From the IMG/VR virus record IMGVR_UViG_3300028925_005152, positions 126-64,125 of that record: a DNA stretch of 64,000 bases. One strand, 5' to 3'. Shown here one piece after another: positions 1 through 64,000 of this stretch. The number at the start of each line of letters is the position of its first letter. Position 1 is the first letter of the stretch. The position numbers were made by a program, and so were the translations under genes. The stretch is from a virus. Taxonomy: Duplodnaviria > Caudoviricetes. The notes under the pieces are model-generated. The model was not told the origin of the DNA and made no database searches. It was given only the letters and a program-made list of their open reading frames with translations.

Positions 1-703
1 TCTGCTTATCAATCTTCTTAACCTTCTTCTTAGCATAAGAATGTCCATGTGCATATCCTGTTTCTTTCTTATTCTTAGCACGCTTTACTCTCTGTTTCCT
101 ATTACGTTCTTCTTTTTTTTCTGGAGTCATCTTAGCCCATTTCTTATCATTCCTTTCCTTGTCTGATGACTTTCTTTCTTCTGGAGTCATCTTAGCACGC
201 CTTGCTCTCGAAGCTTCTCTCCTTTCCTTTAGATATTTTTCTTTTTCTTCTGGAGGCATATTATCATATCTTCCTTTATCATATGATGCCTTTATCTTTG
301 GGTCTTTCCTCGCATTTACTGATCTACCATCTGTATAACTTGGATTGTTCTTATCAGACATTGCTTCACTATGCTCTTTTCTTACAGTTTCATACATTCG
401 TGAAGTCATGATATCATCATATCTCTTACTGTTTCTCATACGATTGAGAGCAAATGCCATCTTATGTTTATAATACTGACCTTTTGCTATCTTTACCAAT
501 ATTCGATGTACAAGGAAATGTTCTCTGAGAGTTAGATATGCATAGTTATCTTCACTATCTGAGCCACCGAATGATTTAGGGATTATGTGATGTTTTTCAT
601 ATTTTTCAGGGCGTGGTCTATTCTTAGAGCGTTCTATGATCTTTAGATAGATTACTAGATACTTGTTGTCTATGAAAAATTGTTCTTGTTGTTCTTGTGT
701 CAT
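1..703 (-). CDS. HNH homing endonuclease-like protein, runs off window edge
   Basis: Hand-translated from ATG at 703: YEKHHIIPKSFGGSDSEDNYAYLTLREHFLVH (HNH motif), then a basic tail with repeated AKMTPE; no stop before base 1. Confidence 0.8.
   Translation of the reverse strand, partial: MTQEQQEQFFIDNKYLVIYLKIIERSKNRPRPEKYEKHHIIPKSFGGSDSEDNYAYLTLREHFLVHRILVKIAKGQYYKHKMAFALNRMRNSKRYDDIMTSRMYETVRKEHSEAMSDKNNPSYTDGRSVNARKDPKIKASYDKGRYDNMPPEEKEKYLKERREASRARRAKMTPEERKSSDKERNDKKWAKMTPEKKEERNRKQRVKRAKNKKETGYAHGHSYAKKKVKKIDKQ
121..196. repeat. Direct repeat ctggagtcatcttagc at 121-136 and 181-196 inside the HNH gene
   Basis: Exact 16-mer, 60 nt apart, in the repeated AKMTPE motif. Confidence 0.8.
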
Positions 704-741
704 ATTATAGTGTTTTCAGCCGCGGTCTCGACTGCTCTCGA

Positions 742-1365
742 TTATTCTTTGATTGATATCCATCCTGTGACAATGAACTTCTCCTCTGTAGGAGAGATAA
801 CTCCCCTATGAGTAAATGGAAAGTCAGATGGCCATATCATTGTTAAACCCTTCTCTGCTTTGATTGTTAAGTCTTGATACAGGAAAGCAGTTCCCCCTTG
901 ATCTTGTACTGTGTTTAGATAGGTCATGAAGACAAGGTATCTGTTGGATTGTGGAAACTGTCCAGTGAGTCTTTCACTATGCCATATTGGATAACCACCA
1001 CCAGCAGGATAATGTTGTATCTGGACAGGTTCAATATCAATAAAATCATATGATTCTAATACATCATATTTCTTACGATATTCACAAAGGATTTTATACA
1101 ACCAATTCATGTATTTCGTACAGAGAGGTACATTGTGATTCAATGTACAATCCATAGAATCTTTTATTTCTTTGTTGACACCAACCTTCCCATCACTATT
1201 CCAACTCACACCAGCCTGTCTATTAGGCGCAACCAAACTGTAATCAATGATTTCATCACAAAGCGTAGTATCAGTCATATACCACCCATTGATAAAATTG
1301 TTAGATTCATTCACAGCATGGGTTCTTGGATATCCAAAGTTAAATTTTAGTTTGTCATTCCTCAA
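742..1365 (-). CDS. 2OG-Fe(II) oxygenase
   Basis: IQHYPAGGGY-WHSE, FMTYLN-GGTAF, IWP-FTHRG, K-IVTGW motifs. Confidence 0.85.
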   Translation of the reverse strand: MRNDKLKFNFGYPRTHAVNESNNFINGWYMTDTTLCDEIIDYSLVAPNRQAGVSWNSDGKVGVNKEIKDSMDCTLNHNVPLCTKYMNWLYKILCEYRKKYDVLESYDFIDIEPVQIQHYPAGGGYPIWHSERLTGQFPQSNRYLVFMTYLNTVQDQGGTAFLYQDLTIKAEKGLTMIWPSDFPFTHRGVISPTEEKFIVTGWISIKE

Positions 1366-3860
1366 GTGAAAAAGTCCTCTAGTGTTCCCTGTGTTCCATA
1401 ACTCTTATCGACTAGCCAACCTATGGTAGATACGATAACATTAAGCGGGTCAATGAATGACTTCTCGAACTGTGTGTCGTAGTCAACCATCTTGTGTAAG
1501 TCTAGTTCTTTCGGTAGCACTGTGATAAACGAGAATGCACTACACTGATAGAGATTAGGTTGTTTCAGATTGATGAACTTAATCTTATCTCCCTCTTGTA
1601 TGTAAGGATACTTCTTGCCGAGTCTTTTCTTCTTAATCAGATGATTGTAGAGTATTGACCCCTTACAGTGTATAGGAGCTCCTTTGGCAAACATCTGATT
1701 TGAATCACTAAACTTATCTAATCCATTCACTGAGCGAGGATATGCAATCTCCTCTGGGGAAAGGTTCATGAACTCCTCTCGGAATGTTTGTATAAAGGTA
1801 TTCAGTTCTTTCTCGTCACCATTCATGATGATGGACAATGCTTCTCTGAGTTTTGCACGAACCGGAGCAGGAGTAGATGACTTTACTACTTCCAGACCCA
1901 TGACCTTGAGCTTAGCAGTTTTGTATTGAACTCCCTCAGAGTTATGTACATTCAATACATATCTTTTCTTGGCAGTCCATATTCCTTTGTCTGCAATGAC
2001 TTCTCGTGCCATCTGCATCTTTTGTTCGTATGAGTTTACATATTTATGCAAGTCCGTATAAGACTTGTCCATGAACGGTTCAATTTTATCTCTAGCCACT
2101 TTGTCCAAGAAGGCGACAATCTTTTCAGTCTTTTCTCCGTTTGGATAAACCTTATTAACAAGTTTGTCAAAAGTAACATATACTGAGTCTGTATCACTCG
2201 CAATAACATAATCCTTTTCAGTGGTTTCCAACAGCGTATTAAGGTATTGATTAACAGCACGCTCAATCCAACGAATAGATAACTGGCCAGAAGTAGTAAT
2301 AGCTTCAGCGATTGCAAGGTCATAGTAACGAAAGTAAGCATTCCCGATTGCACCATAAGCACTGTTGAGTGATATCTTTTTGGCCATCTGTATGTTCTTA
2401 TACTTTGATATATCTTTGAGTAGTTTGGAATCTTTAGTGTTTTCATATTCTTGTTGTGCCTGTAACATAAGTTTTTTGTATTTAACCCGATCATTATACA
2501 TAGATTGCATAATCTCAGGAAGGAAGCCCTGTTTATCAGTCTTAAACAAAGCACCGTTGGGTGTAAGTGTCACACCCTTTAGAATAGAAGTATCTACTTT
2601 CTTATCTAACATTTTATCCACAGACATATTCGGAACTTTGTTCTGAGAATAAAGTGTCTCTGGAGAAATATTGTATTGCATAATCAGATGAGGATACAAT
2701 GAGTTAAGGTCAAACGACATTACCCATTTGTGCATACCCACTTGAGGGTCTTTTACATAAGCACCCTCAAACCTTTCTGCCTTTGAATTGTGTTTCTTTT
2801 GTGGAATCACGACATTCTTCTCACGCAGATAATTGTAAATCAGAATGTCCCAATACTTGGTAGAACCCAGCACATCCATGTAATTAACCTTTGCATCATA
2901 TGCCATAGTCAAGCACAGTTCAATCAGTTTCATCTTGTCTTCAAGCTTATCAACGATCTCCACATCCATGATGTTGTATTCGATAAACGATTGAAAGTCT
3001 TTTTGATACCATTCACTGAATGTTTCAAATGGGTTGCCGTCCTTGCGTTCCCCTAGTTCAACAAAGGCAATGTGGTCTAGTCGATACGACTCTTGTGCAG
3101 TATAGGTAAATTTACGATAGAGGTCAAAATAGTCTAGGTGAGAAACACCCTGTATGTCAAACACCTGATGTTTGCGACCCATCTTAAATACTTCCCTTGA
3201 GAATACACTTCTCCAAGGCGATAGGCGTTTGAGTTCGTCCTCACCAAACAGATTGGTAATACGATTGCACAGATAGGGTATATCAAAGAACTCGGTGTTC
3301 CAGCCAGTAATAATGTCTGGTTGTTGTTGTTCCCAGAAAGATAGGAACTCTTTGAGTAGATGGACTTCATCACTACATTCAATATAGGTCACATCATCTC
3401 GGTCATTCTGGAACTTACCGACACCCCACACAACAAACTTCTTACTCTGGTGGTTCTTTACAGTAATAGATAGGAGAGGTTCAGCAGCCGCTTCTGGACT
3501 AGGGAAACCATTCTCGCACTCTACCTCGATGTCTATAGTGACAATTAATATCTTATCGACATCATACTTAACCCTGTTGGGATAAGACTCACTGAGATAG
3601 TTGTAAGGATACATGGTGCTACCATGAACTAAGTTTGGTTGATTCTTATAGTTTTCAACCCACTCTTTAGCTTCTTTGATTGTTTGGTGTTTAATTGGAG
3701 TTACATATTGACCGTCCAGAGTTTTCCACTCTGTAGGTAAAGTAACAGGCGCATAGAGCGTTGGTGAATATCTTACTTTGCGATTGATGCGTTCGCCATT
3801 GACGACTTCACGCAATAAAAGAGAGTTGCCCCATTGGACAATGTTTGTATAGAATTTCAT
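1362..3860 (-). CDS. 43: Family B DNA polymerase (T4 gp43-like)
   Basis: DIEVE exonuclease motif; SFDLNSLYP, KISLNSAYG, SDTDS polymerase motifs; C-terminal clamp-binding LEDFF. Confidence 0.98.
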   Translation of the reverse strand: MKFYTNIVQWGNSLLLREVVNGERINRKVRYSPTLYAPVTLPTEWKTLDGQYVTPIKHQTIKEAKEWVENYKNQPNLVHGSTMYPYNYLSESYPNRVKYDVDKILIVTIDIEVECENGFPSPEAAAEPLLSITVKNHQSKKFVVWGVGKFQNDRDDVTYIECSDEVHLLKEFLSFWEQQQPDIITGWNTEFFDIPYLCNRITNLFGEDELKRLSPWRSVFSREVFKMGRKHQVFDIQGVSHLDYFDLYRKFTYTAQESYRLDHIAFVELGERKDGNPFETFSEWYQKDFQSFIEYNIMDVEIVDKLEDKMKLIELCLTMAYDAKVNYMDVLGSTKYWDILIYNYLREKNVVIPQKKHNSKAERFEGAYVKDPQVGMHKWVMSFDLNSLYPHLIMQYNISPETLYSQNKVPNMSVDKMLDKKVDTSILKGVTLTPNGALFKTDKQGFLPEIMQSMYNDRVKYKKLMLQAQQEYENTKDSKLLKDISKYKNIQMAKKISLNSAYGAIGNAYFRYYDLAIAEAITTSGQLSIRWIERAVNQYLNTLLETTEKDYVIASDTDSVYVTFDKLVNKVYPNGEKTEKIVAFLDKVARDKIEPFMDKSYTDLHKYVNSYEQKMQMAREVIADKGIWTAKKRYVLNVHNSEGVQYKTAKLKVMGLEVVKSSTPAPVRAKLREALSIIMNGDEKELNTFIQTFREEFMNLSPEEIAYPRSVNGLDKFSDSNQMFAKGAPIHCKGSILYNHLIKKKRLGKKYPYIQEGDKIKFINLKQPNLYQCSAFSFITVLPKELDLHKMVDYDTQFEKSFIDPLNVIVSTIGWLVDKSYGTQGTLEDFFT

Positions 3861-3866
3861 TATGTA

Positions 3867-3895
3867 ATAATAACACCATTTAGGGTAAATGTCAA
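3867..3895 (-). promoter_or_regulatory. sigma70-like promoter for gp43
   Basis: TTGACA-N17-TATTAT on the minus strand, ending just before the ATG. Confidence 0.65.
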
Positions 3896-4013
3896 TAGAT
3901 TGTGTTTCTTAATTTTTAATTCTTTTACTACGGATATAGGCAAGTCGTCTTCTTCTTATCAAGATTAGTTTTTTGTTTCGTAAGTTTTTCTTTTGTTTTT
4001 TTATTATAAACAT

Positions 4014-4217
4014 TTAATCAGGCAATCTCTTTAGGCCTTCTAGTAATAGAACAATTTGTTTTTCTAGTTCTTGTATGCGATTTTCTAATGATTTGATTTT
4101 GTTAGTGGCTTCGTTTGATACAAAGCGTGGGTATTCATCGTCTGATACTCTCACCATTGAACTGTTTGACATAAAACGCTTATAATTAGCTTCAGTACTA
4201 GCACCATTACCTCTCAT
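4014..4217 (-). CDS. Hypothetical coiled-coil protein
   Basis: ORF in a co-oriented small-gene run. Confidence 0.5.
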   Translation of the reverse strand: MRGNGASTEANYKRFMSNSSMVRVSDDEYPRFVSNEATNKIKSLENRIQELEKQIVLLLEGLKRLPD

Positions 4218-4428
4218 CTATTTTCCTGTATCAAGTCTTATTGTTATTGTTTCTTTTGCGATCATCCGTTGTTGGAATAGATCCTGTGAGTTGGATTAAG
4301 TAGTTATCAACGATAACCATACATTTGTGACATAGATCGGGGTGAGCTGGGTATTCCAGCAGCATCATTGGAATTCCTAGCCTCCAACCTCTAAAGCTTT
4401 TTTTCTTTGGTACTGGCATAAAAACTCC

Positions 4429-4590
4429 TTACCATTGGTGTAAACAGTTTGCGATAATAGAAATACAGGTTATAATGTTAAGTGTTACCCAAAAGGTTCT
4501 TATCCATGCAACCTTATCTGCCTCTACATTGTCCTTAAAGGCCTTTTCTCCTAGTGCATTACACCAAAGTCTCCACCAAGAGTTCTTCAT
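4429..4590 (-). CDS. Small membrane protein (53 aa)
   Basis: Hand-translated MKNSWWRLWCNALGEKA...TFWVTLNIITCISIIANCLHQW. Confidence 0.55.
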   Translation of the reverse strand: MKNSWWRLWCNALGEKAFKDNVEADKVAWIRTFWVTLNIITCISIIANCLHQW

Positions 4591-4868
4591 TTCTTTGGTT
4601 CTGTGATTGAATGTAGAGTCTTACCTTTCACAGATAGTTTATCTGCGGCATCTTTAACACTCAAATTACCAAATTCTTTGAAGTCTTCTCCTTCTTCTTT
4701 AAGACAAAGAGTAGGTTCTCTGGCGAATATAGCATCCCAGCGATTATCATAGTCTTGTTGTGCGGCTGACACTTTTCGTGGAACATCCCCCTTTCCACCG
4801 CTATCTCTTAATTTCATCCTTTTTTTCTCCATATTTAATAAAAAAAGTTTTGTTTTCGTACCAAACAC
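4587..4868 (-). CDS. Hypothetical protein
   Basis: GGKGDVPR...YDNRWDAIF motif seen in small phage proteins; start uncertain. Confidence 0.45.
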   Translation of the reverse strand: MFGTKTKLFLLNMEKKRMKLRDSGGKGDVPRKVSAAQQDYDNRWDAIFAREPTLCLKEEGEDFKEFGNLSVKDAADKLSVKGKTLHSITEPKK

Positions 4869-4982
4869 ATACGATTATAATAGGTAATGCACAAAAGACT
4901 AACACCAAGAATAAAACTTTTGTCACTAATATGATAAAGGCACAGTATGCCTTAGCTAAAGATTCAAAAAATAACAAGAATG

Positions 4983-5396
4983 TCATGGGAATCGAGCCCG
5001 ATACATGTTATCAGCATCGTTTATATGCTTTTTCCTATAATCTAATACTGCGGCCTTGATTGCATCTTCTGCAAGTACCGAGCAATGAATCTTAACTGGT
5101 GGGAGTCCTAGTTCGTCTGCTATTTCTGTGTTCTTAATGGTTTCAGCTTCGTCAATTGTCCTTCCCTTTACCCACTCTGTTAGTAATGAGCTTGAAGCTA
5201 TAGCAGAACCGCACCCATAAGTCTTAAACTTGGCGTCTTCAATGATACCATTAGCACCGACTTTTATCTGTAATCGCATTACATCACCACAGGCTGGAGC
5301 GCCTACCATGCCAGTGCCAATATTATCAGCAGGTTCCCATTTACCAACATTACGAGGATTATCGTAGTGGTCTAGTACCTTGTTACTGTATGCCAT
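4983..5396 (-). CDS. iscU: Fe-S cluster scaffold IscU
   Basis: GAPACGDVM, FKTYGCGSAIASSS, LPPVKIHCSVLAEDAIKAA. Confidence 0.97.
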   Translation of the reverse strand: MAYSNKVLDHYDNPRNVGKWEPADNIGTGMVGAPACGDVMRLQIKVGANGIIEDAKFKTYGCGSAIASSSLLTEWVKGRTIDEAETIKNTEIADELGLPPVKIHCSVLAEDAIKAAVLDYRKKHINDADNMYRARFP

Positions 5397-5502
5397 TTGG
5401 TATTATTCTCTGATTAATTTCTGTTTTTTTATTGTTCATCTGTTTCCCTTAGTTGTCAGCTAACAACCCGCATATGGGTATTGTATGAACTGCTAGGGTA
5501 CA

Positions 5503-5700
5503 TTATAAGTCCTGTTCTAGCTGCGAATGAGTTTTTGTCTGTGTGAAATTATGTGCCACAACTGATGCTTCTTGGTGTGTTGGATACATTCCTACTGACG
5601 CACCATTCCATAATACTTCAAATAAAATATTTTCACCTTTTGTATGACTTCTAACTTCGGCCCTTTGATTATCACCAAAGACTTCACTAAGTACTTCCAT
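5503..5700 (-). CDS. Hypothetical protein
   Basis: ORF with upstream AGGAG. Confidence 0.5.
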   Translation of the reverse strand: MEVLSEVFGDNQRAEVRSHTKGENILFEVLWNGASVGMYPTHQEASVVAHNFTQTKTHSQLEQDL

Positions 5701-6007
5701 CTAAATTCTCCTTTATAAACTCGTTTGGGTTAACGAGCTCTGTCCATTTTGACAACTTCTTGCGTTTCTCTAATACATGATTTTCCATTTCATCGTAACT
5801 GACCAAATCAAACTCTGCGGCCAGTCCAATCATACAAAACACATCAGCTAATTCACGTTTAAAATTACTAATATATTTAGAATTACCAGAAAACTCTTGT
5901 CTTCGTAGAAGTTTAGAGCAAGCTTGTATTAACTCACCGCATTCTTCCATTGTAATTACTAGAAGCTCTTGACGAACATCTAGTTTATCCATATCTTTAA
6001 CTTTCAC
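5687..6007 (-). CDS. MazG-like NTP pyrophosphohydrolase
   Basis: EECGELIQACSK...ELADV motif. Confidence 0.75.
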   Translation of the reverse strand: MKVKDMDKLDVRQELLVITMEECGELIQACSKLLRRQEFSGNSKYISNFKRELADVFCMIGLAAEFDLVSYDEMENHVLEKRKKLSKWTELVNPNEFIKENLDGST

Positions 6008-6078
6008 ATTTATACTCTTTTAATTCTAATATAACTAGTTTACACTAATGCCTAGTAATTGTCAATAGGTAAATGACA

Positions 6079-6510
6079 TTATCCTAACAAATAGTATCTG
6101 TTCTTCAAGTGTCGGGCAGAAATATCATCTTTAGACTGACCATGATATTCCACAGCGTGGTGTTCATCAACCAACATCTGATTGATAGACTTACGACCAC
6201 CGGAGGGTTCTAAACCTTGAATATCAACAGCTCTCCACAACTCACCAAGAATACGACCATACTTACCTTTATCGTCTTTCTTTGTCCTGAGAATGATACC
6301 ACCATCATGTGACAACATTTCTACTAGAAAATCTTTTGCCATCAGTCCGTATTTCTTTTCCACTAAGTCTCTGGTTCTTGATTCTGGCGTGTCTATACCA
6401 TACAATCTTATGCGTTCCTTGCGTAACCAAGTTCCAAAACCTAAATCTATATTTACGTCAACAGTATCACCATCAACCACTCTATCTATTTCGACTCTAT
6501 ATTCATACAT
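6079..6510 (-). CDS. SNase/thermonuclease-family nuclease
   Basis: RVVDGDT, RIRLYGIDTPE, KYGRILG; likely start MYEY at 6510. Confidence 0.88.
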   Translation of the reverse strand: MYEYRVEIDRVVDGDTVDVNIDLGFGTWLRKERIRLYGIDTPESRTRDLVEKKYGLMAKDFLVEMLSHDGGIILRTKKDDKGKYGRILGELWRAVDIQGLEPSGGRKSINQMLVDEHHAVEYHGQSKDDISARHLKNRYYLLG

Positions 6511-6529
6511 TTTCTTTCTTCCTTTTTTC

Positions 6530-6838
6530 CTAAACCGCGAAGGATTCTCCACAGCCGCAAGAAGCAGTAACATTTGGATTTTTAACGACCAAAGAAGCTC
6601 CAGCAAAACCTAACACATAATCAATAGTACAACCTTCCACCATTTTTTCTGCCAGTTTATCGACTAACAAAATGTTGTCAACCAATGTGCCGCCTGTATC
6701 GTCATTTACTAAATCCCAACAATACTGAAACCCAGAACAACCACCACCTTCAACAGACACACGAGCATAACGACCAGATAAACCTAATCCAATCATATCT
6801 TCTAAATACTCTTTTGCTGTTTCTGATATATTAATCAT
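6530..6838 (-). CDS. iscA: A-type Fe-S carrier (IscA/ErpA/HesB)
   Basis: GGGCSGFQY and NPN-SCGCGESF motifs. Confidence 0.93.
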   Translation of the reverse strand: MINISETAKEYLEDMIGLGLSGRYARVSVEGGGCSGFQYCWDLVNDDTGGTLVDNILLVDKLAEKMVEGCTIDYVLGFAGASLVVKNPNVTASCGCGESFAV

Positions 6839-7722
6839 TCGTAATAACTCATTGATACACCGTTTTGTTCTTTAACGACCAAGTTAATTCCATCAGAGCC
6901 GCGACTAACTGTTGTTTTTATCTTACCCTCATTACTTTCTTCTAAAGACTTTATCTTACGAGCAGTTCTTTTTTTCTTTCTCTCGCTCATCTGCCGGAAA
7001 CTTATATTTGCAGCGATAATCAATAGTACTGCGAGTGGGTCAAAGACAAACACTAGAATGAGAATGACACCACGAACAGCAGTATCAATATGGTCAAGTG
7101 CTTCATCTCCATACACTAACGCAGAGATATATTTCAACGGCCCAACTTCAACCTCAAAGCTATTTATCTGTAATTGGTATTCAGACTTCTCGTCAAGCAA
7201 TATATCTATCTTATTTTGTGTAGTATTAACCTGTGATACGAGTCCAGCCCGTTCTTGTTCTTGTTCTTGTCGCTTTGCTAGTCCTTTTGATACTGCGCCT
7301 AGTTCTAAGTATTTGTCTAGTGCTGTGTCTAATGCGTTAAGTTGAGTTTCTGCTCGTGTAATTGTCTTGCGTTCTGACTTAATACGATTGTCTATTCTAT
7401 CAACCTTAACATATAGTTCAGATGTTCCTGTGCCTTGATCTATGTGTGCTTTGGACAGATAACCAAAAATACCCATACTAGTGATAAACATGAGTACTAC
7501 TACCGCCAATGTAAGATAGGATTTCAACAAGAAAGGAACTTTCTTCCAATTTTGGTATAACCAAGAGGCAGTTATTAGTTTACCAATCTCTAACATAACA
7601 CCCATGATCGCTATAGACCATGCTGATGCAGAAAAGATTGCCATAAGACCAACAATAGAGTAAAATGCAGCAACCGCACTAATACCCAAAGCTGTTAATA
7701 ATGTAACGATTGCTAATATCAT
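6835..7722 (-). CDS. Membrane protein with central coiled coil
   Basis: Three N-terminal TM segments, a coiled coil, then a C-terminal TM (VFDPLAVLL). Confidence 0.7.
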   Translation of the reverse strand: MILAIVTLLTALGISAVAAFYSIVGLMAIFSASAWSIAIMGVMLEIGKLITASWLYQNWKKVPFLLKSYLTLAVVVLMFITSMGIFGYLSKAHIDQGTGTSELYVKVDRIDNRIKSERKTITRAETQLNALDTALDKYLELGAVSKGLAKRQEQEQERAGLVSQVNTTQNKIDILLDEKSEYQLQINSFEVEVGPLKYISALVYGDEALDHIDTAVRGVILILVFVFDPLAVLLIIAANISFRQMSERKKKRTARKIKSLEESNEGKIKTTVSRGSDGINLVVKEQNGVSMSYYE

Positions 7723-7750
7723 AATACTATTTAGGTGATTTTACCTTTGA

Positions 7751-8053
7751 CTAAACAAGCTCCTTTGGTTCTTCATATAATATTTCATCAAATTCAGTTA
7801 TGTAAGAGGACGGAAGACCCATATAATAACACACATATGAACCATCAGTTCCCGCACCCATTTCTTCAGCATCAAGTAAGTACTTGACCGCAGATTTCCG
7901 ATCATTACCTAATGCTTTGATACACTGTTCAAATATAACAGCCTTTGCAGTTACAATTTCCTCTTTAGCAATTTCATATGCTTGGAAAGACTCTTTAGAA
8001 AGTTTTTCTGCTTTAACAAAATTCTGTAGTTCACCGATCATACTAACTCCCAC
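7751..8053 (-). CDS. Hypothetical early protein
   Basis: Coupled ORF run behind early promoter. Confidence 0.55.
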   Translation of the reverse strand: MGVSMIGELQNFVKAEKLSKESFQAYEIAKEEIVTAKAVIFEQCIKALGNDRKSAVKYLLDAEEMGAGTDGSYVCYYMGLPSSYITEFDEILYEEPKELV

Positions 8054-8343
8054 CCTGTAGATGTAAATTTATACTTATTAGTTCCAATTAAAATAAAATC
8101 ATGCATAGCTGTGCTTCGGCAAGTCTTCTTAGGCCCAATGTAATTAACATCATCACTCGCATACCAAGCAGTATTAATACTGTTAGTCAATCGAAATGCA
8201 ACCTCACACTTTTCTGTAGCACTGAGTCTTTTATCGACTCCAATCTTTGCAACAATTTGAGGTTCTACCTCAAACGCTGCGTGAATAACTGTAATAGTTT
8301 CTTTAAACTTTTCTTCGTATTTTTTTACTAATGCATCAGACAT
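8038..8343 (-). CDS. Hypothetical early protein
   Basis: Coupled ORF run behind early promoter. Confidence 0.6.
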   Translation of the reverse strand: MSDALVKKYEEKFKETITVIHAAFEVEPQIVAKIGVDKRLSATEKCEVAFRLTNSINTAWYASDDVNYIGPKKTCRSTAMHDFILIGTNKYKFTSTGWELV

Positions 8344-8546
8344 TAAGCAACCTTTTTCTTTTTAATTTTAGTAAACTTTCTTCTTGATTTTGAAAATGTT
8401 TTCATTGGAGAACTAAAGATTATTTCTTCTTCAGTTCCACTCTTGATATAACCAACTAAATGTCCAGCTGGATTCAATATGTAAATGTTGTTATGAACAA
8501 TGTAAGGTTCATTCCATTCTGTAGTTTCTTGAAGATAAATATTCAT
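8343..8546 (-). CDS. Hypothetical early protein
   Basis: TAATG-coupled ORF. Confidence 0.6.
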   Translation of the reverse strand: MNIYLQETTEWNEPYIVHNNIYILNPAGHLVGYIKSGTEEEIIFSSPMKTFSKSRRKFTKIKKKKVA

Positions 8547-8899
8547 TATACAACCTTATATTCTTTATTCCACTTACCAATATTGATGTCAGTATAATGC
8601 GAACGGTAAAAATAATCAGTCATCATATCATCATGGTTGAAGTAATTTGGCCCTTTCATTGCATCTAACAACTCGTTTAGAAACTTTCTAGCAACTCCCT
8701 TGTAATGGTCATCAATCCAATAGGTATTAACAGCTGTATAATCAGAATTATGTTTGAAGTCAATAGCACCTTCTTTGAGGTTGACAACCAAAGTACTATG
8801 ATTGTTAACAGCAATAGACCCCTTCATTTTATACTTTTTAAGTATTAATTTAATAGCAGGAGCAAGTTCTTTTTTATCTTTTTGTGAAACGTAAGCCAT
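8546..8899 (-). CDS. Hypothetical early protein
   Basis: MAYVSQ...INIGKWNK; GAGAGAG RBS and promoter upstream. Confidence 0.7.
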   Translation of the reverse strand: MAYVSQKDKKELAPAIKLILKKYKMKGSIAVNNHSTLVVNLKEGAIDFKHNSDYTAVNTYWIDDHYKGVARKFLNELLDAMKGPNYFNHDDMMTDYFYRSHYTDINIGKWNKEYKVV

Positions 8900-8932
8900 G
8901 TTTTTCTCTCTCTTTTTTTATCTTATGTAGCC

Positions 8933-8961
8933 ATTATACTCCATTTATGAAGCAATGTCAA
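8933..8961 (-). promoter_or_regulatory. Consensus sigma70-like early promoter
   Basis: TTGACA-N17-TATAAT. Confidence 0.8.
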
Positions 8962-9244
8962 GTCTTATTTCACCTTCTGGCCAAGTTAAATCAAATCTAT
9001 CATCATTCAATAGTACATCACGAACACGTTCTCGGTCTATGCTATCCCAATAGGGAGTGGACTTTTCTAAAGTTAATTCATCAATATAAATGTTAGTAGC
9101 TTCAATGATTTGTTCCATAGTTGCATTCATATCGTAAAGTTGGTTTTTACCATAGAAACCATAAACATACTTAACAAATTTGTACTGTTCTATAGTAATA
9201 GCAATCTTATTAGTGGCTTGGTATAATTCTTCGTTCAATGTCAT
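8945..9244 (-). CDS. Hypothetical early protein
   Basis: ORF with GAGAGAG RBS and its own promoter. Confidence 0.6.
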   Translation of the reverse strand: MTLNEELYQATNKIAITIEQYKFVKYVYGFYGKNQLYDMNATMEQIIEATNIYIDELTLEKSTPYWDSIDRERVRDVLLNDDRFDLTWPEGEIRLDIAS

Positions 9245-9279
9245 AATATATTCTCTCTCTTTTTTGATTTTGTATACCT

Positions 9280-9308
9280 ATTATAACACAACTAGCTAGC
9301 AATGTCAA
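9280..9308 (-). promoter_or_regulatory. Consensus sigma70-like early promoter
   Basis: TTGACA-N17-TATAAT. Confidence 0.8.
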
Positions 9309-9318
9309 GGCACTTAGG

Positions 9319-9346
9319 CAAAAAAAATCCCTGTAGAAACAGGGAC
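9319..9346 (-). terminator. Rho-independent terminator
   Basis: TCCCTG/CAGGGA stem followed by a T-run on the minus strand. Confidence 0.65.
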
Positions 9347-9373
9347 TTAGTAAAAACATTGAAATTAATTTGA

Positions 9374-10039
9374 TTATTTTCGTTTTTTCTTGGCAAGTTC
9401 ATTAGAAATCCATTGTTTTCCTACAGGATTTGACACTTTTGCCATTGCAAGTGACTTAATTTGCTTGTAAACAGGGGTCATTACATCTTCTTCTGTATCA
9501 TTATTGTCAACAACTACGAAATTGCGTTTAAAATATTGACTAAATTTACCAATATTAGACTGCACCTCTCTCCAAGACTTAATGACCATAGACTCTGGTA
9601 CACTACGAGCTCGTGCTTTGTTTCTTGCAAGTGCAGTATCCAGAGAAGTATTGACATAAATCATATGTACATCGTAACCAAGTTGTTTTAACTTTGTGGC
9701 TTCATCTGAAATCTTTGCAAAGTTTTTCCCTGTTCCATCAATAATTAAACCAAGTCTACCGTTTACATAATTTTTACCTTGAATTCCAGTAATTTTTTTT
9801 GCTTTGATACGAACATCGTCACGAGCATCGGATTCTTTATCAGGCATTTTTAAAGACAATTGAGCATCTTTCAAAAATTTCTCAAATGCAGGATCAGAGT
9901 TGACAGTCTTCAGACCTAGACCGCCAGTAGTTTGTCTTACAACATAAGACTTACCACTGCCCGGCCCACCGGCAAGAAAGAATGCTTTTAAAATATTAGG
10001 GTCATAGACACCCTCTTGCAATTCGTTAAATGAAATCAT
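9374..10039 (-). CDS. P-loop kinase (zeta-toxin/AAA_33-like) with capsid-targeting-like leader
   Basis: GGPGSGKS Walker A, IIDGT, ALARNKARAR lid; N-terminus MISFNELQE. Confidence 0.8.
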   Translation of the reverse strand: MISFNELQEGVYDPNILKAFFLAGGPGSGKSYVVRQTTGGLGLKTVNSDPAFEKFLKDAQLSLKMPDKESDARDDVRIKAKKITGIQGKNYVNGRLGLIIDGTGKNFAKISDEATKLKQLGYDVHMIYVNTSLDTALARNKARARSVPESMVIKSWREVQSNIGKFSQYFKRNFVVVDNNDTEEDVMTPVYKQIKSLAMAKVSNPVGKQWISNELAKKKRK

Positions 10040-10280
10040 CTTTTTCCTTAAATATAACTTAGGCGTACTGCGTTCGCCTCTTTGGTGGTTCTGTTGGTTT
10101 TAATTTTTCTATAGTACTCAATAAATATTTATCCGTTTCTGAAATTAGTTCAATTCTCCTATCTCTATTTACAAAGTTTAATTTACGCAATTTTGATTTA
10201 GATTTTTTCTGAGCCATTAAGGCCTCCTAATTAGATTTGGTTAAACATAACATATTTTATATGACTATAGACATCTCCTT

Positions 10281-11678
10281 TTAGTATGTAAGTTCTCTTA
10301 TTATACCTTCTTTGCCAAGAGGTTCTCCAGATTCCGAGCTTGGAGAATAACCTATTGAAAATGAATCTTTTGCTGCTGTTAAATAAATTTCGTGTTTTTT
10401 AGTTGTTTGGTCAAAACTGTGTCTTAATGTAGTAATTAAATAAATACCAGTAAATTGTGGATCGTTTTTGTTTTTATGTGTTTTACCAACTGTTGGAACT
10501 ACAATGTTTATCATATCCCCTGCAGCAATTGTAGTGTTACCTGTTATTTTTAAACTAACACTCACACCAGCTCTCAATTCCATAAATTTTGCTTGTCTTT
10601 TTAATATTGATTCGTTAATTTTATCTGGTGTATAACGATATGATAAAGTTTCATTTGTGTGTTGTGTGTCATATACACCATCTGTATTTACTGGATGCAA
10701 ATGTATTCTTGAATCAGAAAAATCTCCTATAGTATTTCCTAAAGCATCAATTGAACTTGTTCCAAAAACTGGATTAGACTGTTCACCCTCAAGTCTAGGA
10801 AACTCGTTAAAATTATCAAAATGTTTGTATTCTTTAGACGAGTAAGTCTTATTATATATATTATATTCAATAGTTTTAGAACCCAACATTCCACCTTGAA
10901 TGTTAGCTAACATATCATTATTTGAATTTACTTGAAAGTCTATTATTCTTAACATTTCTGTAAGTATTGATGCTTTTTTGCTTCCTTTCTCTAAGGGGCC
11001 TAGATCACTAGCAGAGTATGGGCCATGACTTGTACCTGTCATCATATGTTCTATAGTTTTAAAGTGAATGCCTTTAGTATTTTCAAAAAACATAAAATGA
11101 GGAGAGTTATATTCTTTTGATATAGCTTCAGTTGCAAGAGTAGTTATAAATTTAAAAGGATGAACATTTGGTGAAACAACTTTTCTGATACCCTGAGTTG
11201 GTTCAACAAACACATTTTTGTTGGTGTTGATGTATCGTTCGTCCTTTAATACATTAACAACAATATTACTAATATCGTCTGTGTAACTTTTTGACACTCT
11301 GGTACGTTTATCTTTTAGTGCTTCTGGTGTAGTAAAACTAAGATTTATAACTTGAGCATTAGAAGAAGCTTTGAACTTAGCAACTACTTTGTAAATACAA
11401 AATGTACTGTCAGTAAAGTCAATTTCTTGACCTTCTAAATTTGGTGTTGAAAGTTTCAATGACATAAATTCTTGACCAATGATTGGGCCATTAGCCGCGA
11501 TGTTATGAACATCTAAAATGGTGATAGAACCAGATAGTGAAGTTGAAAATATACTTTCATATATGTCAATAGCTTGAACTGAGTTTTTTAAATCTAGAAC
11601 ACTACCAGAACTAGTTTTTATTAACAATTCTTTTACTTCATATTTTCCAGCATAATTAGTTGATGTGGTAACCGACAT
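10281..11678 (-). CDS. Baseplate hub protein (gp27/late-control-D-like)
   Basis: IYESIF-LSGSITILD, FMFFEN-G-HFK, GIYLITTLRH motifs; next to gp53. Confidence 0.65.
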   Translation of the reverse strand: MSVTTSTNYAGKYEVKELLIKTSSGSVLDLKNSVQAIDIYESIFSTSLSGSITILDVHNIAANGPIIGQEFMSLKLSTPNLEGQEIDFTDSTFCIYKVVAKFKASSNAQVINLSFTTPEALKDKRTRVSKSYTDDISNIVVNVLKDERYINTNKNVFVEPTQGIRKVVSPNVHPFKFITTLATEAISKEYNSPHFMFFENTKGIHFKTIEHMMTGTSHGPYSASDLGPLEKGSKKASILTEMLRIIDFQVNSNNDMLANIQGGMLGSKTIEYNIYNKTYSSKEYKHFDNFNEFPRLEGEQSNPVFGTSSIDALGNTIGDFSDSRIHLHPVNTDGVYDTQHTNETLSYRYTPDKINESILKRQAKFMELRAGVSVSLKITGNTTIAAGDMINIVVPTVGKTHKNKNDPQFTGIYLITTLRHSFDQTTKKHEIYLTAAKDSFSIGYSPSSESGEPLGKEGIIRELTY

Positions 11679-12226
11679 TAGATGGCTGATTCCTTAATTA
11701 AAGCTTCATGTTCTTCTACATATTGTTCTACATATTGTGGGTCTAACAATCTAATCTGTCTAAGTTCATTCTGTGCAGACTGTTCGTATTCTATATTAGT
11801 TATAATGGTTGCATTCGTATAAAAGTCTGAGTCACCAGTATATAATGCAGAGTTTGAATATACATTTATTTTGACACTAGTATCGCCTGATGTCTGTGCC
11901 TGTTCATAGTGGTGTGTACCATTAGGGTCATCATACTTATCATTCACATACTGTAAAAATTGACTAGTCGCCATAGGCCATTGATGATATCTGTCTGTGA
12001 TGTTGTTCACTGACAATATTACCCAATGCAACTCTGGGTCATCATACATTTTATCTGCAAGAGCTTCTGGAGTTTCTCCATCTTTTACATCATAGGTATC
12101 AAACAACAATGCGTTTGCTTTTGCAGTATCACGAATACCAGTTCGTCTAAGAATGTTTGTTACAACTTTAAAGTCACCTTGACCAACTGAATCATATGGA
12201 ATTTTAGGAAATTTATCAAAATACAT
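11678..12226 (-). CDS. 53: Baseplate wedge protein gp53
   Basis: MYFDKFP, DGETPEALA-YDDPELHWVIL-N, TNIEYE-NE-RQI. Confidence 0.9.
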   Translation of the reverse strand: MYFDKFPKIPYDSVGQGDFKVVTNILRRTGIRDTAKANALLFDTYDVKDGETPEALADKMYDDPELHWVILSVNNITDRYHQWPMATSQFLQYVNDKYDDPNGTHHYEQAQTSGDTSVKINVYSNSALYTGDSDFYTNATIITNIEYEQSAQNELRQIRLLDPQYVEQYVEEHEALIKESAI

Positions 12227-12227
12227 A

Positions 12228-13427
12228 TTAGAATCCTTGCTCTGCTTTTTCTCTGGTAACTAAATCTAATTCTTTAAAACTTAAAGTCATTGATGTTTCT
12301 ACTGGAACTGCATCTGCGTGAGTCTTATATTTATCTCCACCATACTTAACATCCATATTTGTAAGTACACAAGTTCCTATTTTATTCAAATTCATATTTT
12401 CCTCACCAAGATGCATATATTGAATGTCAAATGTTGCAGGAGTTGTTAGTTGCATTGAACCCGCACTTTTTATTTCTGGTAACATATACATTTTGAATGT
12501 CTTAACAATATTTTTTGCCATTTCAGCTTCTGCTGCACTTTTTGGCATCATTTTAAATTCGTATGAAAAATCTCTTTTAGGAATACCTTTAAATGCAAGT
12601 TCCATTCTAGGTGCTTTGATAAATCCTCTTTGCATTTCAAAAGCTGCGTTTGAACCAGCAAAGCCGGGAATTAAATCAATTGCTGATGTACCTCCTTTAA
12701 TTATTCCATCCCCTATAGCACCTGTTTGGTCTTTGAGTGCTTCTTTAGCAGAATCCATACTTGCAGTGCCAGCTAGAATTGATTGAATTGCTTCTACTCC
12801 CATTTTTGTACCTGTGCCCATTTCGGTATCTTGATAATCTGCACCATATTTTACATCAACACTTGGAGGCATGTACATACAGATAGATACTGGCATCCTT
12901 ACAGTTGCTTTTCTTTTTATACTAAGAGAATTATCTTTCACTGATGCCTTTTTGGCAGGTTTGATACCTTTTAAATCAGCAAGTCTTGCAGTAGCCCCAT
13001 TCGGATCTCTACGTTGTCTAATATCAGACTTTGTTCTGCTGAAAAAACCATCGGCTCTTTCGGTTTCAGCCATAGCTTGAGCAATTACAGGATCATCGGG
13101 TAAAACTGTCAATCCAGCTTCAAGTTTTTTGCGTGAATCTTGATAATCAAGAACTTCATCTGCTTGTTCGTTAACAAAAAATTGGATATAATGCCCCTGA
13201 TTACCATTAGCACCAGTAGGGCCTTCCAAATCAAGAGGAAATGTTAAATTTTGAGTACTGTATTTACCCCCGACTGCATTAGCAAAATCATTACTAGCAC
13301 CGCCTTTTTTACCACCTCGTATAGTATCTATGGCTGATTTTTTAAGAATACCAACGGCATTTTTAAAGACTCTGCCTGTTTGAGCTTCTGCAGCCCCGCG
13401 AACGGCATTATAGATATTTTTTGCCAT
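12228..13427 (-). CDS. 48: Baseplate tail-tube cap gp48
   Basis: MYMPP-V-Y, P-MELAFKG-RDFSYEFKMMPKS-EA, LSFKEL motifs. Confidence 0.85.
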   Translation of the reverse strand: MAKNIYNAVRGAAEAQTGRVFKNAVGILKKSAIDTIRGGKKGGASNDFANAVGGKYSTQNLTFPLDLEGPTGANGNQGHYIQFFVNEQADEVLDYQDSRKKLEAGLTVLPDDPVIAQAMAETERADGFFSRTKSDIRQRRDPNGATARLADLKGIKPAKKASVKDNSLSIKRKATVRMPVSICMYMPPSVDVKYGADYQDTEMGTGTKMGVEAIQSILAGTASMDSAKEALKDQTGAIGDGIIKGGTSAIDLIPGFAGSNAAFEMQRGFIKAPRMELAFKGIPKRDFSYEFKMMPKSAAEAEMAKNIVKTFKMYMLPEIKSAGSMQLTTPATFDIQYMHLGEENMNLNKIGTCVLTNMDVKYGGDKYKTHADAVPVETSMTLSFKELDLVTREKAEQGF

Positions 13428-13428
13428 G

Positions 13429-13436
13429 TATAAATA
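13429..13436 (+). promoter_or_regulatory. T4-type late promoter
   Basis: TATAAATA upstream of gp4. Confidence 0.75.
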
Positions 13437-13470
13437 CTCCTGTGATTATAACTATTTATAAGATAAGTTA

Positions 13471-13917
13471 ATGGCATACAGTGGTAAATACCATCCAATT
13501 AACCCTAAAAAATATAAGGGTGACCCATCTAAAGTAATATATCGTTCACTTTGGGAACGTAAACTTATGGTGTATTGTGATAAGACCAAATCTGTATTAG
13601 AATGGGGTAGTGAAGAAGTCATTATTCCCTATGTATCGCCATGGGACGGAAAGGTGCATCGTTACTTTCCCGACTTTTATATGAAAGTTAAACAATCAAG
13701 TGGCAAGACCAAAAAGTTTATCATTGAAGTCAAACCAAAGTATCAGTGTAAACCTCCGGTCAAAACACCAAAACGAAAAACCAAAAGGTGGATGAGTGAA
13801 GTTAAGACTTGGGTTATCAATGAGGCAAAGTGGAAATCTGCAAATTTCTTCTGTGAAGCAAATGATATGGAATTTAAGATTTTAACTGAAGACCACCTTA
13901 ACATTAAGTATAAATAG
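13471..13917 (+). CDS. 4: Head completion nuclease gp4
   Basis: YRSLWE, WGSEE, HRYFPDF, IEVKP, NEAKW. Confidence 0.93.
   Translation: MAYSGKYHPINPKKYKGDPSKVIYRSLWERKLMVYCDKTKSVLEWGSEEVIIPYVSPWDGKVHRYFPDFYMKVKQSSGKTKKFIIEVKPKYQCKPPVKTPKRKTKRWMSEVKTWVINEAKWKSANFFCEANDMEFKILTEDHLNIKYK
13909..13916 (+). promoter_or_regulatory. T4-type late promoter
   Basis: TATAAATA just before the gp2 ATG. Confidence 0.75.
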
Positions 13918-13921
13918 TATT

Positions 13922-14479
13922 ATGGCTAAAAGTAAATATATTCAAAGTGTTATAGATGCAACGAAAGGACGACCAAAATCTACTGATTGGTATCGTGAAA
14001 AGATCAAAGAGTTTGGAGAGCCAGGCGCCATGGATTTAATACGAGATGGAAAGCGTAACAATAGACCTTTCTATGGACGATTGAATATGTTCTTCTATGA
14101 CCCAAAATTCAAAAAGAAGTTACCTTACTACGATACATTTCCTTTGGTGTTACCAATAGAAAAATATCCAGATGGGTTTCTAGGTATTAACTTACACTAT
14201 CTGCCTATGAAGTTAAGACTTCAGTTGTTAGATAGATTAGTTGATTATAGTAACAATACTAAGTTTGATGAAAGTACAAGACTTGCAGTTGATTATAGTA
14301 AACTTAAAAAGATACAAATACTTAAACCAACACTTAAACGATATCTTGCTGGACAAGTTAAGTCACAGTTCCGTAGGATAGATGCAGATGAGTTTACAGT
14401 TGCAACACTGTTACCTGTGCAGAGATTTAAGAAAGCATCAGCCTCAGAGGTTTATGCAGACAGTAGGAAAATGATCTAA
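13922..14479 (+). CDS. 2: DNA end protector gp2
   Basis: FFYDPK-K-KLPYYDTFPL, GINLHYLP. Confidence 0.9.
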   Translation: MAKSKYIQSVIDATKGRPKSTDWYREKIKEFGEPGAMDLIRDGKRNNRPFYGRLNMFFYDPKFKKKLPYYDTFPLVLPIEKYPDGFLGINLHYLPMKLRLQLLDRLVDYSNNTKFDESTRLAVDYSKLKKIQILKPTLKRYLAGQVKSQFRRIDADEFTVATLLPVQRFKKASASEVYADSRKMI

Positions 14480-15201
14480 TGGCAGTCAACTTTAAAGGAC
14501 TTCGAGATGCAGTAGCATTTGGTGCATTAAATGAATTTCTTGCAACTTTCAATAGTGGTGATGGTTATTCAAGACCAAACCGCTATGAAGTTGTGATGAA
14601 ACCACCCTCTGGTACTTTGGGAAGTAATCAAGTAAGTTTATTTTCTCAACTTATGGGAGAAAAACACACAAACGACAGTAAAGCTGTTTCTTTAAGATGT
14701 GAAGCAATAGCATTTCCCGGCCGTAACATGGACACCACACCAGATTCAAATCTGTATGGCCCTGAAAGAGAACTTGTAACTGGTTATAGTTTCCCAGACA
14801 TTACTGCTACATTTCAATGTTCTTCTGATATGAGAGAAAAGTTATACTTTGAAACATGGCAAGGACTTACATTTAACCAACAAGACTTTTCTCTGGGTTA
14901 CTATGATGATTATACTGGTGAACTTGATATCGTTGCTTTAGACGAACAAGACAACAGAAGATATGGTGTCAGACTAAGAGAGTGTTTTCCTAAAGCTATT
15001 ACTGAACAACCACTTTCATATGCAAATGGTGCTAGTTATCAAACTGTATCAATTACTTTTGCTTATCGTTTTTGGGAAAATATGGAAGATGAAGCAAATC
15101 CAGTACACAAACCTCTATTAAACAGAGTAGCAGAAAATGCTGTAAGTACTGTATCAAGGTCTATTACTGCAAACTTACCAGCAGTACTACGCCGACTATA
15201 A
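14479..15201 (+). CDS. 54: Tail-tube-like baseplate protein (gp54/gp19 fold)
   Basis: G-SRPNRYEV, LRCE-FPGR, ECFPK, V-ITFAYR-W. Confidence 0.75.
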   Translation: MAVNFKGLRDAVAFGALNEFLATFNSGDGYSRPNRYEVVMKPPSGTLGSNQVSLFSQLMGEKHTNDSKAVSLRCEAIAFPGRNMDTTPDSNLYGPERELVTGYSFPDITATFQCSSDMREKLYFETWQGLTFNQQDFSLGYYDDYTGELDIVALDEQDNRRYGVRLRECFPKAITEQPLSYANGASYQTVSITFAYRFWENMEDEANPVHKPLLNRVAENAVSTVSRSITANLPAVLRRL

Positions 15202-15226
15202 AATTAAAATTTAAGGATGAAAAATT

Positions 15227-15934
15227 ATGGCATTACCAAAACTCAATACCCCAACCTATGAATTGGAATTACCCTCAACAGGTGAGATTTTAAAATACAG
15301 ACCATTTTTAGTAAAAGAACAAAAACTATTACTGATAGCTCAAGAATCTGGTGAAGAAAAACAAATTGCAAACGCAATGGGAGAATTAGTTAACTCATGT
15401 ACCTTTGGTAAAGTTAATGCAAAGTCTGCTCCCATGTTTGATATTGAATATTTATTTTTAAGAATTAGAGGAAAATCTGTTGGAGAAAAGGTCAAATTAA
15501 ATTTGATATGTCCAGACGATGGTAAAACAACAGTTCCATATGAACTAAATCTAGAAGATGTTGAATGTCAAGTACAAGATGACCATTCAAATGAAATTCA
15601 AATTAACGAAGACATTAAGATAGTTTTTAGATACCCACTCCTAAATGATTTGCAAAATGTAAAAGCAAGTGCTGGAGATTCTGAAAAAACATTTCATTTT
15701 TTAGAATGTTGTATTGATTCAATTCACAGCGGTGATGATGTTTTTCAAAGAATAGACATAAAAGATAAGGAAATTTCAGATTTTATTGAACAATTTACAA
15801 ACGAACAGTTTGAAAAGATAACACAGTTTTTTAACACTATGCCCAAATTGCGTCATGTAGTTAAAGTGACTAATCCAAAAACAAAGAAAAAGAATGAGAT
15901 TCTTTTGGAGGGTTTGGAAAGTTTTTTAGGGTAG
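15227..15934 (+). CDS. 26: Baseplate hub subunit gp26
   Basis: MALPK-PTYELELPS, YRPFLVKEQK, DIEYLFL-IR-KSVGE, FF-TMPKL. Confidence 0.92.
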   Translation: MALPKLNTPTYELELPSTGEILKYRPFLVKEQKLLLIAQESGEEKQIANAMGELVNSCTFGKVNAKSAPMFDIEYLFLRIRGKSVGEKVKLNLICPDDGKTTVPYELNLEDVECQVQDDHSNEIQINEDIKIVFRYPLLNDLQNVKASAGDSEKTFHFLECCIDSIHSGDDVFQRIDIKDKEISDFIEQFTNEQFEKITQFFNTMPKLRHVVKVTNPKTKKKNEILLEGLESFLG

Positions 15935-16116
15935 GGCTATCCCACGATAGCCTACATAATTACTATAAAACTAACTTTGCACTGATGCAACACCATAAAT
16001 ATAGTTTAACAGAATTAGATAATATGATGCCGTGGGAAAGAGAAATATACCTTAATTTGTTGATGCAACATATTGAGGAAGAAAACAAGAGAATGAAACA
16101 AGAGCAGAGAGGATAA
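15931..16116 (+). CDS. 51: gp51-like hub assembly chaperone, probably reached by -1 frameshift from gp26
   Basis: Hand-translated VGLSHDSLHNYYKTNFALMQHHKYSLTELDNMMPWEREIYL; first in-frame ATG (15985) lies inside the conserved region. Confidence 0.8.
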   Translation, partial: VGLSHDSLHNYYKTNFALMQHHKYSLTELDNMMPWEREIYLNLLMQHIEEENKRMKQEQRG

Positions 16117-16118
16117 GT

Positions 16119-16442
16119 GTGATGACTAAAGAAGTAAAAAGTCACCATCCAGCAGATACAAATGGGGATGGTAAAGTTTCAGATGAAGAACATGCAATGT
16201 TCCTAGAGTTCAAGAGAAAAGAACTTGAGGATAATGATGCAATGAGAGATGCTCAAAGGCAAATGACATGGTTTGCTTTATTTGGATTGTTACTATATCC
16301 ATTCGCAGTAGTACTTGCATCATTGATAGGATTAGATGAAGCACAAAAAACACTAGGTAGTATGGCTCCAACATATTTTGTTGCTGTTGCTGGTATAGTT
16401 GCTGCGTTCTTTGGAACACAAGCATACGCTAAAAAGAAATAA
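16119..16442 (+). CDS. Small two-TM protein with an EF-hand-like loop
   Basis: DTNGDGKVSDEE followed by two hydrophobic helices. Confidence 0.7.
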   Translation: MMTKEVKSHHPADTNGDGKVSDEEHAMFLEFKRKELEDNDAMRDAQRQMTWFALFGLLLYPFAVVLASLIGLDEAQKTLGSMAPTYFVAVAGIVAAFFGTQAYAKKK

Positions 16443-16453
16443 GGTAAATCTCA

Positions 16454-18106
16454 ATGGCAGAAAAAAACATTCAAGATTTAATTAATGTAATGACGAAGGA
16501 GAATAAAATTTCTGATGCTAAGCAAGCACTTGATTTCCAACTGCTAGTTGAAGAATTAAATGAATTGGAAAAACAAAGTGCTGAATTTAAACCAGTGTTT
16601 ACTAAGGCCGCAAAGCTTGAAAAAGATGCACTAGACATTAAAATACAGGAATCAAAAATAAATCTGGAAAAACTTAATATCGCAAAAACAGCAAAAAGTG
16701 ATGCTGTTACAGCTATAAATGACCAAAAACAAGTGCTTGAAGCCATGAAGGAAAGCATTGAAGCTCAAGGTGGTATTGCTGAAGATAACAAAAAATATCA
16801 AGAGGCATCAAAAGATTTGCAGATACAAGAAATTGATGCTAGATTAAATTCAGGTGGACTTGCGAAAGGCAAAGAAGAAGAACTGAAAAAAGAACGTGAC
16901 CAACTCAACAAAAATAACCTAACTTTACTTGAGAAAATATCAAGCGGTATTATGGGTTTGAAAGAGAACGCAAAAGAAAAACTTAAAGGTGCTGGTAAGG
17001 GTTTTATGGCATTAGTTAAAGGAACACTTTTTGCTGGAGCTTTGATTGCTTTTGGACTTTTCGTACAAAGCCCTATGTTTAAAACTATTATTGATAATTT
17101 AGATAAAATATTAATTGGATTGGGTGTTGTGGTAGGTCTGTTTGCAATATTTAAAATTATAAAGTTTATAGTAGCTATTACAACAGCGCTTAAGGCCATA
17201 AAAGCGTTCTATATTGCTCAACAGATTGCTCTGACAAAGAAATACTTACCTGCTTTGAGTGGGATGGTATCAAGCATGTTGGCTACTGGAAAAACCATGG
17301 CGCGTACAGCAGCACAATTTCTTATGATGAAGATTAAAGCTTTAGTAGCTTTTCTACCTGCTGTGACTGCGATGGCTGCATCCTTTGGAGCCATGATAAT
17401 TCCACTTTTACCGATTATAGCAATTGCAGCTGGAATTGCTGTAGTTATCTTGGCTCTTAAATCTGCATTTACTGATTTTCAAAAGACTCTGGAAGAAACT
17501 GGTAGTGTTGGTGAAGCACTTAAAGTCGGTATAGCTAAATTTATGGGATTTATTCTAGGATTTATACCTGATTTGGTTCTCAAACTAGTCGGTTTTGTTG
17601 CTGGTTTATTTGGATTTGATGACTTTAAAGCAAAAGTTGGAAAACTTGATCCTATTCAATTTATAGCTGATGGTATAAAAAGTCTGTTTGATGCGATAGG
17701 AAACTTCTTCTCTGATATATTTAACTTTGACTACAAAAGTTTTCTGAAGGGAATTCCCGGCGTTGGAAGCTTAATGAGTGTCTTTGGAATGGGCGATGAT
17801 TCTAAAGATCAACCACTTGAAGGAAGGGCAGAAGGTGGCTCAGTTGGAACAGGACAACCATATGTAGTTGGTGAAAGAGGTCAAGAGTTATTTGTTCCTA
17901 ACCAGCCAGGCCAGATAGTTAACGCACAAAGAACCGCAGAAATGATGAAAGGTGGTAGTGGTGGTAATGGTGGTGGTAGTACATCAATTGTTGTGGCTCC
18001 AAACAATGTCACTTCATCTACCAATACAACTAACAATTCATCTACTGTGTCTTATATTGGTAATCCAGACCCAATCTTCCAAAGAGCATCATCTTACGCT
18101 ATATAA
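16454..18106 (+). CDS. Tape-measure/gp29-like tail protein
   Basis: Coiled coil, long amphipathic helices, RAEGG-V-GQPYVVGERGQELFVP motif; follows gp26/51. Confidence 0.75.
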   Translation: MAEKNIQDLINVMTKENKISDAKQALDFQLLVEELNELEKQSAEFKPVFTKAAKLEKDALDIKIQESKINLEKLNIAKTAKSDAVTAINDQKQVLEAMKESIEAQGGIAEDNKKYQEASKDLQIQEIDARLNSGGLAKGKEEELKKERDQLNKNNLTLLEKISSGIMGLKENAKEKLKGAGKGFMALVKGTLFAGALIAFGLFVQSPMFKTIIDNLDKILIGLGVVVGLFAIFKIIKFIVAITTALKAIKAFYIAQQIALTKKYLPALSGMVSSMLATGKTMARTAAQFLMMKIKALVAFLPAVTAMAASFGAMIIPLLPIIAIAAGIAVVILALKSAFTDFQKTLEETGSVGEALKVGIAKFMGFILGFIPDLVLKLVGFVAGLFGFDDFKAKVGKLDPIQFIADGIKSLFDAIGNFFSDIFNFDYKSFLKGIPGVGSLMSVFGMGDDSKDQPLEGRAEGGSVGTGQPYVVGERGQELFVPNQPGQIVNAQRTAEMMKGGSGGNGGGSTSIVVAPNNVTSSTNTTNNSSTVSYIGNPDPIFQRASSYAI

Positions 18107-18137
18107 AAAAAAGAGGTAGGATTTCTCCTACCTCTTA
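18105..18137. terminator. Terminator between convergent genes
   Basis: AAGAGGTAGGA/TCCTACCTCTT stem preceded by an A-run. Confidence 0.8.
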
Positions 18138-18155
18138 ATCTACTACACTTTACCT

Positions 18156-19043
18156 TTATCCAGCAAGTTTTTTAAAGTAATCCATAGTATCATCATCTGA
18201 GGAATCTACTGCACTCGGTGGAGTATTATCCACTGGCTTAGTACTTACCACAGAATCAGCTACAGGTTCGTCTGACATCTTCTCAGCTACATTACCAACA
18301 GTAACAGAACCAGAAAGAACAGCATCAAGACGAGTCTTTAGTTCTTCATAAGACTTGAAGTTGGTTGGAGCAGTATGTTCTGCAAGAGCATATTGTTGTC
18401 CCCATATACCTTCAATCTGAGCATCATTATCAAATAGTGCAGATGGTTTCTCAAACTCAGATGAGTCATAGTTCCAGAACCCAGCAACCTTACGAATCTT
18501 CAGTTTAAAGTTAGCACCTTCCCAAAAATCAAATGGGTTTACTGGTGTTTCATCTTCAAACTCTGGTTGCATTGAAGCCATAATCTTATCAAAGATTTTC
18601 TTACCGTAACGGAACAAGAAGACTTTACCTTCATTCTCTGGGTGTTTGCTGTCAGAAACAACATATATGTTAGAGAAGTATTGCAACTTTCTTTTCTGTT
18701 TACGGGCGATTTCTTTGTCAGATTCAATACCTGTATTCCAATACTGAGAGTTCATTTCAGAAACAGGGTCTTTCTGTCCAACAGTGGTTAAAGAGTTTTC
18801 AATATACCATTGACCTGTAGGGCCTTGAAATGCGTGATTCCAAACCTTTGCCCAAGGCATATCTTCACCTTCAACTGCTGGTAAGAAACGAATTACTGCA
18901 TAACCATTACCAGACTTATCTAGTTCAGGTTTCCACAGTCTGTCATCCTTGTAGGACTTCTTTTCTTGAGGTGCGTTTTGCTTTTGTACTTCGCCAAGTA
19001 ACTTATCTAGAGAATTACTTCTCTTTAGTGCGTCTAGTGACAT
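18156..19043 (-). CDS. 32: ssDNA-binding protein gp32
   Basis: DDRLWKP-DKSGNGYAVIRFLP, YGKKIFDKI, NPFDFWEGANFKLKI, acidic tail. Confidence 0.96.
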   Translation of the reverse strand: MSLDALKRSNSLDKLLGEVQKQNAPQEKKSYKDDRLWKPELDKSGNGYAVIRFLPAVEGEDMPWAKVWNHAFQGPTGQWYIENSLTTVGQKDPVSEMNSQYWNTGIESDKEIARKQKRKLQYFSNIYVVSDSKHPENEGKVFLFRYGKKIFDKIMASMQPEFEDETPVNPFDFWEGANFKLKIRKVAGFWNYDSSEFEKPSALFDNDAQIEGIWGQQYALAEHTAPTNFKSYEELKTRLDAVLSGSVTVGNVAEKMSDEPVADSVVSTKPVDNTPPSAVDSSDDDTMDYFKKLAG

Positions 19044-19058
19044 TTAAGTCTCCTTATG

Positions 19059-19838
19059 TTAACGTATGTTTTTGTATAAATCATCGTATGTTAAATCTGT
19101 TCCTACTTTATAAAATTTTACATTAGGAAAATCCCTTTGCACCATTCTAAATTGGTAGTCCCAGTTAATCGTGTTAAATCCACGACTTCCTTCAGGTAGA
19201 TAATTCTTACTACCCTTGTATATGTTATTTAGTGGCTTTGAATAATGACTTCCATCAAAACCTAACATATACACTTCCTCTGCACCACTCTTGCAAGCAA
19301 GATATAGTGCAGTATTCCCAGCAGACCATCCTCTAGGATAGCCTATCTCATTTACTTGGTCTTTTTTATCAACCCAAGTAATGTATAATCCAATATCCTT
19401 TTCCATCTTCTGTCTTAAATCCTGTTCAACTAAATTTGAATTTTGTGACATTGCTTGAAGAATATTGCTTTCAACTAGTTCTCTTGTTTTACCTTGAATT
19501 ACGCAATCTGTTTTAAAGTGTTTTTCAGTTTCAAAGATTTCACCATCAGTATCAGCCCAACCCATTTTCATTAGATTTGCATCAAAGTCTGGTAGAATAC
19601 TCCAATCAGTAAACCAAGATTTATTTTTAAGAGCATACCCTGAGTGGTATATCTCTTGTTGCATATTATAGTCTACTGCAACCAGATTGTCAACAGTAAA
19701 ATGACGATAAATTGCATTACACCCCCAACTAGTAAATCCATCACCTGTAATTGGTTCTCTGGGGCGAGACTCTCCGTTTCCGTAAACTAGATGTCTATTC
19801 ACCGTTGTTCCCATTATATCAATGGGTTCTACGTTCAT
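19059..19838 (-). CDS. Putative Maf/GT29-like fold protein
   Basis: YGNGESR, GCNAIYR-LVAVD, SAG-ALYLA-G-EEVYMLGFD; likely start MNVE at 19838. Confidence 0.55.
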   Translation of the reverse strand: MNVEPIDIMGTTVNRHLVYGNGESRPREPITGDGFTSWGCNAIYRHFTVDNLVAVDYNMQQEIYHSGYALKNKSWFTDWSILPDFDANLMKMGWADTDGEIFETEKHFKTDCVIQGKTRELVESNILQAMSQNSNLVEQDLRQKMEKDIGLYITWVDKKDQVNEIGYPRGWSAGNTALYLACKSGAEEVYMLGFDGSHYSKPLNNIYKGSKNYLPEGSRGFNTINWDYQFRMVQRDFPNVKFYKVGTDLTYDDLYKNIR

Positions 19839-20073
19839 TTCGTTTTTCTCCACCAAAGGCTTTGCGAGTAGGACGATAACCCTTTGGCCATTCTGGAATA
19901 CGACTTGCAAGTTTTTTGCATCGTTCTGTTAGCTGTACATTTTCCCTTTGCAGTTCAGCACATTCATATTCTAATTGTTTTATTCTATCTTTTGTCTTTG
20001 TGTCAGGTTTTTTGATTTGCATACCTTCTAAGACCCCAAAAGCATTTTTAACTTCACCAATGTCCATTACCAT
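19819..20073 (-). CDS. Hypothetical coiled-coil protein
   Basis: ORF with AGGAG RBS. Confidence 0.6.
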   Translation of the reverse strand: MVMDIGEVKNAFGVLEGMQIKKPDTKTKDRIKQLEYECAELQRENVQLTERCKKLASRIPEWPKGYRPTRKAFGGEKRNERRTH

Positions 20074-20078
20074 ATCTC

Positions 20079-20303
20079 CTATATCGGTAGTTGTGCTGAT
20101 TTTTCGACCAAGAAATTTAAATCTCTTGCATTTGCCTCAATTTTCTCTTTGAGGCCCTTAGTGATTAGTCTACCCACAGTTTCGGGTTCTATCTCGTTTT
20201 TCTGACAATACCAAACTACGGCATCCATATGAGTTATCCTTTTTTCTAAGGCAACCTTTTCAATTTCTAGTGAAAATGATTTAGGTGTTTGCATTTGTAG
20301 CAT
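20079..20303 (-). CDS. 33: Late transcription coactivator gp33
   Basis: FSLEIE...DAVVWYC...IEPE...LKEKIEANA-LNFL...LPI. Confidence 0.88.
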   Translation of the reverse strand: MLQMQTPKSFSLEIEKVALEKRITHMDAVVWYCQKNEIEPETVGRLITKGLKEKIEANARDLNFLVEKSAQLPI

Positions 20304-20351
20304 AAGCTATCCTTTTATTACTATTAATAATAACACAAAAGTCCCTCTGTG

Positions 20352-20564
20352 TCAATGGGTTTTCTCTTTATGCTTTTCGCATTTTGCATATGATGGACAA
20401 CAATACCAACATGAACTTTTTGCTATCCAAAATAAAACTTGTAAATATACTATAATCCAATATTCTTCAAGTCCATTTTTATTTTCTATAATCTCTCCGT
20501 ATGTGCTTAGCATAATCATCATAAGAAAGAAGCTGGTAAAGGGAATTAATAATAAAGAAATCAT
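20352..20564 (-). CDS. Hypothetical membrane protein
   Basis: Hydrophobic ORF with GGAG RBS. Confidence 0.4.
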   Translation of the reverse strand: MISLLLIPFTSFFLMMIMLSTYGEIIENKNGLEEYWIIVYLQVLFWIAKSSCWYCCPSYAKCEKHKEKTH

Positions 20565-20599
20565 TTATTCTCCGTAATATATTATAGTTATTGATAGTC

Positions 20600-21286
20600 T
20601 TAGACCGCAACTTTATCAATGACTTTTTTGTTTTGTGATTCCCATTCAGCAATAGTTTCAACCAAACGAGGTAGATATTCTTTTTTATCTTTTACAAACT
20701 CTTGGACTTCGCCATCTTGTGTAACAACAAGAATACAAATCTGGTTGATTTCAATTCCTGTGCGTTCTTCAAACATCTCTGCATACGCAGCCGTTTGGAT
20801 ATAATAAGATTCATTATATTCATCTTTGCGTGGATTAGTAGATGTCTTAAAATCAATAATAGACAATACACCATCAAACTCGGCAATACAATCAACTCTA
20901 CCAGCAACTCTGTATTTGTCACTGTAAAGTCCTGCCTCTTGAGATAGAATATAGTCTACACGATTTAATACATTATCACGCAGTTGTGTAAAAAGTGCGT
21001 GAGGTAAAAAGTTCTTGGTATGCTTTTGCATATCCTCGTTATTCAAATAATCTTCACACATATGGTGAACCGCAGTACCACGAGCTGCAGCCGTGCGTGA
21101 AATGTAGTTTGCTACATCATCACCAACACGCTTGCGCCATGCGTTCAGACCTTGTTTATTGCGTACTGAGAGGACAGTAGTAATTGATGGGTACTTATTA
21201 CCCTCTGGTGTTTCATATAAACGAATACCATCTTTGTTAGTTGCATTTATTTCAGCCAGATATACTGGTTTATGTGTATGTTTCAT
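20600..21286 (-). CDS. PD-(D/E)XK exonuclease (Cas4/RecB-like)
   Basis: YPSITTVL, RGTAVH, AGRVDC, IIDFKTS, YYIQ-AYA. Confidence 0.88.
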   Translation of the reverse strand: MKHTHKPVYLAEINATNKDGIRLYETPEGNKYPSITTVLSVRNKQGLNAWRKRVGDDVANYISRTAAARGTAVHHMCEDYLNNEDMQKHTKNFLPHALFTQLRDNVLNRVDYILSQEAGLYSDKYRVAGRVDCIAEFDGVLSIIDFKTSTNPRKDEYNESYYIQTAAYAEMFEERTGIEINQICILVVTQDGEVQEFVKDKKEYLPRLVETIAEWESQNKKVIDKVAV

Positions 21287-21316
21287 TTAGATTTCCTACC
21301 ATAATATTAAGTTATT

Positions 21317-21345
21317 ATTATAACACAACTGTATGCTATTGTCAA
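21317..21345 (-). promoter_or_regulatory. sigma70-like promoter
   Basis: TTGACA-N17-TATAAT. Confidence 0.7.
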
Positions 21346-21356
21346 GTAACAACACC

Positions 21357-21917
21357 TCATTTTAGATTATATAAATCATTTAGTACATGTTGTATAGGGT
21401 CAATTTCATTCAACATTTCCAGAGCAGCTGATGTTGTTTCTTCTACTCTGCGAGTCCAACCCCGACCAAAAGTTTCAAAGGTATTTAACCTTTCATAATA
21501 CTTTTGTCTTCTGGATTGATATTCTGTAATCGTTTCTTTCAGACCAACACGTTCTACATAAGAATTGACTATGCGTATAGTATTAGGCCCGATTGCACCA
21601 TCAGAGGTTGCACCCACAAGTGTTTGTAGATACTTCGCAGCCCGACTAGTTCCAGCATTAACACCAAAATCAAACACACACAAATCAAGACCATTTGGTA
21701 AGTTATCACCTTTGACCCTTCCCCAATAATTCTTTCGATAGATAGGAGCAACATCTTCAACCGTTAGGTCTTTCATTTCTTTTTTACCACCCCAAGCATC
21801 ATATACTCTTTTAGTAACACCAAGATTAGTTTGCCCGCCGGGATCCTTTGGGTGATTTACATATCCACCTTCGTGGTGCAGAATCATGTCCAGACATTGT
21901 TGATAGTTTTTAATCAT
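21357..21917 (-). CDS. GH108 lysozyme with peptidoglycan-binding domain (endolysin candidate)
   Basis: HEGGYVNHPKDPGG-TNLGVT, FDFGVNAG, DGAIGPNT, FGRGW-RR. Confidence 0.92.
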   Translation of the reverse strand: MIKNYQQCLDMILHHEGGYVNHPKDPGGQTNLGVTKRVYDAWGGKKEMKDLTVEDVAPIYRKNYWGRVKGDNLPNGLDLCVFDFGVNAGTSRAAKYLQTLVGATSDGAIGPNTIRIVNSYVERVGLKETITEYQSRRQKYYERLNTFETFGRGWTRRVEETTSAALEMLNEIDPIQHVLNDLYNLK

Positions 21918-22618
21918 ACTATTCCTAGCCCTAGTTTTGTTTTTTGGATAAGGTAGTTACGCACAAATCCTGAACGAACAATATCTCCGATATTAAATTC
22001 TGTACAATTGAACTCATTCATATTTTGCAATATTTGTAAAAAGTCCATTAGTCCATTTTTCTCATTGTTTTTAGTTAAGTCAGATTGTGCAAAATCTCCA
22101 CAGAAGAAAATCTTAGAATTTTGACCTACCCTAGTAATGATGGTATCGAGTTCATGAAAGTTTAGATTCTGACATTCATCAACAATGATAATACTATTGT
22201 CGAAAGTCAAACCTCTAAGAAAGGATGTTGATAGGAAGAAAAAACTTCCTTGTGCTTTCAAACGATCATACAGCATACTAAATGCTTGTTCGTTTGGTTG
22301 TTCAAACATGAATTGCATCATGTTAGAGTATGGTACTTGATAAAGTGCAGCCTTGTCTTCCTCATCGCCCGGCAAGAATCCAATCTCTCTTGTAGGTATA
22401 AGTGATCGTACTACAATAACTCTATCGTATGGAGTTTCAGGATTCAATACTTGTTGCAATGCGAGGTATAGAGAAACGAAAGTCTTTCCTGTACCAGCAC
22501 AACCGAATAGAAATTGATTCTTATCGTCTTTCCAAGAGTCAAATACTGATTGTTGACTGTCTGTAACAGGAGTAATTTTAGTTAGTTGACTGAATGTGAT
22601 ATCTTTTTTATTTGCCAT
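21914..22618 (-). CDS. phoH: PhoH-family ATPase
   Basis: GCAGTGKTF, IGFLPG, FLRGLTF, DECQN, GDFAQSDL; likely start MANKK. Confidence 0.95.
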   Translation of the reverse strand: MANKKDITFSQLTKITPVTDSQQSVFDSWKDDKNQFLFGCAGTGKTFVSLYLALQQVLNPETPYDRVIVVRSLIPTREIGFLPGDEEDKAALYQVPYSNMMQFMFEQPNEQAFSMLYDRLKAQGSFFFLSTSFLRGLTFDNSIIIVDECQNLNFHELDTIITRVGQNSKIFFCGDFAQSDLTKNNEKNGLMDFLQILQNMNEFNCTEFNIGDIVRSGFVRNYLIQKTKLGLGIV

Positions 22619-22638
22619 TACCAATCCTTTAAGAGAGT

Positions 22639-22679
22639 GCAACACACTGTGTCAATGCGTAGAAGACACAGTGTGTTGC
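22639..22679. promoter_or_regulatory. Perfect 15-bp inverted repeat upstream of phoH
   Basis: GCAACACACTGTGTC-N11-GACACAGTGTGTTGC. Confidence 0.6.
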
Positions 22680-22737
22680 TTAGGTGTATGAAAACTGAAA
22701 ACATAAGCTTATATTGAATCCATACAATACTATTTAG

Positions 22738-23103
22738 TTATTTTACTAACTGACCTTGACGATATTCTCGTGCAATTGCAGTTAAATCGTGAGATTTTCC
22801 TATACTTTTTATCTTATGTTTATTAAGAACACCCATTGTATTAATTTCTTTGTGTGCTCTATTTGAACCAAATTTGTCTGCTAATGGAGAGTTTGGGTGT
22901 GCCTCTGCAATCCTAGACATATTTTCTTTAAATCCGTCATCTGTTCTATAACTTCTACCTTCAACACCACTAATAAGAGCAGGAGCAGTTACAACTGATT
23001 TAAATGCAGGGTGTTCTTCCAGAAAAGTTTCTAGTTCATCCCAAGAACACATAGTATCCATTTCTTCATTAGTTTCAGTGTTCATTATTGTATATGTTGG
23101 CAT
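22738..23103 (-). CDS. Conserved T4-like hypothetical protein (FmdB-like N-terminus)
   Basis: MPTY...FLEEHP...DGFKENMSRIAEAHP. Confidence 0.65.
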   Translation of the reverse strand: MPTYTIMNTETNEEMDTMCSWDELETFLEEHPAFKSVVTAPALISGVEGRSYRTDDGFKENMSRIAEAHPNSPLADKFGSNRAHKEINTMGVLNKHKIKSIGKSHDLTAIAREYRQGQLVK

Positions 23104-23345
23104 TATTTTTTTTCTTCCTTAATTAATCGGAGTTCTTCACTTAACATCTTAATTCTTTCAAGTGCTGCATAGTAAGATTTTGTTAGAGCTCTCATGTCCA
23201 TTTCCATAATACTTAAAGAAGAATCATTGTAATATTTAGAATGATTTTCTTTTTCCTTTTTATCTTTAGCATCTTCTTCAGCACTTGTTCCTAAGATTTG
23301 CCTTCTGAGTAGTCGATCATATATCATGTTGTCGTCCTGTACCAT
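23103..23345 (-). CDS. Hypothetical protein
   Basis: Coupled ORF. Confidence 0.5.
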   Translation of the reverse strand: MVQDDNMIYDRLLRRQILGTSAEEDAKDKKEKENHSKYYNDSSLSIMEMDMRALTKSYYAALERIKMLSEELRLIKEEKK

Positions 23346-23866
23346 TCTGGTTTCTCCCTACCCTTCCAAGTTGCAAACCCACTTTTCTCTGTTATATAGT
23401 ACTTTCTATAAGCAAGGATTGGATTACCCACCACCTTGCATGTTTCAGGCATACATTGAGGCATTGGTGTTCCTTTCTTAAAAGGAATATTCAATGGTGG
23501 GTCTTTAAGCAACATTGATGGTTTGGTTGAACCATGAACTTTACCATAACGATTTGTATACTCTGCAAGTGTTGCCCTGTAGAGTTTGTACATTTGCAAA
23601 TAGTTTTCGACAGACTCGCGAACCCATATTGCAGATGGGTGGTTAATGTGAGAAGCTTTGTATAATACATCTTCTCGTTCATCAGACAATCGCCATCTTT
23701 TAATGTTTCTATTATTCTTAGTTTTGCCTAGATACAACTCTCCGTCAAGCACTCTGTGTGCAGTTGACATCAGTTGTGCGTATTCTATAGGCATTTTGAC
23801 TACATGTTTATCTATGTGATACTCTGCACATATTACAGGGTCTTTGTGTAAGTAAAATATATTCAT
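23324..23866 (-). CDS. Pyrimidine-dimer DNA glycosylase (DenV-like family)
   Basis: MNIFYL-DP-A-H-DKHVVKM-E-AQL-STAH, H-NHPS-W, AYR-YY. Confidence 0.8.
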   Translation of the reverse strand: MNIFYLHKDPVICAEYHIDKHVVKMPIEYAQLMSTAHRVLDGELYLGKTKNNRNIKRWRLSDEREDVLYKASHINHPSAIWVRESVENYLQMYKLYRATLAEYTNRYGKVHGSTKPSMLLKDPPLNIPFKKGTPMPQCMPETCKVVGNPILAYRKYYITEKSGFATWKGREKPEWYRTTT

Positions 23867-23873
23867 AGGTGTA

Positions 23874-23902
23874 ATTATAACAAATTATTGTTGTTTTGTC
23901 AA
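23874..23902 (-). promoter_or_regulatory. sigma70-like promoter
   Basis: TTGACA-N17-TATAAT. Confidence 0.7.
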
Positions 23903-23918
23903 GAGAAAATCTTTTATT

Positions 23919-24479
23919 TCACCTTTCCCAACGATAAAATATGTGATCTCCAATCTCTATAGTTTTTGTTTTAGTCTTGGCCCAAGAAGGACTGACATAA
24001 TCTGCGTGGTAATGTGTAGCACCATCAGTTATATCTAACAAGACTACATTAGAAATTAATGCTATAGTTGCAAGCTCTGTAATATCTTTATATTGTTTTA
24101 TACTTCTTTTATTAATAGTGTCAGACTTACCATCACAATACCAACTAAACTGGCAACGATTACGAACAGGTATCAATTCGCCAGTGCCTTTCCAACTAGG
24201 TCTGTGTTCGCCTTGTTTAACAACTTCACATACTGTATTAGGAAATCGTGAATCTTTTACTCTATTCAAAGTAACAGCAATAACAGCATACCAACCGCCA
24301 GTGCTTTGATTTCGTGCCTCATGATATACATTGTCAGCAAGACAAGTTATTTCTTCTTGTGGTATATCAAAGTTTATTGTTTCATTATTTGTAAACATCT
24401 GTTCTGGAGCAGCAACAGAAAGACTTATCAAAACTACAAATTCAGTCAAGTTAATCATATTATATTTTTTTCCCAACAT
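23919..24479 (-). CDS. SleB/CwlJ-like cell wall hydrolase
   Basis: CLA-NVYHEARNQ, NRV-RFPNTVCEVV, CQFSW, GATHYHA-YV-P-W, IGDHIFY. Confidence 0.9.
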   Translation of the reverse strand: MLGKKYNMINLTEFVVLISLSVAAPEQMFTNNETINFDIPQEEITCLADNVYHEARNQSTGGWYAVIAVTLNRVKDSRFPNTVCEVVKQGEHRPSWKGTGELIPVRNRCQFSWYCDGKSDTINKRSIKQYKDITELATIALISNVVLLDITDGATHYHADYVSPSWAKTKTKTIEIGDHIFYRWER

Positions 24480-24907
24480 TCATCAGCAAACTGATACTCT
24501 AAACTATAGGCTTCCTTTTCCCAAGGCCAATCCCAATATCCACAATCTTTACTGATTAGGTTGTTTTTCCATTTGGGTTGGTCTAAACCATTCCAATCAG
24601 ATATTTCCTTACGAGCATATTGTTTCACATGAATCATTTCGTGACAAATGGCAACAACCATATCCTTTATATTAAGTTTCTTATCTATCTCAATATAAAA
24701 CTCACGATTATTATCACCAATCATACAATAGCCTGTTGCGTCATCTTGTATATTTGTTAGTTCAACATTAACTTGTAGTGTTCTGTGGCGGGGTAATAAT
24801 TTCTTAATCATATACTTAATAACTGAATTACAGAGTTTTCTTTGATGTTTACTTCCACCAGAGATGTCAATAATATTCATTTTAAGAGATATTTCAATAA
24901 TTGTCAT
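24455..24907 (-). CDS. HExxH zinc metallopeptidase-like protein
   Basis: CHEMIHVKQY...PWEKEA. Confidence 0.75.
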   Translation of the reverse strand: MTIIEISLKMNIIDISGGSKHQRKLCNSVIKYMIKKLLPRHRTLQVNVELTNIQDDATGYCMIGDNNREFYIEIDKKLNIKDMVVAICHEMIHVKQYARKEISDWNGLDQPKWKNNLISKDCGYWDWPWEKEAYSLEYQFADECWEKNII

Positions 24908-24939
24908 TTTAAATTTCTCATCTAATTATTGAAATAAAG

Positions 24940-24988
24940 TGACCCAGTTGGCGTTTGAGATGAGAGAGAGAGAGTGCCAACTGAGTCA
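24940..24988 (-). ncRNA. Candidate hairpin RNA with CU-repeat loop
   Basis: 13-bp stem that pairs fully (with one G-U) only on the minus strand, just behind an early promoter. Confidence 0.45.
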
Positions 24989-25020
24989 TGACTTTTAATC
25001 TTTTTTTATCTTGTGTAACT

Positions 25021-25049
25021 ATTATACTCCATTTATGAATCAATGTCAA
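25021..25049 (-). promoter_or_regulatory. Consensus sigma70-like early promoter, near-copy of 8933-8961
   Basis: TTGACA-N17-TATAAT; spacer differs by 1 nt from the 8933 copy. Confidence 0.8.
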
Positions 25050-25068
25050 GACATTTTAAGTATTATTT

Positions 25069-26229
25069 TTAAGACCTTAAATATCGAATCATTATTTCTG
25101 CAAGAGCTTTAAACCACCTTTCATCGTTACCTCTGGTGGTTTCTGCTGCAACTCCGATTCTAACTCCAGAGGTTTCAATAAAACCGCGAGTATCGTTAGG
25201 AACACCATTTTTATTTACAGTAATAGATTTTTGTTCTAGTAAATCTGCAAATTCACGACCACTATACTTTTCTTTATTCAAGTTAATAGTAAACATATGA
25301 GATTGTGTTCCACCAGATACTATTTCTACATCAGCATCTATGAATGTCTGTGCCATTATATTTGCATTAGCTATTACACGTTTAGTATATAACTGAAAGT
25401 CTGGTTGTAATGCTTCGTAGAAACATTGTGCTTTAGCGGCAATGATGTGCATCAGAGGCCCACCTTGAGTGCCGGGAAATACTGCACTGTTAATTTTATT
25501 ACTGTATTCTTTATCGTTCCACAAAATCATACCACCGCGAGGGCCTCGTAAAGTTTTGTGTGTGGTGGTGGTTGCAACATCTGCATAAGGAAATGGATTA
25601 GGATATGATTTACCAGCAATGAGTCCAGAGTAGTGACTGATATCTGCAAGTAAGATTGCACCTACCGAGTCTGCCATTTTTCTGAATCGTTTCCAATCAA
25701 TCACTCGACTATATGCACTTGCTCCTGCAATAATCATTTTAGGATTATTATCTAATACTAGTTTTTCTGCTTCATCATAATCAATAATTCCATCAGCATC
25801 AACGCCATAACTCTTAGTGACGAACCACTTACCACTTATGTTAACCTTCGCACCATGTGATAAGTGACCACCACTAGACAAGTCCATACTAACAATTAAA
25901 TCGCCGGGCGTTAAGAATGTTTTGAATACCGCAAGATTTGCATTTGCACCACTGTGAGGCTGAACATTTGCAAAGTTACAACCAAATAATTTAGTTGCGT
26001 ATTCAATGGCAAGGTCTTCTACCTTATCAACTTCATCGCAACCATTGTAGTATCTTTTGCCGGGCAAACCTTCTGCATACTTATTGGTTAAGATACTACC
26101 ACACAATTCCATTACTTCTGGACTAGTGAAGTTCTCACTTGCGATTAGTTCTACCGTATTAAATTGACGAGCAGCCTCAGCAGTTACTATTTGTTCAATG
26201 CGGGGGTCAATAAACTTCTGCACATTCAC
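25069..26229 (-). CDS. glyA: Serine hydroxymethyltransferase
   Basis: LIASEN, NKYAEG-PGKRYY, NVQPHSG, GGHLSHG, TTTHKTLRGPRGG (PLP lysine), FPGTQGGP. Confidence 0.97.
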   Translation of the reverse strand: MNVQKFIDPRIEQIVTAEAARQFNTVELIASENFTSPEVMELCGSILTNKYAEGLPGKRYYNGCDEVDKVEDLAIEYATKLFGCNFANVQPHSGANANLAVFKTFLTPGDLIVSMDLSSGGHLSHGAKVNISGKWFVTKSYGVDADGIIDYDEAEKLVLDNNPKMIIAGASAYSRVIDWKRFRKMADSVGAILLADISHYSGLIAGKSYPNPFPYADVATTTTHKTLRGPRGGMILWNDKEYSNKINSAVFPGTQGGPLMHIIAAKAQCFYEALQPDFQLYTKRVIANANIMAQTFIDADVEIVSGGTQSHMFTINLNKEKYSGREFADLLEQKSITVNKNGVPNDTRGFIETSGVRIGVAAETTRGNDERWFKALAEIMIRYLRS

Positions 26230-26243
26230 ACCTTTAGTTTATT

Positions 26244-26768
26244 TTAATCAACGAGTCCACTAGCAGAACGAGAACCTTGTGGATATACATCTGGTTCTGG
26301 AATCATAAAGTTTTCGTCCCAACCAAATGCTTCTTGGATTACCTTTGCAGATAGACCTTTATAAGCTTGATGTAGTTTTTTGTCTTTTGCAATAACTAAA
26401 AGTTTTGCTTCACTTTCGTGTAACGACTCTAGTAACTGAAAGAACATGTTTTCTTTCTGATGTTGTTTTGTTAGAGGGTCAGCGCCTTTGATGAAATGCC
26501 AAAGTTTCTTTGCTTCCATTGAAAGTACTGTATGATCTGTACCTTCGGGTGCATCATTAGGTGTGTATGGTGTTGCACCTTCTGGGAAGACCCATTCTTT
26601 TGTAGGGTCAAATGAAGCTTTCAGCAACATTCTTAATGCGTCAGTGTTGTGTTTTTGTAACAGTTGTACTTTCTGTGCTTTAGTTTTTGCTTTTCCTACT
26701 TTTTCAAGTATCTCTGAAAAGAGGGGTGTATATGTTTCTTCTGGCTTAGCCATGTTAAAATTCTCCAA
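26244..26768 (-). CDS. Conserved T4-like hypothetical protein
   Basis: PEG-PY-PND-P-G, E-MFFQLLESLH-EA-LL-KDK motif downstream of rnh. Confidence 0.65.
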   Translation of the reverse strand: MENFNMAKPEETYTPLFSEILEKVGKAKTKAQKVQLLQKHNTDALRMLLKASFDPTKEWVFPEGATPYTPNDAPEGTDHTVLSMEAKKLWHFIKGADPLTKQHQKENMFFQLLESLHESEAKLLVIAKDKKLHQAYKGLSAKVIQEAFGWDENFMIPEPDVYPQGSRSASGLVD

Positions 26769-27594
26769 TTGTTTCAGTAAGATTTTTCAATCTTGATTGT
26801 ATAAAATAATTTAATAGTTTACTACGGTCACCACAGGGAGCATTGTTAAAGACTTCATTAATTTCAGTCTCCAACTCAGATGGAATCTTATCAAGACTGA
26901 TAAGAGTTTCATTCCTTTGGTAATTTCTTTTAACTTCATCAGGTAAATCATCAATATTTATATTCAACCAATTTTCAATCTTCTTTTTTGTTAAAGGTTT
27001 TTGTCTTAATCCATCGACAAAGGTGTTATCAGGTGATAGAACATTAGGTACTCCATCACTAGTGTCGCCTTTAAGTATATGCTCTTTTATATAGGTGTTT
27101 GGATTATACCCATTTACATACTTTTTAAGAATAGGTGAATATTGTTTTATATCAGGATACTTCTGTAACTGAATAAAGTCTTTATCGCCAGAGACAATCA
27201 TAATTGGTTCTTGTTTGTTTTTTACAAGAGTAGCAATAATATCATCAGCCTCTGCACCATAAACTTCTAGGTACTTGTATGGTAGATTGTCTTTGAACTC
27301 TGCTTTAATTTTATTCAGAACCTCAAAGATTGAATCCCAATCCAAGTCAGATTTCTCTCTACCCTTTCTACGACTTGCTTTGTAGTTCGGGAAGAAATCA
27401 CGGCGCCAGTAATGTTTGGAATCATATGCAAGTACAACCTCGCCATATTCCTCAGTAAACTGACTACGATACATACGAACCGAGTTAAGAATCATGTGTC
27501 TTACCATATTCTCATCTGGTTCTTTTGATTTAGTCATATTCAAATGCATCATTAGACTAGCTACTGTGATTTGATTCATATCAATAATAATCAT
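26755..27594 (-). CDS. rnh: T4-like RNase H / 5'-3' exonuclease
   Basis: IIIDMNQ, YWRRD-FP-YKA-R, EADDII, SGDKDFIQL, GDTSDGVPN. Confidence 0.95.
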   Translation of the reverse strand: MIIIDMNQITVASLMMHLNMTKSKEPDENMVRHMILNSVRMYRSQFTEEYGEVVLAYDSKHYWRRDFFPNYKASRRKGREKSDLDWDSIFEVLNKIKAEFKDNLPYKYLEVYGAEADDIIATLVKNKQEPIMIVSGDKDFIQLQKYPDIKQYSPILKKYVNGYNPNTYIKEHILKGDTSDGVPNVLSPDNTFVDGLRQKPLTKKKIENWLNINIDDLPDEVKRNYQRNETLISLDKIPSELETEINEVFNNAPCGDRSKLLNYFIQSRLKNLTETIGEF

Positions 27595-28265
27595 ATTTTA
27601 TAATGAGCATTGAAGCTCATACTCCTTCTTTCACCATCAGAATAAAATGGATAAACAGAATGTTTTAACCAAGATGGGAATATTAACATCATTCCGACTT
27701 CTGGAACAAATTTAAGATTGTCACTCCTAAAGTCAGACTTTTCGCCATACATAAATTCAATAAGGCCTGTTGATGGATAGTGGTCTTTAAATTCTTTTGC
27801 ATTTTCCTCACCCATACCTTCTGGTATTTTGAGATAAATAACACCAGAGAAATTACCACTGTGTGTATGCCATGGATTGTATTCGTGTTTGTATTGACTT
27901 ACAATCCAACTCTGTGCAAGATGGATATTGTCAATGGTTGGTTTTATGCCTTTCGACATCTTAGTCCAACCATATGCACGATTAGAATCTTCCATGTGTT
28001 CTAGGTAGGTCAGGCACCCTTTTTTTAGTGTGTCTGATAGGAACTTAGATTCTTTTTTGTCGTATACAGGAATCTTTACTTCCTTTGATACCTTACCAAC
28101 AAGGTTATCAGAGAAATCAAATTTCTTGGAAAGACTCTCATCTCCCAATACGGCATCACCAGCATTATTAACCAAAGTAATAAATTCTTCTGGCACTTCA
28201 AATTGTAAAATTGTAGGACTAAAATTTTGCCATACAATAGGTTCAGCTGTTAGGTTCATCTTCAC
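27591..28265 (-). CDS. 2OG-Fe(II) oxygenase (TIGR02466-like)
   Basis: YNPWHTH, SGVIYL, IFPSWLKHSVYP, ERRSMSFN. Confidence 0.85.
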   Translation of the reverse strand: MKMNLTAEPIVWQNFSPTILQFEVPEEFITLVNNAGDAVLGDESLSKKFDFSDNLVGKVSKEVKIPVYDKKESKFLSDTLKKGCLTYLEHMEDSNRAYGWTKMSKGIKPTIDNIHLAQSWIVSQYKHEYNPWHTHSGNFSGVIYLKIPEGMGEENAKEFKDHYPSTGLIEFMYGEKSDFRSDNLKFVPEVGMMLIFPSWLKHSVYPFYSDGERRSMSFNAHYKI

Positions 28266-28650
28266 TTTCTTCTATAATTTCTAATATGTCTGTTAAAATA
28301 TCTACATCAATTTCAGCGAAAGGAACCTTTACGCCTTCTGTATCAACAATCATTGATTTTGCAATCAATAAACTCACAGGGTGGTTATAACCAAAATGCC
28401 TGTAGAGTATAGATTTTAATACTTCATTCATATACCCAACTTCACCTATGAATTCTTCAGATGAAATGTCAACACCATTTTCTGAAAGATTATGAATCAT
28501 AGGAATCATAAGTCCTTCAGTGACTTCACCTATGAATTGCATATCATCTGCTAGTCTTGAACTTTTCTCGGTCAATGGTTTAACATCAGGGTGAGTCCAC
28601 GGCCCTTTGATTATATTGTTGTCTAACCCTTTGGTACTATCGTCACCCAT
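28243..28650 (-). CDS. Hypothetical protein
   Basis: Coupled ORF. Confidence 0.55.
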   Translation of the reverse strand: MGDDSTKGLDNNIIKGPWTHPDVKPLTEKSSRLADDMQFIGEVTEGLMIPMIHNLSENGVDISSEEFIGEVGYMNEVLKSILYRHFGYNHPVSLLIAKSMIVDTEGVKVPFAEIDVDILTDILEIIEESEDEPNS

Positions 28651-29048
28651 TTGATACGCCCCTGTTGGTATTCACCATAAAACATATCTATCCAATATCC
28701 ATTTTTGAGGTAACTATTTAAATTACGAATATAACCTTCGTGATTAGCAACCTTTGCAATAGAACCAGATACACTTCTTCGTACATTACTTTTTTCTTCA
28801 GCTAACAATCCTTTCTGGGTCTTAATCCACTCCTTTATTTTGTTAGGATGAAGATAATAGTCTTCTGGTAAATTTAATAGTGATTTGTGTATAGATGAAT
28901 TCTTGGCGGGTGCTTTTGCTGCTCTTGCCAAAGCAAGTCGTTCAATAGCTGCCGCTCTTTGTTCTGGAGTCATAGGTTTACGAGGTTTGCGTTTTTTAGG
29001 TTCAACCCAACCATCATTAACCGTAGTAGTTATTTTTTTCTTAGTCAT
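28623..29048 (-). CDS. Hypothetical basic protein
   Basis: RKPMTPEQR-AA-ERL-AR motif; early promoter upstream. Confidence 0.65.
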   Translation of the reverse strand: MTKKKITTTVNDGWVEPKKRKPRKPMTPEQRAAAIERLALARAAKAPAKNSSIHKSLLNLPEDYYLHPNKIKEWIKTQKGLLAEEKSNVRRSVSGSIAKVANHEGYIRNLNSYLKNGYWIDMFYGEYQQGRIKWVTIVPKG

Positions 29049-29112
29049 ATTTCATCTCTCATCTTTAACTTGTATAGCCATTATAACACAATCTTATCAA
29101 GAAGTCAATACC

Positions 29113-29304
29113 TTAATTAACTTCATCTAAAGAAACTATCTCTTTTACACCATCTTTATTAATTCTCATTTTAATAAAGTGTTGTTCTTCAAGAACTTTC
29201 AATAAACTTTCAGTGACAGGTGCAATCGCAGCCTTTCTGCCCCAGATGAATGTACAAATACCAAAACATAAAGTAATTATAAATGCAACATTTGAATCAA
29301 TCAT
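29113..29304 (-). CDS. Small membrane protein
   Basis: N-terminal TM segment. Confidence 0.5.
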   Translation of the reverse strand: MIDSNVAFIITLCFGICTFIWGRKAAIAPVTESLLKVLEEQHFIKMRINKDGVKEIVSLDEVN

Positions 29305-29519
29305 TACATATTCCTTTTAGTTTGTTTAATGATTTCATCAATCGTGCTATCGAAATCTTTAAATTGTTTTTGTGCAGCAGATTTAATGGTATCCCAAGTT
29401 TCATACTTTTCACTGTTTAAGTGATCGTTAATAAATTCTTCGATATCCATTACTTGATTTTTGATTTTACTCATCTTTAAAACCTTTTTTTATCTTACTT
29501 ATCTATAGTATCATAAAAT

Positions 29520-30113
29520 TTAGGATTTGTCAAGGGTCTTTTCTTTAATTGTTAAATTATTTAGGAAGAACTCCATGTAAAGGTCTTCATTAAGTATCTG
29601 ATAACCATTACTAGTGCCATAAGTTTTGATGTGAGTGTATATTCTTTTATGTGAGTATTTATTCCACATATCTACCCACCACTCGATAGGTTTTAGTGTA
29701 CAGTGTGCATTTTCTCCATTTGGTAAAATTGCAATAGCTGGTTGGGTGCTGATTGCAAGAAAAACAAATTTATCTGCTCTTTTAGAAATCATATCAAATG
29801 TTTCTGGAATTTGTTCTTCTGGAATGTGTTCCATTACATCAGTAGAGAATACTCCATCAAATGGGCCGTCAGGTAGTAGTTCAAACTCTGGTACTGCTGG
29901 GTCATACAAAGAGGGCATGACACCCATTTCTTCGTGATGTTTCCATTCAGAATATTGTTTACCCTTACCACAACCAAAATCTAGTAAAGTTTCTGGATTT
30001 ATGTCACGAATCAAGTCCATGATATGATGTAATTGTGGTTTTAAGTTATTGCCGGGATAATGAGTATTCCGGTCTGCGTGATAAGATTTATATTGTTCGA
30101 TCCACTCGTTCAT
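29520..30113 (-). CDS. Class I SAM-dependent methyltransferase
   Basis: LLDFGCGKG, YDPA, FDGV-STDVMEHIP. Confidence 0.85.
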   Translation of the reverse strand: MNEWIEQYKSYHADRNTHYPGNNLKPQLHHIMDLIRDINPETLLDFGCGKGKQYSEWKHHEEMGVMPSLYDPAVPEFELLPDGPFDGVFSTDVMEHIPEEQIPETFDMISKRADKFVFLAISTQPAIAILPNGENAHCTLKPIEWWVDMWNKYSHKRIYTHIKTYGTSNGYQILNEDLYMEFFLNNLTIKEKTLDKS

Positions 30114-30570
30114 TATTATGTATCCTCAAATGTTCTTTTAACATCTTTGAACTTCCTATTCTAACATTGATAATGCCATTATAGTATTCGTCAGACTCTA
30201 AAACCCTTCGATCAAATTGTTCTTTTGCTTCTAAGTAACTTAGTATTCCTCTACTCGAACAAAAGTATAAAATTTCTCTAGTGAATTTATCTTCACCGAA
30301 AGACAAAACATCAGCGTTTAAGTGGTCAGAAGAACCCCAATAGTCCTTCCAATCACTTTCTTTTGTTGAACGCCTTTTTCTTGTCTTACCTTTAAGTGGT
30401 GGTCTGGTAACTTTAAACCTCGCGAGCTTCTTACCAATATACTTTCTATTATTAGCAAGGTTGGTTATAAGATAGACAAATCCTTCACAACCTTCTGGAA
30501 GTTCTTGAATTATCTTACCATCATGTGTCCACTTTGTCGGAATTGGTAACAACCCCATCGCGTTTTTCAT
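30088..30570 (-). CDS. GIY-YIG endonuclease
   Basis: GFVYLITN-N-RKYIGKK, SDW-YWGSS, F-REIL, YYN. Confidence 0.85.
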   Translation of the reverse strand: MKNAMGLLPIPTKWTHDGKIIQELPEGCEGFVYLITNLANNRKYIGKKLARFKVTRPPLKGKTRKRRSTKESDWKDYWGSSDHLNADVLSFGEDKFTREILYFCSSRGILSYLEAKEQFDRRVLESDEYYNGIINVRIGSSKMLKEHLRIHNNERVDRTI

Positions 30571-30656
30571 TATCTTTTTCCCAAAAATACAATCTCAGAA
30601 TAAAATGTTCTGTATTATTTATGGGTTTTAATTTAACGCTTTTTCTACCACATCAG

Positions 30657-30827
30657 TTACCAGATGTAGTCATCATCATCCTCTAGTTCGTCTATCAAAT
30701 CTTGGTTTAATTCCTTTCCACAGAATGGACAGAACTCTAATTTATATACAGTAGTGTCCATGTCATGTTTGAAATGGAATTCAGCTTCGCATGAGTCACA
30801 TACAATGACCCTTACTACCCGCATCAT
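30657..30827 (-). CDS. Small Zn-ribbon protein with acidic tail (56 aa)
   Basis: Hand-translated CDSC...CPFCG...EDDDDYIW; TAATG-coupled to nrdJ. Confidence 0.65.
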   Translation of the reverse strand: MMRVVRVIVCDSCEAEFHFKHDMDTTVYKLEFCPFCGKELNQDLIDELEDDDDYIW

Positions 30828-32746
30828 TATTGAATTTCACAAAAACCAGCAACACAAGCTAATTCTTGAGCGCCAATTGTCATATCCTTTGATTCATATT
30901 CAGATAATTTAGACCAATCTACATTCTTAGGCATTTGTTTCAATAAAATGTCATACCCCTCTTTATCGGTATCTTGATAAGGCGCTTGTTGATATGAATG
31001 TTCACTAAATGGTAAGAATGATACTCCAGACATGTAATCAAAATATTTGTAAACCCATGCGCCAACTTCCATCCATTCTTCTTCTTTAACGGAAATTGTA
31101 ACGGAAGGCTTGTGCTCACACCAATGTTTTTGGTATATTAACCACAATTCTAATTGTTCAATTGCGTTCATATCTTGTCTGAATACTGCGCCTCTATCTA
31201 CTTTATGAGGAAAAGAGAACACAGCAGTATTGCTTGGATTTATTACATCATCTTCAACAGGGAAACCTTCGTCTGTCATCATCAAAGTAAGTGGATCCTT
31301 TTTATCACCGCGAACTGTGCGTATGTAGTAAGGATTGTGACGAGCATGAATACCAGATGCAGAATTAACTAGCTGTGATACTGTACCACTTGGTTTGACA
31401 CAAGTAATTGCTACAGATTGTGGAATGTCTAATTTCTTAGACCAAATTTTATTAGTGTCTATTGCGACATTTTTAAGTTTTTCAAGTAATACATCAAGAC
31501 CTTTTGACTTACCATTTGTTAACTTACAATCCATAATACCTGTTAGAGATACACCAAGTAGTCTTTCTTCTGAACAATTTTTCTTCCATGCGGCACTAAC
31601 ATACTTGAAGTTAGTCAAAGTTGATTGGAATGTACCAAGAATGGCAGCCAGTCTTACTTTCTCTATTAAAGTTTCTTCAGTATCATTCGATCTGATAACT
31701 GCTTCACTTAAATTGCAAAATTCTCTATCTCGCAATATTATCTCGCTGCAAGGATTTACGCCAAAGTGGTGCCCTTCGGTGGTTCTACGACCACTAGCTT
31801 CGGCTATTCTGTTAGCACTTTCACGATTAAAGATACCACGTTCTCCAGATTTAGATTCATAGAGTGCGTTCCACTCACTCATAAAGATACCCATTTCTGG
31901 TTTCTCTGTATAACAAGCAGAGTTATTAGCTAAGGCGCGTTGAGGATTTTCTGTCCACCATTGTCCAGATTTAGCATGACGCATACGATCATCTGAAAGA
32001 TTTGAAAGACTAATGAGAGCAGACCTACGAACACCGCCAACTACCACTACTTCAGCAATTTTACAAACAATGTCATGACATTCTAGTGAGGACAACTTAC
32101 GTCCAGCAGAACTACCAAGTACATTGACTACAAAATTAAATAATGACTCTAGTGGTGCAGGGCCCGAAGCACGACCACCAAAAGTTTTAAGTGGAGCACC
32201 AGCAGGACGGATTTTAGATAAATCCCATCGTGGAATCTGACCAATATACAACATACCCATCAGTTCTTTAAATGCTTTTGCCCAACCCATTTTACTATCT
32301 GCAACAGTAATAACAGTATCAGATGCATGGAACTCCTCTGCTACTTTTGGAAGTTCAGATGTAAATTGTCTTTCAACAGAAAAACCAACTCCAGTTCCAT
32401 TCATAAGAACATAAAGGATTTCATCAAACGCTTGAATACGATTTACTGCAACGTATGAGCAATTGTATCCAGCGATGTTCTCCCTCTTGAGCGCCTCTCC
32501 TGCGGTCATTAAGCAACGCATAGAGGGCATAACTTTTTGTCCTAGTACGGCAAGTTCAAGTTCATCTCTATCTTTTTTTGTAATTTCAAATCCTGTCATT
32601 TCCTGTACATGAACATCAAAGAAATCAAAGTATCTTGAAACAGTTTCATTCCAAGTTTCTCTGCGACCTTTTTCTGGTAGCCATCGAGAGTATCTTGATA
32701 GGTGAATGAATTCTTGGTATGAGGTTGGTAAAAAATTATCGGGCAT
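30827..32746 (-). CDS. nrdJ: Class II (B12-dependent) ribonucleotide reductase, RTPR-type
   Basis: YNCSY, GTGVGFS, VVVGGVRRSA, NPCSEI, TCVKPSGTVS, C-terminal CVAGFC; no nrdB adjacent. Confidence 0.92.
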   Translation of the reverse strand: MPDNFLPTSYQEFIHLSRYSRWLPEKGRRETWNETVSRYFDFFDVHVQEMTGFEITKKDRDELELAVLGQKVMPSMRCLMTAGEALKRENIAGYNCSYVAVNRIQAFDEILYVLMNGTGVGFSVERQFTSELPKVAEEFHASDTVITVADSKMGWAKAFKELMGMLYIGQIPRWDLSKIRPAGAPLKTFGGRASGPAPLESLFNFVVNVLGSSAGRKLSSLECHDIVCKIAEVVVVGGVRRSALISLSNLSDDRMRHAKSGQWWTENPQRALANNSACYTEKPEMGIFMSEWNALYESKSGERGIFNRESANRIAEASGRRTTEGHHFGVNPCSEIILRDREFCNLSEAVIRSNDTEETLIEKVRLAAILGTFQSTLTNFKYVSAAWKKNCSEERLLGVSLTGIMDCKLTNGKSKGLDVLLEKLKNVAIDTNKIWSKKLDIPQSVAITCVKPSGTVSQLVNSASGIHARHNPYYIRTVRGDKKDPLTLMMTDEGFPVEDDVINPSNTAVFSFPHKVDRGAVFRQDMNAIEQLELWLIYQKHWCEHKPSVTISVKEEEWMEVGAWVYKYFDYMSGVSFLPFSEHSYQQAPYQDTDKEGYDILLKQMPKNVDWSKLSEYESKDMTIGAQELACVAGFCEIQ

Positions 32747-33734
32747 TTCGTCTTCTCCATTGTGTGAATTTTATCTTGGCCATGTTGCCTTGATAAGAAT
32801 TATTGTTTATTATTGTCTGTACTTCTTCTTTAGTAAGTCCAGATAGTATCATATCGTTTATATCTTTTTCTTTCAAATCATCAGGCCATAACACTACATT
32901 ATAACCCATGTATATTGTCTTCTCTATTTGTTTCAATATCTCGACATTGCGTCTTTCGTTATCAAAAATAATAGTTGTATTCTCTACAGGTAATCTACTA
33001 AAATCAGCACCACCGACAGCAACACAATTGTCCAAAAACATAGAGTCAATGGGCCCTTCGGTTACTTGTATTGGTTTTGTAGAGTCTAGTCTATTAAGAC
33101 CGTAGATTTTATCTTTGTCTGGGTCAAGAGTGATGGTAATATACTTTGGTATTTCATTACCAAATGCCCTCCCTTGAAACGCAAACATTTTACTATTCTC
33201 ATCAAAGAATGGAATTACCAATCTAGGGTGATCCCCATTCAAAGAAGCGAATTTGTTAGGTACAACAGTATTGACCCAAGTATAAAACTTTGGAGCAAAG
33301 AACAACTCAAAATGAACTGTAGAAGGGATTTGTCGATTCATCACAAATTTCTTAACAGGATGGTCATGACTTAATGACGATATCTTTTTAAGTGATTTGA
33401 GTGGTGAAGGCCCCTTCATGAATTTAGGTTGAGTGAATTTTCCAATGTCTGGAAGTTCTGGTTCATTCTTTTTGTATCTCTCCATTATATAGTCATTGTA
33501 AATTTTAGGGTCAATGTGTTTCAGTAAATTACTGAACGATGCTCCTACGCCACAGTTATGACACTTATATATAAGATTCAATTCTTTACGGAAAATAAAA
33601 CCACGAGCTTTGGTAGAAGACTTTTGAGAATCTCCACAGTAAGGACAACGAAAATTGTACAGGCAGTCTCCTGTCTTTTTAAATCGCTGCAATTGCGATG
33701 ACGCAATCATTAGATATTTTTTTTCTATATACAT
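32736..33734 (-). CDS. 61: DNA primase gp61
   Basis: CPYCGDS...CHNC Zn finger, FQGR, TEGPIDS, FDNE-RN, KDIND; likely start MYIEKK. Confidence 0.95.
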   Translation of the reverse strand: MYIEKKYLMIASSQLQRFKKTGDCLYNFRCPYCGDSQKSSTKARGFIFRKELNLIYKCHNCGVGASFSNLLKHIDPKIYNDYIMERYKKNEPELPDIGKFTQPKFMKGPSPLKSLKKISSLSHDHPVKKFVMNRQIPSTVHFELFFAPKFYTWVNTVVPNKFASLNGDHPRLVIPFFDENSKMFAFQGRAFGNEIPKYITITLDPDKDKIYGLNRLDSTKPIQVTEGPIDSMFLDNCVAVGGADFSRLPVENTTIIFDNERRNVEILKQIEKTIYMGYNVVLWPDDLKEKDINDMILSGLTKEEVQTIINNNSYQGNMAKIKFTQWRRRNAR

Positions 33735-33740
33735 GGTGTA

Positions 33741-33769
33741 ATTATAACTCAATTAGAGGTAGATGTCAA
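33741..33769 (-). promoter_or_regulatory. sigma70-like promoter for primase
   Basis: TTGACA-N17-TATAAT. Confidence 0.7.
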
Positions 33770-34179
33770 CCCCAAATAGGCATTTTTTGAATAATAAATC
33801 CGAGTACTATAGAACCACCGATAATTATCCAACGCCACTTTTCAAGAATACCAACTCGGTTGTTTAGGTCGTCCCTAAGCATCTGTTGATTGATAGCATC
33901 TTGTTTACTATGTTCTGACATTATATCAGTAAGTTCTTTATAGTTTGTAGTAATACGAGAGTGTAGTTCTCTAATGTCTGTTGTAAATTCTAAATTGGCA
34001 CGATTAGCAACTTCTTCTTGATTAGCTATCCTTTCTTCATGCACAGCCAACATACGATTGACCGATGAAGACACATCAGTAATCCTTTCAATAGCGGTAT
34101 CAAGACGATTAAATATTAATTTTATATCAGCAACTTCTTTTTTAAGAATTGCCACCTCTGTTGTGATTTCATTACTCAT
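33766..34179 (-). CDS. Coiled-coil protein with C-terminal TM
   Basis: LAVHEERI...LEKWRW-IIGG. Confidence 0.65.
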   Translation of the reverse strand: MSNEITTEVAILKKEVADIKLIFNRLDTAIERITDVSSSVNRMLAVHEERIANQEEVANRANLEFTTDIRELHSRITTNYKELTDIMSEHSKQDAINQQMLRDDLNNRVGILEKWRWIIIGGSIVLGFIIQKMPIWG

Positions 34180-34210
34180 CTTTTTTACCTTTAAAGTGTT
34201 ATTTAGTATA

Positions 34211-36061
34211 CTATGTATCTACGATATTGTCAATAGGTGAATAAATTTTAATAAGTTCCTCTTTACCCTTAACTTTAATCTCACCAATATTTTTACTTGG
34301 CATAGTATCAGGTAGTTGTTCCATAGTATAACTAGAATAGATTGTTGGATAATCTTTATAATCTCCTCTAGCGGCAGTTGCTTCTAATCGTGCAGCAAGG
34401 TTGACAGAATCACCAATGACTGAATAGTCAAATCTGGTGGTACTACCCATATTGCCTACAATACATGTTCCTGTATTAACACCACTACCAATATTAATCT
34501 CTGGTAATCCTTTCTCTTTCCACGCAGTCTTTAGGTTCTCAGTTTCTATTGCACACTCCACAGATGTACGAACCGCTAACTCTGCATGGTTCTCACAATC
34601 TAATGGTGCGTTCCAGAAAGCCATGATGCAATCGCCCATGTATTTATCAACCGTACCACCATTATTCAATACTATCTTGGTCATGCGGTCTAGGTAATCA
34701 TTGATACACTCAACTAATCCTTCTGGGTCATCATTGTTCTTATAGTGTTCTGATATAGGAGTGAATCCAACAATGTCCATAAAGAGAAAACTCATCTCTC
34801 TGCGTTCACCACCAAGTTTCAGTGCGTCTGGATTCTTCTGTAAAATAGCAACCTGTCGTGGATCAAGGTAATGTTCAAATTGTTTCTTAATCTGTTGGCG
34901 TAATCTAAATTCTTCCATAAACCGCAGAAATGCAGAAACAGACCAAACTACAAACATTGTCAATACAGGATATGACCAATCAATTAGGTAGCTGTATTCA
35001 GTAAATAAGTATGAACTGCCGTAATAAGTCCCTGCAAGAAATATTGGTAATAGTGTTGCACCAACATACCAACTTAGTGTTAACACCACTACTGTTAGTA
35101 TCAATGATAACACTAAAGACACTGAAAGCTCTGCTAAATCAGTCCAGAAGGGTCTTGTGATGTTCCTTCCTGCAATCATAGTTGTTACAGAGGCAGCAAT
35201 CAAATCGTGACTTGGAATTACACCCACTGGGGTTGCAACTGGATTATCTATTCCAGATGCCGTAGGTGAAAGAATAACAATCTTTCCTACAAATGAATCA
35301 TCGTCTGTTAATTTGTTTAGTGCATAGGTTTTTGTTTTCCATTTGAAATCAATCCAAATAGCACCATTGGCATCAGTCAGTATCTTTTTGTATTTTGGTA
35401 TGCGTAATGCTTCCACACCACCCTCACCAGTTTTCATCTGATAACTAATATCTCCAGCAGCTGTTCTTAGTATCTCCATAGACAGAGATGGATACAGTTG
35501 TCCATCTATTTGAATCACCAAAGGCATCCTACGAACCACACCATCATTCTCTGGAGCAATAAGCATCATACCAACACCTATTGCAGATTTTGAAAATGGT
35601 TCTATGGGGCCGACTGCACCACTATAATTGTATATCCATTGTTGCCAAGGCATACCTATCGCGGCAACACCTCTGGGTACAGGATTTCCTTTAGTTTGAT
35701 TTGCTGGGATTTGTCCTATGATGGTTGGAGTTTTTCTCAACATCTCATCAAATTGTGCATCACCACCTAATCTATCTTTGTCTGCAAACAATATGGGTAA
35801 TACAACAATTGAAGCACCCTTGCGATATAGACTTTCAATGTCCTTTGCAAGTTTATCTCTTGGCCAAGGCCACTGACCATATTCTCTTACCGAAGCATTA
35901 TCTATTTCTACTGTCACGACATCAGGAGCGATTGTTTCTTGTTGTGTTCTTTGATGTTGGTCTAGTGCTTTCAACCTTACCATCTCAAAGAACCAAAGGT
36001 CTGAAAAACGAATAACACAAAAGAATAAAATAACAGAAATAGCTATAATCCACTTTTTCAT
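34211..36061 (-). CDS. CHASE2-domain class III adenylate cyclase
   Basis: N-terminal TM; CHASE2 (GQWPWPR, DGVVRRMPL); three TMs; FMDIVGFT, DKYMGDCIMAFW, GNMGS-DYSVIGDSVNLAARLE. Confidence 0.95.
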   Translation of the reverse strand: MKKWIIAISVILFFCVIRFSDLWFFEMVRLKALDQHQRTQQETIAPDVVTVEIDNASVREYGQWPWPRDKLAKDIESLYRKGASIVVLPILFADKDRLGGDAQFDEMLRKTPTIIGQIPANQTKGNPVPRGVAAIGMPWQQWIYNYSGAVGPIEPFSKSAIGVGMMLIAPENDGVVRRMPLVIQIDGQLYPSLSMEILRTAAGDISYQMKTGEGGVEALRIPKYKKILTDANGAIWIDFKWKTKTYALNKLTDDDSFVGKIVILSPTASGIDNPVATPVGVIPSHDLIAASVTTMIAGRNITRPFWTDLAELSVSLVLSLILTVVVLTLSWYVGATLLPIFLAGTYYGSSYLFTEYSYLIDWSYPVLTMFVVWSVSAFLRFMEEFRLRQQIKKQFEHYLDPRQVAILQKNPDALKLGGERREMSFLFMDIVGFTPISEHYKNNDDPEGLVECINDYLDRMTKIVLNNGGTVDKYMGDCIMAFWNAPLDCENHAELAVRTSVECAIETENLKTAWKEKGLPEINIGSGVNTGTCIVGNMGSTTRFDYSVIGDSVNLAARLEATAARGDYKDYPTIYSSYTMEQLPDTMPSKNIGEIKVKGKEELIKIYSPIDNIVDT

Positions 36062-36062
36062 T

Positions 36063-36854
36063 TTAATTTCCTTGTGTCAAGGATACACCACAACCGCCAG
36101 ATGATTGACAGTTCTGTGTTAGAGAGTATGATTGATTTGTACCACCTTGTTGAACCAAATTCAAATTAGTAGGATAACTGCCGGTTAAATCTACAGTAGC
36201 AGTATGTGTTCCACTGTCTTTTTGAACAACAGATTGTGAACCACCATCAGTCCTTACAGTCATATATAAGGTTTTGTTACCATTTCCGTTTTGTTTAACA
36301 AACATATTATTATTTTCTCCACCGTATGTGTATAGTCGAATAGAATGGTCTGCATTACCTGATCCTGTTTGTTGTCCTATCTTGATATTATTTCCACCAG
36401 AATGTAGGTCTAGGTTAGTTGTGTGACCACCATACTCTGATGTAGTTCCAGAACAAGTTGTATCAGAGCTACTAGTAAAGGTTGCGCCCTGACAGACATG
36501 AACATTATTATTATTGCTTTTTATATGAAATCCAACTCTGTTTGAATCAGAACCATTGGTGTTGTTCTGTTCAATTTTTATATTGTTATTTACTCCGTCC
36601 AAGTCACCACCCCAAGCTCGACCAGAACCCCAGTAGGAAATCCAACTGACTGTGTTATTGTTTCCTTCTTGGTCAATATCAAGTGTGTTGTCGTCATGGG
36701 CCATTGTTAAATTGACAGCGTTGTTCTGGCCATCTTGACTGACATTTATTGTTGTATCATCACTGGTAGTAATTTGTTCTATGAATACACTGTTTCCAGC
36801 ATAAACAATACTACTCAGACTGATAGATAGTAATAGTGTTATCAGTTTCATCAT
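36063..36854 (-). CDS. Curlin-like secreted repeat protein
   Basis: Signal peptide; repeats INVSQDGQNN, LDIDQEGNNN, VKQNGNGN, LVQQGGTN. Confidence 0.75.
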   Translation of the reverse strand: MMKLITLLLSISLSSIVYAGNSVFIEQITTSDDTTINVSQDGQNNAVNLTMAHDDNTLDIDQEGNNNTVSWISYWGSGRAWGGDLDGVNNNIKIEQNNTNGSDSNRVGFHIKSNNNNVHVCQGATFTSSSDTTCSGTTSEYGGHTTNLDLHSGGNNIKIGQQTGSGNADHSIRLYTYGGENNNMFVKQNGNGNKTLYMTVRTDGGSQSVVQKDSGTHTATVDLTGSYPTNLNLVQQGGTNQSYSLTQNCQSSGGCGVSLTQGN

Positions 36855-37899
36855 CGGATGTTATCTCTGGTACAGGTATTCCCTGTTGTGTTAAATTAAT
36901 TCTATATCCCCAATCTGCATTTAATCTTAAATGAATATTACCATTTCCCACTTGACGAATTATCTCAAGTCGCGAACCATCACGAATCGTATTAACTTGA
37001 GTTGATTTATTGAAACCGCTTGTCCTACCATCTACCAGTTCTCTCTGAGCGGTTAGTGCAATTAATTGGTCTAGCACATTCATTAATAAATCAACATCTA
37101 AAGGATTAATGTCTAGTTCAGTAAATTCTAATTTATCTTCGTCTAATTGGTTTTTGTCTAACTCTCTAAATTCTAAAAAATCTATGTCTAATAAGTTTAT
37201 TGTAATTTTAGAACTTTTAATTATTTTTAAAAGTTTTTCTTTGGGTGGTTTAATAATTAACAAATTATTAATTTGGTCTAAAGTTAAATCAAGTATAACT
37301 GGCTTTGAGGGATTAGATTCTCCATTTATAACTAATGTAGATTCAAATGCTTGGGTTAGAAAAACCTGTCCTGCATCACTTTCTACTGATATCTTACCCA
37401 CTGTTCCATCTGCATTGGGAAGTAGAATAATGAGAGACTTTCCAACCTCATCAACAGTCATACTAAAAGCAGTTCCAAGAACACCTATTCGTGCAGTTGG
37501 AGTGCGAATATCAACATTCTGAGAATTTAGTTTTGCAATATTACCACTTGCATATCTAACTGTTCCCAGTGCAACATTCATTACAAGTTTAGACCCTGTT
37601 TTAGAATTTGGGTCATACACAAAATCATCTATTACTAATGAGCTATGTGGACTTATTGCCACATTTGTATCATCAATAAATTTTATTCCAACATTACCAT
37701 TTCCTGTACGGACATTATCTTTGTATTCAATGGCAGAGTTTTCTTCTAAAACAAGTTTATTCTCTGCCCTTTCTACCGAAGCATTGCCTTTTTGTTTTAC
37801 TACATTACCAATAGTTTCCGATAAAACAATATTGTTAACCGAAATCAATAGTGTAAAACTAATCGTCCATAGTAACCGTAACATTGTGTCCTGCCCCAA
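36811..37899 (-). CDS. FecR-domain periplasmic protein
   Basis: Signal peptide; D-VRTG, FIDDT, S-LVIDDFVYDP, G-VRYASG-IAK, TPTA-IGVLGT-F. Confidence 0.88.
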   Translation of the reverse strand: MGQDTMLRLLWTISFTLLISVNNIVLSETIGNVVKQKGNASVERAENKLVLEENSAIEYKDNVRTGNGNVGIKFIDDTNVAISPHSSLVIDDFVYDPNSKTGSKLVMNVALGTVRYASGNIAKLNSQNVDIRTPTARIGVLGTAFSMTVDEVGKSLIILLPNADGTVGKISVESDAGQVFLTQAFESTLVINGESNPSKPVILDLTLDQINNLLIIKPPKEKLLKIIKSSKITINLLDIDFLEFRELDKNQLDEDKLEFTELDINPLDVDLLMNVLDQLIALTAQRELVDGRTSGFNKSTQVNTIRDGSRLEIIRQVGNGNIHLRLNADWGYRINLTQQGIPVPEITSDDETDNTITIYQSE

Positions 37900-38542
37900 C
37901 AGTTGTCATCTGAACAGTACCATCATAAGCACCATCCTGTGTAATACTGAACTGACCAGATGCTCCTGTATGATGCAAGGTTGTATCTTGATCTGCTGCT
38001 CCAGTGTGTGTAGAAGTGACCGTATTAGAGTTACCTATTAACGTAATACTTGTTACTTTCTTATCACTACCCGCTAGTGATGCGGTACTGTTTTCATTGA
38101 TGGTGACGGTATTGCTATCACCTTGAGCAACCAAATCAATATCTGCATCATCAGTTGAAGCCGAACTACCTACATTAACAGTAGTTGTGTTTGAACTACC
38201 TGTAAGCGTTTGAATAATACTGTTGTCAGCAGACGCTGAGTTTGCACCAACCGATACAGTAGATGCATTACTATTACCAGCTTGTCTAAGAGTAAACTGT
38301 TGAGTTGCACCAACTACTGATGCTGCAATTGTGTTACTATTACCAATCTGGTCAATGTCTAGTGTTTGGTTATCACCTGTTAAAGTGACCACCGTTCCAG
38401 AAACACCAAACTTGTTGGTTTGTCCGTCTTGATTAATATTTGCAGTAAGGCTTGCACCTGACTGTGTAATGTATACATCGCTCGCATAACCCACACTCAT
38501 CATAACAAAGTAAGCGAGAATTGTAAGTATGCTATTTTTCAT
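37859..38542 (-). CDS. Curlin-like secreted repeat protein
   Basis: Signal peptide; Q-x-G-x-x-N repeats (NQDGQTN, DQIGNSN, RQAGNSN, AQGDSN). Confidence 0.75.
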   Translation of the reverse strand: MKNSILTILAYFVMMSVGYASDVYITQSGASLTANINQDGQTNKFGVSGTVVTLTGDNQTLDIDQIGNSNTIAASVVGATQQFTLRQAGNSNASTVSVGANSASADNSIIQTLTGSSNTTTVNVGSSASTDDADIDLVAQGDSNTVTINENSTASLAGSDKKVTSITLIGNSNTVTSTHTGAADQDTTLHHTGASGQFSITQDGAYDGTVQMTTVGAGHNVTVTMDD

Positions 38543-38552
38543 TTTATCTCTC

Positions 38553-39335
38553 CTATTTGAGTTTCCATAATGCGTTTTCTATTCCTCTTTCAATCAATTG
38601 GTTTACTGCGTGTTCTATTGCTTTACGAACCGCATAAGTTGTCGATTCATTCTCAGTAGTTCCAGCTTCAATTTCGATTAATTCAGTACCCATATCTAAA
38701 AACTTAAATACATTCATACCAACTTTAGTACTTAATATAGTCTTTTGTGAACTTACCGCAAGTAACACCTCACCAGTTTGTACAGATATTAATCGTAATG
38801 AAACCGATACCATATCTCTACGATATTGGTCACGAATACCTATACCTAAATATCTCGAACCAACACCACCTGTTTCTATATTGGTATCGTAACCAATGAT
38901 ACCACCACTTATAAGAACACCAGCAAACAATAAAGGTCTAACTTTTTCTGACTTATCTCCGTCATAAGTTGCTCTTGTGTTTCTTATGATTTGTCGTTCC
39001 TTTAAAAGATAGTCTAAATCCATCCTTTCAACAACAGTAAACCATTCACCATTACCCGCAGTTTTAAGTGCTTGTACTAATAATGTTCCTGATCCCTGTG
39101 TGACTGCTGTGCTTAATGAGGCAAGGTTGTCACTGGGCTTTCTTTGACCTGTTTGGTCATTAAACTGGTAAACAGCAATCTCAACCTTCCTTTCGGGGGG
39201 TCGATAATTTTTTAACTTGTTCGTCATTGGTGTAGATGTGGCTGTTTCCATCACTTCGTATGTTGTACAACCACCTAAACTAAAAAGTAAAATCACCAAT
39301 AGGAACTGTAATAACTGTTTCACTTCCATTTGCAT
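38553..39335 (-). CDS. csgG: Curli secretion channel CsgG
   Basis: Lipobox LGGC; AVYQF-DQTGQRKP, STAVTQG, WF-VVER-L-LLKERQIIR, GGIIGYD, TGEVL. Confidence 0.95.
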   Translation of the reverse strand: MQMEVKQLLQFLLVILLFSLGGCTTYEVMETATSTPMTNKLKNYRPPERKVEIAVYQFNDQTGQRKPSDNLASLSTAVTQGSGTLLVQALKTAGNGEWFTVVERMDLDYLLKERQIIRNTRATYDGDKSEKVRPLLFAGVLISGGIIGYDTNIETGGVGSRYLGIGIRDQYRRDMVSVSLRLISVQTGEVLLAVSSQKTILSTKVGMNVFKFLDMGTELIEIEAGTTENESTTYAVRKAIEHAVNQLIERGIENALWKLK

Positions 39336-39726
39336 CCAATATTGTTAATGCTACATTGTCTGTATCTTTAATATAGCTGATTGTAGTACCCTCAAATGTG
39401 ACTGTTCCATTCTGATTGGAATTTTCTCCAAACATACTATCCACAAGTTGTTTCGACAGTTGAGCGTAAATTCTTGATTCTACATTCTTTATAAACTTTG
39501 ACTGATTTGTATTTGCAAGATTTCTCTCAAGTTCTCTAGCAGCTGCTGCTTTCTTTTCTTTGTTTGCTTTCACACGAGAATATTCTTGATTCTCGATAGT
39601 AAGAACATGGGAACTATATCCCACTCCACTGAAGGCAGGAGAAACCCACTGGTGAGTCAGGTCAGTAGAATTAGCGTTCATACTAAAAAATACTATTAAT
39701 ATAGTTATTAGACTATGAATTTTCAT
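39280..39726 (-). CDS. csgF: Curli assembly protein CsgF
   Basis: Signal peptide then L-HQW-SPAFSG-G, F-NVESRIYAQLS-QL, G-ETVITVP; next to csgG. Confidence 0.85.
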   Translation of the reverse strand: MKIHSLITILIVFFSMNANSTDLTHQWVSPAFSGVGYSSHVLTIENQEYSRVKANKEKKAAAARELERNLANTNQSKFIKNVESRIYAQLSKQLVDSMFGENSNQNGTVTFEGTTISYIKDTDNVALTILDANGSETVITVPIGDFTF

Positions 39727-40037
39727 TAGCCCTTCTTCCCCCTCTTTCCTTCTTTGTGTAATTGTTCGGTTTCAAGTTTTTCTTTAATTTCGTCTTGTAG
39801 TTTGTCTTTTTCTCTGTATTCCAAAACAACATTTACCTTTTGTTGCAATCGTATCATATCATTATCTAACATACGATTTTGGTCTATACATTTTATGAGA
39901 GCCATGTGCATTGCATCTAACTCTGGTTGAATGTTATTACTAATAAATGCCCATATGTAATATATGAAATATCCCATACCGACAGCCATAACAACTGGAA
40001 ACCCAAATTCAGCAATTAGTGTTCCTATGTCTTGCAT
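39726..40037 (-). CDS. Single-TM coiled-coil protein (holin-like)
   Basis: LIAEFGFPVV TM; paralog of the upstream gene. Confidence 0.6.
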   Translation of the reverse strand: MQDIGTLIAEFGFPVVMAVGMGYFIYYIWAFISNNIQPELDAMHMALIKCIDQNRMLDNDMIRLQQKVNVVLEYREKDKLQDEIKEKLETEQLHKEGKRGKKG

Positions 40038-40330
40038 TAATCTCGCCTCACATCAAGCTTACCATCTTCTTTGAAGTTTTCAGCACGAGCAATACGATTA
40101 ATGTCGGGAGTCACTCCTAAAGCAGAACTAACTAATAAATCAATTTTTATCAACTCATTACATCCCACTCTCGCACGATCTTCGAGCATTTTACAAAACA
40201 TAGTCAGAGTTTTTATTTGGTCAATTATACCTTCAAGTATTTGTTTTAATACCATGAATATAAAAAATCCCATTAATATTGCTACCGCAATTGGAACTCC
40301 GACTTCAGCAATTAGAGTAAATACATCCAT
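40037..40330 (-). CDS. Single-TM coiled-coil protein (holin-like)
   Basis: LIAEVGVPIAV TM. Confidence 0.6.
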   Translation of the reverse strand: MDVFTLIAEVGVPIAVAILMGFFIFMVLKQILEGIIDQIKTLTMFCKMLEDRARVGCNELIKIDLLVSSALGVTPDINRIARAENFKEDGKLDVRRD

Positions 40331-40351
40331 AGCTTACAGCCTCTTTTTAAC

Positions 40352-40359
40352 TATTTATA
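40352..40359 (-). promoter_or_regulatory. T4-type late promoter for the curli/cyclase operon
   Basis: TATAAATA on the minus strand. Confidence 0.75.
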
Positions 40360-40405
40360 AGATTCGGAAAGGATACTTGGTATATATGGGATAAAATGGT
40401 GCCGA

Positions 40406-40443
40406 TAAAAAAGTCTCCATTAAAAATAACAGAGACTTTATTT
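40406..40443 (-). terminator. Possible terminator
   Basis: AAAGTCTC/GAGACTTT inverted repeat with a T-run on the minus strand. Confidence 0.45.
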
Positions 40444-40462
40444 CGTATTTAAGTTGTGGTAA

Positions 40463-41068
40463 TTACTTAACTTTAGCGTTTACTTTGCGGTGTTTGTTCC
40501 ATGCAGCGAACCCACCTAATCTTAATGCCCAATATGCGAGATAGTTCATGACTTTAAATCCATTGATTTCTATATTTATATCTCTAAACATCTTATCAGA
40601 TTCTTTTTGTGTAAGCTTACCATAAGTACCTTTTGCATTTTTCTTCAGTGTTTCATATTTATACGCATAGTCATGGACTAGTCCACCCATCAACAGAACT
40701 CCTGTTGGGGATAACCATGTGTGTAAAAACTTAGGAATAGATGCACCATCAAACTGAAACCCTTTAGGGATTATGTATTGAACTCCATTAAGCTTAAATA
40801 CAAACTTCTTTGCGATTATCCAATTACGACTTCCGGTCATCCACATCCAGATTGCACCCCAAAATCCTTTATCCTTTGTTGCAATAGGAATAGGTATCAT
40901 GTGTGGCATTTCTGAATATTCAAACACATGGGAATCTTTACAAAGACATTCCTTGTCATCAAACAAATTAATAATCCAACCAATAATAATTATAATACCA
41001 ACAACTGTAAACTGCCACCATGTGACTAGTTGTTGTAGAATAAAGTCTGTTATTTCAATCTGTGTCAT
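40463..41068 (-). CDS. DUF1353-like membrane-anchored protein
   Basis: IPKGF-FDGASIP, LVHD-Y, SD-MF, LRLGG-W. Confidence 0.8.
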   Translation of the reverse strand: MTQIEITDFILQQLVTWWQFTVVGIIIIIGWIINLFDDKECLCKDSHVFEYSEMPHMIPIPIATKDKGFWGAIWMWMTGSRNWIIAKKFVFKLNGVQYIIPKGFQFDGASIPKFLHTWLSPTGVLLMGGLVHDYAYKYETLKKNAKGTYGKLTQKESDKMFRDINIEINGFKVMNYLAYWALRLGGFAAWNKHRKVNAKVK

Positions 41069-41472
41069 TTGTCCGTTTCCCCTATTGCTGTTGGTGCTAC
41101 AGCACCCTCATAGTAAACAATAATTTGTTTTTGTTGTTCTATGTAACGTCTTAATTCTGAGAAATTTAAACTCAAATTCTCATAGTCTTTTACAGATAAA
41201 GCAATGTATGCATCAGCACCATTCTTTTTCTCAAAATCTGATATAAACTTATCATAGTTTAATTTTGAAACTACATAAATTTTTACATCATTAAGCTGTA
41301 CTTTCTTTGGGTGTGTTGCTATTGGAACAGTTGTTTTAACAGTATTAGTTACTGTTATTACTTTCGATTCCGGCAGATACTTGCTCATCATGCTGCACCC
41401 CGACAGTATTGTCAGTGAGAGCAGTAAGATCAACCCATAACTTATTTGTCGCATTTTGCATCCTCTTTTCAA
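41065..41472 (-). CDS. Outer-membrane lipoprotein spanin (Rz1-like)
   Basis: Lipobox LSGC; overlaps the 3' end of the upstream TM/coiled-coil gene. Confidence 0.7.
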   Translation of the reverse strand: MKRGCKMRQISYGLILLLSLTILSGCSMMSKYLPESKVITVTNTVKTTVPIATHPKKVQLNDVKIYVVSKLNYDKFISDFEKKNGADAYIALSVKDYENLSLNFSELRRYIEQQKQIIVYYEGAVAPTAIGETDK

Positions 41473-41782
41473 TCAGCCCCGGCTTCTTATTTGCTAAGTG
41501 GGTTAGATTGTGTTTCTGTAATGTAGATCGGAGTTCATCTCCGTATTTTTCTGCTTGTTGCAAACTAGCTTGTAGTTTAGAATTTAGTTTTGCATTTTGA
41601 ACTGCACTTTCTTCAAGTGTCTTAACACTTGCTTCACTAATCTGCACAGCAACTTCTAGTTTTGCATTGTTTTCACGCAATGTCGCTATCGTTGCTTGAG
41701 TTGTATCATAGTAATACTTAGCACTCAAACCAGCAGCACTAATGATTCCCACTAAAATAATTATTGCATATAATTTAAACAT
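41345..41782 (-). CDS. Inner-membrane spanin (Rz-like)
   Basis: N-terminal TM, coiled coil, KPGLIE motif. Confidence 0.7.
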   Translation of the reverse strand: MFKLYAIIILVGIISAAGLSAKYYYDTTQATIATLRENNAKLEVAVQISEASVKTLEESAVQNAKLNSKLQASLQQAEKYGDELRSTLQKHNLTHLANKKPGLIEKRMQNATNKLWVDLTALTDNTVGVQHDEQVSAGIESNNSN

Positions 41783-41784
41783 AT

Positions 41785-41946
41785 TTATTCAGATTTCCAA
41801 ATTGACCATGCGCCATAAGCAATCGCTCCGTATGCAGCAAGTGAAGCAAAAGGGCCTGCTATGAGTATAACTACACCGACTACAATCAACGCAGCTCCAT
41901 TCCAAGTAGTTCTTTCTTCTACTCTATCCTTTACCCAATCAATCAT
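41785..41946 (-). CDS. Small two-TM protein (holin candidate, 53 aa)
   Basis: Hand-translated MIDWVKDRVEERTTWNGAALIVVGVVILIAGPFASLAAYGAIAYGAWSIWKSE. Confidence 0.6.
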   Translation of the reverse strand: MIDWVKDRVEERTTWNGAALIVVGVVILIAGPFASLAAYGAIAYGAWSIWKSE

Positions 41947-41947
41947 A

Positions 41948-42703
41948 CTATTCTCCTTTTTCTTTTGTAATCTTTTTCATTTTTTCTATGTATGCACGAT
42001 AAACAGCAGCCTCTGCGCCTTTACCCATTTCTTTTGCTCTTTGTTCCATTGCAATTGCAGCTTGTATCTTATGTGCATGGGTTTTACCAGAACCCTTTAT
42101 CTTAGTTACACTACTCTTTGCATCTTTAACAGTTGCAAACTTCAATCCCTGTATTGTTCCTTTTGGATTTTCATCTGTGTATAAGTCAGAATGTTTATCA
42201 CTTCCTGCTGGTTGTCCTTTTTTTCTAGGTATTCTAGGTACTTCTTTAATCTGTTCAAAACTCAACTTTGGCCCAGATGTCTGGAAGTTCTTTTTTCTCA
42301 TTACTGTCTTTGCAACGAGTTCCAGTTTCCCACCCTTTAGATTTAATGCAAAAGGCATGTTGATATTAGTTTTCATATCATTGATTACTGCTTGAGCATC
42401 AGGCCCTAATTTTACAATACTTTTACCATACTTTTTGTAAGACTGTTTGAACAATCTTGTTAGTTCTGCTGAAGTGATTTGTTTAACATTCCTTGAATCA
42501 TTAACTCTATCCAAAAAATGTCTGGTGAACTCTACATCAATACCTAGAGATGCAAATATTTTATCTGCATATCTTTCAATTTGGTCTAGGTCTGATTTTT
42601 TGACTTGTTTTTCATCAGCTGCATTTAGGTCACCAACAGGATGCATCTTATCTAATGCAGGCCCAAAAGAATTTTCATCTAGGTGAGTTAAAAAGGTTTT
42701 CAT
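41948..42703 (-). CDS. Two-module protein with capsid-targeting-like leader
   Basis: MKTFLTHLDE; module 1 FTRHFLDRVND, module 2 PRIPRKKGQPA-SDKHSDLYTDENP. Confidence 0.65.
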   Translation of the reverse strand: MKTFLTHLDENSFGPALDKMHPVGDLNAADEKQVKKSDLDQIERYADKIFASLGIDVEFTRHFLDRVNDSRNVKQITSAELTRLFKQSYKKYGKSIVKLGPDAQAVINDMKTNINMPFALNLKGGKLELVAKTVMRKKNFQTSGPKLSFEQIKEVPRIPRKKGQPAGSDKHSDLYTDENPKGTIQGLKFATVKDAKSSVTKIKGSGKTHAHKIQAAIAMEQRAKEMGKGAEAAVYRAYIEKMKKITKEKGE

Positions 42704-42710
42704 AGGAAAA

Positions 42711-43223
42711 CTATCTCATTTTTACCATTTTCATTACCGCAGAAGCTGCCGCCATGAATTGTTTTTTATTACCATTAATCATTTTGGTAAGTTTTGCTTT
42801 ATTGTCAGCATTAACTTTATTCATAACTTGAACAAGTGCAGATGCAGTAAACAAATCTACCTTCAATGAACCATCTTTTAACTTGATACTTTTATTCTGT
42901 TTTCTTTTAACAATATCTTTCAGAACATCTAGATTATCTTCTACAAGAAATGATTCACGATTAAACTCACCGATTGATTCTTGAACTTTTTCAACAAACT
43001 TAGATTTTTTAGCATTTTCTCTTTTCATTCTTTTTGCTTCTAATCTTGCTTTATGTTCTTTGTATGCTTTAGTTCTGGCATCGAGCAGAGAGTGTTTTTT
43101 CTTTTTTCTCATTCCTGTAGGATTCATGTCTACACCACTACCTTGACCGGCAAAGTTCGTAGGAACATCTTCATCTATATCTTGACCAGTGTAAGCACTG
43201 ACCTCTTTCCATTTAGCTGTCAT
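42711..43223 (-). CDS. Hypothetical, possible head-internal protein
   Basis: IDE/LVE-delimited segments. Confidence 0.6.
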   Translation of the reverse strand: MTAKWKEVSAYTGQDIDEDVPTNFAGQGSGVDMNPTGMRKKKKHSLLDARTKAYKEHKARLEAKRMKRENAKKSKFVEKVQESIGEFNRESFLVEDNLDVLKDIVKRKQNKSIKLKDGSLKVDLFTASALVQVMNKVNADNKAKLTKMINGNKKQFMAAASAVMKMVKMR

Positions 43224-43830
43224 CTTTTAAATCCTCTAAACTTACATATATTTTTTCTTGACTTTTAATGTGAACAACAGGGAAAATTTCAACACCCAAA
43301 ATTGTATCTACAGGAGCTTCGTCCTCAAAGGCAACAACCTTATCACCTTTTTTAGCAGATAGTTCTTCTTCCTCTGTATTTAGTATATCGTTACTTAGTA
43401 CATAATTTCCTTTGGGTAAAACCTCACCAAAACCAATTACATCTTCACTAATACTATTATCTAGTGTAACACCTTCTTCTTTGAGAAACTTCATAAACTC
43501 TTTCTCAAACACATGTGGGTCATCTACTGATTCTTTGAATGTATCTTTCAGTAGGAATAATGCAGCAGCATAAGTACCAACCTTTGTTCTGAGGCCCGGC
43601 ACTTTATTAAAAATCTTTTTTATATTAAAAACTAATTTATGCAGAATTGTATATGCATTTTTTTGTTCTGTTGTTGCAAGGTCGACCAGAGGTTGTGTAG
43701 ATTTGGGTTTCTTAACACGATTACCATCGGCATCAATGATTCCTAGCTTAAACGCATCCGTTTTTGAAAACGGAGTTGTAAGTAATTTTAGAAATCTATA
43801 GGTTACAAATAAATCTATCGCCCTACCCAT
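43213..43830 (-). CDS. Conserved T4-like hypothetical protein
   Basis: YRFLKLL-TPF-DAFKLGIID-G, AYT-HKLVFNIK. Confidence 0.7.
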   Translation of the reverse strand: MGRAIDLFVTYRFLKLLTTPFSKTDAFKLGIIDADGNRVKKPKSTQPLVDLATTEQKNAYTILHKLVFNIKKIFNKVPGLRTKVGTYAAALFLLKDTFKESVDDPHVFEKEFMKFLKEEGVTLDNSISEDVIGFGEVLPKGNYVLSNDILNTEEEELSAKKGDKVVAFEDEAPVDTILGVEIFPVVHIKSQEKIYVSLEDLKDDS

Positions 43831-44192
43831 TACAGTTCCTTCAATGTTTCATAGACATTCTTGTCTATTTTTATATGGTCTAACTCATCTTCCCTAAGAA
43901 TATTTAGGAATAATAAAAATGCTTTCATCGCAGGCCAGTATTCATCTTGTATCTTAAATAACAAGAGTGTAGCACAGGCATCTGAACCAAAAACATTATG
44001 CAAGACAATAATATGATTCAACAACAACCTTTCTTTAAGTATTCCTGTATCATTATATTTTCTCAAAAGTCGTTTAATATATTTAAACCTTTTGAGATCA
44101 TCTTCAAATTCTTTTTCCCCTTCGCAATGTGGATTATCATAATGCCTTATGGCATACATATAAACATTGTCTGAGGTTATCGTTTCATACAT
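43830..44192 (-). CDS. Conserved T4-like hypothetical protein
   Basis: Y-NP-C-EF-DLKRFKYIKRLL, ERLLLNH-IVL-NVFG. Confidence 0.75.
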   Translation of the reverse strand: MYETITSDNVYMYAIRHYDNPHCEGEKEFEDDLKRFKYIKRLLRKYNDTGILKERLLLNHIIVLHNVFGSDACATLLLFKIQDEYWPAMKAFLLFLNILREDELDHIKIDKNVYETLKEL

Positions 44193-44644
44193 CAGCCTAG
44201 GCTGGCGTAAACTTTACACGATTGATTTCTTGGCATCATTTCATATTCAATCTTCAAACTTAGTCCACCTTCTACAATATGGGAAATTCCATCGTCATTA
44301 ATAAATTCATCGTATGGGGTATTTTCGTCTTTACCAAATCTACCACCAAATCGTGATAGTGGAAGATCGAACTTACCACCTTGTCCTTCCATAGCCGGAA
44401 CTGCACCAAAATCTAAACCTATTTTGTTCATAGAACCTTTAAGTCTGTGAATGGCGTGTTCTGGTGAAAGATATTCCATGTTACCAATTTGACCAACTAT
44501 TGCGTTAATTCTTTTGCGAACAGCAGGATTTGCTAAATCAGCAGGATTAGATTCAACACTACCACCTAAGTTACTTGGATTTTCTCCAACAGGCCCAGTG
44601 GGGAAACCAGTGTCCTCTGTTACAAATTTTTTAAAAGATTTCAT
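44192..44644 (-). CDS. Hypothetical protein with capsid-targeting-like leader
   Basis: MKSFKKFVTE. Confidence 0.65.
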   Translation of the reverse strand: MKSFKKFVTEDTGFPTGPVGENPSNLGGSVESNPADLANPAVRKRINAIVGQIGNMEYLSPEHAIHRLKGSMNKIGLDFGAVPAMEGQGGKFDLPLSRFGGRFGKDENTPYDEFINDDGISHIVEGGLSLKIEYEMMPRNQSCKVYASLG

Positions 44645-44673
44645 TCTTGTATCCTTTTCCTATCACCCTTAGT

Positions 44674-44706
44674 AAAAAAGGGGAGAGAGATATGTTCCCT
44701 CTCCCC
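44674..44706 (-). terminator. Rho-independent terminator
   Basis: GGGGAGAG/CTCTCCCC stem followed by a T-run on the minus strand. Confidence 0.65.
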
Positions 44707-44750
44707 AGTACTATTTAGTAAGTTAATACTAAGACTTATCCATCTAAAGA

Positions 44751-45227
44751 TTAGTCTTGAGCAACTTCAGCAACACCTGTATCTGCGGCAGCAGCATGAG
44801 ATGCCAATAAGAACCATGAGGTTCCCATCCAAATACACGTTACTGTATCACCAACAGTTGCAAAGTCGATATCTACGAAACCAGTAGCATCAGTTGGAGT
44901 CATTTCAGAAGTACCACCGTCTGTATCGTGAACGATGATTTTGATTTGACCCACTACTGTTCCATCAGCAAGAGTAGTAGCAACAGAACCAGTAGTCTGT
45001 AACGTAGTAATAGCAGTAGTTGCGTTAGCAATTGTTACAGAGTTATCAGCCATATCTTGAACTGAATTTGAAAATCCAATAAAAGTAGGTAGGTTGTTTA
45101 CAAAGTTTGTTACAGAAATTTTCTTGTTAATTGGTGTTCCTGTAGGATCATCAACAACATGAAGTAAATCTGCTCCGGCGATTCCTGTGGAAAGGTCGGT
45201 TAGTGCCGTAATTTTCTTATCAGCCAT
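44751..45227 (-). CDS. Virion structural protein, paralog 4 of array
   Basis: MADKKITALT...DLLHVVDDPTGTPINKKIS. Confidence 0.7.
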   Translation of the reverse strand: MADKKITALTDLSTGIAGADLLHVVDDPTGTPINKKISVTNFVNNLPTFIGFSNSVQDMADNSVTIANATTAITTLQTTGSVATTLADGTVVGQIKIIVHDTDGGTSEMTPTDATGFVDIDFATVGDTVTCIWMGTSWFLLASHAAAADTGVAEVAQD

Positions 45228-45251
45228 TTTAATAGTCTCCTTTGACTAGCG

Positions 45252-45524
45252 TTATATTAACCCCATTACTACGTTGTTTTGGGGAATGTTACTGTCGGCA
45301 TTATTTCCGACATCACCTGAGTCATCTGAACTAGGTTCGTTTGGCTCGTCATCATTAAATTCTTCTAGGAAATTCAAGCATTGTTGTTTTGCACCATTCA
45401 GTGCGTTCATCAATGCAATCGTATCCGTCTTTTGCTTTTCTAATTCTTGAAGTTGCTGATTTACTTTTTGTATGTCAGCGTCAAGAACAGATAATCTATT
45501 TTCAATTTTAGACTTTTCTAGCAT
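45252..45524 (-). CDS. Small coiled-coil late protein (possible fiber chaperone)
   Basis: Start MLEK behind TATAAATA at 45536-45543. Confidence 0.55.
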   Translation of the reverse strand: MLEKSKIENRLSVLDADIQKVNQQLQELEKQKTDTIALMNALNGAKQQCLNFLEEFNDDEPNEPSSDDSGDVGNNADSNIPQNNVVMGLI

Positions 45525-45546
45525 AATGTATTCTCTATTTATAACG

Positions 45547-45579
45547 AAAAATGATGACCACCCGAAAGTGGTCATTATT
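45547..45579 (-). terminator. Rho-independent terminator
   Basis: ATGATGACCAC/GTGGTCATTAT stem with a T-run on the minus strand. Confidence 0.7.
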
Positions 45580-45585
45580 CAACTA

Positions 45586-46137
45586 CTATTGGTCAGCAAA
45601 ATCTGGAACAGTAGCACTTCCAACAAATCCAGACAAATGATATACTGTTGTAGAAACACCAGTAAGTGTGACTTCAAATCTATCTGGTAATCTAATACCT
45701 AAAATTGAATTTGAGTCATTGTCTGAAAAAGCAACTGCATTAGTGTTACCATCGGTGTCAAAATGTGTTAGACTACCTTTAAAGAATACACTATTATCAG
45801 TTGCAACAGTAGAAATGATAATATCATGTCCATCTGCAGCAGTATGTTGATACTGAAATTTAAAAACCATACCAGGCTTTGGTGCTGGTAGTTTAAAAGT
45901 TTTATCAGCAGATGAAATATCTGCAAATGTCAAAGTTCTATGAGCATGATCTGCTTCATTCAAGTTTTGGTTAGCGTTTGTTAACACAACAACACTATTA
46001 TTAGCATTGTAGTAATCACCAAGTGATTCCTTTTTGTTTAGTGGTGTTCCGCTTGGATTATCAATAAGGTGCAACAAGTCTTCTCTAGCAGCTGCAGTCC
46101 CCAAAGATGTTAAGGCGGTTAATTTTAAGTCGGCCAT
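45586..46137 (-). CDS. Virion structural protein, paralog 3 of array
   Basis: [10 protein letters not shown]...[18 protein letters not shown]. Confidence 0.7.
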
Positions 46138-46162
46138 CAGGCTTCTCCTTTATTTATTTGAG

Positions 46163-46699
46163 TTATGCAATGGTTGGTGCTGTTATTGATGAAACAAAAC
46201 CAGACAAGTGCCATTCAGTAGTTGATACTCCAGTACATATAATATCTATATTCTGTGGTTTGATAATAGTAAGCAAATCATCAGCTGAATTATCAGATGG
46301 AACAACTGATAAAGCGTTACCATCAGTGTCAGCAAACAAAAGACTACCACTAAAGAACTCGGAAGCTCCTACTGGTGCTATTGAAGTGTCTGAAGCATCA
46401 GCAGCTGCACCACCATAAGTAAATCTGAAAACTAGACCAGCTTTTGGTACTGGTAATGTGTAAGCAGAATTTCCTGTTTGATCTGGTATAATTAACATTC
46501 TATGAGAATGTAGTGCTTCAGTTATTGTTATTGCTCCGGCAGCAAGTGTTACTGGTGCGGCTAGTGAATTTACCATGTCACCAACAGTAACTTTTTTGTT
46601 GATTGGTGTTCCTGTAGGATCATCAATTATGTGTAAAACATCTTCTCTGGCAGTTCCGGCTGCTAATGATGTCATAGCGGTTATTTTTAAATCAGCCAT
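46163..46699 (-). CDS. Virion structural protein, paralog 2 of array
   Basis: MADLKITAMT...EDVLHIIDDPTGTPINKKVT. Confidence 0.7.
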   Translation of the reverse strand: MADLKITAMTSLAAGTAREDVLHIIDDPTGTPINKKVTVGDMVNSLAAPVTLAAGAITITEALHSHRMLIIPDQTGNSAYTLPVPKAGLVFRFTYGGAAADASDTSIAPVGASEFFSGSLLFADTDGNALSVVPSDNSADDLLTIIKPQNIDIICTGVSTTEWHLSGFVSSITAPTIA

Positions 46700-46728
46700 T
46701 AGGCTTCTCCTTTATTTAATTCGATTTA

Positions 46729-47271
46729 TTAGTCAGCGATTGTTGGTACTGTGGCAGAACATACAAAACCAGACAGTTGCCATGTAGTTGCAGAGATTCC
46801 AGTACAAAGAATACTAAAGTTTTGTGGTGTAACTAGAGTAATCAATTCATTTGAATCGTTATCTGAAAATACAGAGGCACTTGTGTTCCCATCAATATCA
46901 AGATGGTATAGACCACCCAGAAAGAAAAGTGAATTATCAGTTCCAGCAGATATTGCAGTATTTTGTACATCAGCAGCAATACCACCATAGGTAAAGTTAA
47001 AAGTCATTCCAATTTTTGGTGTAGGTAATGTCAAAATTGAACTACCAGTTTGGTTTGGTACAATTAACATTCTATTAGCATGAGTTGCTTCTGTTAATGC
47101 TTGAGTTCCAGCAGCAAGTTTTACTGGTGCAGCCATTGCGTTGTACATTTCAGCAATAGTTACCTTCTTATTGATAGGTGTTCCAGATGGATCATCTATT
47201 ACATGGAGCAAATCTTCTCTTGCAGCAGCTGCTGCGATTGAAGTTAATCCAGTTATTTTTAAATCGGCCAT
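46729..47271 (-). CDS. Virion structural protein, paralog 1 of array
   Basis: MADLKITGLT...EDLLHVIDDPSGTPINKKVT. Confidence 0.7.
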   Translation of the reverse strand: MADLKITGLTSIAAAAAREDLLHVIDDPSGTPINKKVTIAEMYNAMAAPVKLAAGTQALTEATHANRMLIVPNQTGSSILTLPTPKIGMTFNFTYGGIAADVQNTAISAGTDNSLFFLGGLYHLDIDGNTSASVFSDNDSNELITLVTPQNFSILCTGISATTWQLSGFVCSATVPTIAD

Positions 47272-47384
47272 TAGGCTTCTCCTTTATTTAAACCCCTTTA
47301 TTGGGGAATACTACTGTGAGAAATCAGACGAATCCTATCTCACATCACAAGTAGTCTAGTTAAAGACCCATCGTAATTCTTAAT

Positions 47385-47406
47385 GAGGGGTAAATCAATA
47401 CCCCTC
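47385..47406 (-). terminator. Hairpin after the 436-aa structural gene
   Basis: GAGGGGTA/TACCCCTC inverted repeat; weak T-run. Confidence 0.45.
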
Positions 47407-47424
47407 GTGTTATTCTATTTGTCG

Positions 47425-48735
47425 TTAAGCGGCAGCAACATCAATACCATTTAAGATATTTGCAGAACCACTTGAAGTACCAGATTCTAAGAATGTAGCA
47501 GCATCACTCAATGCAGTTTCAACAACATATGGATCTGTAAATGTTGTTTTACCCTCTATGTTTCTAGTAGCGTTATCGCCAGTACCAAGAGAAGCAGCAT
47601 TGCCAGTTTCTTGTACAAGTTTAAAGTCTGTACCTTGACCACCACCTATTCCGTCTAAGTCTGTGGTTCCAACTTCTAGTTGGAGCGCAACACTATCGTC
47701 TTCACCAGTTCTTGTAATAGTTTTAACATCAGAACGAGTATCATACAATGGCCCACCAACTGTAAAGTCAAGTGAATCAGAGATGATTTCTTCACCACCA
47801 TTTGTGGAGGCAAGAAGAACAACATTGTCTGCAATTGTAACTGCTTCACTAACTGTAAAGGTTGTTTGGTTAGTAACAGTAGCAATCGTCAGAGTATTAT
47901 CAGTTGAAATACCTGTTTCTCCATCTGCATCAGTAATTGAAGCAGCAGGAGATCCACCAGCACCATTAACTGTGACAACCATACCAGCAACAAGTGTTGC
48001 ACCAGAAAGAGCATCTATAACAAAAGCGGTTGATGCGGTTATCGCACCAGCAACAGTAACAGATGTACAAGCACTTCCGTCTGCAATTAAACTACCACCA
48101 GAAGAACCAGCAGATGCGGTTCCAGATTCTAATCTAAGACCAATTGCAGATGCACCATCTTCTTCTGTCATGTTTGCGGTGCCGTCAAAGTTAATTCCTG
48201 TAATAACACCTGTATCACCAACACCTTCTCCGTTGAAGGCAAGGAAACCAGCTGCTGCGTTTGTTGCAGCTAAACCTCTAAACACAAGTTGGTTACTACC
48301 AGTACCAGAGAAGTACTGACAAGCCATTGTGCTATCTTCTACCATGTCAGTTTTACCAAGTCTTGATAATAGAATGTATGCTTTGTTTGTTATTGTTTGG
48401 TTTGCAGTTCGTGTAGCTGATGTAATATCTACAGCTTCATCAAATGTTACTGTTATGTCAAATGTTCCAACATTTCCAACTGTTTGATCTGTCCAATCAA
48501 TACCGATAATTGAAGCAGAACCCATAAATGCGGCAATGTTTTTGACACAAACCAGAACTTCTGGTGTTGCAGCAGTATTATCGTTTCCAGATGCGGCTAA
48601 GCCTGGAGTTAATCCCCAACCACCAGCTACTGCGATTGCGTGTTCTCTTGCTCCAGATGAACCGCCAGCATTACTATCGACTGGCAGAAACTTTGGTTTG
48701 TCTTCAGCGGCCGTTGTTGTTCCCCATAGACTCAT
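47425..48735 (-). CDS. Gly/Ala/Thr-rich virion structural (fiber/decoration) protein
   Basis: MSLWG N-terminus, beta-rich composition, late promoter TATAAATA at 48773-48780. Confidence 0.65.
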   Translation of the reverse strand: MSLWGTTTAAEDKPKFLPVDSNAGGSSGAREHAIAVAGGWGLTPGLAASGNDNTAATPEVLVCVKNIAAFMGSASIIGIDWTDQTVGNVGTFDITVTFDEAVDITSATRTANQTITNKAYILLSRLGKTDMVEDSTMACQYFSGTGSNQLVFRGLAATNAAAGFLAFNGEGVGDTGVITGINFDGTANMTEEDGASAIGLRLESGTASAGSSGGSLIADGSACTSVTVAGAITASTAFVIDALSGATLVAGMVVTVNGAGGSPAASITDADGETGISTDNTLTIATVTNQTTFTVSEAVTIADNVVLLASTNGGEEIISDSLDFTVGGPLYDTRSDVKTITRTGEDDSVALQLEVGTTDLDGIGGGQGTDFKLVQETGNAASLGTGDNATRNIEGKTTFTDPYVVETALSDAATFLESGTSSGSANILNGIDVAAA

Positions 48736-48781
48736 TTTATTTCTCCTTATTCAATAAGAATATATTTCTTACTATTTATAA

Positions 48782-49294
48782 TTATTTGAAACCCAATCGT
48801 TTCAATTCGTTAATTGTTTTAGAAACATTAGTGTGATGTATTGCTATTCCACCCTTTGCTTCCCATTCTCTGATATTTTTAATATAGTCATCAATAAGAA
48901 TATTTGGTTTGCCAGCAGTCATAGCATATGCCTGTTTCTGTGAACGATTAACCAAATGTATTTTACCTCTAGGAAACTTAGTGTTTTTAGAGATCCACTT
49001 CATTTTGCCAGGCTTAGAGTTTGAGTCCCTACCAGAGGCAGCTGAAAGAATATGTGCATCATATTTAATAATGATTTGATACATTCTTTTAGCGCCAGAC
49101 ATCCAATCTAAATCAGCCCAAAAATCTTTTGTATTGGAAATTTCTTTCCACTTTTCTTCTTTGTTGCTCTTTACAAATCCACCAGTAACTTCATCGGCTC
49201 TTTTCATAAAGTTGCATAAAACTTGATCCATGTCGCAGTAAATCGGAGGCAATTCATCTTTACTTACTTCCGTTAATTGCTTTAAACTTTTCAT
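48782..49294 (-). CDS. HAD-superfamily 5'(3')-nucleotidase-like phosphatase
   Basis: IYCDMDQVL, ILSA, GKMKW, ILIDD-KNI-EW-GG; leader MKSLKQLTE. Confidence 0.85.
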   Translation of the reverse strand: MKSLKQLTEVSKDELPPIYCDMDQVLCNFMKRADEVTGGFVKSNKEEKWKEISNTKDFWADLDWMSGAKRMYQIIIKYDAHILSAASGRDSNSKPGKMKWISKNTKFPRGKIHLVNRSQKQAYAMTAGKPNILIDDYIKNIREWEAKGGIAIHHTNVSKTINELKRLGFK

Positions 49295-49354
49295 TAATTA
49301 AAATTCCTCATTTCTTACCGCTATTATACCATTAATCAGAAATAAAGTCAATAT

Positions 49355-50410
49355 TTAATTTTTCTTTTCTTTCATATCAGGTTCTATGTCAACTTTAGTC
49401 ATAGGTTTGCCTGTCATAGTTTTAGTTTCTTTCTTAGCATCTTTTTCTTCTTTCTTAGCATCTTCTAATTTCTTAAATGGGTTGTGTCCTTCATCAACAC
49501 CCCACATCTTAGACATGATTTCACGCATAGATGAATTTTTCTTCTGCATTGCACCAACTGTTTCATTCCACAATTCCTCAGACTGGCCCGGAGTTGTGTC
49601 TAGTGTGTGTTTTGTGCGTTCTGGTGTACCAGCTTCAAAAGATTCTTTCTTCTCGTTGTCACCTTCCCAACCAGCATCAATAGCATCGTAGAATTTCTTC
49701 TTATCGTCACCCTTTAATTCTGATGGAGATTTAACACCAAACTTTTTCATAGTAGCATTAAAGAACTTTTGATATTCTTCTTTTCCACCAGATGCTTCCT
49801 GAACTTCTTCTTTCTTAGGAGCAACATGGTCGTATCCCATCTTCTTCATTCTTAGATGGTCAGCCATAGTGTCTGCTTTAAACCCTTTACCAGTTTTTGG
49901 GTCATACATCATGTGAGGTTTGAACTCATCTGCTTCTTCTTTGATGCCAGTGTCGTATAACTTCTTGCCGTCACTATCTTTAAGAGTAGTTGCGTCATGT
50001 GGATTAAATTTATCATTACCTTCATTCTGTTTTCTTATAACAGCTGTAACTTTAGGGTCTTTAGACAATCCTTTTTTAATTTTTTCAATTGCACTCATAG
50101 CACCTGTCATATTACCACCAGCATATCTTTTATCTGATGCAATACCGATTGCCATCTTAATTTCTTTTGGCGAGAATGCTTCATCAAGTTCAACTTCTTC
50201 CATAAGGTAAGCATCAACTCCAGCTGTACTTTTAAGTCTTTTCATCTGTGCAAACTTTTTTGCAGCATCATATGAAGTTTTTGCTTTAATGACCTCTTTA
50301 CCTTTTGTAGCATGAACTACTGTGTATGTTCTTTCCTCATCAAGTTTACCACCAACTGCGGCCTTAATTGCTTCCTCAAGACTACCTGTTTTTGTATCAA
50401 AATATGCCAT
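49355..50410 (-). CDS. Modular head-internal-like protein
   Basis: Short basic modules separated by LDE/VELDE/IKEE. Confidence 0.65.
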   Translation of the reverse strand: MAYFDTKTGSLEEAIKAAVGGKLDEERTYTVVHATKGKEVIKAKTSYDAAKKFAQMKRLKSTAGVDAYLMEEVELDEAFSPKEIKMAIGIASDKRYAGGNMTGAMSAIEKIKKGLSKDPKVTAVIRKQNEGNDKFNPHDATTLKDSDGKKLYDTGIKEEADEFKPHMMYDPKTGKGFKADTMADHLRMKKMGYDHVAPKKEEVQEASGGKEEYQKFFNATMKKFGVKSPSELKGDDKKKFYDAIDAGWEGDNEKKESFEAGTPERTKHTLDTTPGQSEELWNETVGAMQKKNSSMREIMSKMWGVDEGHNPFKKLEDAKKEEKDAKKETKTMTGKPMTKVDIEPDMKEKKN

Positions 50411-51576
50411 CTTTATTTCCCCTTTATAGCATTGAGTAAGCCTTTATATGACTTAGCGATTGTTGTTTGAAACTTCATTTTATCTTGAGGTTTCATTTTA
50501 CTGTGTACATCTAATATTTTCTGTGCGATTGCAGCTGGAACTTTTTGTTTTCCACTTGCAAATTCTACATCTTTCTTTCCATTCATATCAACAGACTTTT
50601 TAAGTTGCAGAATAATATTCTTTGAAGCTAGTGCTACATCTTTTGATGATGCATCGTCATCAACATCAGCAGGATCAATGAGTTCATTGATTGGTACTTC
50701 AATACCTTGAGTTCCTAAAATTCTTGAAATACCACTTGCATAAGATTTCATAGTATCAAATTCAGTTCCTTCTTCTAAATCTACTTCTTCTTTATACATG
50801 TTAAGTTCATATCTTTTATTATCAAGATTAGCAACTTGAACTTGGATTGCTTTCTTGCCATCTGTTCCAACTAAACGATAAGAGTTTGTCTTACCAGAAG
50901 ATGGTTTTTTAGGGCCAGATGCAACTTCCCTATCAATTTCTTTAGGGTCAACAGTGATACCAAACTTTTTCTTTGCAAAAGTATATGAGTGTTGCATTGC
51001 ATCAGAGAATGATTTGTGATATAGTTCGTAACCAGTAGAAGACTTAGCTTCGTCAAGTTCAGCAGACTCTTTAAAAGATTGACCCATCAACTTATCAGCT
51101 GCTTTTTGACTTAAAGGTTTCTTCAGTGCGACTACCTTCAAAGTGTTCTTATTTTTAACTGACATAGGTGGACGTTCAGCAGAATTTTTAGACTGTTTTA
51201 CTTGTTCTTCACTAGACGCCATTGAAACAACTTCGTTGCGGTTAGCGGTGTCAACAAGAACATGCGAAATCTTAACTGCTTCATCAAGTTCAACTTCTTC
51301 ATTAACAAATTTCTTGAGATGAGATGGAATATCATCACTAATGGGGTCTTTACCACGCTTCTTACGATATACTAATTCTGCAGCAATCGCATCACCTTCA
51401 TCACTAATATGGTCAAACTCAAAATCTGTTAGTCCTCTACCTTTTTCATTAGTTTTAGATTTCAACATTTTTTGAATTTGTGTTGATCTTTTCCTTAAAG
51501 CATTATCTGTTGCTCTTGTAATCTTACGAATATCTTTTTTAGTTCCATTAAATACTTCATCAAGTTCAACTTCTTC
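50180..51576. repeat. Dispersed 21-nt repeat encoding EEVELDE
   Basis: ttcatcaagttcaacttcttc at 50180, 51280 and 51556, in two different genes. Confidence 0.8.
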
Positions 51577-52323
51577 ACTCATTAATGAATCGTGATTCTT
51601 AATTGCATATTCCTCAGCATCTTTTCTGTCTTTAAATAGTTTTACTTCATTACCTTTTGTATCAAACACACAGAACATATCTGGGTTCTTTTTACTCTTA
51701 GCAACATGATCTCTTGGATTCATAGTATCAGGTTCAACTTCTTCTTTCTTAAATGGTTTTTTATCATGACCCATCAACTTATCATGGTTTTTAAGAGAAT
51801 ATTCTCTAGCATCATCTTCATCTTTAAATAGTTTTACTTCTTCGCCATTTGTATCAAACACAGCGAACATGTCTTTATTCTTTTTACTCTTGCCAACGTG
51901 TCGACTTGTAGGCACTAACTCATCAAGTTTAACAGATTCTACTTTCGCATCAAGGTAGTCTGCCATACCGTCTAGTTTATCAACTGCGACTGCGACTTTG
52001 TTTGTCCACCATGAGGGAAGCGAATCTTCTGGACTCAACTTAGAAAGTTCACCAGACATCTTTGTAAGAGCTGACATAGCAACCTTAACATTAGTTATTG
52101 CAGAAGCAACATCTGTATGACCGCTTTCCTCAATCTCAGTTTCTTCGTCTTTATTTTTAGATTTATTTTTCTTAGAGATTGCAATTGCAGCCTGTTGTTC
52201 AGGAGATACTGCTTCGTTGACACCTTCTTGTAAAGGAGCCCACGATGTTGTTTGTGGTTTTAACTTACTGGAATCAAACGATCTCGCTTGTTCCAATAAC
52301 TCTGACATTCTAACTGTGCTCAT
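50413..52323 (-). CDS. Modular polyprotein with EEVELDE linkers
   Basis: Repeated acidic linkers; internal duplicated module HV-KSKKN-DMF-VFDT-G-EVKLFKD. Confidence 0.7.
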   Translation of the reverse strand: MSTVRMSELLEQARSFDSSKLKPQTTSWAPLQEGVNEAVSPEQQAAIAISKKNKSKNKDEETEIEESGHTDVASAITNVKVAMSALTKMSGELSKLSPEDSLPSWWTNKVAVAVDKLDGMADYLDAKVESVKLDELVPTSRHVGKSKKNKDMFAVFDTNGEEVKLFKDEDDAREYSLKNHDKLMGHDKKPFKKEEVEPDTMNPRDHVAKSKKNPDMFCVFDTKGNEVKLFKDRKDAEEYAIKNHDSLMSEEVELDEVFNGTKKDIRKITRATDNALRKRSTQIQKMLKSKTNEKGRGLTDFEFDHISDEGDAIAAELVYRKKRGKDPISDDIPSHLKKFVNEEVELDEAVKISHVLVDTANRNEVVSMASSEEQVKQSKNSAERPPMSVKNKNTLKVVALKKPLSQKAADKLMGQSFKESAELDEAKSSTGYELYHKSFSDAMQHSYTFAKKKFGITVDPKEIDREVASGPKKPSSGKTNSYRLVGTDGKKAIQVQVANLDNKRYELNMYKEEVDLEEGTEFDTMKSYASGISRILGTQGIEVPINELIDPADVDDDASSKDVALASKNIILQLKKSVDMNGKKDVEFASGKQKVPAAIAQKILDVHSKMKPQDKMKFQTTIAKSYKGLLNAIKGK

Positions 52324-52327
52324 ATTC

Positions 52328-54937
52328 CTATCCCTTCATTAAATCGGTTACAGATTTGCCAGACCAAAACTTGCAAGACCAATATCCTGCTGTAGTTTTA
52401 TCTTTTTTCTGATCGCAATTGTGTCTAGCTCTGAATGCTTTTCTTCTTTCTGGGTCATCTCGTTTGATTTCCATATTTGGATCACCAAATTCTACCTTGA
52501 CCACATTTCCTTTATCATTTTTAACATAGACTTTGTATTTCTTAACATCACCTTTTGTGGGATTATTAAGTTCTTTACCACTATTCTTGTCGGTTTCTGT
52601 TATTTCACCCCAACTATTTAGGGATTCTGATTGGTTGACTTTAAAACTTGCGGCTAGTTCTTTCGGTAATTTCTTCTGAACAACTAATTTGTTAATATAT
52701 GCAACTAAAGCTCTTGCATCTATCTTTGTTTTAAACTGTTTAACCGCAGTTGCAGCAGCATTACTGTGAGTTTTTTGTGGATTATCCCTTACTAACTCTG
52801 CATATCTTTTAACAACTGCGTCATATTCTTGTGGATGAGAGATTTTGTAAATTGCATCAAATACCATCTTACCTAAAGTTTTTTCTGATATTTCTGTTTC
52901 CTCTGGAACACAGTTTGGTACTTGTTTGCCACCTTTTGTTTTCATACCAACTTGTTTAAAACCATCCCAACAAGGATTTTCTTCGGTGACACAATCATCA
53001 CAGCATATTTCTACTGATTCTCCACGAACTTGTTTTGCAAGGTCAGCATCTGCTTTGCCCCATGTACCCGCAGACTTAGTAGCAAAAGAGTTAACTCTTG
53101 CAAATGCCCATTGTTGTGGAGTTGTGCCGGGCCGATGTCCTGTCTTCCATGCAGCCATTCCTCTATCGTATACTTTCTTCAGAATGCTGTATGACATACC
53201 AGTTTTTTTAGCTTTCTTTGTAAGAGCTTCTATTGCTTCTGTGGTCAGTTCTTCACCAGCAGCAAAAGGGCCTCCAGTACCAAGTACTTCGTGTCCTTTT
53301 TTATTTTTCTTAGGAATCATACCATAGTCGGTTGCTTCATTCTTTGATAAAAATGCAGCGATTGCCATTTCTTTGCGTTTTTCTTTAGACTTACCTTTAA
53401 ACTGTGGAGAATCAGACTTCTCGAAATCATCAATGTAATCACCCATGTCTGCGTCTTTACCAAGAACTTCATTTATTTTAGAAGTATCGGTTGCCATAAA
53501 TGGGCCTCTTCTAATAGTTTTAAATGGAAGTTTAACTTCATTACCAAAGATTTCTTTTGGATGAATAATATTAAATGTAACTATTTCAGTAGAGTTGTTA
53601 ATTTTTACCAACTCCATGTCTATTTCTTTATATACTTTACCTTTAAATTTAAGACCATGTGCAGTTACAAGTTTCTGAACCTTACCACGAGAATTGACTG
53701 CTTGTTTTGCTCTTACTTCATCTATAGAGGCCTCACCATACATTTTCTTAAAGTCTTTAGTGTGAGTAGATAGTTTAGTTTTAGCTGATGCATCGCCGGG
53801 CGCTGGCCCTGCTTTCTTTTTGTTGAAGTGTGCGGCACGTTTGTCTTTAGTAGACTTTGCCATATCACTATAATACTTTGCGGGTTGAGTACCTTTCTTA
53901 TCTTTAATCTCTTTGTCTTGTTTTACTTCTCTTAATCTTGGTTCTCTACGATTCTTTGATGGGTCTTCCATTTTCAAATTAGAGGGGTCATTGTTTAGAG
54001 GATTATTGTCTTTATGTCCTACATCTTTACCCTCTACTGCTTTGTCACCCATAATTCTACGAGCTTTGTTTCTTGAAGAGCGTCTTGCAATCTGTTCTGG
54101 TGTTCCTTGATAATTTGCGTATTCTTTTTTATAGTCTCGTTCTACTATATCGTGTAACCAAGTCTTATGCACTTTACCATCTTCTGATACAAATGTTAAA
54201 TAGTTTGTACCTTTGTTAATAACTTTACCTTCGTGACCATGAGATTCTACAATATCACCCACATTCCAAAGTTTGCCGGTAAGATACAAATCTCTGAGTG
54301 TTTCAAAGTCTGTCATCTCACCCATATCTCGTTCTTCACGAATGCCCATATTCTTACGAACATCGTTATAGAGTTTTAGTGAATCTTTAAAGGTAGACGG
54401 AACACCAGTTTTGAATGAATCGAAATCACCAGAAGATGCTGCAGCTCGCATCTTAGACGCAGACATACCCGAAACACCTTCTGCGTCTGGGTCGCGTTCA
54501 CCAGCAGACACAACTTTGATATCATCAAAACTATAAAAACCATGTTTAGAATCTACACCATTATATTTATTGAGGAGAGTATTAAACTCTGTGACTCTAT
54601 CAGAACCAACAACCATTACAATAGAACGATGTCTTTTTTTGTGTAACTCTACTGCGGCTTCAAGAGCAGTTCTTGATTTGCTTACTGTGATATTGCCTTT
54701 ATATTTTGGAAACATTTTCCTCATATATGCAATTTTTAGTGCATGAGGTAATGGGTCTTTCTTAGCGTTTTGCGAATGTGATGGATACACATACATCGCA
54801 GAACCAGCGTTATTAGATTGTTGTTTTGCAAGTGCATCTATGAGTTTTTCGTGGCCCGTAGTCGGTGGATTGAATCTACCAAAGGTAAATACAGCTATAT
54901 CCCCACGAACCTCTACAATATCTCTAAAATTTTTCAT
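52328..54937 (-). CDS. Cytidylyltransferase-like (HxGH) polyprotein with HNH-like and other modules
   Basis: FGRFNPPTTGH, VVGSDR, SAGERDPD, MSASKMR; DVGHKDNNPLNN-SNL; leader MKNFRDIVE. Confidence 0.8.
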   Translation of the reverse strand: MKNFRDIVEVRGDIAVFTFGRFNPPTTGHEKLIDALAKQQSNNAGSAMYVYPSHSQNAKKDPLPHALKIAYMRKMFPKYKGNITVSKSRTALEAAVELHKKRHRSIVMVVGSDRVTEFNTLLNKYNGVDSKHGFYSFDDIKVVSAGERDPDAEGVSGMSASKMRAAASSGDFDSFKTGVPSTFKDSLKLYNDVRKNMGIREERDMGEMTDFETLRDLYLTGKLWNVGDIVESHGHEGKVINKGTNYLTFVSEDGKVHKTWLHDIVERDYKKEYANYQGTPEQIARRSSRNKARRIMGDKAVEGKDVGHKDNNPLNNDPSNLKMEDPSKNRREPRLREVKQDKEIKDKKGTQPAKYYSDMAKSTKDKRAAHFNKKKAGPAPGDASAKTKLSTHTKDFKKMYGEASIDEVRAKQAVNSRGKVQKLVTAHGLKFKGKVYKEIDMELVKINNSTEIVTFNIIHPKEIFGNEVKLPFKTIRRGPFMATDTSKINEVLGKDADMGDYIDDFEKSDSPQFKGKSKEKRKEMAIAAFLSKNEATDYGMIPKKNKKGHEVLGTGGPFAAGEELTTEAIEALTKKAKKTGMSYSILKKVYDRGMAAWKTGHRPGTTPQQWAFARVNSFATKSAGTWGKADADLAKQVRGESVEICCDDCVTEENPCWDGFKQVGMKTKGGKQVPNCVPEETEISEKTLGKMVFDAIYKISHPQEYDAVVKRYAELVRDNPQKTHSNAAATAVKQFKTKIDARALVAYINKLVVQKKLPKELAASFKVNQSESLNSWGEITETDKNSGKELNNPTKGDVKKYKVYVKNDKGNVVKVEFGDPNMEIKRDDPERRKAFRARHNCDQKKDKTTAGYWSCKFWSGKSVTDLMKG

Positions 54938-56175
54938 TTATCCCAGCTCTTAATTGCAGTAAAGTTGTTAAACGAGAACTCCATTCTGTCCACTAGTTTA
55001 ACAGCACCACCACTGACTCTATCAATAGCAACATAACCCTCTGGGTTAGTTACTTTAAATCCATTTGCGGTCTTAATAAAGGTATTTGTTAATCCCTTTA
55101 CACTATTTAGTTTATTTACAATCTGTGATTTTGCATCAACCAAATAGTTCTGAAATGTAATGATTTGTATCAAATTATTAGTATGTTTTCCTACTTCTCG
55201 TACATATTCTTTCTGTATTTTAGTATATTTATCTTTACCAGCAACACTCTTTGCTTTATCAATCTGTTTCTGGATTGACATCTCAACCCACTTTTCATAT
55301 CCTTTTGCGTGTGCTTTGGGATTAGTAATCTTCTCTCCCGCACGAACCTTGCTGTTATTGTATGTCTTGAGTGATGCACCAGCGATTGCACCTGTCATAC
55401 TTTCCTGTAGATTAAGAAACTTCTTTAGTTGTGTTGCGTTAATTCTTTTGAAAGTAGAACCAGTAGAAGACAATGCAGCAGTTACCGCAGCTGTTTCTTT
55501 TGAGTTCATTGTAGCACTACCTGATACATCTTTATAAGTTGCATCGTCCATCCAAACTGAAGACAGGTTTTTCAGTCCTCTAATGTCTGCACCAAATGAT
55601 GCTTTCATATCTTGTAATGCTTTACCTGTGTATGTGGTATGCCAAACGATACCAACTTTTGCGTTGTTAATACTCTTACCAAGATCAGAATCAACAGGTG
55701 CAGCATAAACAATAGTATTAGGTTGGAAAGTATAGTAATTAACACCATCAATGGTATCTGTGTTCACATCATTGGTGAACATAAGGTCACCCTGCAATAC
55801 ATTTTTAATACCAAGCTTTGAAAACTCTGCTAATGCAACTTTAAATTTTTCGTTAAGTGTCCCTGATAGGTCATCGTCTATTTCTTTATTTGATTTGTAT
55901 AGTTTAGGGTTGACATTAAATACTGATTTCTTCGCAACAAAAAACTTACCATCTTCTGGGTCGATACCAGCGAATATCGCAGGCGCACCATCCCACTTGA
56001 CAGTCATGTTAATTGAAGACCGAGCATTACCAGCAAGCATATCTCTTAGTGAAAGTAGGAAGTTGATTGCAGCTCTACCACCATCAACTCCATAGTTAAG
56101 GATTTCATCTTCCAGATGCTCTAGGTGTAAGTTCTTACCACCCTTGTCTTCTGTTAATTGTGTGAATGATATCAT
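54934..56175 (-). CDS. Ligase-like covalent nucleotidyltransferase candidate
   Basis: KWDG, QGDLMF, EGYV, VKLV resemble ligase motifs I/III/IV/V; leader MISFTQLTE. Confidence 0.6.
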   Translation of the reverse strand: MISFTQLTEDKGGKNLHLEHLEDEILNYGVDGGRAAINFLLSLRDMLAGNARSSINMTVKWDGAPAIFAGIDPEDGKFFVAKKSVFNVNPKLYKSNKEIDDDLSGTLNEKFKVALAEFSKLGIKNVLQGDLMFTNDVNTDTIDGVNYYTFQPNTIVYAAPVDSDLGKSINNAKVGIVWHTTYTGKALQDMKASFGADIRGLKNLSSVWMDDATYKDVSGSATMNSKETAAVTAALSSTGSTFKRINATQLKKFLNLQESMTGAIAGASLKTYNNSKVRAGEKITNPKAHAKGYEKWVEMSIQKQIDKAKSVAGKDKYTKIQKEYVREVGKHTNNLIQIITFQNYLVDAKSQIVNKLNSVKGLTNTFIKTANGFKVTNPEGYVAIDRVSGGAVKLVDRMEFSFNNFTAIKSWDK

Positions 56176-57366
56176 TTAAAATCCACCAAATTTATATCCA
56201 TCACCAGATGCAGTAATTTTTACACCAAGTAAATCTAAAGCAACATCTAAACCTTTAATTAAAAATGCTTTTATTTTATTCCACACTTTATTAAGAAATC
56301 TTGAAATCCAACTTTTAACTACTTTTACAGCTTTAGAAAAAACACTTTCTTGTAAAATTTCTTTATCTGTTTCCCTAATACTTTCTGTTATAATATTATC
56401 AAGTATTTCATTTTCTTCTTTGTAAATACCTTTTAAAGCAGTCCAAGCACGACCACCAGTGCCAGAAGTTTTGAACGATATGTTAAATTTAGTTTTACTT
56501 GTATAACTATTAACCAATTTTTCATCTATAGCGATAAAATCGCTTGAACCATCATCATCAAATTTCATCATGTGAGTTGCTGTAGATTCTTTATCTGCAA
56601 ACTTAGCTTTTCCAGACATAGCTTCTCTCACAACTTCTTTCTTAATTTCATTAGTTTGAAAAATTTCATTAAGAGCATTTGTCATAGCTGATTGTTTAGT
56701 CAAAGAATCTTTAACCAAGTTTTTTAATTTTGTATCAACTTTTATTTTGCCAGTAGAAATTTTACCAATCTGACCACCAGCTGGTAACTTAAAAGAAACA
56801 TATTGTTTTTCTATATCTTTATTTAATTTATTCCATGCTGTATCAAATGATTTTGATTTAATACTATCTGGTGCATTATCATAAGCAAATCCTAATGTGG
56901 CAAGAGTTTCAGATTGACCACCAGACATTAATTGAGAACCACCATATTTTTTAAGACTAATATTTTTTCCTGTCAGTTTCATATCTGTTTTAGGTGTTTT
57001 TGTTGGCGATGATGCAGATTTGCCCGTCATCTTTATAAAGTAATTATCCCACTCTTTAGTCAAAGTTCCTTTTCCCTGACCATAGTGTGTCATAATGTTA
57101 GATGGATTACCAAAAGAATTTTCTACTATCTTTTGACCAATTGGAAGGACTTCTTGATGTTTGGGTTTAAATTCACTTATTTCAGCAGCAGATATGGCAT
57201 CTTCTTCTGACAAACCACTTTTCATATTATATGCCACGCAAATTACTTTTTCCCAATCTGCTGCTGGCATTTTAGCTTCAGATAAAAAAGACTGAACTTT
57301 ATCTACAGGTGCAGTAAAGTTTTCCTGAATAGGTCTAAGTTGACGAACAGACTTTCGTAACGACAT
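56176..57366 (-). CDS. Putative PD-(D/E)XK restriction-like nuclease
   Basis: E...PKTD...ISLKK motif; first gene behind a late promoter. Confidence 0.5.
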   Translation of the reverse strand: MSLRKSVRQLRPIQENFTAPVDKVQSFLSEAKMPAADWEKVICVAYNMKSGLSEEDAISAAEISEFKPKHQEVLPIGQKIVENSFGNPSNIMTHYGQGKGTLTKEWDNYFIKMTGKSASSPTKTPKTDMKLTGKNISLKKYGGSQLMSGGQSETLATLGFAYDNAPDSIKSKSFDTAWNKLNKDIEKQYVSFKLPAGGQIGKISTGKIKVDTKLKNLVKDSLTKQSAMTNALNEIFQTNEIKKEVVREAMSGKAKFADKESTATHMMKFDDDGSSDFIAIDEKLVNSYTSKTKFNISFKTSGTGGRAWTALKGIYKEENEILDNIITESIRETDKEILQESVFSKAVKVVKSWISRFLNKVWNKIKAFLIKGLDVALDLLGVKITASGDGYKFGGF

Positions 57367-57401
57367 ACTTCAATGACTCCATCTACATATAGTTTATATA
57401 C

Positions 57402-57409
57402 TATTTATA
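57402..57409 (-). promoter_or_regulatory. T4-type late promoter
   Basis: TATAAATA on the minus strand. Confidence 0.75.
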
Positions 57410-57414
57410 AGAGA

Positions 57415-58830
57415 TTAAACCTTGAAATCGTTGTATGCAGCCATGCGTTTATCGGCTGTAGATTTTGATCCAAAGCTTGTATTGTCAAATACTGGTTTAT
57501 CTTGACCACTATCTACCAAGTCCTCTTGTTCTCTATTATCTACATCATACAATCTCATTTTACTTCTGTCAATACCTAAAACGAATCTTTTGTTCATAGT
57601 AGGGTCATTGTATCGGTTTTTGAGTTGTTTTACTACAATTTGGTTTAATCCATCAAGTTCTTCATTAGATATGAGAGCAAACATAAAATCTGCTGTCGCG
57701 GGTAAACCAAACGATTCAGATGTGTCCTCAAGTCCAATGTCGGTTGAAGTGAATCCACCTCTCGTTGTCTGTGTTGCTGACATGATCGGTACATTAGTTT
57801 CAACGGCAAGTCCTCTAAGTTCTTCTGCAATACTCTTGATATAAGTGTAAGAGTTGACATTAGCTGCACCTTTCAATCTACTTGATGCACATATATTTAG
57901 ATAGTCAATAAAAATCATATCTGGTTTGAAAGACCTTTTGATTGATAGTTCTTTGAGCAAACCACGAAAGTGTGCAGAGTGAGCAGATGCAGTTGGATAC
58001 TCTTTGATAATTAACTTACCATTAGTCTTTTTCTGAATTTTCTTAATCTTGTTTTCAAACATAGACTTTGGTAGATCGTGCAAGTCTTCCATAGAAACAT
58101 TCAGTAGGTTTGCATCAATGCGTTCTGCGATGCGTTCCTCAGCCATTTCTAAAGTTATGTAGAGTACATTCTTACCTTGAGATAAACAGTTTGCAGCCAT
58201 GTGACACATAAACAGAGATTTACCAACACCTGTACCAGCCAGTGCAATATTCAAAGTCTTCTGTGGTAATCCACCCTTTGTAATCTTGTTGAAAAACTCT
58301 AGGTCAAATGGTATGCGTTCTTCTATTTTATGATAGAAGTCAAATCTTGCGATGCTGTCGTCAAAGTAATCATGACCAACAGCATTATCAAAAGATACGG
58401 CAAGGGCATCTGTGAGCAGACTTGGTATAGAGTCTGCGCCACGATTCTTATCTTTTCCATCAATAATTGATATACCTTCAACAATTGCATTGTAAATCGC
58501 CTTATCTTTACAGAACTTTTCAGTAGTATCAACCAACCACTCCATATCAACATCTGTTGCATCAAGTGTTTTGAGAATCTCTACAATCTTTTGGTGTTCG
58601 TTTTCGGTTAAATCTTTACGAGTTTCAATCTCAATCTCTAAAGAAATCTTTGTTGGCATCTTTCGATACTTATCAACAAAACTTGTAATTTCTTCAAAGA
58701 CGACTCGTTCTTCTTTGACAGCAAAATAATCTGGTTTAATGAATGGTAATACCTTTCGGCAATATTCTTCATTATGGACTAAATTACTTAACGCTGTCCG
58801 TTCTATCGTTTGGTTCGTCAATTGATCCAT
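57415..58830 (-). CDS. 41: Replicative helicase gp41
   Basis: AGTGVGKSL, LEMAEE-IAERIDAN, KEYPT, DYLN, SESFGLPATAD, KQLKNRY. Confidence 0.97.
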   Translation of the reverse strand: MDQLTNQTIERTALSNLVHNEEYCRKVLPFIKPDYFAVKEERVVFEEITSFVDKYRKMPTKISLEIEIETRKDLTENEHQKIVEILKTLDATDVDMEWLVDTTEKFCKDKAIYNAIVEGISIIDGKDKNRGADSIPSLLTDALAVSFDNAVGHDYFDDSIARFDFYHKIEERIPFDLEFFNKITKGGLPQKTLNIALAGTGVGKSLFMCHMAANCLSQGKNVLYITLEMAEERIAERIDANLLNVSMEDLHDLPKSMFENKIKKIQKKTNGKLIIKEYPTASAHSAHFRGLLKELSIKRSFKPDMIFIDYLNICASSRLKGAANVNSYTYIKSIAEELRGLAVETNVPIMSATQTTRGGFTSTDIGLEDTSESFGLPATADFMFALISNEELDGLNQIVVKQLKNRYNDPTMNKRFVLGIDRSKMRLYDVDNREQEDLVDSGQDKPVFDNTSFGSKSTADKRMAAYNDFKV

Positions 58831-59203
58831 CCTCTGCTTGAGTTATAATAATATGGTATAGAATATCTCCAATAAGTTTAAAGAAATCTTCTCCAAACTT
58901 TTCTTTGTCGTATCCATTGTTCTCTATTATATCATATTTAAACTCTAAACGCAATGCCTCTCCATCAACTATTTTAGATTCATCTGGAATAGTGACTTGG
59001 CCATACTTATAGACGACACCAGAATAATCTGTTTCATCTGTAAGACCAATGCAAGTAACATCTGGTTCTTCTTTGGTGTTAAGAAAAAGAAATTTCTTTG
59101 TGATGGGGTCTTGTAGAATTTGTTCTACTGTTGGTAAACTAGTAGGTGCATCAGCAGTTTTACTTCTAATTGGTTGACCGAATTGGTCTAATAACTCAGA
59201 CAT
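58784..59203 (-). CDS. gp40-like protein
   Basis: Lies between uvsX and 41, as gene 40 does in T4; YKYG-V, F-YDI, IGDIL. Confidence 0.45.
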   Translation of the reverse strand: MSELLDQFGQPIRSKTADAPTSLPTVEQILQDPITKKFLFLNTKEEPDVTCIGLTDETDYSGVVYKYGQVTIPDESKIVDGEALRLEFKYDIIENNGYDKEKFGEDFFKLIGDILYHIIITQAEDGSIDEPNDRTDSVK

Positions 59204-59744
59204 ATTTTAAATAACTCCCTAATATATATTTTGGTTTATTGACTGGTTTTTCTCCAGCATGTAGCCAAGGCCACAACGGTGGAAACATTAATAGTGTTCC
59301 CTTCTTGCACTCTGATGTTATATCCATTTGTGGAAACATAGTTGAACCACTATCGTTGTTATCTAGATATAAAAAGAAGCTAAGAAATCTTTTGCAAGTA
59401 TTTGAATCTTTGGAATCAACATGAGGCCCGAATTGGTCAACATCATCTGGTAAATACCGTTTTATTCTAAATGATTCAACTGAGTATTTATTGGGCCACA
59501 TTACTGGCTCAATCTTGCAATCCTTTTTGTATGTCGCGACATTTTGCTTAAAAATATCTACAAGGTACATAATGTCTTTGTTCCAGACTTGTGTGTCTGG
59601 ACGCATCATTTCAAGGTGTGTTAAAGACATTAAGCCCTGAGATAGTTTCTCTTGATGTTCTGGGTGGGATTCAAACTTTTCAATCAAACCATCACAGAAA
59701 TCATCGGTCACTACATTGTCATACTTTCTAATATAGTTATCCAT
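59196..59744 (-). CDS. 2OG-Fe(II) oxygenase
   Basis: RIKRY, HVD, FLYLD, FPPLWPWLHAG, KYI. Confidence 0.85.
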   Translation of the reverse strand: MDNYIRKYDNVVTDDFCDGLIEKFESHPEHQEKLSQGLMSLTHLEMMRPDTQVWNKDIMYLVDIFKQNVATYKKDCKIEPVMWPNKYSVESFRIKRYLPDDVDQFGPHVDSKDSNTCKRFLSFFLYLDNNDSGSTMFPQMDITSECKKGTLLMFPPLWPWLHAGEKPVNKPKYILGSYLKYV

Positions 59745-60802
59745 TAACTTTCAGATTCTTCCTCTACTTCATCTTCAAGAAGCACATCTGTTTGACCATA
59801 CTTAAACTCTTTACTAGCTGCAGCGTCAAGTTGTTGCATCACATCTTCTGTAAAGTATTTTTTTGGATTGTTATTAATCGTTTTGGCAAACTGTGTAGTA
59901 CCATCAGGAAGTTCTATGCGAGTTGATATTTGTTTAAATATATCATACTTGATAGCTAGTTCCAATAGTCCGTAGTATCTATCAAGTCCTTTTTCATATG
60001 ACAGACGAACATCAACCATTTTGTTCTCAATGGTCAATCGTGACTTATGGTTCTTACAATGAACAATATTACCAACAACTTCTGTACCGTCCTTATCTTT
60101 CTTCTTAGATAGGAATATAATAGATGAAGCTGCGTATTTCAGTCCAGAACCACCACCCATTTCTTTCGTGGCGAATAATCCCATTGAATCATAAGTGTGG
60201 TTAGTAACAACCATAGGTACTTTTGCACGACCAAGTTTCAAAGTCAATACTCTAAATGCAGCTTTAAGAACTTGAGCCCTTGTCATATCTCGTGTTTCTT
60301 TACCATCAGAAGTATCTTCTACTTCTTTGGTAGTAGATAACATACCCAATGAATCAAGTGCCATCATAATTGGACGCCTATCAGATTCTTTCTTTGCGAG
60401 ATATGAATCTAATATTTTAAGTGCTTGTGTTCTAAATTCTTGTACTGTTGTGACAGGAATGATAACCATTCTTTTAGGGTCAATTCCACGATCAACTACC
60501 ATTGATTTTGTAATCGCACTTTCTGATTCAAAGTACAAAACACCCGCCTCAGGATTTTCATCGAGAAACGCTTTGACCATACCCATTACAAAGAAAGTCT
60601 TACCTGTGGCACTTTCACCAGCAATCGCTGTTATCTTATTAGCTGGTAATCCACCATTGATACTACCGGATAATAACGCATTGAAAATGTAACTTCCAGT
60701 GTCAATAAACGAATCACAATCTCCTGCTTCTACACCATCAGAAACTAGTGATGCGTATTCATTACCTGTTTGTTTAATAATATCCTTTAAAAAATCACTC
60801 AT
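59744..60802 (-). CDS. uvsX: RecA-like recombinase UvsX
   Basis: [37 protein letters not shown]. Confidence 0.96.
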
Positions 60803-60804
60803 AT

Positions 60805-61221
60805 TTAAATGTCTCCTTCTTTTCTACTTGCAGATCGTAAAGCATCAAATCCTTCGGGGTAGCGATCAGATAACTTTTCGATGTTAATGTCTAGTATTTC
60901 TTCAAACGAGGTGTCAAGTGCCATACAGGCCTGAGCCATATACCAGCAAATATCTCCTAGTTCTTTCTTGAGATGCAACTTGGTGTAATCATCATATTCA
61001 GCACCTTGAAAGACTACCTTCTTGATAATATCATTCAGCTCTCCTACTTCACCAGAAAGTCCTATTCCGGCAGTAAGTAGTCGTGATACCTTTGCACCTT
61101 GTTCTTCCATTATACCAATTGTGTCAATTAGACTTTTAGTCGATTGAGTAGATTCACTACTCACCGCATCAACAAAACTAACATATTCTTCAAACTTACT
61201 AACTGTAAGGTCATCATCCAT
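60805..61221 (-). CDS. mazG: MazG NTP pyrophosphohydrolase
   Basis: [29 protein letters not shown]. Confidence 0.9.
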
Positions 61222-61230
61222 TATATTCTC

Positions 61231-61953
61231 CTATTTAATTGCAATTGCACCAACGAACATATGATTTCTCCAGAAGGGTTGAACCTCTTGAAATCCTGCC
61301 ATTAGTAACATTTCTTGTATCTCTGCCCATGTATTTGGTTTCATCATTGAACGCAAAGTAACTTCTTTATTCATAATATCATCTGTAGTAAATGATTTTC
61401 TTTTGTGGTCATAATAATTAAATGTCAACATATCTTGATGTCTTGCTGATTCGCAGATTGTCTTTTCTGCAAAAATATATGCACCACCATCATTAAGACC
61501 TTCCCAAATGGAGTCAATAACATTCTGTCTATCCTTCTTGGGCATAAACTGTAAAGTAAAGATAGATGTTACTAGTGATGCGTTTTTAATTATTGTGTTG
61601 CGAATGTCCTGCTGATGAAAGTATACCTTTGTTTTACTACTTTCACCCACACCTAACAATTGTCTGACAGTCTTATTTATTTCTGCGTGACGCAGTTTAA
61701 GTTCTTCTTGAAACCCATCAGCAATCTCAATACCATACCATTTTGCATTAGTACAATGGTCAAAATTAGCTTCAACCAATCTCTGTGTCATTTTGCCAGT
61801 AGAACACCCAATATCATAAACATTAGTATCGTTCTCAACAAAATGTCGTGATAGTGACACCACATCATCAAGCAAGTAACTGTAACCACGAATTGATTTG
61901 TCAATATGTTCATCGAAACCTTCTTCTCTGTGTGCAAATGTAAAATCAACCAT
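61231..61953 (-). CDS. cmoA: CmoA-like carboxy-SAM synthase
   Basis: FD-HI-SI-GY, VYDIGCSTG, FTLQF, L-GG-IFAEK, AGF-V-FW; likely start MVDF. Confidence 0.8.
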   Translation of the reverse strand: MVDFTFAHREEGFDEHIDKSIRGYSYLLDDVVSLSRHFVENDTNVYDIGCSTGKMTQRLVEANFDHCTNAKWYGIEIADGFQEELKLRHAEINKTVRQLLGVGESSKTKVYFHQQDIRNTIIKNASLVTSIFTLQFMPKKDRQNVIDSIWEGLNDGGAYIFAEKTICESARHQDMLTFNYYDHKRKSFTTDDIMNKEVTLRSMMKPNTWAEIQEMLLMAGFQEVQPFWRNHMFVGAIAIK

Positions 61954-63142
61954 TATATTTCTCCAATACTTTCTCATAAACAGATGTTGCAATTTTTTCC
62001 ATCATAATCGGGGGAACCATTCTTCCTATCCTCTCAGATTTCTGATTCCACTTACCTGTAAGCTTGAAATCATCTGGTAGTGATTGTATTCTTTTTAGTT
62101 CACCTAGTGTCAGCTTGCGTGGTTCAATCCAATGAAATGCACCAGCAGTTGTATCAGCACTACCCATTGCAGTTAAAGTTGGTGCTGGCGCATATTGCGA
62201 CACACGTTTTAGATTGAAGTGGTGTCCTTTAGGGTGATAATCACCGCCAGTAAGAACCTTTTCGGGGTCAATTGGCATAATACTTCCTGTTTGTTTCCAG
62301 TATGCAGTATTAGTAAACTTCTCGGTTAGATATTTTACTTCTTCTTTATCATATTCTAAATCAATCATTACATCTTTTACTGGAATAGTCTCACGACTTG
62401 GTTCTGGAAATATGCTTGATAGGGTCATAAAGTTCAATCCTACAGCTTCAGCAACATCCTCACGAACCGCAATAAAGATAACCCTTGTTCTGGTTTGTGA
62501 TACTCCATAATACCTACTATCTAGAACTTGGGCACAGACATCATACCCAATACTCTCAAAGGTTTTTAGAATCTTGTTATACATCTGACGAGCTTCACCG
62601 ATAGTCAATCCTTTTACATTCTCTGCAATAATTACTTTAGGTTTGATTTCTTCTGCAATACGCAGAAACTCAAAAAACAAGTCTTCGATGTTTTCTACAG
62701 TCTTACCATCAGAATAATTCTTAGTCTGATTCCACCCATCACTATGTTTTCCACTGACCTTTTCAAGAGTGACATTTCCAAAAAGGTCGACTCGTTCTTC
62801 TTCGAGTGAATTGTGTGATAACTTACCCGCCACAGAGAATGCAGAACATGGTGGACTTCCATCTAGGATATCAATCTCACCTACACCGACACCTGCCGCA
62901 TCTAAAAAGTCTTGGCCAGTGAGTGCTTTAATGTCTCCAGATAAAATTGGTGTGTCTGGATAGTTTTCTTTGTAAGTATTTACAGCTTCTTCAACGAACT
63001 CATTGACGCAAAGAACTTTACCACCCGCAAGACGGTAGCCTGTGGAACTGCCACCACCTCCTGCAAAGGTGGAGATGACTTTAAATTTTTCTTGTGCAGA
63101 CGCATCATATACGTCTTTTAAATTATATGGTTTATATTTCAT
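61946..63142 (-). CDS. C5-cytosine DNA methyltransferase-like enzyme
   Basis: FAGGGG, GSPPC, ENV, Q-R-R, RIQSLPD-F, GRMVPP. Confidence 0.9.
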   Translation of the reverse strand: MKYKPYNLKDVYDASAQEKFKVISTFAGGGGSSTGYRLAGGKVLCVNEFVEEAVNTYKENYPDTPILSGDIKALTGQDFLDAAGVGVGEIDILDGSPPCSAFSVAGKLSHNSLEEERVDLFGNVTLEKVSGKHSDGWNQTKNYSDGKTVENIEDLFFEFLRIAEEIKPKVIIAENVKGLTIGEARQMYNKILKTFESIGYDVCAQVLDSRYYGVSQTRTRVIFIAVREDVAEAVGLNFMTLSSIFPEPSRETIPVKDVMIDLEYDKEEVKYLTEKFTNTAYWKQTGSIMPIDPEKVLTGGDYHPKGHHFNLKRVSQYAPAPTLTAMGSADTTAGAFHWIEPRKLTLGELKRIQSLPDDFKLTGKWNQKSERIGRMVPPIMMEKIATSVYEKVLEKYNG

Positions 63143-63960
63143 TATTTCATAAATCCTTCTAGTGTTGATGTATTATTTAGCATGCTCCAATCACGACAAA
63201 TATCCATCACCCTTGTCCTATTTTTAAAATTGATTTCTTTATTATCAATTAATTTATCGAACAAGTCTATTATACCAGAATCTATCTGTAAGTTCAAGTG
63301 TTTTTTCACATTTCCTATCAATTTAAATTCATCAAACGCATTTCTTACATGGTGCTTTTGAAGGGGCTTATTCAGTTCGTCCCAACTCTTACTATAAAAG
63401 AATTGTTTAACTGAATCGTCAAGGTATGGTGTAATAAATATTTTTCTATGGGCATCAGATACTTTTTTGTGCCAGATATAATTTGCACACTTATCAGGCT
63501 TAAAGTAATTATCCCTAAACTCATCAAATAATTCTTGTGTGTGTTTGTAATTAATTTGAGCCTTTTTACTAATTCCATAGTATCCATCTGCGGCCCAACC
63601 TGAAATAACATATTTCTGTGATATTTGAGGATAAACATACAAAAAGGCGTAAGTACATTCTACACTTGTTTTAGATTTGCAACCAAGTTCGATTAGTCTG
63701 TGAAAGTCTTTAACTAGATTATTAGTTGGAATTATAATTTCAGTAAATTTCCAATCAAATTGTTTTGCAATTTCTTTGGCCTTTTCAAAATCGTAAGAGG
63801 TGTGAGTATCCAAACGAAAACTATATGCATGATTTTTTTTACCTAAGTTAGCAGCTGCAAAGGCTACTGATATAGAATCAACACCGCCAGATAGCAAGAC
63901 GGCAATCTCACTATCTGGTGCGTTCTTTTCAATATGATTTTCTAAAAGGGTTTTAATCAT
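63142..63960 (-). CDS. Asparagine-synthase-like ATP-dependent amide ligase
   Basis: LLSGGVDS PP-loop, SG-AD-G, PYLD, K-VRNAF; no glutaminase domain. Confidence 0.8.
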   Translation of the reverse strand: MIKTLLENHIEKNAPDSEIAVLLSGGVDSISVAFAAANLGKKNHAYSFRLDTHTSYDFEKAKEIAKQFDWKFTEIIIPTNNLVKDFHRLIELGCKSKTSVECTYAFLYVYPQISQKYVISGWAADGYYGISKKAQINYKHTQELFDEFRDNYFKPDKCANYIWHKKVSDAHRKIFITPYLDDSVKQFFYSKSWDELNKPLQKHHVRNAFDEFKLIGNVKKHLNLQIDSGIIDLFDKLIDNKEINFKNRTRVMDICRDWSMLNNTSTLEGFMK

Positions 63961-64000
63961 GCAACTAATTGTTCCATATAATCATTCAAGCTCATAGTTC

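Follow-up and report, generated by a model that had tools for sequence, protein, structure and literature searches.

The CmoA-CmoX-CmoY pathway of Synechococcus phage S-B43 is responsible for the cytosine modification 5gcxmC (Yang et al., Nat Commun 2025; PMC12783734). In the sections of that paper drawn on here, SpCmoX is described as a DNA cytosine C5-carboxymethyltransferase; nanopore mapping and oligonucleotide assays showed its need for a GC motif, GCG substrates included, and the wild-type enzyme took Cx-SAM only. The gene adjoining cmoX was named as CmoA, and CmoY was found to ligate glycine to 5cxmC. 5gcxmC was present in virion DNA, about 75% of GC sequences were modified, and SpCmoX-modified DNA was resistant to HhaI. 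Roles were assigned to individual residues; R350, for instance, whose counterpart in M.HhaI is Asn-304, touches the Cx-SAM carboxymethyl group. These sections describe no site-avoidance footprint.

A second kind of system, the C5-MT/TET (5mYOX) cassettes (Burke et al., PNAS 2021; PMC8256090), modifies cytosine C5 post-replication by methylation followed by hydroxylation; according to the portions of that paper used here, the methyltransferases act at GpC and mainly recognise GpC[C/T]. Methylophilales phage Melnitz carries a cassette of this type. M.CviPI of a chlorovirus, a SAM-dependent C5-methylase specific for GpC, is a further virus-encoded orphan enzyme mentioned in the same text (PMC8256090). 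Classical restriction-site avoidance by phages is, in the parts of its description consulted, a depletion of short palindromic recognition sites relative to Markov and codon-preserving nulls (Rusinov et al. 2018; PMC6286503).

Predicted Modification Cassette

The window, i.e., the whole stretch of DNA analysed, was 64,000 bases long (G+C 35.7%) and came from a source known from a contig alone (64,125 bases). It represents about 42% of a genome from the Melnitz group of marine T4-like myophages, a lineage other than that of S-B43; the host is perhaps non-cyanobacterial.

The same three adjacent genes as in S-B43 were found on the minus strand of the window, in the order Y-X-A rather than A-Y-X. 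The CmoX homologue (61946-63142) is predicted to act as a DNA cytosine C5-carboxymethyltransferase; it matched Pfam PF00145 (E 3.8e-56) and PDB 8YF3 (SpCmoX; E 4e-140) and was 58% identical to SpCmoX over 391 aligned residues. The CmoA homologue, a predicted carboxy-SAM synthase matching Pfam Methyltransf_25 (61231-61992), overlapped the 3' end of cmoX and, across 238 aligned residues, shared 55% identity with the gene that adjoins cmoX in S-B43. The CmoY homologue, a putative ATP-dependent amide ligase of the asparagine synthetase type (63142-63960), matched Pfam Asn_synthase (PF00733; E 1.1e-13), encoded a PP-loop ATPase beside cmoX and shared 45% identity with SpCmoY across 262 aligned residues.

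In the CmoX homologue, DGSPPCSAF aligned with the same stretch of SpCmoX, so that the SPPC motif of the C5-methyltransferase fold (Cys-98 in SpCmoX) was kept, and ERIGRMVPP aligned with ERVGRMVPP of SpCmoX and GNAVP of M.HaeIII, placing an Arg at the position of the carboxylate-binding R350. When mapped by hand from the alignment, F25, E47-F48, D69, SPPC-C98 and R350 of SpCmoX were all conserved. The cassette is a member of a family already known.

The original prediction had placed a C5 enzyme at 61946-63142. A C5-cytosine enzyme is indeed encoded there, but judging from its homology it most likely transfers carboxymethyl groups, with CmoA and CmoY as partners, and is not a plain methylase. 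The window cassette would thus carry out carboxymethylation and then amide ligation, where C5-MT/TET cassettes methylate and then hydroxylate, and no match to Tet_JBP (PF12851) was found in the 64,125-base contig. In Melnitz, the C5-MT adjoins a Tet_JBP protein (PF12851; 43 bits, above the 34.9 cut-off) and occupies an equivalent genome slot upstream of MazG-RecA. The Melnitz enzyme was only 38.6% identical and had a Leu in place of the CmoX Arg. The window CmoX resembles M.CviPI in its predicted action on the C of GpC and differs from it in carrying the Arg that, in the published account of SpCmoX, binds the carboxymethyl group.

Avoidance of GGWCC and CCNGG

Counts in the window were compared with a maximal-order Markov model and with synonymous-codon shuffles that held protein sequences and per-gene codon usage (300 shuffles for the main counts, 200 for the split by frame). 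Gene calls for the shuffles were crude, consisting of the longest non-overlapping ORFs (91 ORFs, 94.5% of the window). Short palindromes were depleted against these composition- and coding-preserving nulls, as in classical avoidance.

Neither GGACC nor GGTCC occurred in the window, and none of 161 GGAC or GGTC occurrences was followed by C. Expected GGWCC counts were 29.5 under the Markov model and 34.9 +/- 4.0 under codon shuffling (shuffle minimum 24). GGSCC was found 42 times against 17.3 expected by codon shuffle. All 30 Gly-Pro dipeptides were coded with GGG or GGC, codons that together make up 16% of all Gly codons.

CCNGG occurred 20 times, always as an in-frame Pro-Gly and always in GCC context, that is, with G at -1 or C at +1 (both in 10). 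On the plus strand these sites were 14021-14025 (GAG CCA GGC), 14716-14720 (TTT CCC GGC), 17756-17760 (ATT CCC GGC) and 17906-17910 (CAG CCA GGC). On the minus strand they were 9960-9964 (GGG CCG GGC, with G on the left and C on the right), 12664-12668 (ATT CCC GGC), 21838-21842 (GAT CCC GGC), 22368-22372 (TTG CCG GGC), 25472-25476 (TTT CCC GGC), 25904-25908 (ACG CCC GGC), 26060-26064 (TTG CCC GGC), 30052-30056 (TAT CCC GGC), 41478-41482 (AAG CCG GGG), 43595-43599 (GTG CCG GGC), 45872-45876 (AAG CCT GGT), 48602-48606 (ACT CCA GGC), 49008-49012 (AAG CCT GGC), 49587-49591 (ACT CCG GGC), 53127-53131 (CGG CCC GGC) and 53796-53800 (GCG CCC GGC). At 41478 and 45872 the context came from the preceding G only. 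The Gly codon was GGC in 18 of the 20 pairs and GGG once, against a genome share of 10% for GGC; CCC-GGC accounted for 10 pairs, and G preceded the site, as third base of the preceding codon, in 12.

CCNGG lacking GCC context (HCCNGGD) was absent against 29.1 +/- 3.9 expected by codon shuffle, while GCCNGGC was observed 10 times against 0.5 expected and CCWGG five times against 32.3. Split by frame, the Pro-Gly frame held 20 sites with GCC context (5.5 expected) and none without it (14.5 expected), and the other frames held none with it (6.0 expected) and none without it (14.1 expected). The Pro-Gly dipeptide itself was infrequent: its observed/expected ratio was 0.46 for the window and 0.62 for Melnitz, and contigs with avoidance gave 0.44 and 0.49, against 0.94 for S-B43 and 1.07 for the control contigs. 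Even GCC-flanked CCNGG was lost wherever a synonymous change was possible; the GCC context is therefore a second-best rescue rather than full immunity, and its protection is partial at best.

The footprint was thus all-or-none in the window and far beyond both nulls. The original prediction, made by hand scan, had stated that GGWCC is absent (no C after any of more than 100 GGAC/GGTC), that every Gly-Pro inspected is GGC-CC or GGG-CC, and that CCNGG occurs only as GCCNGG, with about 19 Pro-Gly pairs all overlapped by GCC and often coded CCC-GGC. Whole-window counting bore out each of these statements, the example positions were accurate to within one base, and the k-mer comparison proposed as a check returned zero, far under the codon and Markov expectations, for both GGWCC and non-GCC CCNGG.

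Other Depleted Sites and the Flank Rule

CGWCG was also absent from the window (28.6 expected by codon shuffle). Observed/expected counts by codon shuffle were 67/179 for GATC, 26/125 for ACGT and 66/146 for TCGA, with which the Markov model concurred. CTGCAG and CTTAAG were depleted as well, as were the non-palindromic GTCTC, CTCTTC, TCCGC and GCAGTG.

In an unbiased scan of flanking bases (256 tests), the top five signals for the window all came from G at -1 or C at +1. Three were rescue cases, namely CCNGG (20/20, p 7e-12), GCGC (23/25, p 3e-11) and CTGCAG (8/8, p 3e-5). The other two, CCGG (25/32) and GGCC (40/73), were partly by-products: 15 of 32 CCGG lay inside CCSGG, and the GGCC flank mirrors the GGS-CCN recoding of Gly-Pro. 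The eight surviving CTGCAG, to which no strand applies, were at 10520-10525 and at sites starting at 13388, 21085, 45834, 46092, 51378, 54439 and 59818. No enrichment of this flank was found for CATG or CTAG in the window.

GCGC outside a GCY context was absent, both in the window (0/25) and in Melnitz (0/64). Palindromes with internal GCY were not depleted (median observed/expected 1.12, z < -3 in 0/11); the median was 0.61 where GC was present solely as GCR or at the site end and 0.90 where GC was lacking (z < -3 in 11/61). The class difference had a Mann-Whitney p of 2e-4 in the window and 0.03 in Melnitz, for a GCY class picked post hoc, after the data had been inspected; the plainer split of any internal GpC against none was not significant (p 0.064 and 0.63). 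AGCT, which contains GCY, was still depleted (observed/expected 0.71 in the window by codon shuffle, 0.62 in Melnitz). The footprint thereby points to GC with a pyrimidine on its 3' side as the probable effective target in vivo, GCC more so than GCT.

Relatives and Controls

Melnitz, a cultured relative with a complete genome of 141,548 bases, had the same footprint. CCNGG was in GCC context in 72 of 72 cases, GGWCC was absent against 60.7 expected, Gly-Pro was coded with GGS in 47 of 47, and the G(-1)/C(+1) flank was present at 14/14 CTGCAG and 15/15 CCGG. Among IMG/VR contigs with CmoX, pooled counts of CCNGG in GCC context were 81/85, 62/63 and 15/18, these contigs being homologous regions of related phages and not independent samples.

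Avoidance was not uniform among the CmoX contigs. GATC was wholly lost only in L071-L079, and L040, L042 and L069 showed no CCNGG avoidance. In the group of five formed by L039-L042 and L069, the three longest had GGWCC and CCWGG at expected levels; L039 and L041 were too short to judge. The CCNGG flank rule was absent in these five contigs, which served as controls. In the five control contigs, Pro-Gly lacked GCC context in 34 of 52 cases and used ordinary codon pairs (CCT-GGT, CCA-GGA and similar), and Gly-Pro was coded with GGW in 20 of 25; GCGC carried the G(-1)/C(+1) flank in 15 of 16. No avoidance of CCNGG or GGWCC was found in the 100 of 214 kb of S-B43 examined, where the GCGC flank signal was weak (15/25), so the characterised phage itself does not display the flank rule.

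Interpretation of the Footprint

The observed counts against both nulls, the homology, which extends to the catalytic residues, and the recurrence of the pattern in relatives are probably best explained by restriction avoidance combined with rescue of the remaining sites through GC(Y) hypermodification. Two counter-restriction devices, a site purge and a modification cassette, would be superimposed. Selection, presumably exerted by host enzymes, would have purged several Type II recognition sites: GGWCC and CGWCG entirely, CCNGG from every synonymously removable position, and GATC, ACGT, TCGA, CTGCAG, CTTAAG and some asymmetric sites in part. By homology with S-B43, the cassette would make carboxy-SAM, place a carboxymethyl group on C5 of cytosines after G and ligate glycine to give 5gcxmC. 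The CCNGG sites of Pro-Gly, which cannot be recoded away, all survive with GCCNGG on one strand or both. This context makes the outer C a GpC cytosine, so that the bulky group could sit there and would then impede the restriction enzyme. The same rescue would account for CTGCAG retained as GCTGCAG and GCGC retained as GCGCY.

The original prediction that sites survive only where a GC or GCC context lets the phage C5 enzyme act is supported by this pattern, with CmoX modifying GC(Y) in this phage and the adduct blocking the relevant enzymes as its presumed steps. Its further proposal that the footprint foretells the enzyme's target agrees with the published GC motif of the 58%-identical SpCmoX, and the same flank preference recurs at further depleted sites and among relatives. 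As an indirect reading from the footprint, the limitation of surviving sites to a G(-1)/C(+1) setting is compatible with GC and hints at GCY, as against any GC in the published work on S-B43. On this reading GCG and GCA would lack effective protection in the window phage, at odds with the GC specificity of SpCmoX, GCG included; either specificity differs at 58% identity, or the 3' base sets in vivo efficiency, or GCY is wrong. As for host restriction at GGNCC or GGWCC, the GGWCC purge stands, whereas protection at GGNCC is not needed: a GGWCC-specific host enzyme accounts for the GGNCC data equally well as a GGNCC enzyme plus protection. GGSCC would either be no target or be shielded by the GCC inside it. 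No restriction enzyme whose specificity matched was found, and CCNGG and GGWCC are among the modified motifs reported in marine viral genomes, in the part of PMC8919816 drawn on.

It is unlikely that pure site avoidance shaped the footprint with modification uninvolved, through enzymes that recognise the wider HCCNGGD or cut G/C-flanked sites poorly. The cleavage rate of Type II enzymes does often depend on the flanks, such effects being common, and some flank enrichments clearly have other causes, e.g., G/C flanks at TCGA and A/T flanks at ACGT in Melnitz. But the same G-before, C-after flank recurred at the unrelated cores CCNGG, CTGCAG, GCGC, CCGG and CTTAAG, which would need several different enzymes with one common dislike, and its orientation was not C-before, G-after (GGC in 18 and GGG in one of the 20 window Pro-Gly pairs). 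This flank exactly turns the outer C into GpC, the target published for SpCmoX and Melnitz-type methyltransferases in the sources cited above. A bias in codon pairs, translation or mutation, e.g., G+C-rich Pro-Gly and Gly-Pro codons that tune ribosome pausing, would suit the fact that all sites concerned are coding, at Pro-Gly or Gly-Pro; it is nonetheless very improbable. The five CmoX contigs used as controls, which share the phage group and gene set, leave CCNGG unavoided and use ordinary Pro-Gly and Gly-Pro codons (34/52 and 20/25, as above), which weighs directly against the bias. In addition, the third base of the preceding codon was G-biased (12/20), the other two frames also lacked CCNGG (0 against about 20 expected) and GGWCC, and the rule extended to CTGCAG and GCGC.

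The selective agent might instead lie within the phage itself, as one or more site-specific nucleases that break down host DNA in the manner of chloroviruses, with the phage genome lacking or masking the sites. Hosts of this group are genome-streamlined, to go by what is described of the Melnitz host, yet many sites were avoided; the window encodes nucleases of unassigned role (SNase, 6079-6606; PD-(D/E)XK, 20600-21286; GIY-YIG, 30088-30570), and the sequence covers just about 42% of the genome. Against this, no Type II restriction-enzyme family was matched among 50 window ORFs searched against Pfam. The sets of avoided sites also differed among close relatives (the window and Melnitz; L071-L079; L040, L042 and L069), which varying host repertoires fit more easily. 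Phage nucleases are therefore an improbable source of the pressure, and avoidance of host restriction with rescue by modification is preferred.

Relation to Known Systems and Wider Meaning

The cassette shares with that of S-B43 the SPPC motif and the carboxylate-binding Arg, and the GC target given in the sections cited is the rescuing flank here. The window differs from classical avoidance in that depletion is flank-conditional, the condition matching the phage's own modification motif, in that non-recodable sites are repositioned into modifiable context, and in that the forcing dipeptide is itself depleted. No earlier report of a flank-conditional footprint was found.

More tentatively, and with somewhat less than even confidence, flank-conditional avoidance may be a general readout, from sequence only, of a phage's modification target. 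GC-hypermodification, by CmoX or MT-TET, and avoidance may co-evolve, with non-recodable sites moved to GCY, an in vivo GCY target narrower than the in vitro GC, and a residual restriction cost that halves Pro-Gly in the proteome. If so, the same scan, run over the uncultured contigs, numbering in the thousands, that encode CmoX or TET-type methyltransferases, would yield the modification motif of each phage and, in addition, the restriction repertoire that it faces.

Depletion of GGWCC, CCNGG and other sites in the window

GGACC and GGTCC were both absent from the window (0 copies each), and none of the 161 GGAC/GGTC occurrences was followed by C. The expected number of GGWCC sites was 29.5 under a maximal-order Markov model and 34.9 ± 4.0 (lowest 24) over 300 synonymous-codon shuffles, which preserved every protein and the codon usage of each gene. 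All 30 Gly-Pro dipeptides used GGG or GGC, codons that together comprised 16% of Gly codons.

CCNGG occurred 20 times, always as an in-frame Pro-Gly. These sites could not be removed by synonymous change because they lay in the Pro-Gly frame, the only frame where this holds. Each had G at position -1 or C at position +1, and 10 had both; the Gly codon was GGC in 18 of the 20 (genome share of GGC, 10%). Relative to the shuffles, Pro-Gly CCNGG sites were in excess with a GCC context (20 vs. 5.5 expected) and missing without it (0 vs. 14.5). Outside the Pro-Gly frame no CCNGG was found, either with GCC (0 vs. 6.0) or without it (0 vs. 14.1). GCC context is therefore no licence, as sites in recodable frames were lost regardless. 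Measured against the Markov and shuffle nulls, the original prediction that GGWCC is absent and CCNGG persists only within GCC was confirmed, far beyond chance. The accessible text of Hiraoka et al. (2022; PMC8919816) names both CCNGG and GGWCC as motifs modified in marine viral genomes, which shows at the least that both are of consequence in the marine environment.

Nine other sites were depleted in the window under the codon-shuffle null: CGWCG (0 observed vs. 28.6 expected), GATC (67 vs. 179), ACGT (26 vs. 125), TCGA (66 vs. 146), CTTAAG (1 vs. 13.3), GTCTC (17 vs. 58), CTCTTC (2 vs. 30.6), TCCGC (1 vs. 21.5), and GCAGTG (2 vs. 13.7). A set of this kind is what pressure from several restriction enzymes usually leaves behind.

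Flanks of surviving palindromes

A scan of 256 tests combined every 4-, 5-, and 6-base palindrome with each of the four flank types. In the window, the top five signals all belonged to the G(-1)/C(+1) flank, which places the outer C of a site in GpC. This flank accompanied 20 of 20 CCNGG, 8 of 8 CTGCAG, 23 of 25 GCGC, 25 of 32 CCGG (15 of these inside CCSGG), and 40 of 73 GGCC sites. The GGCC signal arose because Gly-Pro was recoded to GGS-CCN. CATG and CTAG, neither of them restricted by the codon-shuffle null, showed no flank enrichment.

Gene content and the probable CmoX cassette

The IMG/VR contig comprised 64,125 bases, of which the window covers 64,000, with a CheckV completeness of about 42%. 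The window had a G+C content of 35.7%, and 81 of its 91 called ORFs lay on the minus strand, including every annotated gene or block located below. Among the encoded proteins were a family B DNA polymerase and gp32, together with a UvsX/RecA-like protein and a DnaB-type helicase; T4-type functions were represented by RNase H and baseplate proteins, and a class II ribonucleotide reductase was also present. The closest cultured relatives were the Melnitz myophages of Methylophilales (OM43), which matched 18% of a 14-kb query with 76.6% nucleotide identity. A block at 34211-39335 contained a CHASE2-adenylate/guanylate cyclase, two ORFs without a Pfam family, a FecR-domain protein, and a curli CsgG homologue, and was the counterpart of the curli/cyclase block annotated in Melnitz. 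A full-length serine hydroxymethyltransferase (SHMT), an enzyme yielding glycine and methylene-THF, was encoded at 25069-26229 (PF00464, E 1e-143). As a pointer to the host this gene was uninformative, its best matches in a genome-contig search being gut Bacilli, Tenericutes, and Bacteroidales at 51–56% identity.

The ORF at 61946-63142, described in the original prediction as the phage's own C5 enzyme, encoded a PF00145 protein whose best solved relative was SpCmoX of Synechococcus phage S-B43 (PDB 8YF3, E 4e-140). As described in the available text on SpCmoX (PMC12783734), this enzyme is a DNA cytosine C5-carboxymethyltransferase using carboxy-SAM from the phage CmoA as donor, and the asparagine-synthetase-like CmoY then ligates glycine to form 5gcxmC. 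The same text reports a requirement for a GC motif by nanopore mapping and oligonucleotide assays, HhaI resistance of SpCmoX-modified DNA, and modification of about 75% of GC sequences in S-B43 virion DNA (PMC12783734). The window protein was 58% identical to SpCmoX and kept the SPPC motif and the carboxymethyl-binding Arg (GRMVPP, vs. GNAVP in M.HaeIII); of the ORFs flanking its gene, one shared 55% identity with CmoA and the other 45% with CmoY. On these sequence features the enzyme is very probably CmoX, and the GC/GCC target previously deduced from the footprint agrees with the specificity measured for the homologous SpCmoX. The window cassette is a further member of the CmoX family published in 2025, for which an IMG/VR screen by its authors gave 5,615 candidates (PMC12783734, available text). 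More speculatively, the phage SHMT could feed glycine to the CmoY homologue, which is expected to ligate glycine onto DNA.

The same footprint in Melnitz

The footprint of the window recurred in Melnitz, whose complete genome has 141,548 bases. CCNGG was in GCC context in 72 of 72 cases, GGWCC was absent (0 vs. 60.7 expected), Gly-Pro used GGS in 47 of 47 cases, and the flank was present at 14 of 14 CTGCAG and 15 of 15 CCGG sites. Melnitz contained no CmoX; in the equivalent slot upstream of MazG-RecA lay the gene of a C5-methyltransferase that shared 38.6% identity with the window enzyme, and the gene of a Tet_JBP protein came next. In L006, an IMG/VR contig of the window's own lineage, the gene order was RimK, hypothetical, CmoY, CmoX, CmoA, MazG, RecA. 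Two different cytosine-C5 hypermodification cassettes occupied one slot upstream of MazG-RecA in these related phages: methyltransferase and TET in Melnitz (L082 4010-6194) and CmoY-X-A in L006 (8129-10858). Methyltransferases of such MT/TET cassettes mainly recognise GpC[C/T], according to the accessible text of Burke et al. (2021; PMC8256090). In the available part of the Melnitz paper, the annotation of the methyltransferase gene went no further than type II methylase, and its TET neighbour was labelled hypothetical. Motif X of the Melnitz enzyme (L082 4010-5227) read GLMVAP, with Leu in place of the Asn of canonical C5-methylases or the Arg of CmoX.

No TET dioxygenase was found in the window. 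It had small 2OG-Fe(II) oxygenase genes at three separate places (742-1365, 27591-28265, and 59196-59744), and two more were visible in the upstream region in L006; none of these small oxygenases of the window and L006 matched Tet_JBP.

Four asymmetric sites depleted in the window were abundant in Melnitz (L082-L084), namely GTCTC (134 copies), CTCTTC (96), TCCGC (28), and GCAGTG (46), and Melnitz lacked CGCG, AACGTT, GGTACC, and GTGCAC. This suggests that the two phages meet different host restriction repertoires. The same Pro-Gly dipeptide also received opposite Pro-codon solutions: CCC or CCG at 15 of the 20 window sites (genome share 14%) and CCA or CCT at 67 of 70 in Melnitz, where CCGG was avoided. 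It may be speculated from this contrast of CCS and CCW that extra CCWGG-type pressure acts on the window lineage.

CmoX contigs, control contigs and S-B43

Eighty IMG/VR contigs with a CmoX 65–100% identical to that of the window were sampled. Pooled by identity band, CCNGG was in GCC context in 81 of 85, 62 of 63, and 15 of 18 cases, these being homologous regions of related phages and not independent observations. GATC was wholly absent from L071-L079, contigs with a CmoX about 70% identical (0 vs. 13–56 expected per contig); the window had merely fewer copies than expected (67 vs. 179–237). Contigs L039-L042 and L069 (CmoX 82% identical) provided a natural control. GGWCC and CCWGG were at expectation in the three longest of them, L039 and L041 being too short to judge. 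GCC context was missing from 34 of 52 Pro-Gly, GGT or GGA was used in 20 of 25 Gly-Pro, and CCNGG was flanked in 23 of 71 cases, which is chance level; GCGC was still flanked in 15 of 16. Codon bias as the source of the footprint is excluded by these control contigs.

In 100 of the 214 kb of S-B43, CCNGG (134 copies) and GGWCC (61 copies) were not avoided and CCGG was (3 vs. 58.2 expected). S-B43 was therefore rejected as a positive control and served as a neutral comparator only.

Proposed target motif of the phage enzyme

GCGC, in which the internal C precedes G, persisted only as GCGCC (23) or GCGCT (2), with 0 copies lacking a GCY context. CTGCAG, in which the internal GC is GCA, persisted only with G ahead, which creates GCT. 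Window palindromes with an internal GCY had a median O/E of 1.12, with z below -3 in 0 of 11; those with GC as GCR only or at the site end were depleted (median 0.61), and those without GC had a median of 0.90, with z below -3 in 11 of 61. The GCY grouping, which was picked after inspection of the data, gave a Mann-Whitney p of 2e-4. Protection by any internal GpC was rejected, the split with vs. without it being non-significant (p 0.064 in the window, 0.63 in Melnitz). RGCY, the commonest modified motif of marine viral genomes in the accessible text of PMC8919816, was likewise rejected as the target here, since the base before G in rescued sites tracked background and showed no purine preference at -2. 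Our working hypothesis is that the effective target would be GCY, which is not easily squared with published findings on SpCmoX, namely its GCG substrates and the protection from HhaI. If the flank rule is what it seems, the footprint yields a testable prediction on enzyme specificity, GCY vs. GC.

Protein composition

Computed from amino-acid frequencies, Pro-Gly O/E came to 0.46 for the window and 0.62 for Melnitz, with values of 0.44 and 0.49 for contigs that avoid the sites. S-B43 reached 0.94 and the control contigs 1.07. Gly-Pro is synonymously fixable, and it was not lower in avoiding phages than in controls. Dipeptide O/E was used because orthologous Pro-Gly positions were too few: 3 control-contig positions aligned to the window, with other residues there in 3 of 3, and comparison with S-B43 gave 2 positions for the window and 15 vs. 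25 for Melnitz. Restriction pressure would in this way reach protein composition, via Pro-Gly depletion.

Interpretation

The best reading of these patterns, and in our judgement a fairly probable one, is restriction-site avoidance combined with rescue by a GC-directed C5 hypermodification. Among the CmoX contigs and related phages the avoided core varied by lineage and the rescuing flank was constant, as expected if the core mirrors host enzymes and the flank mirrors phage modification. A rival account is that the flank rule reflects an intrinsic flank sensitivity of the nucleases themselves. Another would make nucleases encoded by the phage the selective agent. The window did encode a SegE-like GIY-YIG endonuclease (30088-30570), overlapped by a small SAM-methyltransferase-fold protein (Methyltransf_23, 29520-30113), a staphylococcal-nuclease homologue (6079-6606), a PD-(D/E)XK nuclease (20600-21286), and a Zeta-toxin/AAA_33-like kinase (9374-10039). 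No recognisable Type II restriction enzyme was among the products of these four nuclease and kinase genes, nor was one found by Pfam among 50 window ORFs, a set that left out 2-703, 48782-49294, 49355-50410, opposite-strand nested ORFs, and ORFs below 150 aa. For GGNCC the data fit two readings equally: the enzyme may be specific for GGWCC, in which case GGSCC would not matter, or it may recognise GGNCC and be kept from cutting GGSCC by the internal GCC.

The conditional footprint comprises recoding into a modifiable context, one rule under two chemistries, and dipeptide depletion. No earlier description of it was found in the literature searched outside subscription journals and supplements, nor in the available portions of the papers on CmoX, TET, and Melnitz. 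If the flank is protective, PstI cleavage of GCTGCAGC vs. ACTGCAGT would depend on it.

Cytosine C5 modifications are difficult to map, and marine phages are mostly uncultured. If the flank rule is true, bare sequence would reveal both the sites at which a phage is restricted and the bases modified by its own enzyme. The newly discovered carboxymethyl- and glycyl-cytosine would then serve in nature as a partial shield against specific Type II enzymes.

Follow-up and report, generated by a model that had tools for sequence, protein, structure and literature searches.

A viral curli–FecR–cyclase gene block joins two modules found separately in Alphaproteobacteria

A T4-like marine myophage, represented here by a genome fragment, carries a compact, intact, transcription-unit-like set of eight genes, which is almost certainly the published viral module of curli, FecR and cyclase genes. 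The fragment (hereafter the window) is a 64,000-nucleotide stretch of IMG/VR record IMGVR_UViG_3300028925_005152; relatives of the phage include Pelagibacter phage HTVC008M and Methylophilales phage Melnitz. The eight genes lie on the minus strand at 34211-40330, run 5' to 3' in the order tm1, tm2, CsgF, CsgG, curlin-like 1 (cur1), FecR, curlin-like 2 (cur2) and CHASE2 cyclase, and are spaced by 10 nt or less or overlap (Table 1). All ORFs were confirmed at the positions given in a preliminary description of this DNA, and all eight identities proposed there were supported by family, profile or fold matches. Its statement that csgF and csgG occur in marine myophages agrees with the annotation of HTVC008M and Melnitz and with the literature. 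It knew of no characterised phage system with the full architecture; this architecture is not new, being annotated in both phages and described, in the available text of Wittmers et al. 2022 (PMC9599517), for podoviral and myoviral pelagiphages as CsgF, CsgG, CsgA/B, FecR, a second CsgA/B and an adenylate cyclase. It does hold that no phage version has been experimentally characterised. New here are the two-module make-up, the lack of kinase features in the small proteins, the scarcity of cNMP receivers and the weakness of the link to lysis genes.

Table 1 Features of the eight-gene block and its surroundings in the window.
Feature	Position	Strand	Support
CHASE2 + class III cyclase	34211..36061	-	PF05226, E 1.5e-40; PF00211, E 2.8e-17
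cur2, signal peptide + Q-x-G-x-x-N repeats	36063..36854	-	profile A4
Exported FecR-fold protein with signal peptide	36811..37899	-	PF04773, E 8.6e-7
cur1, signal peptide + G(N/D)SN / Q-x-G repeats	37859..38542	-	profile A2
CsgG homologue	38553..39335	-	PF03783, E 1.7e-57
CsgF homologue with signal peptide	39280..39726	-	PF10614, E 4.2e-18; phrog_35372, E 3.6e-44
tm2, 103 aa	39726..40037	-	phrog_18771, E 1.9e-26
tm1, 97 aa	40037..40330	-	phrog_18771, E 2.5e-21
AAGAGG Shine-Dalgarno site	40340-40345	-	between TATAAATA and tm1 ATG
TATAAATA, T4-type late-promoter motif	40352..40359	-	21 nt ahead of ATG at 40330
Terminator-like hairpin, 13-bp stem then UUUUUU	40403..40445	-	RNA fold -16.9 kcal/mol, z -4.53
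gp33-like late-transcription coactivator gene	20079-20303		PF16805

Judged by homology and gene neighbourhood, the phage set joins two modules that are separate in Alphaproteobacteria, csgF-csgG and a FecR/CHASE2-cyclase pair. In all eight annotated alphaproteobacterial loci examined, a FecR-domain gene (PF04773) adjoins a full-length CHASE2-cyclase, directly upstream and on the same strand in six; these bacterial cyclases are ~23-33% identical to the phage enzyme, and csgG is absent from all eight loci. The closest plasmid-borne bacterial csgG loci carry csgH/csgF/csgG, and none of the three has a FecR or cyclase gene within 6 kb. The pairing of CHASE2 with FecR that had been stated for Proteobacteria is thus borne out by these loci, and also by the Burkholderia BiofilmReg operon, which, according to the available part of its description, encodes a LysM-FecR protein with a CHASE2 histidine kinase (PMC5192318). 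In the accessible text on S. meliloti, the outer-membrane protein NsrA is needed for the CHASE2 cyclases CyaK and CyaD1/D2 to respond to a protein signal (PMC7529298, PMC13001267).

One of the two modules is a type VIII (curli) secretion core made up of CsgG, CsgF and both curlin-repeat proteins. The CsgF match to PF10614 covers profile positions 4-132 of 132, and phmmer found no match at E below 0.1 to solved CsgF structures. CsgG is a lipoprotein with an LGGC lipobox, matches E. coli CsgG (3x2r, E 9.5e-47, residues 11-259), is ~47-51% identical to alphaproteobacterial CsgG and is predicted to be an outer-membrane secretion channel. Where E. coli CsgG has a Tyr/Asn/Phe loop, which we take to be the pore constriction, the aligned phage loop reads Ser/Ser/Leu. 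The preliminary description had reported csgE, csgC and csgD as missing; a six-frame search returned neither CsgE nor CsgC, and the 82 ORFs scanned gave no match to a LuxR/GerE-type (CsgD-like) protein.

The two curlin-like proteins gave no Pfam match above cut-off as single sequences (cur2 reached Curlin_rpt at E 0.011, below it). At the family level, both profiles match the curli subunit 8c50, cur2 at E 4.2e-9 and cur1 at E 2.7e-4; for E. coli CsgA (8enq) the values are 3.9e-5 with cur2 and only 0.1 with cur1. The two families are homologous to each other (hhalign probability 99.7%, E 2.6e-27), and cur2 has a conserved C-terminal Cys pair and ends in VSLTQGN. A beta-solenoid model of cur1 (pLDDT 83.3, pTM 0.81) was closest to 8c50 by VIA-align (Z 19.6), but the rmsd was 8.3, and numerous generic beta-helices scored Z 10-17; Foldseek returned nothing significant for it (CsgA at E 1.8). 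The genes cur1 (dN/dS 0.12-0.13), FecR (0.15), cur2 (0.09-0.16) and cyclase (0.12-0.13) are under purifying selection, with an overall range of 0.09-0.16.

With no CsgE, CsgG could instead serve as an ungated pore that admits nutrients or cofactors, FecR pointing to iron. The Ser/Ser/Leu loop would suit such a role, and uptake options are raised in the available portions of Zaragoza-Solas 2020 (PMC7029224) and Wittmers 2022 (PMC9599517). We consider this explanation very improbable, since it accounts for neither CsgF, nor the pair of conserved curlin-repeat proteins, on which purifying selection acts, nor the cyclase. In this protein the FecR domain lacks the anti-sigma part and is a generic fold for periplasmic interactions; nothing links it to iron, and the 82 scanned ORFs include no TonB-dependent transducer or ECF sigma factor.

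The FecR-fold protein, whose true start is likely the ATG at 37884, comprises a FecR domain (~30-212), a conserved acidic LD(I/V)DFLEF segment (~214-290) that is disordered in the model, and a C-terminal beta domain (~295-360) terminating in I-x-I-x-Q; it has no anti-sigma N-domain. VIA-align of the model gave PupR 6ovm (Z 15.6) and 4m0h (Z 14.5), with the next unrelated match at 5.5, and Foldseek gave 4m0h and 6ovk at E 4e-5. The modelled fold is that of the PupR domain, whose binding partner is an outer-membrane transducer. Likeness between the FecR C-terminal domain and curlin was not detectable (hhalign probability 4-6%).

The cyclase has a first membrane helix (4-22), a periplasmic CHASE2 domain (~23-308), three more hydrophobic helices at ~312-382 and a catalytic domain (422-604); hydropathy placed two of the helices above threshold and the other two were assigned by eye. 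It matches P. aeruginosa CyaB (3r5g, E 6.4e-34). The catalytic residues described earlier as intact are indeed present, and 64-65 of 65 viral homologues share D429, D477, K473, N554 and R558. The Lys/Asp specificity pair also described earlier is not found: Ser547 aligns to the specificity Thr of CyaB, and two residues before it comes D545, probably the Asp that was meant. With a Lys/Ser pair, the enzyme thus resembles class IIIb. Canonical cNMP-binding domains (PF00027) were not found in any of five genomes from related phages. In a SAR11-type family, that of a MAG titled Candidatus Pelagibacter and perhaps not that of the window's host, only 2 of 61 genomes had them. If the host is SAR11-like, the cAMP would therefore have no obvious receiver.

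The block is conserved as a unit. HTVC008M and Melnitz share its gene order, and the cyclase occurs on at least 598 viral stretches. Among the 30 eligible IMG/VR viral loci (those extending 5.5 kb or further upstream of the cyclase), 28 are colinear over roughly 45-85% protein identity, 26 of them with tm1 and tm2 leading; since loci were picked via the cyclase, this count is biased toward linkage. The two exceptions (L017 and L042) have the cyclase displaced relative to the rest, with all parts still adjacent.

These data are compatible with FecR and CHASE2 forming one sensor coupled to curlin export, the reading we favour, though tentatively and at slightly less than an even chance. Late in infection, the host outer membrane would receive a phage-encoded CsgG-CsgF channel, through which the two curlin-like beta-solenoid proteins would be exported to the surface without a CsgE gate. 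The FecR-fold protein may be kept in the periplasm as an accessory partner of CHASE2, as its bacterial counterparts presumably are, and would tune cyclase activity to an envelope cue, with cytoplasmic cAMP as the output. Because the FecR gene lies between both curlin genes and overlaps each, the likeliest cue would be curlin subunit load or export state, or the state of the CsgG channel. Observations that point away from coupling include the displaced cyclase of L017 and L042, the weak link of cur1 to CsgA, a FecR C-terminus that is not detectably curlin, the lack of an obvious cAMP receiver in a SAR11-like host, and podoviral versions without the full sensor (below).

It is also conceivable, though unlikely, that two independent functions are merely co-located, with curli fibres or a pore on one side and, on the other, a FecR/CHASE2 cyclase that raises cAMP on a periplasmic or external cue unrelated to curli. 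Bacterial FecR-cyclase pairs operate without a T8SS, and bacterial csgG loci lack the pair, as counted above. In the available text of Wittmers et al. (PMC9599517), the cyclase and second curlin are rarer in podoviral versions, which frequently lack the cyclase, and FecR and the cyclase are missing from some, so a curli core can exist on its own, with no sensor. The displaced cyclases would fit as well, but in both rearranged loci the parts stay adjacent, the order is otherwise kept across divergent proteins, and the FecR gene is interleaved with both curlin genes. The search for a canonical cAMP receptor came up empty in 59 of the 61 SAR11-type genomes, which speaks against simple hijacking of host CRP control there.

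The leading proteins tm1 and tm2 are paralogues (31% identity over 70 aa, E 2e-10). In tm1, a single N-terminal membrane helix (~residues 10-28 by hydropathy) precedes a helical tail ending in DGKxDxRRD, and no Pfam or NCBIfam family was matched; tm2 has a membrane helix, a conserved GFP motif and DRxRMLDNDxIRL. One or two proteins preceding pelagiphage CsgF are labelled histidine kinase in the accessible text of PMC9599517, whereas alignment and domain scans found no such features in tm1 and tm2, and tm2 has neither a conserved His nor a kinase domain. Their likeness to YvrJ is sub-threshold (5 of 43 members, best E 0.057), as is that to BhlA-type holin clusters (Atlas scores 0.85-0.86), the latter being leads only.

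Late expression of the operon is inferred from the TATAAATA motif and the coactivator gene. The motif by itself is unenriched in the window (10 observed vs 7.4 expected) and only 13 of 32 related loci have it in the 120 nt preceding tm1. Between the DUF1353 gene and the operon lies the terminator-like hairpin, which a consensus terminator scan did not pick up and which none of 200 shuffles equalled in stability.

The preliminary description had also drawn on neighbouring lysis genes, and an i-spanin/o-spanin pair (phrog_739, phrog_812) and a 53-aa membrane protein do lie 0.7-1.6 kb upstream in the window. Homologues of these spanins and of the DUF1353 gene were detected by tblastn, which may overlook some spanins given their rapid divergence, in none of 82 loci from related phages and in only 1 of 10 MAG-binned loci; of the 82, 28 extend 2.2 kb or more upstream of tm1. 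The operon's link to lysis genes is therefore weak. We regard as improbable a device for lysis timing or superinfection in which the CsgG/F pore, together with tm1/tm2 and the cyclase, would detect events at the envelope and determine when lysis occurs. The late-type promoter, the upstream spanins and the holin-like leads would fit it, on one SAR11-family MAG contig (L104) a homologue of the window's o-spanin comes after a cyclase homologue, and Buchholz et al. 2022 argue a lysis role from Melnitz synteny (PMC9004378). Against this, the strong hairpin terminator stands between operon and spanin genes, gp32 or oxygenase genes are what precede the block in both HTVC008M and Melnitz, the holin likeness falls under every threshold, and CsgG, in the outer membrane, is unable to depolarise the inner membrane.

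RNA-library contigs from two marine metatranscriptome studies span the cyclase/cur2, cur2/FecR, FecR/cur1, cur1/csgG and tm2/tm1 junctions; being contigs only, they prove neither transcription nor a single transcript. Metatranscriptome matches are also reported by Wittmers et al. (PMC9599517).

We observed that eight minus-strand genes of the window stand in the order of two small membrane proteins (tm1 and tm2), CsgF, CsgG, a first curlin-like protein (cur1), a FecR-fold protein, a second curlin-like protein (cur2) and a CHASE2 adenylate cyclase. This bears out the eight-gene block of the preliminary description, with the exception of one cyclase specificity residue. By its gene order, the block is the published viral curli-FecR-cyclase module. 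In the available text of Wittmers et al. (2022, mSystems; PMC9599517), the full set is reported from podo- and myoviral pelagiphages as one or two 'histidine kinases', CsgF, CsgG, CsgA/B, FecR, a second CsgA/B and an adenylate cyclase, together with its ocean-wide distribution and metatranscriptome hits. The viral curli region had been described in part before, as far as the text of these papers is available, by Zaragoza-Solas et al. (2020; PMC7029224) and Buchholz et al. (2022; PMC9004378). The statement that no known phage system has such an architecture is consequently withdrawn, since the architecture was published in 2022 (PMC9599517, available text). The main text of PMC7029224 and PMC9004378, as available, mentions neither the cyclase nor FecR nor CHASE2, and the term CHASE2 has no occurrence in the available text of all three papers. 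A literature search by title or abstract returned no paper on a phage CHASE2 cyclase, and a search for SAR11 adenylate cyclase or cAMP returned PMC9599517 as the sole relevant match. What we contribute here is a probable two-module origin of the block, its missing cAMP receiver and a set of corrected annotations, namely CHASE2, a predicted class IIIb (Lys/Ser) cyclase and small leading proteins that are not kinases.

Relatives of the cyclase are encoded in at least 598 viral stretches. We kept 80 loci, 30 of which had at least 5.5 kb upstream of the cyclase, and csgF, csgG, fecR and the cyclase gene were colinear in 28 of these 30 eligible loci, with tm1 and tm2 in front in 26. The unit character claimed for the block therefore holds. 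In the two remaining loci all parts were still adjacent, the cyclase gene being divergent in one (L017) and first in the other (L042). The loci were reached through the cyclase and cannot tell how often curli genes occur without it; such cases exist, mainly in podoviruses, according to the available text of Wittmers et al. (PMC9599517). Against three close relatives (cyclase identity 83-85%), dN/dS was 0.09-0.16 for cur1, FecR, cur2 and the cyclase. The cassette takes ~6 kb of a streamlined phage genome, and this cost, the number of viral stretches with a cyclase relative and purifying selection together mean that it must pay for itself.

Table. Positions of the block, its FecR protein parts, its flanking signals and other features of the window
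Feature	Position	Strand	Remarks
Eight-ORF block	34211-40330	minus	intergenic gaps of at most 10 nt, otherwise overlaps
tm1	40037-40330	minus	
tm2	39726-40037	minus	
CsgF	39280-39726	minus	
CsgG	38553-39335	minus	
cur1	37859-38542	minus	
FecR-fold protein	36811-37899	minus	
cur2	36063-36854	minus	
CHASE2 cyclase	34211-36061	minus	
FecR protein, signal peptide			
FecR protein, FecR domain	residues ~30-212		well modelled
FecR protein, acidic segment	residues 214-290		conserved LD(I/V)DFLEF; modelled disordered; net charge -7
FecR protein, C-terminal small beta domain	residues 295-360		invariant I-x-I-x-Q at end
TATAAATA, T4-type late-promoter motif	40359-40352	minus	followed by AAGAGG, then tm1 ATG
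Terminator-like hairpin			13-bp stem, then U-run; just 3' of DUF1353 gene, 5' of block; -16.9 kcal/mol, z -4.5
DUF1353 membrane protein	40463-41068	minus	phrog_1158, labelled 'tail assembly chaperone'
Probable lysis cassette	41065-41946	minus	53-aa membrane protein at 41785-41946
i-spanin-like protein	41345-41782	minus	phrog_739
o-spanin-like lipoprotein	41065-41472	minus	phrog_812; overlaps i-spanin
DUF7201 coiled-coil protein	33766-34179	minus	promoter at 34233-34205
Primase	32736-33752	minus	promoter at 33769-33741
NifU/IscU-like and IscA-like genes	4983-5396, 6530-6838	minus	
Zeta_toxin/AAA_33 kinase-like domain ORF	9374-10039	minus	
TnsA-like endonuclease N-domain ORF	13471-13917	plus	TATAAATA at 13429, 13453, 13909
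Two cell-wall hydrolases	21357-21917, 23919-24479	minus	
Serine hydroxymethyltransferase	25069-26229	minus	
SegE-type GIY-YIG endonuclease	30088-30570		
Methylase, methyltransferase and Asn-synthase/QueC-like ORF	61231-63960	minus	DNA C5-cytosine methylase at 61946-63142

The window is nearly the entire IMG/VR virus record, which has 64,125 bases and is estimated to be 42% complete. G+C is even along it (0.32-0.39). T4-like genes include a family B DNA polymerase, gp32, a gp33-like late-transcription coactivator and gp53-type and T4 baseplate proteins, as well as a primase, a DnaB-like helicase, a RecA/UvsX-like protein, RNase H, PhoH and a class II ribonucleotide reductase. This gene content and the closest isolates point to a T4-like marine myophage, which is, next to the HTVC023P-type podophages, the carrier type of the pelagiphage T8SS module, and the available descriptions of that module share with the window its gene order, this type of carrier and the lack of CsgE. 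The closest isolates are Pelagibacter phage HTVC008M (KC465899) and Methylophilales phage Melnitz (MZ577097), both of which have the same gene order in the module. However, the proteins of the window are just ~40-55% identical to those of the isolates, and its block is located between the spanin genes and DUF7201 plus primase, whereas that of the isolates is beside gp32 and tail genes. Melnitz also differs in the tmRNA and riboswitch described as neighbours there; Rfam and tRNA scans of the window gave no matches.

CsgF matched the entire PF10614 profile (E 4.2e-18), with no phmmer match to solved CsgF structures. CsgG matched PF03783 (E 1.7e-57) and E. coli CsgG over nearly its full length (E 9.5e-47), is a predicted outer-membrane lipoprotein channel with the lipobox LGGC, and is ~47-51% identical to homologues from Rhizobium, Sphingobium, Bosea and Azospirillum. 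At CsgG residues ~66-78, the E. coli loop KPYP-ASNFSTAV is aligned to KPSDNLASLSTAV in the phage protein. The Tyr, Asn and Phe that we take to form the E. coli constriction are Ser, Ser and Leu in the phage protein, and its channel may be wider or differently lined.

Both curlin-like proteins have a signal peptide and Q-x-G / G-(N/D)-S-N repeats, and as single sequences they stayed under the Pfam cut-off (Curlin_rpt: cur2, E 0.011; cur1, E 2.7). We then used profiles of 22 and 30 sequences, made up of the window's own plus 21 and 29 viral homologues. The cur2 profile matched the Pontibacter curli subunit 8c50 (E 4e-9) and E. coli CsgA (E 4e-5); the cur1 profile matched 8c50 (E 2.7e-4) and reached CsgA at just E 0.1. 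The two families are homologous to each other (hhalign probability 99.7%). The cur1 model was all-beta and confident (pLDDT 83, pTM 0.81), and a curlin ranked first for it by VIA-align only (8c50, Z 19.6, rmsd 8.3, followed by many generic beta-helices at Z 10-17) and not by Foldseek, which returned nothing at E <=0.001 and placed CsgA at rank 32 (E 1.8). We accept cur1 and cur2 as curlin-family proteins, the former with less certainty. A six-frame search of the 64-kb record, which holds ~42% of the genome, with the profiles of CsgE and CsgC (PF10627, PF10610) gave no match even at E values up to 1, and no CsgD-type regulator was seen in the window. In comparison to bacterial curli (E. coli csgBAC-csgDEFG; alphaproteobacterial csgH-csgF-csgG), CsgG, CsgF and secreted curlin-repeat proteins are common to both, but the two curlins of the window diverge in sequence and, at 227 and 263 aa, exceed the bacterial ones in length, and CsgE and CsgC were not found.

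We divided the FecR protein into four parts based on its model and on its alignment with 38 viral homologues (39 sequences in all). It has the periplasmic FecR fold, as seen from a PF04773 match, and its N-terminal domain superimposed on the PupR periplasmic signalling domain 6ovm (Z 15.6, rmsd 2.6 over 135 residues) and on BDI_1681 (4m0h; Z 14.5), with the next unrelated match at 5.5. A signal-peptide-like helix leads directly to the FecR domain at about residue 30, with no anti-sigma domain and no membrane anchor, and none of the 82 window ORFs scanned matched an ECF sigma factor or a TonB-dependent transducer. The window protein is therefore a FecR-fold protein and not a FecR-type anti-sigma regulator. 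The FecA-FecR-FecI and PupB-PupR systems share the fold, and their FecR domain contacts an outer-membrane protein, but these regulatory parts set them apart from the window system.

The C-terminal strand of the FecR protein resembles the first strand of cur1 and of cur2. We rejected the C-terminal domain as a curlin, with an hhalign probability of 4-6% and only the last 9-12 residues aligned; PDB profile searches with this domain stayed at E >=0.009 throughout, and the best VIA-align Z was 3.8. The module takes a variant form in two viral loci (L044, 5617-7974; L046, 5574-7970): tm1 and tm2 were not detected, and the FecR homologue, at 785 and 798 aa, has roughly double the length.

The cyclase gene is separated from its candidate FecR partner gene upstream by a single gene, cur2. 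Pfam places CHASE2 at residues 11-322 of the enzyme and the class III catalytic domain at 422-604. Hydrophobic helices at 4-22 and 312-330 were above threshold and two more, to ~382, were recognised by eye; from these four, CHASE2 is predicted to be periplasmic and the catalytic domain cytoplasmic. Among solved structures, the closest is that of the P. aeruginosa CyaB catalytic domain (3r5g; E 6e-34). The metal-binding D429 and D477, as well as the substrate Lys (K473) and the transition-state Asn and Arg (N554 and R558), are present and are kept in 64-65 of 65 sequences (the window's and 64 viral homologues). The earlier assignment of a Lys/Asp specificity pair was wrong, as the second specificity position is Ser547, aligned to a Thr of CyaB. 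The Lys/Ser pattern is that of class IIIb adenylate cyclases. With its full set of catalytic residues, the window enzyme is predicted to be a class IIIb-like adenylate cyclase.

The leading proteins tm1 (97 aa) and tm2 (103 aa), both of phrog_18771, have one membrane helix each and share 31% identity (E 2e-10). No kinase family was matched by tm1 or tm2 at E up to 10 or, with a limit of E 1, by any of the 43 members of their family, and the family alignment has no conserved His column. We equated the 'HK' in the available text of PMC9599517 with tm1/tm2 by position only, and our tests do not support the histidine kinase label for them: their position fits, but their size, domains and missing His do not. 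YvrJ matched 5 of the 43 family members below threshold (best E 0.057), and the nearest named Atlas clusters were YvrJ (0.86) and Holin_BhlA (0.85), both under the 0.9 line for a lead.

Alphaproteobacterial plasmids and chromids commonly carry full-length homologues of the CHASE2 cyclase (~23-33% identity). We examined eight bacterial cyclase loci, each an annotated match among the best 25, and left out the unannotated matches as well as the second record each of Ruegeria and Phyllobacterium. A FecR-domain gene, confirmed by PF04773, was beside the cyclase gene in all eight, directly upstream on the same strand in six, convergent in one and, in another, divergent with a small TPR gene in between. 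The pairing of FecR and CHASE2 proteins in Proteobacteria, as stated at the outset, is thereby supported. These pairs have the same CHASE2 and class III architecture as the phage enzyme and can be aligned over the full length, but differ from the phage system in two respects: the phage FecR protein has an acidic segment and a C-terminal domain of its own, and a Crp/Fnr or cNMP-binding gene was near the pair in four of eight bacterial loci and was found in none of the phage genomes searched. None of the eight loci contains csgG. Conversely, three alphaproteobacterial csgG loci (47-49% identity) contain csgH, csgF and csgG, with no FecR or cyclase gene within 6 kb of csgG in any of them and no tm1 or tm2 in the operons. 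These data indicate that the phage block is a chimera of two bacterial modules, in agreement with the statement in the available text of PMC9599517 that FecR and the cyclase are not part of bacterial curli operons.

A FecR-profile search of bacterial genome contigs returned 10 loci, eight with the phage-type module including tm1/tm2 and two with FecR only. The eight module loci were binned in unrelated MAGs, including Flavobacteriaceae, Luteolibacter, Pelagibacter, Saprospirales, Sphingobacteriales and Planctomycetaceae; we read them as phage contigs and rejected them as bacterial counterparts. Among the 10 contig loci, reached with a single peptide pattern of small reach, there was no bacterial counterpart of the whole block. 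Two of the eight bacterial FecR/cyclase pairs (L094, Ensifer; L097, Shinella) adjoin an NHLP-bacteriocin export system, a second case of a FecR/CHASE2 pair beside a polypeptide export system.

By analogy, a working example of an envelope-to-cAMP relay is found in S. meliloti, where the CHASE2 cyclases CyaK and CyaD1/D2 need the outer-membrane protein NsrA to answer an external protein signal and the Crp-type Clr acts downstream (PMC7529298 and PMC13001267, available text). The Burkholderia BiofilmReg operon (PMC5192318, available text) encodes a response regulator, a LysM-FecR protein, a CHASE2 histidine kinase and DUF4136 and is linked to biofilm formation. It shares with the window an exported FecR-domain protein encoded next to a CHASE2 sensor, immediately so in Burkholderia, but it has no curli genes, its FecR protein contains LysM and its output runs through the kinase and the response regulator and not through a cyclase. 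The S. meliloti pathway differs from the window in its outer-membrane partner, NsrA and not CsgG. NsrA presumably has a FecR domain.

Next, we considered what might receive the cAMP. The cNMP-binding domain PF00027 was absent from the matches of the 82 window ORFs and from all five phage genomes searched (HTVC008M, Melnitz and three relatives that are 62-85% complete). In a SAR11-type sample of 61 genomes of 0.8-1.6 Mb each, taken from the family of a MAG titled Candidatus Pelagibacter, PF00027 was present in two and a class III cyclase domain in three. Of the three, two are related to the phage enzyme over its full length (38% and 33% identity), and the gene for the latter, on a SAR11-type contig (L104; G014:C1:9893-13417), is directly followed by a homologue of the window's o-spanin-like protein (25%, E 1e-13), which suggests that both may be phage DNA. 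If the host is SAR11-like, the phage would bring a messenger without an obvious receiver on either side.

One explanation, which we regard as unlikely, is that the block is a phage-built trans-envelope sensor with cAMP as a private second messenger for late decisions, e.g. lysis timing. The exported FecR protein would grip the CHASE2 domain through its N-terminal fold, and its acidic segment (~75 residues, modelled as disordered) and C-terminal domain would contact the curlin fibres or a CsgG-CsgF channel that lacks a gate, such that surface events like fibre assembly, contact with a sibling cell or arrival of a second phage switch cAMP synthesis. Since the SAR11-type genomes are mostly without class III cyclases and CAP-type receptors, cAMP would act on a phage-specific receiver, possibly the tm1/tm2 pair. 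If FecR-CHASE2 does read the state of the curli machinery, this would be the first phage-encoded envelope-to-cAMP pathway, and it would also offer a handle on how CHASE2 sensors, those of bacteria included, recognise their ligands. That the sampled SAR11-type genomes have almost no canonical cAMP receptors or cyclases sharpens the question of the messenger's target.

The signals around the block bear on its timing. The hairpin and the late-promoter motif TATAAATA are upstream of it, and sigma-70-like promoters are located downstream of the cyclase, ahead of the genes for DUF7201 and the primase. With these signals on either side, the block resembles a separate late unit, late timing being suggested by the motif alone. 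We rejected TATAAATA as statistical evidence, since it is no commoner in the window than by chance (10 observed versus 7.4 expected, with 10 or more reached by 20 of 100 shuffles), and its position alone counts; of 32 related loci, 13 have the 8-mer at no more than 120 nt upstream of tm1. A sigma-70/terminator consensus scan gave no enrichment and missed the upstream hairpin. The DUF7201 protein, encoded directly after the cyclase, is a coiled-coil protein with a C-terminal membrane helix, and its gene has its own sigma-70-like promoter, TTGACA-17-TATACT. The primase gene is behind a perfect TTGACA-17-TATAAT, and the order of cyclase, DUF7201 and primase is repeated in 11 related loci.

The neighbourhood of the block has also been taken to mean that it belongs with the lysis genes, with the pore and the cyclase setting the moment of lysis. 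In the available text of Buchholz et al. (2022; PMC9004378), CsgG/F of Melnitz were modelled and a lysis-timing role was proposed, and no clumping of Melnitz-infected cells was seen. Just upstream of the block, the window encodes the DUF1353 protein, a 53-aa membrane protein and an i-spanin and o-spanin whose genes overlap, and the L104 cyclase homologue likewise adjoins an o-spanin homologue. However, homologues of the upstream genes were found in none of 82 related phage loci (28 with at least 2.2 kb upstream of tm1; tblastn may miss fast-evolving spanins) and in one of the 10 MAG-binned loci, and the hairpin terminator is located between the spanin genes and the operon. We consider such a link to lysis improbable. 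The signalling interpretation of the preliminary description is supported in part: FecR and CHASE2 do pair and the block does behave as a unit, whereas the relay from the pore to the cyclase is an inference and the link to lysis is weak.

Small shares of the stretch (0.06-0.07) are contained in seven marine metatranscriptome runs from two studies, and contigs from four of the runs were compared. In one study, contigs ~91-92% identical to the window span the cyclase/cur2, cur2/FecR and tm2/tm1 junctions; in the other, short near-identical contigs span FecR/cur1 and cur1/CsgG. As contigs assembled from RNA libraries, these show presence only and prove neither transcription nor a single transcript, and uncovered parts (e.g. 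37800-39600 in study P1) carry no meaning.

Elsewhere in the window, we observed phage Fe-S assembly genes, NifU/IscU-like (PF01592, E 7e-54) and IscA-like (PF01521), and, as an auxiliary metabolic gene, that of a serine hydroxymethyltransferase of full length (PF00464, E 1e-143). The two cell-wall hydrolases are a GH108 protein with PG_binding_3 and a Hydrolase_2 (SleB-type) protein, either of which could be the endolysin. The TnsA-like ORF, flanked by three copies of TATAAATA, and the SegE-type ORF are possible mobile endonuclease genes. A DNA C5-cytosine methylase, a methyltransferase and an Asn-synthase/QueC-like ORF could form a DNA modification cluster, and a further ORF has a Zeta_toxin/AAA_33 kinase-like domain (E 5e-10).
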